Counted from the first letter of the stretch, positions 1 through 20,000 are shown. The stretch: 20,000 nucleotides of DNA from an uncultured virus (IMG/VR IMGVR_UViG_3300009168_000043) (IMGVR_UViG_3300009168_000043); one strand, 5' to 3'. The notes: generated from the letters alone by a model not told the origin. Translations and numbers: made by a program.

Positions 1-241
1 GGGTACCTCGGAATCACGTGAAGGAGCAGAAGAAGTGTTAGGCCCGTGAAGATCTCCCGTGAGTGTCTTCACATAGTGCATCTGGATGGTCTCGAAGACA
101 CACAACGGATGCAAGTACGGAGACGATAACCGTAGAAGCTGAGGTGCACCGCTGTGGTAAGCCCTCTCGAACCGTGTGGTCTCAGACGTGTGCAGACTGA
201 GAGGCGCTTCTGGATTACACCCGGTATCTACTCCTTCGTAA

Positions 242-270
242 AAAGGAGGGATCTAACCAATCCCTCCTTT
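242..270 (-). terminator. Rho-independent terminator downstream of the 295..930 gene
   Basis: Perfect 11-bp inverted repeat AAAGGAGGGAT (242-252) / ATCCCTCCTTT (260-270) with a 7-nt loop, running into a T-tract on the minus strand, about 25 nt after the stop at 295. Confidence 0.75.
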
Positions 271-294
271 CTGTGTTGTTTTCCGAAGTGTACC

Positions 295-930
295 TTAGGC
301 CTTTGCTTCTGTACCTTCGGTTTCTTTGTTAGCTTCCGGGGCCTGTACCGGTTCGATGGGTGCCGGAACGAAGAGGTTGATCTCTTCCTCGAACCTGTAA
401 ACCCTGTTACCGTTGTCCCCTAAGATCTTGGCTTCCTGACGAGGAGCTCCTTTGTGTTTGTACTTAGCCTCGTCGTAAAATTGGAAGATGCGTTGTACCG
501 TACCCAGGCAGGTCTTGTTTGTGCCCTTTTCGGTGTAGGTGACCCGGGCGAGAGGGTTTTCCTTGGTGCCGGCCCGGATTCCCTTGGTGTCGATCGTGAA
601 GGCCGGAATGGTGAAGGTGGTCTCACCTGGCTTCTTCTTTTCGATCTTTTCAACGGGAGCTTCAGGAGCATCGGGAGCTTTTTCTTCGGGAGCTTTTTCT
701 TCGGGTGCGGAAGATCCTTCGGTTGTTCCAGTGGTGGCATCGCTAGCCACACCGGCCTGAAGGGTTTCTACTGCTCCCTGTGAAGCTTCCTTAGGTGCGC
801 TAAGGCCAGCCATCCGGGTCTTCAACTGTTGCTTCTGGACTGCGGTCAGGTTTTTTACTGCCATTGCCACTGTACACTCTTCCATTGTCATCTTAGAGAT
901 GGCGTCTTTTGTAACGTTCTTTGCTTCCAT
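295..930 (-). CDS. Hypothetical protein, 211 aa, with an A/E/P/K/T-rich low-complexity linker (PEEKAPEEKAPDAPEAP)
   Basis: Long ATG-initiated ORF with an A/T-rich leader, upstream tandem promoter-like repeats and a downstream terminator. No recognisable domain. Confidence 0.8.
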   Translation of the reverse strand: MEAKNVTKDAISKMTMEECTVAMAVKNLTAVQKQQLKTRMAGLSAPKEASQGAVETLQAGVASDATTGTTEGSSAPEEKAPEEKAPDAPEAPVEKIEKKKPGETTFTIPAFTIDTKGIRAGTKENPLARVTYTEKGTNKTCLGTVQRIFQFYDEAKYKHKGAPRQEAKILGDNGNRVYRFEEEINLFVPAPIEPVQAPEANKETEGTEAKA

Positions 931-952
931 AATGATAATTAATTAATGATGA

Positions 953-1216
953 GTAAATATAACAATATTCTCCGGGATAAAAAAATCCGGATGAACTTTT
1001 TTTGCAACTTTTTTTCCAGTATGTCAAAGACCTTTTTGTTCCATTTTCGATAAGTAAAGGTAACCATTTTCTCCGGGATAAAAAAACTTTTGGTGAACTT
1101 TTTTTAAACTTTTTTTGGTGACCTTTAAAAGAACTTTTTGTTTTATTCCAATGATTAAAAGTAACCATTTTCTCCGGGATAAAAAAACTTTTCGGCAACT
1201 TTTTTTGGTCTTTTTT
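953..1216 (-). repeat. Three imperfect tandem ~101-bp units with core TTCTCCGGGATAAAAAAA, probably tandem promoters facing the 295..930 gene
   Basis: CTCCGGGATA starts at 970, 1071 and 1172, an exact 101-bp period. Each unit carries AACTTTTTTT tracts. On the minus strand each core is followed by TATATTTA, TACCTTTA or TACTTTTA, resembling the Bacteroidota TAnnTTTG -7 element. Confidence 0.75.
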
Positions 1217-1228
1217 AAAATGTGTGAC

Positions 1229-1341
1229 GGCCCAGACGGCGTCTGTCTGTCGTGAGCCGCGGCTACCGTCTGCTGCGATGGGTCCGGAGGGTGCTGTCTG
1301 GGCCTCTATTATAAGCTGTCAGGCCTGACGGCGCTGACAGC
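1229..1341. other. GC-rich palindrome/inverted-repeat cluster, non-coding
   Basis: GGCCCAGACGGC (1229-1240) pairs with GCTGTCTGGGCC (1293-1304). Palindromes AGCCGCGGCT (1255-1264) and GTCAGGCCTGAC (1318-1329). GCTGTCAG (1315-1322) pairs with CTGACAGC (1334-1341). Confidence 0.55.
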
Positions 1342-1668
1342 GCTTAGCCTTTTTAATTTTTTTCTGGAAATTTTTTCGAGAGCTCTGTAGCCCTTTAGGT
1401 CTGTAGTTATATAGCGTTTATGTGTCTATATGTATATGTGATCGTTTTGGGATATATTTGTCTCTGTGCGATTTTCGTAGGTAGTTCTTACCTCTGTCTG
1501 AGAATGTGATGTTTTTGTGTCTAGAAAAAAATCCCGGGAAATTTTTTTTGGATCTGCAGCCTTTGCGACATCTGTAACTGTTACGAAACCGTTAATGTTT
1601 GATTAAAAAACGATTAATGTAAAAACCTTTTAGACAATACGTTATATATAACATAAAATCTTATATGT

Positions 1669-1914
1669 ATGAAGTTAGCAGTTGTGGTGATGTTGTTAGG
1701 AGTTTGTAGTAGGAGTGTTGTTATAGTAGATTCCAAGACTGGAGAGTCGTTGGTTGGAGTTGGGGTGGTGTGTGGTAGAGACACTTTGTTCTCTGACATG
1801 GATGGTTGTGTGAGTGTGGGGATTGGAGTAGATAGTGTTTGTGTATCGTATGTAAGTTATGAGGGTGGGATGGTAGAAGTGAGAGACACTGTTAGGATGG
1901 TGGTTGTGAAGTGA
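1669..1914 (+). CDS. Small putatively exported protein with a CarboxypepD_reg-like (SusC/TonB-receptor N-terminal-type) domain
   Basis: Hydrophobic N-terminus, then VIVDSKTGESLVGVGV...SDMDG...VSYVSY, matching the D-x-x-TGE-x-L-x-G-x-x-V / (T/S)D-x-DG / S-x-x-(G/S)Y pattern. ATATATAA at 1644-1651 upstream. Confidence 0.65.
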   Translation: MKLAVVVMLLGVCSRSVVIVDSKTGESLVGVGVVCGRDTLFSDMDGCVSVGIGVDSVCVSYVSYEGGMVEVRDTVRMVVVK

Positions 1915-2380
1915 TGTCATCATCGAGTGCATAGATTGTGAAATCTGATGTGTGTTCGTCGTTTGTGTACTTTGTGTAGATCATTTTCACGGCCTGTCTG
2001 TTTCTGTTGTAGATCATTTTGACGATCGTTTTTTTTGTAGTGTCTTCTTCGTTTTTTGTGTAAGTGTGTTCTTCGGTTATCGTGTCGTTATCTGGAGTAA
2101 AGAGTGAGTTTAGGAATCTTATCTGTGAGACGTTCAGGTGGTTGACTTTTGTTAGGAGTATGTTTTCTGGTTTTGTTTTGAGTAATCGAGTGATGTCTGG
2201 TAGAACGGAAAGGTTTTTTGTTTCGTTTGCGTGTTTGAGGTTTTCGTACTGGTTTTCTTCCATCATTTTTTTCAGAGTGTCTGATGCCAGCTGTACAGCT
2301 TTTCTTCCTATTCCTATACTAGATAGTCCGAATTCTTTGTCCTGTTTTATCTCGTTGATCGATTCCCTTACTAGTTTCAT
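1892..2380 (-). CDS. NEIKQ-leader family protein (member 1)
   Basis: N-terminus MKLVRESINEIKQDKEFGLSSIGIG; ATATATAA motif at 2391-2398 (minus). Confidence 0.9.
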   Translation of the reverse strand: MKLVRESINEIKQDKEFGLSSIGIGRKAVQLASDTLKKMMEENQYENLKHANETKNLSVLPDITRLLKTKPENILLTKVNHLNVSQIRFLNSLFTPDNDTITEEHTYTKNEEDTTKKTIVKMIYNRNRQAVKMIYTKYTNDEHTSDFTIYALDDDITSQPPS

Positions 2381-2537
2381 GGTGTTTGTTTTATATATTT
2401 AAGGGTTCGTACGTCGCCGGGAACCGTTGGACGTCTTTGGTGATAGAGGGGCTCCAGAGGCGAAGAGAAGGGTGAGAGACGCGTTTTGGGAGTCTTAGAG
2501 ACTGAAAGATATATATTTTATATAACGTGATAGTACA

Positions 2538-3623
2538 ATGAAAGCAAGGTTAATCGTAAACGAGATAAAACAGGGGTTGGGTTCTGGAATGGAAGGTATT
2601 GGTGTGGGCAGGTCTGCATTGAGCAAGGGATACAAGAAGATGAAGGAAGTCTTCCCTGGTATAGAAGAGTTCGAGATACCGTTGGTAGAATTCGAGTGGT
2701 TTAAAGCGAGCGGCACTTTCTTTGGTAGTTTCGAGAGTGAAGAAGATGTGACTATAAGTCTTAGTCGTGATGAGATGGAAGACGTATCGTCGATATCTGG
2801 AATACCGTTAAAAGATTTGGTCTACATAGATCCTGCTCACTACAGTCAAAAGTTTGCTGAAGATGCCACCATAGAGGGATTGTTACCGCTTAGTCAGTAT
2901 TTGGATAGGTGTGATCACGTTAAGGTAGAGCTTAACACTAACGATCCACGTAGGATGTTAGAGAATAACAGTGTCGTGAGGTTTACGTTTGTGTGGTGGG
3001 AATCTGCGAGGTTTGGATACCTCGTGATAGAGAACGGCACGTACATTTTCTTGGTGTACGAAAGACAAAACGTATCAGAGAGGAGGGTAAACGAGATAAG
3101 GACTGAAACAGAAGGTTCTGGTCTGGGGGCGATAGGTGCTGGTAGGGTTAAGATGTTATTTTCTGACTTTCTTAAGTCGTACGATCCATCGTTCAAGTTT
3201 AGAACCACGTTAGATAAAGATACGTTTCCAGGATCAACAGAAGATTTTTCTGTAAATTGCGCGAATCTAGCTGCTGAAGAGTTAGGAGTTTCTTTTAACA
3301 GGATTAAAAGAAAGGATTACGATTATATAACAGGACCTGCAAAGGTGGAGCTTAGGAAGATAATAGCTAATCCAGAGACCACCAAGCGTGATGTGATAAT
3401 ACAGCATCAGGACTTTAAAGAAGAAAAAGAGTATTCTGATGATGGAACATCTGTATCTGTTAAAGCAGTTCCAACAGGAAGCTATTCCAACATTAAAGTT
3501 ACGATAGTGAAGAATTTAGATCGTGGAGTAGTGATGTTACAGTATGACCTCAACGAAGAAGACGTTATGGATGACGATTACGATGTAGACCTGTACGATC
3601 ACGATGTTTACATGATAGTGTAA
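2538..3623 (+). CDS. NEIKQ-leader family protein, two-unit fusion (member 2)
   Basis: N-terminus MKARLIVNEIKQGLGSGMEGIGVG; internal second leader RRVNEIRTETEGSGLGAIGAG at about nt 3081-3143. Confidence 0.9.
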   Translation: MKARLIVNEIKQGLGSGMEGIGVGRSALSKGYKKMKEVFPGIEEFEIPLVEFEWFKASGTFFGSFESEEDVTISLSRDEMEDVSSISGIPLKDLVYIDPAHYSQKFAEDATIEGLLPLSQYLDRCDHVKVELNTNDPRRMLENNSVVRFTFVWWESARFGYLVIENGTYIFLVYERQNVSERRVNEIRTETEGSGLGAIGAGRVKMLFSDFLKSYDPSFKFRTTLDKDTFPGSTEDFSVNCANLAAEELGVSFNRIKRKDYDYITGPAKVELRKIIANPETTKRDVIIQHQDFKEEKEYSDDGTSVSVKAVPTGSYSNIKVTIVKNLDRGVVMLQYDLNEEDVMDDDYDVDLYDHDVYMIV

Positions 3624-3624
3624 T

Positions 3625-4092
3625 TCAAGGTCTTCTAAAACATATGTAGCTCATCCACTTTCCGTTCTCATCTGTGTAAGATAGGTAAGATACCCCGTAT
3701 AAGTTGTTAGAAAGCAGTGTGACTGGCAGTTTAACGTTGGGGTAGTTAATGTTGAAAGTTATCTGGTTAAGCTCGTCTTTGTGATTGCCAGAAAGTCCCA
3801 TTAGAACTATCACGTAGTCAAGCACCTTGACTGGTACCTTGTTTGTTTCTATGCAAACGATGTTTTTTGTAGAAGTATCTAAGGCTTTAGCTATCTTGCT
3901 TGGAATCTTCTTCATTTCTTTTTCGTAGGGCCAGTTTGTGCTGTTAAGGGGTTTGAGGTCTCCTATCGTGGAATCTATTTGAACGGCCATCGTGTATGCT
4001 TTATAAAAAGACACTGCACCCACTCCTATAGAAGAAAGTGCCGATTCTCTGTCTTGTCTTATTTCGTTAAGTGATTCTCTTACCAGTTTCAT
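3625..4092 (-). CDS. NEIKQ-leader family protein (member 3); start moved from 4128 to the ATG at 4092
   Basis: MKLVRESLNEIRQDRESALSSIGVG begins at 4092, matching the paralogs and removing the overlap with the upstream gene. Confidence 0.9.
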   Translation of the reverse strand: MKLVRESLNEIRQDRESALSSIGVGAVSFYKAYTMAVQIDSTIGDLKPLNSTNWPYEKEMKKIPSKIAKALDTSTKNIVCIETNKVPVKVLDYVIVLMGLSGNHKDELNQITFNINYPNVKLPVTLLSNNLYGVSYLSYTDENGKWMSYICFRRP

Positions 4093-4106
4093 CTTTTTTA
4101 ATTTTT

Positions 4107-4619
4107 TTATTCGAACGGTATACACCATCCAGATATCTCGTTTTTTTCCTTACGTAGACCTTCTGCTGTGTAGTAGTGTTCTACGTACCACAGGTATGCA
4201 GTCTTTCTTTCTGGATCTGATTTTATCAGTGTGATTGCACCATCGTAATCGTTACCTTTTCCACTGTTGTTCATGTAAATGTAGGTTGGATTATCATCGG
4301 ATGAAGTGTCGTAAGACGGGTATAAACTACGTAGGAAAGCTTTCAAAGCGGGTGGTGCTGTCCATTCGGCTATCCAAATCATTTTATCTGTTGAAGTGCC
4401 AAGCGTTTTCGATATCTTTTCTGTCCATTCTGCTGCCAGTTTTTTGTTCTTAACCACAGAAAAACGTAAATAGACTGTAATGTGATCGGGTTTTATGTTC
4501 CATCTTTTTAGTATGGTTTTATACACGGATAAAGCTGCTTCTTTTCCTATGCCGAGTCCAGCCAGGCCAGATTCTTTATCTTGTCTTATTTCGTTTAGTG
4601 ATTCTCTTACCAGTTTCAT
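4107..4619 (-). CDS. NEIKQ-leader family protein (member 4)
   Basis: MKLVRESLNEIRQDKESGLAGLGIG. Confidence 0.9.
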   Translation of the reverse strand: MKLVRESLNEIRQDKESGLAGLGIGKEAALSVYKTILKRWNIKPDHITVYLRFSVVKNKKLAAEWTEKISKTLGTSTDKMIWIAEWTAPPALKAFLRSLYPSYDTSSDDNPTYIYMNNSGKGNDYDGAITLIKSDPERKTAYLWYVEHYYTAEGLRKEKNEISGWCIPFE

Positions 4620-4625
4620 ATTTAA

Positions 4626-5102
4626 TCAGTATTTTAAAAAGAAGAAAGTACAGTATAGAACTGGTACGTTCATCGTTTTATATATGTTGTAAACCGATGC
4701 AGTTACCAATCCCATGGATTCAGAGTAGCGTATGGTTGCATATTTTGTTTTAGATATCGTTATTCTGTATTCCGTTAAATCAAAAGACTTCATAACGTTT
4801 TTTAGACACCATCTTAACATAACAGGTAGTATCTTGTGCACCCGTACCGCGTACATTATCCTTTCGTGTTCATTAAAAAGTCGTATTGCTTCTTCTGATA
4901 TTGTTGGATACATAAGCATTAAGGATTTGTAATAGTGTTTCGCATTGGATATAAGATCAAAGTAGTCTTCGTACTCATCAGGCCACGTCTTAGTTATGTG
5001 TTTGTATGCTTTGTTGATGGCCGTGCTTCCAACACCTATCGTAGATAGAGCAGATTCTTTATCTTGTTTTATCTCGTTAAGATATTCCTTAACTATTTTC
5101 AT
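4626..5102 (-). CDS. NEIKQ-leader family protein (member 5); start moved from 5126 to the ATG at 5102
   Basis: MKIVKEYLNEIKQDKESALSTIGVG begins at 5102; ATATATAA motif at 5116-5123 (minus) lies just upstream. Confidence 0.9.
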   Translation of the reverse strand: MKIVKEYLNEIKQDKESALSTIGVGSTAINKAYKHITKTWPDEYEDYFDLISNAKHYYKSLMLMYPTISEEAIRLFNEHERIMYAVRVHKILPVMLRWCLKNVMKSFDLTEYRITISKTKYATIRYSESMGLVTASVYNIYKTMNVPVLYCTFFFLKY

Positions 5103-5256
5103 TCGATCGTTTGTTTTATATATCAATGAGAATTTGGGTCACAAACCTTCTTAGGTTTAAACCGAATAATAAACTATAGCAGAACGTGATTCTAGTGTGT
5201 TCTGATGGTGAATCATCAATAGGAATATATAAACTATAAAACTTAATATAGATGTT

Positions 5257-5757
5257 ATGAGGGCTAGGTTAGTTAATGAGATAAAACAGGATGTCCACAG
5301 TTTGGGATTGGGACCGATAGGAATAGGAAGATCTAAGATACAAGCTGGATACGAAAAGCTAAAACAGATCTATCCTGAAATAGATAACTATGTCTATCCA
5401 CTGTCAGATTTTAAAGAGATCAAGGTGAATGGATTGATGATAGGTGGCGATAGTGAAGATATGAGCATTGGATTATCTATGAATGAAAAAATGCAGATAT
5501 CAAGTTTCACTGGGTTTCCTATAGAAGATCTTTATTTCGTTGATTACTACATAAACAGTAAGTATGACACCGAAGAGCTTGATGAATTCCTGCGAAGGTT
5601 TGATATAGAGTTTAAAGAGATTAAAAGGGGCACGAAATCCGCTATACATCACTTAGACGAGTGGGAGTTCGAATGGTGTCCAGCTGTAAACATAGGATAC
5701 TTAGAGTTGGGAGACGAACCTCTGATAAGGGTGGTATTCGTCAAGGGAAAGAGTTAA
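5257..5757 (+). CDS. NEIKQ-leader family protein (member 6)
   Basis: MRARLVNEIKQDVHSLGLGPIGIG; body resembles unit 1 of 2538..3623; ATATATAA at 5225-5232. Confidence 0.9.
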   Translation: MRARLVNEIKQDVHSLGLGPIGIGRSKIQAGYEKLKQIYPEIDNYVYPLSDFKEIKVNGLMIGGDSEDMSIGLSMNEKMQISSFTGFPIEDLYFVDYYINSKYDTEELDEFLRRFDIEFKEIKRGTKSAIHHLDEWEFEWCPAVNIGYLELGDEPLIRVVFVKGKS

Positions 5758-5829
5758 AAGTATCACATATTATACTATCAGTAATTTTTAGATGATAGAT
5801 TAAGTTTTTTTTATGAAAAGTATCACATA
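5756..5829. repeat. 14-bp direct repeat AAAAGTATCACATA between convergent genes
   Basis: Exact copies at 5756-5769 and 5816-5829, 60 bp apart, each followed 3 nt later by TACTA. Confidence 0.6.
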
Positions 5830-5834
5830 AGGTA

Positions 5835-6290
5835 CTAATGAGGCACTCTAAGACCATAAAAGCTTTCGGTTTTTTTCCCAAACCCTTCGTATGTTATCCA
5901 AGTCGCACCATACCTTGAGTTAGTCATGTAATCTACATAAGCTGCACCATCAGATGTGCTAAAGTGAGTGGTTTTAAAGTTCTCCCTTACACTAAACACA
6001 ACGTCATCCATGTATTTTATCACATAATCGGGCAAAGTTTTTACATTAACGACAACTATTTTGGACTGAGGATAGTCTAATACTTTTTCTAACTGAGACG
6101 GTAAATCTTTATATATGTCGTTCCAATTCCAGAATTTACTATCTATGGGAAATATCCTGTTTATTTGGTTCCAAAGTTTTTCTACTTCCACGTAAGCTCT
6201 ACACATCACGGTAGATCCAACTCCAATTGCAGATAATCCCGAACCTTTATCTTGCTTTATTTCATATAGGGTTTCCTTTACTATTTTCAT
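5835..6290 (-). CDS. NEIKQ-leader family protein (member 7)
   Basis: MKIVKETLYEIKQDKGSGLSAIGVG. Confidence 0.9.
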   Translation of the reverse strand: MKIVKETLYEIKQDKGSGLSAIGVGSTVMCRAYVEVEKLWNQINRIFPIDSKFWNWNDIYKDLPSQLEKVLDYPQSKIVVVNVKTLPDYVIKYMDDVVFSVRENFKTTHFSTSDGAAYVDYMTNSRYGATWITYEGFGKKTESFYGLRVPH

Positions 6291-6303
6291 TTTTACATTT
6301 ATA

Positions 6304-6768
6304 TTATGGTTTTCTAAATGCGTAATAGTACTGTCTTAAAGATGCATCTTCCACATAATTAAAGTAAACTGCTCCCATTTTTCTGTTGGTGTATACGTTC
6401 ATCATAGTTTTTCTAGAAGATTCCCAATGTAGCTCTACTTGAGACTCTTCCACATCAGGATGATCTCCATTTATAAAAAACACTCTTGAATCTAAATACT
6501 CTTCTATATTGTTAGATATATTGTATAGGTTAACGAGTGCTATATTAGATATAGGCACCTCAAGAAGTTTTACAAGCATCGGTTTGATCACATGCAAAGC
6601 ATCGTTGAATATCCATGCTTTATCATCTAAATTAAGATAGTTTTCGACCTCGTCATTTATGTTAAGAGCTTCTAAATAGGCCCTACACGTGTAAGCTTTT
6701 CCGACTCCGATTGCAGACAATCCTGATTCTTTATCTTGTTTTATTTCGTTTATGTATCTAGCTCGCAT
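6304..6768 (-). CDS. NEIKQ-leader family protein (member 8)
   Basis: MRARYINEIKQDKESGLSAIGVG; ATATATAA at 6782-6789 (minus). Confidence 0.9.
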   Translation of the reverse strand: MRARYINEIKQDKESGLSAIGVGKAYTCRAYLEALNINDEVENYLNLDDKAWIFNDALHVIKPMLVKLLEVPISNIALVNLYNISNNIEEYLDSRVFFINGDHPDVEESQVELHWESSRKTMMNVYTNRKMGAVYFNYVEDASLRQYYYAFRKP

Positions 6769-6781
6769 TGAGATGTTTTAT

Positions 6782-7519
6782 TTATATATCGTTGATTTGT
6801 TTTGCAAACTCGCAGTTTCTACATAAGAGATCACTGTCGTTTTGTACCATAGATAATTCTATTTCTAACCTTTTTTTGTTGAATTCTTCTGAACCGTATT
6901 CGTTTAAAAACACGTTGCCTATCTTGTGTTTAAGAGCCCAATCCATACAACAAAGATAAACATCTCCGTTAGGAAGTATCTGATTACAGTCCCACACGTT
7001 GTTGTTAGTGTAGAAATCACACCGAATCCTACCGAGTTTTCTTTCTACGTAAGTATCTTTTAGATTGCTTGCTCTTGTAAACACTTTGCTTTGTACGCTC
7101 TGCACATCATATCGGTTTATGTTTATTAACCTAACGAATTTTTCTACACTGTTGTAAAAAGATGAATCTCTGTAGTACTTACCGTTAAACTTGTGAAAGT
7201 TAACGTAATTGAAAGTAACGGTATCTTTTAGTCTGTTTATCTTTTCATCTGTTAATCCTATCAACGTCGTAAAGAGATTTATTCTGAACTTTTGTTCGTA
7301 TGCGTGCACCATCATTTCTGCTATTTCTCTATTAAACATGTTCTCGGAGTATCCTGCAAAGTTTATTATAACGTGTTTGCTTATGTTGTCAAGCATGGTT
7401 TTAAACTTATCTATAGAGAGAAGTTTTTCTCCGTAGTAGTTGCTCAGTAATTTATCCTGTGGACAGTACGTACACGAGTTTGGACATCCAACTATCGTAG
7501 TTATATCTACACTCTTCAT
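6782..7519 (-). CDS. Radical SAM protein with a C-terminal SPASM/twitch-like domain
   Basis: CxxxCxxC motif (CPNSCTYC) near the N-terminus; AGYSE(N) corresponds to the GGEP motif; C-terminal C...ILPNGDVYLCCMD...IGNV...CRNC is SPASM-like. Confidence 0.88.
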   Translation of the reverse strand: MKSVDITTIVGCPNSCTYCPQDKLLSNYYGEKLLSIDKFKTMLDNISKHVIINFAGYSENMFNREIAEMMVHAYEQKFRINLFTTLIGLTDEKINRLKDTVTFNYVNFHKFNGKYYRDSSFYNSVEKFVRLININRYDVQSVQSKVFTRASNLKDTYVERKLGRIRCDFYTNNNVWDCNQILPNGDVYLCCMDWALKHKIGNVFLNEYGSEEFNKKRLEIELSMVQNDSDLLCRNCEFAKQINDI

Positions 7520-8445
7520 GATATAAATTTAGAAGTTTCTTTTTTTGTTGTATCGTTAAAGACCAACACGTTTTTATCTGATATGGTTTTTTCGTACTCT
7601 ATAATGAGATCATTGCTTTCAGGAAACGTATCTTTCAGAACGTTTTTTATCTTATCAATGTTAGATTGAGTAAACTTTCTTCTCCACCACATGTGAGTGT
7701 AATCAAAAACATCTCTTTTTTCTATATCACCTATGATATCAAAAAACTTGGAGTGTATAGATTTTTTTACAGGTGCAAACAGAGAGTGCCACTTATAATC
7801 TTCTCTGGTAGATGTTAGATAGAGAGTAAGTTCTTCCAGTATCATTCCAATCTTGAGTTTGTTTCCTCTTATTTTTTCTTCTTTTATGATTTCATACATC
7901 CTTTTAACGTCTTGAATGTATTTTTGCGTTACGTATGATCTCATTCCTACTACTCCACAGCTGAAGTTGTTTCCAACAACACCTTCTGATGAAAATGTTG
8001 GTTTGTATTTTTTTATGTCATACATTCCTCTTAGTGATGTGAATTCATCCAATGCAAGAACTGTGTTGTCTAAATCTACGTACTGTACTGTTATATCAAA
8101 ATCACCGTTAAAGGGTAATAGATGATCTCTAAACATAAACACGTCTGAATCTATGTGTACAAAATCTTCTTTTATTTCTTCTATTACAGATAGTTTGTAT
8201 GCACTCCAGAAATTCTGATCATAATGGTTTTCCTTTATGATAATTTCATCATAAGGTATGTATCTTACTACGGTATCATAAGCCTTTTTATTACAGTACA
8301 TGGTGACACGACCATAATGTTTTTTCAAAAGCAAGTAGCTAAGAAGAAAAGTGTAAAAATTAAGGTACACTTCAGTACCATTAAGAATACCACCTGCATA
8401 TTGACAGCCATCATCAAACTGAGAGTAAGACTGTATTATCTTCAT
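7516..8445 (-). CDS. DUF6734-like / GT-A glycosyltransferase-like protein
   Basis: LSYLLLKKHYGRVTMYCN...FWSAYKL...FVHIDSDVF (DxD)...SCGVVG...ILEE...YTH pattern. The family was recalled from motifs, not searched. Confidence 0.6.
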   Translation of the reverse strand: MKIIQSYSQFDDGCQYAGGILNGTEVYLNFYTFLLSYLLLKKHYGRVTMYCNKKAYDTVVRYIPYDEIIIKENHYDQNFWSAYKLSVIEEIKEDFVHIDSDVFMFRDHLLPFNGDFDITVQYVDLDNTVLALDEFTSLRGMYDIKKYKPTFSSEGVVGNNFSCGVVGMRSYVTQKYIQDVKRMYEIIKEEKIRGNKLKIGMILEELTLYLTSTREDYKWHSLFAPVKKSIHSKFFDIIGDIEKRDVFDYTHMWWRRKFTQSNIDKIKNVLKDTFPESNDLIIEYEKTISDKNVLVFNDTTKKETSKFIS

Positions 8446-8446
8446 A

Positions 8447-9403
8447 TTACTTGTACTGTATTATCAAGTAAGAGTGCACGCGTGGATCTGGCCCAAATGG
8501 TTCATTCGTTGACCAAACGGTTACTACTTCTACCATTCTCATATCGGGTAAGCGATATATGGCAACGGCCGAAGACTTTATTGTCGGTAATTCGATTATT
8601 TTGTCCGGTTTGGTCGGTCTCACTTTTAACATCCAATCTGCCATTGGGTCAGTTGTAAGGTTTCTGTTATCGAAGTTATTAATTATTAAAAGATCATCTA
8701 TAGAACAGTTAAACAGTTTCGCTGTATGATGAATTTCATTGTTCAATTCATCTTTAAATTTGTCTAAGCTGTTTCCATAGTTTTTTCCATCGATGGTATG
8801 AATGGTTTTTATCAGATTATCTGGCCAGTGATTCTTAATATAATCATATCCCTTTAAGAACCTTCCTTTTCCAACACCTATCACAGAAAGAGGAGAATCT
8901 AAATTCTGTTTTACCTCGTTTATGTATCTTTTGCTTGGCAGTTTAAATATAAATAACGTTAGTGTCCCACGTTGTGAAAAATATTGGTCATTTATAGTAA
9001 CTAAACTTAATCCCCATGATACAGAAGTTTGAATATTCGTTGTGGACACTATATCATCAGCATACTCTTCTCTTTCATCACGTTTAACGATCTCTTTAGA
9101 TGTTTCCGTGTGTCGTTTTATTATCTTTATAAAGTAATTATTAAAGAACTTATCTGGAAAGTTTATCTTGTTGATGTATGCAACGTCTTTAATACTACAA
9201 CCAAACTGTTTTGCTATAACTTTCATCGCATCAGAAAGGTTGTCACTAACGTTTTCTATAGGGGCCAGTTTCCACACGCTCCTTGACCAGTGTTCCACAA
9301 ACTTATCGTATGCTAACGTTAGTTTGCTTGATCCAACTCCTATCGATCCTAATGCAGATTCTCTGCCCTGTTTTATTTCGTTTATTATTAGTCTTGCTTT
9401 CAT
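8447..9403 (-). CDS. NEIKQ-leader family protein, two-unit fusion (member 9)
   Basis: MKARLIINEIKQGRESALGSIGVG and internal KRYINEVKQNLDSPLSVIGVG. Confidence 0.9.
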   Translation of the reverse strand: MKARLIINEIKQGRESALGSIGVGSSKLTLAYDKFVEHWSRSVWKLAPIENVSDNLSDAMKVIAKQFGCSIKDVAYINKINFPDKFFNNYFIKIIKRHTETSKEIVKRDEREEYADDIVSTTNIQTSVSWGLSLVTINDQYFSQRGTLTLFIFKLPSKRYINEVKQNLDSPLSVIGVGKGRFLKGYDYIKNHWPDNLIKTIHTIDGKNYGNSLDKFKDELNNEIHHTAKLFNCSIDDLLIINNFDNRNLTTDPMADWMLKVRPTKPDKIIELPTIKSSAVAIYRLPDMRMVEVVTVWSTNEPFGPDPRVHSYLIIQYK

Positions 9404-9404
9404 T

Positions 9405-9884
9405 CTATGGAATTTTTATTAGATAATATGTGTGAGGCGTGTTAAACTGAGTATCTGTGTACTGCAAAACAGCCACGCCTTTCTCATCGTTAATCATGAA
9501 TTTTACATACTCTTTTTTAACCGTTCCATCTTCATCGTGCCACTGTAACTCTATAGATTCGTGTCTTATGTCCTTATCATCTTTCATAAGTATAGATTCT
9601 AGATACTTCTGTGTATCTATAGACATCTGTGACCATCCAAGTCTTTTTATGTTAGAAAGAGGAGCTCCTAGTATCTGAGGTATAGTTTCTAATAAGAAAT
9701 GGTACCTGTCATCATTGTGGTTCCAACTGTAAATCGTACTGGACATTGGTTTGATCTTGGCTATGTCAGGTTGAATGTTCTTTATGTTTTTATATGCATC
9801 AGTCATAACTGCACTTCCTACACGTATAGATCCAAGACCAGATCTATTTTGTTTTATTTCGTTTATTATTAGTCTTGCTTTCAT
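9405..9884 (-). CDS. NEIKQ-leader family protein (member 10)
   Basis: MKARLIINEIKQNRSGLGSIRVG. Confidence 0.9.
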   Translation of the reverse strand: MKARLIINEIKQNRSGLGSIRVGSAVMTDAYKNIKNIQPDIAKIKPMSSTIYSWNHNDDRYHFLLETIPQILGAPLSNIKRLGWSQMSIDTQKYLESILMKDDKDIRHESIELQWHDEDGTVKKEYVKFMINDEKGVAVLQYTDTQFNTPHTYYLIKIP

Positions 9885-9887
9885 TGT

Positions 9888-10382
9888 TTATTTATATCTC
9901 ATAAAGTAATATGCTGAAGAAGAAATGACGTTTGGTTGTTCAATATTTTTAGAATCTATAAAGATCTTTCCTATCTGCCATTTTGGTGAAAATGAAATCC
10001 TCACATCAGCATATTGTTTTTCGAAATTAAACTGATTATCACGATTGATATGATCTTCACCATATATTTTAGAAATTAACCATTCAGAGACTTCAACTGG
10101 AATTTTGTGATTGTTTATTACAGCGATTTCATCCTTTGAACATTCTAATAAAAAAGACATTTCTTTTGTTATATTATGCGCTATATGTCTGTTTATTTCT
10201 GCATCGTTACGAATATAATAGTCTATATTATCTGCATCGTTTCTGACCAATTCTTTTGACACACGATCTATTTTATTAAGATGATTGTATCCTTTTGTTA
10301 GTGTTGATGCTCCTATTCCTATTCCCGATAAACCGTTTGGTAAATCCTGTTTTATCTCGTTTATGATTAGTCTTGCTTTCAT
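9888..10382 (-). CDS. NEIKQ-leader family protein (member 11)
   Basis: MKARLIINEIKQDLPNGLSGIGIG. Confidence 0.9.
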   Translation of the reverse strand: MKARLIINEIKQDLPNGLSGIGIGASTLTKGYNHLNKIDRVSKELVRNDADNIDYYIRNDAEINRHIAHNITKEMSFLLECSKDEIAVINNHKIPVEVSEWLISKIYGEDHINRDNQFNFEKQYADVRISFSPKWQIGKIFIDSKNIEQPNVISSSAYYFMRYK

Positions 10383-11314
10383 TTAGGTTTTTTTATTAGA
10401 TAGTTTATCGTTTTTATTGTGTTATCTTTATAATATGTTTGTTTCATAACTATAGCAAAATCCCATTCGGTGACGGGTGTTATCGTTATTCTAACTTTCA
10501 CTGGTTCATCACTGTAAGAGACGTAATCAGTATCATTTATAACTATAGGTTCTTCATTTGAAATTTTTGCTAGGTGTTCTGCATAGATATCTAATTCGTC
10601 ATCTTGACCAAATCCTGTTTTGCTTTTGTAACATATATCGTTGGCATCGCAGTTTAAAATGTTTGCAACTTTTTCGGCCATTGAAACCATATAGTAACTC
10701 GTGTTATGTGTTATATTAAACAAGGAAAATAAAGTTTCTGGCCACCTTTCTACAATCTTATCATAAAACCTTGTTAATCTAGCCTTTCCAACTCCAATAG
10801 ATCCTAATGCAGATTTATTTGTTTCCTGTTTTATCTCGTTTATATATCTAGGTTTTCTTACAAAAAATACGTATGTTTCTTCTCCTTGATCTTGATATTT
10901 TAACCAAACAGCCCCCATTTTTCTGTTAACAGCTATCTTGCATGGTATTTCTGAAAAGTGTTTTATTTTACTATCAAAATACGATATTCTCCTGCCTAAG
11001 TATTCAATATCTGGTGATGATTTAAACACCTCATGTTTAAGATATTCATCTACTTTAGTTCTTCTAATGGAATACTCTGGCAGCTGTATGATGTTTTCTG
11101 GAGATTCGTTTAATAGGTCTGGAATGAATGAATCTAAATTTCTTAAATGAGTTCCTATTTTTTTTGTCAAATCGGCAAAACTGTGTACGTTATTAACTAT
11201 TTTGCTTAATCCATCAAACGCACCAGTCATAGCTGAATGACCCACTTTTATCGCAGATAATCCAGATCCTTTTATGTCTTGTTTTATTTCGTTAAGTATT
11301 ATCTTTGCTTTCAT
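10379..11314 (-). CDS. NEIKQ-leader family protein, two-unit fusion (member 12)
   Basis: MKAKIILNEIKQDIKGSGLSAIKVG and internal PRYINEIKQETNKSALGSIGVG. Confidence 0.9.
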   Translation of the reverse strand: MKAKIILNEIKQDIKGSGLSAIKVGHSAMTGAFDGLSKIVNNVHSFADLTKKIGTHLRNLDSFIPDLLNESPENIIQLPEYSIRRTKVDEYLKHEVFKSSPDIEYLGRRISYFDSKIKHFSEIPCKIAVNRKMGAVWLKYQDQGEETYVFFVRKPRYINEIKQETNKSALGSIGVGKARLTRFYDKIVERWPETLFSLFNITHNTSYYMVSMAEKVANILNCDANDICYKSKTGFGQDDELDIYAEHLAKISNEEPIVINDTDYVSYSDEPVKVRITITPVTEWDFAIVMKQTYYKDNTIKTINYLIKKPK

Positions 11315-11318
11315 TTCT

Positions 11319-11831
11319 TTAAGAAATTTTTATTAACATTATTTCATCGTAATGAATTCCGTAGTTTGGGCTGTAAAGTATACCTATTTGGTAAGATTCG
11401 TTGTACATTACAGACCATCCATTAGATAACAATATAAGATCATCACTATCATTGCTTAAAAGCTTAAAATTGATAAAATCTACAAATTTGTCATACTCAT
11501 CTTGATCAGTGTTTATGTCTTCAAAGTATCCAATGTATTCTATACACACGAAGTTTGATAGATCTCCTATTATCGGTGTAAGTTCTTTCTTTTGTTTATC
11601 ATTGAAATTAAGCACACTGATGTTACTTGGAATGTCAGTTGTCTTTAATATTTTATGATGTTTTACTCCGTTAAACTGAATCAACGGAATAGAGTGTTTT
11701 ATAAAATCTGAAAAGTTATCTTTCAGAAATTTATATCCAGAAAGGTACTTATCTTTTCCTATTCCAACTGCACCTAAACCTGTAGTTTCTATTTCTTGTT
11801 TTATCTCGTTTATGATTAACTTTGCTTTCAT
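11319..11831 (-). CDS. NEIKQ-leader family protein (member 13)
   Basis: MKAKLIINEIKQEIETTGLGAVGIG. Confidence 0.9.
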   Translation of the reverse strand: MKAKLIINEIKQEIETTGLGAVGIGKDKYLSGYKFLKDNFSDFIKHSIPLIQFNGVKHHKILKTTDIPSNISVLNFNDKQKKELTPIIGDLSNFVCIEYIGYFEDINTDQDEYDKFVDFINFKLLSNDSDDLILLSNGWSVMYNESYQIGILYSPNYGIHYDEIMLIKIS

Positions 11832-11832
11832 A

Positions 11833-12351
11833 CTATTTATATCTTATAAGAAAATAAGTTGACCCAGTCATCTCGTATGTAGTTGAAAAATCTCGAAAGA
11901 ATACTATCATTGATATGCCCCAGTATGCAGAAGTAAAACATTCTACTCTCATGGTATGTTCTGTTTTCTTACCTTTGTTGAATACGTCATCTGGCTCATA
12001 CGTTAATGGATCGTAGTTTTCATCATTAATACGCCATCCCTCAAAAACTGTTTCATCCAAAAATTTCCACCTTATTAAATTTTCGAAGATGCTTACTTTA
12101 CAAAACAGCAGATCACTTTCGTTACAGTTTAATGATTTTAAAATGTGAGGCATCACATAACTTATCTGATCACGACGTTCTTTAATGTTGACAATATCTG
12201 TTAATTCGTCTAATTCGTGTGCAGAATCACCCATCAATCGTTTGATTTCATTATATCCACGAGTCATAGCAGTTTGGCCAATTCCAATAGTTCTTAAACT
12301 AGACCCTTCTATGTTCTGTTTTATTTCGTTAAGTATTATCTTTGCTCTCAT
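11833..12351 (-). CDS. NEIKQ-leader family protein (member 14)
   Basis: MRAKIILNEIKQNIEGSSLRTIGIG. Confidence 0.9.
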   Translation of the reverse strand: MRAKIILNEIKQNIEGSSLRTIGIGQTAMTRGYNEIKRLMGDSAHELDELTDIVNIKERRDQISYVMPHILKSLNCNESDLLFCKVSIFENLIRWKFLDETVFEGWRINDENYDPLTYEPDDVFNKGKKTEHTMRVECFTSAYWGISMIVFFRDFSTTYEMTGSTYFLIRYK

Positions 12352-12357
12352 TCGTTT

Positions 12358-12819
12358 TTATTTTGTTCTAAAGAAAAAGTACACAACATCTTTTCCTTCT
12401 GGTGTTGTGTATTCTACTATAGTAGCTCCCTTTGAATAGTTGGTGTAAATAGCAGCTTTCACATTTTCATCAGTGGATTTCCATACTAGATTAATCGTTT
12501 TTTTTGATAGTTGTGAACCATCATTAAAAATCTTAGAATGTAAATAGTTTTTTGCTTCATCTGATATAGATCTACTGCTTACTCGTATTATATTTGCTGG
12601 ATTAGATCCTAAAATATCTGGTATTAATTCTCTTATTGATAATAAAGATGCCCAGATAATATCAGGATCTGTTAATCCTAATTCAGTTTTGGATTTTATA
12701 TTAGGACTCAATAAAGATACATTCTTATAAGCTTCATTCATTTGTGTTTTTCCTACACCTATTGCTGATAATCCAGTATCTTTATCTTGTTTTATTTCGT
12801 TAACTGATTTAGCTCTCAT
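12358..12819 (-). CDS. NEIKQ-leader family protein (member 15), first gene of the long leftward operon
   Basis: MRAKSVNEIKQDKDTGLSAIGVG; ATATATAA(ATA) at 12838-12845 (minus). Confidence 0.9.
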   Translation of the reverse strand: MRAKSVNEIKQDKDTGLSAIGVGKTQMNEAYKNVSLLSPNIKSKTELGLTDPDIIWASLLSIRELIPDILGSNPANIIRVSSRSISDEAKNYLHSKIFNDGSQLSKKTINLVWKSTDENVKAAIYTNYSKGATIVEYTTPEGKDVVYFFFRTK

Positions 12820-12834
12820 TTTAATCGTTTACTT

Positions 12835-12845
12835 TATTTATATAT
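12835..12845 (-). promoter_or_regulatory. Putative phage late-type promoter ATATATAAATA
   Basis: Contains the T4 late consensus TATAAATA. The same ATATATAA core recurs shortly upstream of other operon-leading family genes. Confidence 0.55.
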
Positions 12846-12898
12846 GGCCAAAAAAGTTTTGTAACTTTATAAATTTAATGATATTTTTTACATATTAT

Positions 12899-12909
12899 TA
12901 TTATATTTG
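12899..12909 (+). promoter_or_regulatory. Bacteroidota sigma70-type -7 element (TATTATATTTG)
   Basis: Matches TAnnTTTG, 22 nt upstream of the 12932 ATG; identical 11-mer at 14261-14271 and 19651-19661. Confidence 0.65.
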
Positions 12910-12931
12910 CATAATAATTAAATGATATATC

Positions 12932-13978
12932 ATGGATAAAGAATTACAAAAACTTGTTGATCAGTTTAAAGTTTGCTTTTCAGTTGAAGGAATTCCTGCG
13001 ATAAAAAGCGATAGGTTTTCGCAAGAAGAATATGATAGGTTCTGTGTAGAAAATAACGTGTATAAGGGATATGCAGCCAGGTTGGTTAAAAATCATAAGA
13101 CGTATACTGATGAAGAAATAGGTGAACAAATATACACTGTGTTAAACACATTTATTGACCCTATTCTTCTTAAGAAAAAGATATCAAAAATGATGGATAT
13201 GTTATCGTATGAAGATGAATCAAAAGATAAGAAATACGTAGTTAATGAGGTTTACAAAATGTTAGGCTGGAAAACCGAAGATAACAAAGATGGTCTAACA
13301 CCTATAAATGAAGAGTTTTGGGTTGGAAGTGGATCCATACCATTCGTAATAAGCGAATCTGATTACAACAAAAAAATGTTTAATTTGAAGACTTTGTATG
13401 GAGCGATGGGGTTACACGAAATATTTGGAAAAAACATCGAAGTTTTTTTTGACATTAAATCTATACTGTTTGGTACAATAAATAGTTTTCCAGTAGAATG
13501 GAATAAACGTTATGATCTAAAAATAGAAAAAAATAAAAAATACTCATCTAATTTCGATTCGTTGGATGATTTGGAAGATAATGTCGTGGTTAAAAATATA
13601 AAATCTGAAGCTATTAAGTTCTATAGAGATAAGTCTAAAAACTATAAAGAACGGCGCAAGGTTTTTGAAAAACATGGAAATAAAGAATGCTACATATTTC
13701 ATCCTAAAGATAAAAATTTAAATGAAATATTTGAAAAATATTGTGATGATGATCAAGATAGACATTCTATGATTCATGTTTCAGAAGTGATAGAATGGTG
13801 GATAGATATCATGTCAGAGTTTAGAACTAAAATAGTAAGTTCAGGTAAGTTTAATAAAAAAATAGAGAAAACAACAAGGAACTATATACCTTCTAAAACT
13901 GCTATCAAAAGATTAGAAAGATATTACATGGAAAAACTGTTTTTAGAAGGAATTTGCAAATTTGAATTTGATTGGTAA
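12932..13978 (+). CDS. Hypothetical protein, 348 aa
   Basis: Long ORF with a promoter-like element upstream; no recognisable motif. Confidence 0.85.
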   Translation: MDKELQKLVDQFKVCFSVEGIPAIKSDRFSQEEYDRFCVENNVYKGYAARLVKNHKTYTDEEIGEQIYTVLNTFIDPILLKKKISKMMDMLSYEDESKDKKYVVNEVYKMLGWKTEDNKDGLTPINEEFWVGSGSIPFVISESDYNKKMFNLKTLYGAMGLHEIFGKNIEVFFDIKSILFGTINSFPVEWNKRYDLKIEKNKKYSSNFDSLDDLEDNVVVKNIKSEAIKFYRDKSKNYKERRKVFEKHGNKECYIFHPKDKNLNEIFEKYCDDDQDRHSMIHVSEVIEWWIDIMSEFRTKIVSSGKFNKKIEKTTRNYIPSKTAIKRLERYYMEKLFLEGICKFEFDW

Positions 13979-13982
13979 TGAT

Positions 13983-14210
13983 ATGGAAAAATATGTAACT
14001 TATTCACGGGAACCATACGAAGGTTATGTCAGCGTAGAAATCAAAGCTGCTGATGAAAAAATTCACGAAATGAAAAAAGAGATTAAACGTTTAGAAGAAT
14101 CTGTGTATAACCTACGTTCTAGATGTATACATGAGTATATGTTTAGCAGTATGGGAATGTATGAAGATAACTATCGTTGCAGAATTTGCGGTGAAGAATC
14201 AGAAAGATAA
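13983..14210 (+). CDS. Small coiled-coil plus putative Zn-ribbon protein; start probably 13983
   Basis: The ATG at 13983 follows the upstream stop; heptad-like helix, then C-x-H...CxxC (RCIHEY...YRCRICGE). Confidence 0.7.
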   Translation: MEKYVTYSREPYEGYVSVEIKAADEKIHEMKKEIKRLEESVYNLRSRCIHEYMFSSMGMYEDNYRCRICGEESER

Positions 14211-14260
14211 AAATATGTTTTTAACTTTATTGAATAAGATTTTTAAATTTGAATCTTTTT

Positions 14261-14271
14261 TATTATATTTG
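14261..14271 (+). promoter_or_regulatory. Bacteroidota sigma70-type -7 element (TATTATATTTG)
   Basis: TAnnTTTG match 23 nt upstream of the 14295 ATG. Confidence 0.65.
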
Positions 14272-14294
14272 CATTTCATAAAGCGAAATAAAAT

Positions 14295-14738
14295 ATGGTA
14301 AATAAAAGAGAGTGGGTAATTAGTGAAGAGAGAGATAAGTGTGATGAAGATAAACTAACTTACCACCTTTTTGAGGGTGGTAAGGAGCTTGGATGTATAG
14401 AGATAGAAGTTCTCTATGAATCATACGAGTATGAGTTTATGGAAATATTATCAGAGTTAGAATTCGCAAACCAGTTTCGACCGGAACCTATTGTAAAGTT
14501 TCTTTTAGTAGAAGTGCATCCAAACAATAGAAGTATTGGAGTAGCCACATTCATGTTAACAGAGGTTTTTAAACGGTTACGATTAGCAGGATTCACTCAG
14601 TGGTTTCTGAATGCCAGTCCATTAGATACTAATGGATTAACATTGCATCAATTAGAGGGATTCTATTCTAAGTTTGGGTTCAAAAGAGAACAGATGAGAG
14701 AAGAAAGCACTCTGATGTGGTTTACTGATGGTATTTAG
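14295..14738 (+). CDS. GNAT-family N-acetyltransferase
   Basis: Motif A-like VEVHPNNRSIGVATFML and C-terminal LxxFYSKFGF. Confidence 0.8.
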   Translation: MVNKREWVISEERDKCDEDKLTYHLFEGGKELGCIEIEVLYESYEYEFMEILSELEFANQFRPEPIVKFLLVEVHPNNRSIGVATFMLTEVFKRLRLAGFTQWFLNASPLDTNGLTLHQLEGFYSKFGFKREQMREESTLMWFTDGI

Positions 14739-14786
14739 ATGAAACTTTCGGTTCAGTGTGATATATAATAGTATATATAAATTGTT

Positions 14787-14978
14787 ATGAACATACTGAA
14801 CCGAATAATATCATCTATAATAAGAAAAAGAAAACAGCGAATATTCAAGAAGCACGAGAATGAGCTTAGAATAAAACTTCAACATAAGAATATAATGGAT
14901 TGTGTGTTTTTTAAATCGTGTGAAGATGCAAGTTGTCCATTCATCGTTATAAGAAAAGAATATGAAAAAAACCTTTAA
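14787..14978 (+). CDS. Small basic hypothetical protein
   Basis: ATG ORF preceded by two ATATATAA copies (14761, 14773) and overlapping the next gene. Confidence 0.55.
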   Translation: MNILNRIISSIIRKRKQRIFKKHENELRIKLQHKNIMDCVFFKSCEDASCPFIVIRKEYEKNL

Positions 14979-15375
14979 GAACAAAATAGTATTTTTATTT
15001 ATGATGCTATTTATGTTATTGTTTTCCATTGATTTATACAACGGAGGGAGGACAGTAATGCCTCCAGATATCATAGATATGTCAAAAAAGGAAATTAACG
15101 TTTTTGTAACAACTTATAAATATAGCAAAGAACGATGTACTACTGCTGATGGCAGTATTATACGGCCGGGTGTTTTTTGGTGTGCTGTAAGTCCAGATTT
15201 ATTAAGAGATAATGACTTAAATTTTGGAGATACCATCATATATAAAGACATCGGCTATGCTATTCATGATTTGACACACGAACGATTGAGGGGTACAGTA
15301 GATATTCTCATTCATGATAACAACGTTTTTTCTGAATCTAATAAGATTTACATAAATAATTCACCTCATGATTAA
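14962..15375 (+). CDS. 3D (Asp-Asp-Asp)-domain-like protein with an N-terminal membrane anchor; possible peptidoglycan-active enzyme
   Basis: Hydrophobic N-terminal helix; VTTY...TTADG...CAVSPDL...FGDTI...IHD...VDIL pattern typical of 3D/MltA-like domains. Confidence 0.7.
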   Translation: MKKTFKNKIVFLFMMLFMLLFSIDLYNGGRTVMPPDIIDMSKKEINVFVTTYKYSKERCTTADGSIIRPGVFWCAVSPDLLRDNDLNFGDTIIYKDIGYAIHDLTHERLRGTVDILIHDNNVFSESNKIYINNSPHD

Positions 15376-15856
15376 AAAAGTTAAGCACTATGTGTGTCCA
15401 GTGTGCAGTGGAAAAACCACAAAGGCTCAAGAAATTCAGTTGAACGATCCTGAAAATACGTTACTGATAGAAGTATTAGATTCTACGGATATAGAACGTA
15501 TATATGAAAAACACATAAAAGGTTGTAGGTTTAAAACCATAGTAATAGACAACTTTTTAAAACTTTATAATAAGAAAAGAGGCGACGTGAACAAAATCAT
15601 GCAAAAAATGAAAGCTCACTCAGAAGAGATAATACTCTTTTCCACACCAGATAAACTGTATGATAAAAAAACCGATAAAGAAGAACTGAAATCTAAATTT
15701 TTAGATGGTAAAAGCGCGCAGGTTATATACGAGAAGTTTTATCCTGGAATGTCTAAGAATGACAGGGCAATTCTTACTTCATCACTGCCTGCATCTGATT
15801 TTGAATCAAAGGTGCTGGGTGTAATTTTTAGTTCACAAAAGATGTTAACTAGATAG
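15368..15856 (+). CDS. Hypothetical protein with a degenerate P-loop-like motif
   Basis: CPVCSGKTT near the N-terminus (Walker A-like) and IVIDNF (Walker B-like). Confidence 0.55.
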   Translation: MIKKVKHYVCPVCSGKTTKAQEIQLNDPENTLLIEVLDSTDIERIYEKHIKGCRFKTIVIDNFLKLYNKKRGDVNKIMQKMKAHSEEIILFSTPDKLYDKKTDKEELKSKFLDGKSAQVIYEKFYPGMSKNDRAILTSSLPASDFESKVLGVIFSSQKMLTR

Positions 15857-16319
15857 CAAAGAATGTGTATGATTGCTCAAATTTGTATCCAGTAGAAGAA
15901 TCGGTGATATCATATGTTCTTAATCTTGTAAGGTGAATTTTATTATAATAGTTTTGTATCCTGTAAAGTTTTTGCTCTATGATAACATTTTCTTCTTTTA
16001 TAGGGTAATTCGTTATCTTTATTATCCAATTAACAAAATCAGATACGGTATCTTGATCATTCATACTTAATAATTTACTGTCAGATATTCCCATCACATC
16101 TTCTTCGTTATCAACGTTAACCATGGTGATTATCTTTTCTTTTACCTTTTGTGGAATATTGTCCATATAATACAGTTCATCTGATTCGACAATTATAGAA
16201 TTGAAATTATCTTTAATGTAATAGTAAGTTTTGGTCATTTCAATTTTTCCTATTCCTACCGCAGATAATCCACTTTCTTTATCCTGTTTTATTTCGTTTA
16301 TTATAAGTTTTGCTTTCAT
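15849..16319 (-). CDS. NEIKQ-leader family protein (member 16)
   Basis: MKAKLIINEIKQDKESGLSAVGIG. Confidence 0.9.
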   Translation of the reverse strand: MKAKLIINEIKQDKESGLSAVGIGKIEMTKTYYYIKDNFNSIIVESDELYYMDNIPQKVKEKIITMVNVDNEEDVMGISDSKLLSMNDQDTVSDFVNWIIKITNYPIKEENVIIEQKLYRIQNYYNKIHLTRLRTYDITDSSTGYKFEQSYTFFAI

Positions 16320-16813
16320 ACTCTTACAAAAATATCTCTAAATTCTTTTCTTGAAATGGATACAAGATCAGCAAATCCTACATACCCTATGCCATCTTCT
16401 ACATTTACATAAGATAAAAAAGAAGCTTCCCATTTTTTTCCGCTGTATATATCTCTTTTAATTATCTCATCATAATTGTTTTTTTCGTGGCTTAAGAATT
16501 TTTCGTGAATATCAAATAAGAATTCGCGTTTATTATCTTCTGATATGTGTAGTAACATGTAACTATCGATGTCGTAACTTAGAAAATCTATTAGCTTCTT
16601 AGCTTCTTTTAAAAACTCTCTTGAGTTGTTTCTAACCGTGTGAACGAATTCAATCAGTGAATTCTTTAGTCTTATATTGGATATGGTGTTTGGATATGTT
16701 TCATTAATGTATTTAGATGCAACGTTATATCTATCTTTTCCTACCCTTATTCGCGAGAGGCCAGAACCCAACACGTTTTGTTTTATTTCATTGACAACAT
16801 ATTTAGCATTCAT
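16316..16813 (-). CDS. NEIKQ-leader family protein (member 17)
   Basis: MNAKYVVNEIKQNVLGSGLSRIRVG. Confidence 0.9.
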   Translation of the reverse strand: MNAKYVVNEIKQNVLGSGLSRIRVGKDRYNVASKYINETYPNTISNIRLKNSLIEFVHTVRNNSREFLKEAKKLIDFLSYDIDSYMLLHISEDNKREFLFDIHEKFLSHEKNNYDEIIKRDIYSGKKWEASFLSYVNVEDGIGYVGFADLVSISRKEFRDIFVRV

Positions 16814-16935
16814 ATTTATTTCTTTTATTGTATTTTTAATTCTGACACTATTTAGACACTTTCAGATGGTGTTTTATTGTAAATTCAATAGGTAATACAG
16901 CTTTAAAAAATAATTCGTCTGACACTTACAGAACA

Positions 16936-17451
16936 CTATTTGTATTTAACGAAAACACAGTGAATTATTCTATCATATGGTTTTTCTGAATTGTTTAAAT
17001 ATATTATTCCAATTCCCACTCTTCGTAAATACTCTAACTTAGAAGAAAACGTCACTTTGTGCCCGTTATCCATCTCTTCATCGAACATCGCATAAGCATC
17101 ATCAAAATCGAAGCCCATATCAAACAACAGTTCATCTGTTTCGGTGAATGTTGTTTCGGATGCTGAATAAATGTTGACACATATAAAATCTGATAAAGAA
17201 GAATCGCTGTACTCTTCAAAGACTTCTTTGTAATAATTCATCCTGTTTTTAATTTTATCGGATGAAGAGCTTTCGGAAAATCTTTCGAATATACTATCTA
17301 ATTTTTCAGCCTGCTCGTTAAACCTGTGCGGCCATCTTTTGTTAAGTTTGTGATACAATTTTAAGACGTTTGCCTCACCTATACCAATAGTGCCTAACGA
17401 CGAACCTTCTATATTCTGTTTTATCTCATTTATTATCAGTTTAGCTATCAT
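16936..17451 (-). CDS. NEIKQ-leader family protein (member 18)
   Basis: MIAKLIINEIKQNIEGSSLGTIGIG. Confidence 0.9.
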   Translation of the reverse strand: MIAKLIINEIKQNIEGSSLGTIGIGEANVLKLYHKLNKRWPHRFNEQAEKLDSIFERFSESSSSDKIKNRMNYYKEVFEEYSDSSLSDFICVNIYSASETTFTETDELLFDMGFDFDDAYAMFDEEMDNGHKVTFSSKLEYLRRVGIGIIYLNNSEKPYDRIIHCVFVKYK

Positions 17452-17455
17452 GTGA

Positions 17456-17965
17456 TTACTTATATTTTATAAAATAATTAAACAGCGTTGGAAGTTTTTC
17501 TCTAGTGTACGTAGGGTTAGGATACATCTCTAAATAGCCAATTCCAAAATAGCTGTTGTAGATTATCTGATAACTCCATTCATCTCCAAACATTCGTTCT
17601 GAATCACTAGAAAAAACCGATTTAACATCAGAATTATCAGATCCAAACATGTTAGCAAAAACACCATTCCTGTAATTTCCCATTTCAGTTAATGATATGA
17701 GCGAAAAATTTTCTATACTGCTATCTGTGATTGATTCTAACACAGATATATAAGAATTTAAAAAACCAGTATCTTTATTAGTATCAACAAGCTTTTGTCT
17801 GTATTTTACTAATAGATCCTCTAGAGTGTGCTTCGTACTGAAATCTTTATTAATCTTTTTTATAAGATCATATCCACGTAATATTGATGATTTTCCTATT
17901 CCGATTGCGCCCAACCCTGATGTTTCTATGTTCTGCTTTATTTCGTTTACAAATTTCGCTCTCAT
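17456..17965 (-). CDS. NEIKQ-leader family protein (member 19)
   Basis: MRAKFVNEIKQNIETSGLGAIGIG. Confidence 0.9.
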   Translation of the reverse strand: MRAKFVNEIKQNIETSGLGAIGIGKSSILRGYDLIKKINKDFSTKHTLEDLLVKYRQKLVDTNKDTGFLNSYISVLESITDSSIENFSLISLTEMGNYRNGVFANMFGSDNSDVKSVFSSDSERMFGDEWSYQIIYNSYFGIGYLEMYPNPTYTREKLPTLFNYFIKYK

Positions 17966-17978
17966 ATATTATATTTAT

Positions 17979-18503
17979 TTATATTCTAACGAAATAGTAA
18001 CTACACATTTTTTTATTTCCAGGAGTCATATCGGTCAAGATGATGTATCCGATCCCATCATTTATGTTTACGTAACACAAGAAACCTGCTGTCCATATTC
18101 TTTTTTCGTTGTAATACTCTCCATTAACTATCTTCTTAATTTCGTTTCTGTCCGGATTAAGAAAATGTTCACGAATGTAATCATTTATTTTTTTCGCTGT
18201 CGGATTGTTAATGTTTCCTACATCTTCTGGTAAGTTTAATACCACGTATTCATTCAAGTTTTCAAGGCCTTCGCTTATAACACGTATATGTTCACTCATT
18301 ACATCTTTAGTGGTTTTCACTGTTATAGATGATAAAAAGTTGTTCAGTATATCGTGCAGTACATCGTCTGAAACTATTCCAGGAAATAATTCATTCAACT
18401 TAACAGAAGCTTTCGTTAGATGACGTACACCTATGTCTAATCTTCCAAGAGATGAACCATCTACATCTTGTTTTATTTCGTTTATTATAAGTTTTGCTAT
18501 CAT
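17979..18503 (-). CDS. NEIKQ-leader family protein (member 20)
   Basis: MIAKLIINEIKQDVDGSSLGRLDIG; body resembles 16316..16813. Confidence 0.9.
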   Translation of the reverse strand: MIAKLIINEIKQDVDGSSLGRLDIGVRHLTKASVKLNELFPGIVSDDVLHDILNNFLSSITVKTTKDVMSEHIRVISEGLENLNEYVVLNLPEDVGNINNPTAKKINDYIREHFLNPDRNEIKKIVNGEYYNEKRIWTAGFLCYVNINDGIGYIILTDMTPGNKKMCSYYFVRI

Positions 18504-18505
18504 GT

Positions 18506-18985
18506 TTATTTTGTTTTTATGAAGTAAAAAGTATACTCTGCGAATTTTTTCTTTAATTCATCAATATAATATCCATGAACTTCTATGGCATTATATTTTA
18601 TGTTTAAATGAACGTTCCATTTTTCTGTTAACAAACCCAGTTTGTTATACCATTCACCACTTAACACCATCTCTGTATTATCAAAAAGAGAACTTATCCA
18701 TTGACTACACGTTGCACTTATATCATCATCATTTACATAGATTACTTCATCTTCAGCCCATCCTAATTTTTTCGTTATGTAATCATATACTTGCTGGTTG
18801 CTTGAGTTTTTATCATCCTCACTAATGTTATAGTTATAAAGAGTGTCAAACCCACTCAACTGATTCGGAAATTTTTTCTTTAAGATTTTATACACAAGAA
18901 TCATAGATTCTTTTCCTACACCAATTGCACCCAAACCCGAATTTTGAAGGTTAGTTTTAATCTCATTTACAAATTTTGCTCTCAT
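18506..18985 (-). CDS. NEIKQ-leader family protein (member 21)
   Basis: MRAKFVNEIKTNLQNSGLGAIGVG. Confidence 0.9.
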   Translation of the reverse strand: MRAKFVNEIKTNLQNSGLGAIGVGKESMILVYKILKKKFPNQLSGFDTLYNYNISEDDKNSSNQQVYDYITKKLGWAEDEVIYVNDDDISATCSQWISSLFDNTEMVLSGEWYNKLGLLTEKWNVHLNIKYNAIEVHGYYIDELKKKFAEYTFYFIKTK

Positions 18986-19432
18986 TTAACTGTTTAATAC
19001 GTATCTGTTATAGTTGTGTAAAAACTCATTTACCGTTCCCGCTCCAAGAGGCGTATTGTACCTCTTCTTCCAAAGTTCAGCATACCCTTGCACGTCTCTT
19101 GGCATCTTATCTGGAAATCTCCAGTACTGCATTCTAGCCATACATATAGAATATCTATCGTTTCTTTCTAACTCTAAAGAGTTAAACTGATTCAACCTGC
19201 TCCACTGTAATATCTTTGCACCCAAATCTTTGTGATACCTTAAAAAGTTATTAACAATATCGTTGTGAGTTCTTGGTTCCATCTGGAACACACCCAGTGC
19301 TGGACCGTTTCCAAGCTGTCTTCTGTATTTTCCGTAAGCGCTTTCTTGTGCCATAGTTCCAAGCAGAAGGTTTACAGCATCAGGACTGTAACATCCTATA
19401 AACTTTAAAGTTTCTGTTATAAGTTCTTTCAT
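18986..19432 (-). CDS. Putative lysozyme-like/lytic transglycosylase-fold protein (possible endolysin)
   Basis: LLLGTMAQES (catalytic-Glu-like), GPALGVFQMEP (G-x-x-Q motif) and C-terminal WKKRYNT resemble SLT/lysozyme-superfamily motifs in phage proteins. Confidence 0.65.
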   Translation of the reverse strand: MKELITETLKFIGCYSPDAVNLLLGTMAQESAYGKYRRQLGNGPALGVFQMEPRTHNDIVNNFLRYHKDLGAKILQWSRLNQFNSLELERNDRYSICMARMQYWRFPDKMPRDVQGYAELWKKRYNTPLGAGTVNEFLHNYNRYVLNS

Positions 19433-19444
19433 GACGTATTTATT

Positions 19445-19453
19445 TTATATATC
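19445..19453 (-). promoter_or_regulatory. Putative late-type promoter GATATATAA
   Basis: About 13 nt upstream of the 19432 ATG, at the head of the rightmost leftward operon; same motif as at 2391, 5116, 6782 and 12838. Confidence 0.5.
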
Positions 19454-19481
19454 GGTAATTTTGATACAAGAGAATTCCATC

Positions 19482-19543
19482 AGAAAAAGGTTTTACAGAG
19501 AGCTTATTTTCTTATATTATAATACTAAAGTATTTTTATATGC
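19482..19543. repeat. 62-bp perfect direct repeat, copy 1
   Basis: AGAAAAAGGTTTTACAGAGAGCTTATTTTCTTATATTATAATACTAAAGTATTTTTATATGC is identical to 19939-20000. Confidence 0.95.
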
Positions 19544-19650
19544 TTTCACTTCGTTCAAGTAATTTTGGTATGACTAAAAATAAAAAAGATTCGATCAATT
19601 CATCCTCTTTAATTAAAATTGCGTTAAATTGTGAAATGAATGAAAAAATG

Positions 19651-19661
19651 TATTATATTTG
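19651..19661 (+). promoter_or_regulatory. Bacteroidota sigma70-type -7 element (TATTATATTTG)
   Basis: TAnnTTTG match 20 nt upstream of the 19682 ATG. Confidence 0.65.
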
Positions 19662-19681
19662 TATCGTAAAATAAAAAAAAC

Positions 19682-19921
19682 ATGAAAAACGAATTTAAGC
19701 TTTATAGGGTCACACTAAGAGGTATGACTATTAACAGTACTGGGATAGCACACGGAGTAAGCATGGTAGTTGCAAAAAACTCAGAAGAAGCTTACACTAA
19801 AGTAAAAGAATATTTGGATCAAAACGATATAGGATTCAGTAAAGACAGGGAACTTGATAAGATAGAGCTTTTAGCTAGCACTTATGAGTATAACAATACG
19901 GGATGTATACTGTTTTTATGA
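19682..19921 (+). CDS. Hypothetical protein, 79 aa
   Basis: ATG with an A-rich leader and upstream promoter element; bracketed by direct repeats. Confidence 0.8.
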   Translation: MKNEFKLYRVTLRGMTINSTGIAHGVSMVVAKNSEEAYTKVKEYLDQNDIGFSKDRELDKIELLASTYEYNNTGCILFL

Positions 19922-19938
19922 TCGGTTTCTCTGGTTTT

Positions 19939-20000
19939 AGAAAAAGGTTTTACAGAGAGCTTATTTTCTTATATTATAATACTAAAGTATTTTTATATGC
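19939..20000. repeat. 62-bp perfect direct repeat, copy 2 (runs to the window edge)
   Basis: Identical to 19482-19543. Confidence 0.95.

Follow-up and report, generated by a model that had tools for sequence, protein, structure and literature searches.

The window analysed here, a stretch of 20,000 nucleotides from an uncultured phage, contains 24 paralogous units in 21 intact open reading frames (ORFs), all of which carry a common N-terminal leader on strongly diverged bodies. The data support the view that the leader is a separable module, distinct from the bodies. Sequence patterns and the analogy with phage T4 make it somewhat probable that this module is a capsid-targeting, protease-cut signal on diversified head cargo, and thus a variant of the T4 scheme of capsid-targeting sequence (CTS) and internal proteins.

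Genetic organization of the array

A six-frame scan with the pattern [NY]E[IV][KR][QT] detected exactly 24 sites in the window, all of them in frame and close to the unit starts, whereas shuffled versions of the window (n = 200) contained 0.17 matches on average and 2 at most. The array of 21 genes and 24 units that had been described in an earlier note on this DNA was thereby confirmed. The units are 151 to 182 aa in length, and their ORFs span 11,820 of the 20,000 bases (59%), in accordance with the earlier estimate of well over half of the window. The tight packing was likewise evident, as the gaps between units on the same strand range from -4 to 14 nt, with a sole exception of 122 nt. Three ORFs comprise two units each. 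The features of the window are as follows:

1892-2380, minus strand: unit 1, 162 aa, MKLVRESINEIKQ-type leader
2538-3623, plus strand: fused ORF, units 2 (2538-3074) and 3 (3075-3623); internal leader begins ...RRVNEIRT
3625-4092, minus strand: unit 4, 155 aa from the MKLVRES start; ORF open to 4128; basis including P0011
4107-4619, minus strand: unit 5, 170 aa
4626-5102, minus strand: unit 6, 158 aa from the MKIVKEY start; ORF open to 5126; basis including P0016
5257-5757, plus strand: unit 7, 166 aa
5835-6290, minus strand: unit 8, 151 aa, motif variant YEIKQ
6304-6768, minus strand: unit 9, 154 aa
6782-7519, minus strand: radical SAM/SPASM protein, 245 aa, inside the unit operon; Pfam matches above cut-off to Radical_SAM (6.2e-8) and SPASM (5.9e-6)
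7516-8445, minus strand: DUF6734 protein, 309 aa; Pfam PF20508, 3.6e-15; 4-nt overlap with the radical SAM gene
8447-9403, minus strand: fused ORF, N-terminal unit 8936-9403 and C-terminal unit 8447-8935 (units 10 and 11)
9405-9884, minus strand: unit 12, 159 aa
9888-10382, minus strand: unit 13, 164 aa, modelled with AlphaFold
10379-11314, minus strand: fused ORF, N-terminal unit 10856-11314 and C-terminal unit 10379-10855 (units 14 and 15)
11319-11831, minus strand: unit 16, 170 aa
11833-12351, minus strand: unit 17, 172 aa
12358-12819, minus strand: unit 18, 153 aa
12932-15856, plus strand: opposite-strand island breaking the array, with 348-aa, 82-aa, weak GNAT, 137-aa (hydrophobic N-terminus) and 162-aa proteins
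15849-16319, minus strand: unit 19, 156 aa; orthologue L123:369-848, 39% identity
16316-16813, minus strand: unit 20, 165 aa
16936-17451, minus strand: unit 21, 171 aa; orthologue L124:3134-3658, 50% identity
17456-17965, minus strand: unit 22, 169 aa; orthologue L124:2620-3129, 37% identity
17979-18503, minus strand: unit 23, 174 aa
18506-18985, minus strand: unit 24, 159 aa, motif variant NEIKT
18986-19432, minus strand: lysozyme/transglycosylase-like protein, 148 aa; phrog_3108 4.4e-37, Pfam Phage_lysozyme2 only 0.0085
19444-19452, minus strand: promoter-like motif ATATATAAA, 12-20 nt 5' of the start codon of the lysozyme-like gene
2390-2398 (minus), 5115-5123 (minus), 5225-5233 (plus), 6781-6789 (minus) and 12837-12845 (minus): further ATATATAAA sites

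For the ORFs at 3625-4128 and 4626-5126, the most likely starts are internal Met codons, at 4092 (MKLVRES...) and 5102 (MKIVKEY...), respectively. The 348-aa, GNAT and 137-aa genes of the island are syntenic in contig L123, and the lysozyme-like gene is the first of the right-hand unit operon, 0 nt from the adjoining unit gene, an order that is also present in contig L124. The motif ATATATAAA, which is common to the unit operons and the lysozyme-like gene, matches 11 times in the window versus 1.11 expected, and none of 200 shuffles reached 11.

Sequence and modularity of the leader

All 24 units share the start pattern M[KR]A[KR]..[ILV]NEI[KR]Q-x4-5-SGL..IG[VI]G. In the alignment of the units the positions A1, E9 and G24 are invariant, N8, I10, Q12 and L18 are conserved in at least 90%, and [ILV]-[NY]-E occurs in 24 of 24 units. 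The previously proposed motif NEIKQ...GLxxIGxG has variants: N is replaced by Y once, K by R three times and Q by T twice, and IG gives way to IR, IK, LD or LG. The Tyr reported to follow the motif corresponds to an aromatic residue eight positions past the last Gly (Y in 77, F in 16 and W in 13 of 148 sequences). Identity between paralogues averages 52% in the leader versus 14% in the body (276 pairs). The codon use of the leader agrees with the bias of the genome (AAC 161 versus AAT 106; ATA for 257 of 380 Ile codons) and therefore provides no pointer to a role at the DNA or RNA level.

Several lines of evidence support the earlier proposal of a constant, separable tag on diversified bodies. 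When the 132 homologues from outside the window were searched with separate leader and body profiles, 54 matched the leader profile only and 60 matched both. The leader is also found on three proteins of the leucine-rich-repeat (LRR) type (P0110, P0145 and P0147; four to six repeats with a spacing of about 21 residues), of which P0110 is similar at 4e-7 to the LRR portions of NCBIfam models, and in P0089 and P0094 it borders an inserted, unrelated domain. Its first half alone is present on proteins adjoining units, for instance L124:1603-1917, which starts with MRAKMLNE, and L123:5229-7157. Natural fusion proteins hold two to five units. In 13 multi-unit proteins, 19 internal leaders were identified, and the core motif is preserved in each of them ([ILVT]-[ND]-E in 18 cases, I-L-E in the remaining one); an M[RK]A[KR] start is confined to true N-termini and absent from internal leaders. 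In both AlphaFold models the leader appears unstructured: pLDDT is about 45-54 both at the N-terminus and, in a natural fusion, at residues 160-179, which connect two confidently folded bodies. As the underlying alignments were shallow (24 and 28 rows), such low values carry little weight by themselves.

Bodies and distribution of the family

The bodies are predicted to be alpha/beta domains of about 130 aa with one shared topology, consisting of helices, one strand, a helix and a four-strand meander, which was obtained in all three modelled bodies. The faint pattern previously seen in the bodies thus reflects a real common topology, and their description as hypervariable turned out to be misleading: because one fold is common to the bodies and individual paralogues retain orthologues at 33-50% identity in related contigs, their variation is old divergence rather than ongoing hypervariation.

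In agreement with the earlier failure to recognise a named family, none of the 21 unit ORFs matched Pfam or PHROG. Moreover, none of 127 homologues reached the Pfam cut-off (two fell just under it), neither of two units was matched by NCBIfam, and no clear known fold was found for the family. It comprises 154 representatives among 1.84 billion proteins, and the ten family clusters that were looked up are all metagenomic. A tblastn search of one unit against 50,697 phage records returned nothing at 1e-3. To our knowledge, the family has no cultured member.

Linkage of the units to head genes in a related phage

The window contains no capsid, protease, portal or scaffold gene, and the link to the phage head accordingly rests on a different phage, G002, an 85-kb IMG/VR fragment of a very large phage with a CheckV completeness of 21%. 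In a blastp comparison at 1e-5 every match between G002 and the window was unit-to-unit, so that the unit family is all they share. The G002 units at 12283-12714 and 18082-19476 flank a capsid gene of the Gp23 family (PF07068, 3.4e-35) and a gene for a 782-aa protease-scaffold protein, a Peptidase_S77 of the T4 gp21 type that extends into a long tail (PF03420 above cut-off; phrog_207, 1.6e-39). The latter protein contains ten [ILV]-N-E motifs, all of them C-terminal to the protease domain, whereas shuffled sequences contained 1.44 and none of 20,000 reached ten. N occupies the middle of 10 of its 26 [ILV]xE sites at an N frequency of 0.10 (binomial P 1e-4). The general excess of [ILV]xE in the scaffold tail (33 versus 15.8) may derive in part from helical periodicity, which is not preserved by shuffling. 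The G002 capsid protein begins with MAQ-LNE and thus carries [ILV]-N-E at residues 4-6. Additionally, a motif nearly identical to ATATATAAA is located upstream of one G002 unit and of the protease-scaffold gene; no such motif lies upstream of the G002 capsid gene, which counts against the head-addressing reading.

A proposed model for capsid targeting and cleavage

According to the proposed mechanism, the first part of the leader, M[KR]A[KR]..[ILV]-N-E, would act like the T4 capsid-targeting sequence of about 10 residues and bring each protein into the core of the assembling prohead. A prohead protease of the T4 gp21 type (Peptidase_S77) would then cut C-terminal to the invariant Glu, and an identical cut would free the units of the natural fusions. 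The bodies, alpha/beta domains or LRR in some relatives, would be cargo retained in the head and, by analogy with T4, delivered together with the DNA. Targeting, cleavage, packaging and ejection, as well as any function of the cargo, are what we infer from these comparisons.

In the literature consulted, Glu is the residue after which the S77-type proteases of T4, phiKZ, 201phi2-1 and SPN3US all cleave (PMC5694885), and T4 gp21 reduces the scaffold to small peptides and trims short N-terminal peptides off IPI-III and Alt (PMC9958956). The literature consulted does not describe S77 proteases as favouring N ahead of the Glu. Within the unit bodies [ILV]NE is not depleted (5 observed versus 3.8 expected). 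The leader remains conserved for about 15 residues beyond the proposed cut (SGL..IG.G), and a simple cut-off tag fails to explain this conservation. Twenty-four units would also be a large cargo, a point against the head-cargo reading.

Alternative roles of the leader

Conservation past the Glu suggests a retained tag, and the leader might serve to dock each protein to an outer part of the virion, for example the baseplate, the fibres or appendages of the head. Since such a tag would stay attached, the array would represent interchangeable surface binders, not internal cargo. LRR bodies are typical binders, and in both G001 and G002 a leader-LRR gene is located two genes 3' of a Phage_base_V baseplate-hub gene and not beside head genes. 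We nevertheless regard docking as unlikely. The genes flanked by the alpha/beta units of G002 encode capsid and protease rather than tail proteins, the abundance of [ILV]-N-E in the scaffold is suggestive of proteolysis, and the motif is kept at every fusion junction, which fits release by cleavage.

Small, fast-diverged, tandem phage proteins without known family are typical of accessory and anti-defence loci, and the units fit this description. They might be non-virion host-takeover or anti-defence proteins with a common leader for regulation, turnover, localisation or mixed oligomerisation. This explanation appears quite improbable, because it would make a coincidence of both the adjacency of units to the capsid and protease genes and the abundance of the motif in the scaffold; the leader codons, moreover, give nothing in favour of a DNA- or RNA-level role.

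RiPP precursors combine a shared leader with varied cores, and the array resembles them in its conserved leader, its varied C-terminal parts and a radical SAM/SPASM gene within it. The leader could be a recognition handle through which the radical SAM/SPASM enzyme and the DUF6734 protein, both encoded inside the array, would carry out a RiPP-like modification. Both enzyme genes lie within the unit operon, overlapping by 4 nt and separated from units by 1-13 nt, and the SPASM domain scored above the Pfam cut-off; for the radical SAM protein NCBIfam yielded only weak subfamily matches. Modification is nonetheless very unlikely. The supposed cores are predicted folded domains of 130 aa rather than peptides, and the closest phage homologue of the radical SAM protein (38% identity) is encoded in a 735-kb phage record with no match to the family profile and no adjoining DUF6734 gene. 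A consistent co-occurrence of the maturase with leader-bearing proteins was not found across genomes: G002, L123 and L124 carry units and no homologue of either enzyme in the sequence examined, and since all three are fragments, this absence is the weak half of the comparison.

Finally, it is extremely improbable that the leader is no more than a conserved core segment at the N-terminus of a single globular domain, in an ordinary expanded family, a possibility raised in the earlier note: most members do pair it with the same alpha/beta body, and many homologues match both profiles, but it is unstructured in both models, also present on LRR bodies, kept as an inter-domain linker in fusions and persistent where the body is undetectable.

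Comparison with known phage systems

The head-cargo reading draws mainly on T4, in which the internal proteins IPI, IPII, IPIII and Alt likewise carry a short N-terminal tag common to otherwise unrelated proteins. As far as described in the available text, T-even internal proteins form a diverse set whose common element is the CTS alone (PMC3012670), and the T4 CTS is about 10 aa long (PMC9958956). The T4 combination of a Gp23-type capsid and a Peptidase_S77 protease recurs in the family-bearing relative G002, and the unit tag has a putative T4-like hydrophobic-x-Glu site at about residue 9, a site type also present in the G002 scaffold and capsid. In contrast to the handful of internal proteins in T4, 24 units are encoded in 17 kb; the tag is bipartite with 25 residues, the second half of which (SGL..IG.G) would outlast the cut; most bodies share one fold; and there are natural polyproteins with as many as five units. 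No homology to the internal proteins of T4 was detected, either by the tblastn search of one unit or by the comparison of the 21 unit ORFs with PHROG.

A further comparison is with SPN3US, a very large phage in which head proteins form large tandem families and protease sites end in Glu (PMC5694885): its paralog family B has 20 members, and proteins of phiKZ and SPN3US are cut at A/S-x-E in the account consulted (PMC5694885). The 11 SPN3US proteins gp144-154 showed no sequence relation to the leader or body profiles (best E-values 0.3 and 0.51, respectively), and with 275-498 aa they lack a shared short N-terminal tag like that of the units.

The second half of the leader, [DE]-S-G-L-[GS]-[SA]-I-G-[VI]-G-K, resembles the encapsulin targeting peptide, for which the consulted part of PMC7925596 gives the consensus DGSLGIGSLKG, in its small residues, Leu/Ile near Gly and closing Lys, a resemblance of short motifs only. 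The encapsulin peptide, of the GSL-x-IGSL-[KR] type, is C-terminal and binds an HK97-fold shell on its inner face, whereas the unit motif is N-terminal or internal, and the spacing differs (L-G-I versus L-x-x-I). Encapsulin shells and phage capsids have the HK97 fold in common, as stated in the section of PMC8229669 used here. By this analogy the leader could be a two-part "cut and anchor" signal, in which an S77 protease would remove the first 8-9 residues and the retained SGL..IG.G-K would tether the cargo to the inner face of the Gp23 (HK97-fold) shell; we consider this quite unlikely.

If the capsid-targeting reading holds, the family would represent a novel form of the T4 scheme of CTS and internal proteins. 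If the cut-and-anchor version were true, very large phages would load dozens of proteins by the encapsulin principle, which would establish a functional link between encapsulins and phage capsids.

Composition of the unit array

A six-frame scan of the window for the pattern [NY]E[IV][KR][QT] yielded 24 sites; 200 shuffled sequences averaged 0.17 sites and never contained more than 2. Each site marks the start of a unit of 151-182 aa. Together the units occupy 21 ORFs, all of them intact, and three of these ORFs comprise two units in one frame. These ORFs take up 11,820 of the 20,000 bases, and the gaps between units on the same strand mostly range from -4 to 14 nt, so that the tightly packed array of 24 leader-bearing units described in the earlier note was recovered in full. 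The window is AT-rich and densely coding, with a GC content of 0.50 at the left end (1-1000) and of approximately 0.29-0.34 over most of its length. The array is broken twice, namely by genes for a radical SAM/SPASM protein and a DUF6734 protein on the same strand and by an island of five genes on the opposite strand, and a lysozyme/transglycosylase-like gene (phrog_3108) forms the head of the right-hand operon. Neither tRNAs, Rfam families nor head genes were found in the window. Assignment of the ORF at 1669-1914 to a CarboxypepD_reg-like domain was rejected, as it is not supported by Pfam. Individual features located beside or between the units are:

295-930, minus strand: ORF of 211 aa with A/P/E/K-rich repeats and no family match
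2381-2537: GC-rich divergent intergenic region of 157 nt separating two units
6782-8445: gene for a 245-aa radical SAM/SPASM protein, translationally coupled to that of the DUF6734 protein, which contains an H-I-D-S-D motif

Conservation of leader and body

The alignment of the 24 units shows no variation at residues E9 and G24 and very little at N8, I10, Q12 and L18. The identity over 276 paralogue pairs is 52% in the leader and 14% in the body, and the bodies can still be aligned end to end. The three bodies modelled with AlphaFold all display the same succession of secondary structures (helices first, then one strand, another helix and a four-strand meander), and the faint pattern formerly noted in the bodies thereby took shape as one common structural arrangement. 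Single paralogues have retained orthologues with 33-50% identity in L123 and L124, two metagenome contigs syntenic with the window. At this degree of identity synonymous sites are saturated, and the retention of orthologues argues from sequence comparison for an old array without active hypervariation. The designation of the bodies as hypervariable consequently holds for their strong divergence, but not for an ongoing hypervariation.

A leader consensus was deduced from the 127 of 130 non-window sequences that allowed anchoring of the motif and reads M-[RK]-A-[KR]-[FIL]-[IVL]-N-E-I-[KR]-[QRK]-x4-5-S-G-L-[GS]-[SA]-I-G-[VI]-G-[KSR]-x5-[KR]-[AG]-[YFW]. A DNA- or RNA-level role of the uniform leader codons AAC, ATA and AAA was rejected, since the same codons are preferred throughout the unit genes and the GAR and CAR codons vary freely. 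The constraint therefore acts on the peptide, as is also indicated by GC-rich homologues that retain VNEIKR. The codon preference of the unit genes is itself unusual, with ATA accounting for 257 of 380 Ile codons and AAC outnumbering AAT (161 vs 106) despite a GC content of about 30%.

Separability of the leader

Structure models, other bodies, split profiles and fusion junctions all speak for a separable leader and bear out the earlier description of a constant leader on divergent bodies. Residues 1-20 of a single modelled unit have a pLDDT of about 52, compared with up to about 90 in the body, and in the natural fusion encoded at 8447-9403 residues 1-16 and 160-179 remain below 50, the latter between two well-folded bodies; such disorder is weak evidence on its own because the underlying alignments are shallow. 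The leader is also present on three proteins of 240-248 aa that carry N-x-L-x-S-L-x-G-x-P-type repeats, each approximately 21 residues long and present in four to six copies; one of the three proteins is matched by the LRR parts of NCBIfam models (4e-7). In two further homologues, P0089 and P0094, an unrelated inserted domain precedes a unit. A ParB-like nature of this insert, considered because of a DGHHR motif, found no confirmation in Pfam or in a sequence search of the PDB.

When separate profiles of leader and body were applied to 132 non-window homologues, 60 matched both, 54 only the leader, nine only the body and nine neither. Moreover, all 19 internal junctions in 13 multi-unit proteins retain the core motif and the Gly-rich part, the core appearing 18 times as [ILVT]-[ND]-E and once as I-L-E, and the start M[RK]A[KR] is confined to the true N-termini of these proteins. 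Additional proteins of 104-642 aa start with MRAKF or MRAKM, followed by [ILV]-x-E or [ILV]-N-E (for example MRAKMLNE and MRAKFIKE), and are devoid of the Gly-rich leader half. They adjoin units in L123, L124, the family-bearing contig G001 and G002, an 85-kb IMG/VR fragment of a related phage, and in their sequences the tag may be reduced to its first half. The candidates are encoded at:

L121 (family-bearing locus), 9204-9713, and G002, 53710-54228
L123, 5229-7157
L124, 1603-1917

Distribution and novelty of the family

None of the 21 unit ORFs of the window matches Pfam at its cut-offs or a PHROG family, and NCBIfam contained no family for the two units searched, in agreement with the earlier view that the motif lies outside named families. 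Searched by profile, a collection of 1.84 billion representatives contained 154 proteins at E <= 1e-3 and 82 at E <= 1e-10; among 150 matches listed of these 154, 19 were the window's own and two were spurious. The ten clusters looked up comprise metagenome sources only and bear no meaningful name, and none of 127 homologues reached a Pfam cut-off. Comparison of window positions 6000-14000 with phage records at the DNA level gave no match, a tblastn search of these records with a unit revealed nothing similar, and word-based protein searches added almost no further members. By pattern searches, the leader was found on only two IMG/VR contigs: its DNA pattern hit 119 loci, of which L117 alone encodes it, and none of 209 stretches with the peptide pattern LIINEIK was confirmed. 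Close relatives of the DUF6734 protein and of the 348-aa protein were likewise not detected in IMG/VR, and the lysozyme-like gene has one distant locus there.

Structural searches with a modelled unit resulted in a best E of 0.04 against the PDB (Foldseek), a best value of 4e-3 with a TM of 0.30 against BFVD, a best Z of 4.6 among 48,161 chains (VIA-align; no chain at Z >= 5) and a best ESM Atlas feature score of 0.84, under the lead level of 0.9. The predicted fold thus has no clear match to a known one. A predicted homotrimer of one unit scored 0.02 against a mark of 0.42, which is not evidence either way.

Units next to head genes in a related phage

One of the leader-LRR proteins is encoded on G002 (GC content 0.265), which must derive from a very large phage, as its 85 kb are rated only 21% complete by CheckV. 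It contains five family matches, and the unit family is the only thing that it has in common with the window. G002 also encodes a protease of the T4 gp21 type, which passes the curated cut-off of Peptidase_S77 and is missing from 14 control genomes. The genes around it are arranged as follows:

unit
homing-endonuclease-like gene
Gp23-family capsid gene (PF07068, 3.4e-35)
gene for a 782-aa protease (phrog_207, 1.6e-39)
three units on the opposite strand

The T4 protease recognizes the motif (L/I)-x-E. The 782-aa protein possesses a long scaffold-like tail and contains ten copies of [ILV]-N-E, all located beyond the protease domain; 1.44 are expected from shuffles, and none of 20,000 shuffles reached ten. 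The motif [ILV]-x-E occurs 33 times in the protein (15.8 expected), a count that helical periodicity may inflate in a scaffold. The middle residue is N at ten of 26 such sites in the tail, with an N frequency of 0.10, and the capsid protein begins with MAQ-LNE.

Seven minus-strand genes directly follow the three units (13480-18812 of locus L134, which spans G002 6000-25000), one of them with a weak match to the glycosyltransferase family Glyco_tranf_2_2 (1.7e-5, below the cut-off). The first unit is preceded, at a distance of about 4 kb, by a radical SAM gene that lacks SPASM.

Expression signals and repeats

The sequence ATATATAAA occurs 11 times in the window, compared with 1.11 expected occurrences, and six of the 11 sites are located 10-32 nt upstream of the start codons of unit operons and of the lysozyme-like gene. 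In G002, ATATATAAA lies ahead of the first unit in the group of three, and ATATATAAT ahead of the protease-scaffold gene; no motif of the ATATATAAA type was found upstream of the capsid gene. Two plus-strand genes of the window have a TATATTTGCAT box upstream instead of ATATATAAA. The box is not enriched above chance (3 vs 1.03 expected; 17 of 200 shuffles reach 3) and gives only a hint of host-type promoters. We infer that the motif classes ATATATAAA and TATATTTGCAT mark late and early genes. A scan for sigma-70-type promoters returned fewer sites than shuffled sequences (65 vs 85). The following repeats were observed:

944-1216: three tandem copies of an element of about 71 nt, 101-nt spacing, 70-100% identical, each with TCTCCGGGATAAAAAAA, located within 738 nt (between 930 and 1669) that are free of long ORFs; could be regulatory or origin-like
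5758-5834: 77-nt gap between convergent units, with two copies of AAGTATCACATA flanking an A/T-rich palindromic stretch; probably a two-way terminator
19482-19543 and 19939-20000: perfect 62-nt direct repeat upstream of the lysozyme-like gene, its copies spaced by 457 nt and the second of them truncated by the window edge

Proposed function of the leader

In the literature, proteases of this type are described as cutting after Glu in T4, phiKZ, 201phi2-1 and SPN3US (PMC5694885), and T4 gp21 as degrading the scaffold to small peptides and clipping short N-terminal peptides off the internal proteins and Alt (PMC9958956). The capsid-targeting sequence (CTS) is the short N-terminal peptide by which these proteins are taken into the prohead core (PMC7411985, PMC9958956), and it is the one element common to the otherwise diverse T-even internal proteins (PMC3012670). 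Together with the motif counts in the scaffold and the capsid protein of G002, these reports make the leader [ILV]-N-E resemble a protease cut site. With a confidence slightly above even, we regard the leader as a head-targeting and cleavage signal. The invariant [ILV]-N-E, situated near residue 9, would be the cut site for the protease of this lineage, and the 8-9 residues ahead of it would be the analogue of a CTS. Cutting at every unit-unit junction would then account for the tolerance of fusions of two to five units.

The T4 scheme is the closest known system, from which the array differs by its larger scale, the bipartite tag of 25 residues, the largely common body fold and the natural polyproteins, and there is no sequence homology between the unit family and the T4 internal proteins. 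Head paralog family B of SPN3US, with 20 members (PMC5694885), is another analogue without sequence similarity. The consensus of encapsulin targeting peptides, DGSLGIGSLKG (PMC7925596), is similar to the second half of the leader, a likeness that serves as a lead only because position and spacing of the motif differ.

Several observations count against head targeting and cleavage. The window contains no head genes and has nothing but the unit family in common with G002, the conservation of the leader runs about 15 residues beyond the proposed cut, the leader-LRR genes adjoin baseplate genes, and [ILV]NE is not depleted from the unit bodies (five observed, 3.8 expected). The baseplate neighbours and the conservation past the cut favour a leader that is retained as a docking tag for outer virion parts, which we consider unlikely. 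A non-virion role of the units fits the data more poorly and seems slightly less likely again. Furthermore, the leader might be a modification handle for the radical SAM/SPASM and DUF6734 enzymes, both encoded inside the unit operon. This improbable explanation is weakened by the closest phage homologue of the radical SAM protein (38% identity), which stands in a 735-kb phage without a family member or a DUF6734 neighbour. In the record of this uncultured phage, the homologue adjoins a leucyl-tRNA-synthetase-like ORF. That the leader is the plain core of a domain fits the data poorly as well and is scarcely tenable. The earlier interpretation, a constant addressing tag on a diversified cargo, is borne out in part, namely in the separable tag on divergent bodies.

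If the units are indeed targeted to the head and cleaved there, an unnamed family so far met only in metagenomes, with 154 cluster representatives in a set of 1.84 billion proteins, would be the cargo of a head-loading system that greatly exceeds the one in T4, and for a group of very large uncultured phages the protease cut site could be predicted as [ILV]-N-E. The family would then supply more than 100 candidate proteins that may enter the host along with the DNA, and its short tag could be tested for the loading of foreign proteins into capsids.
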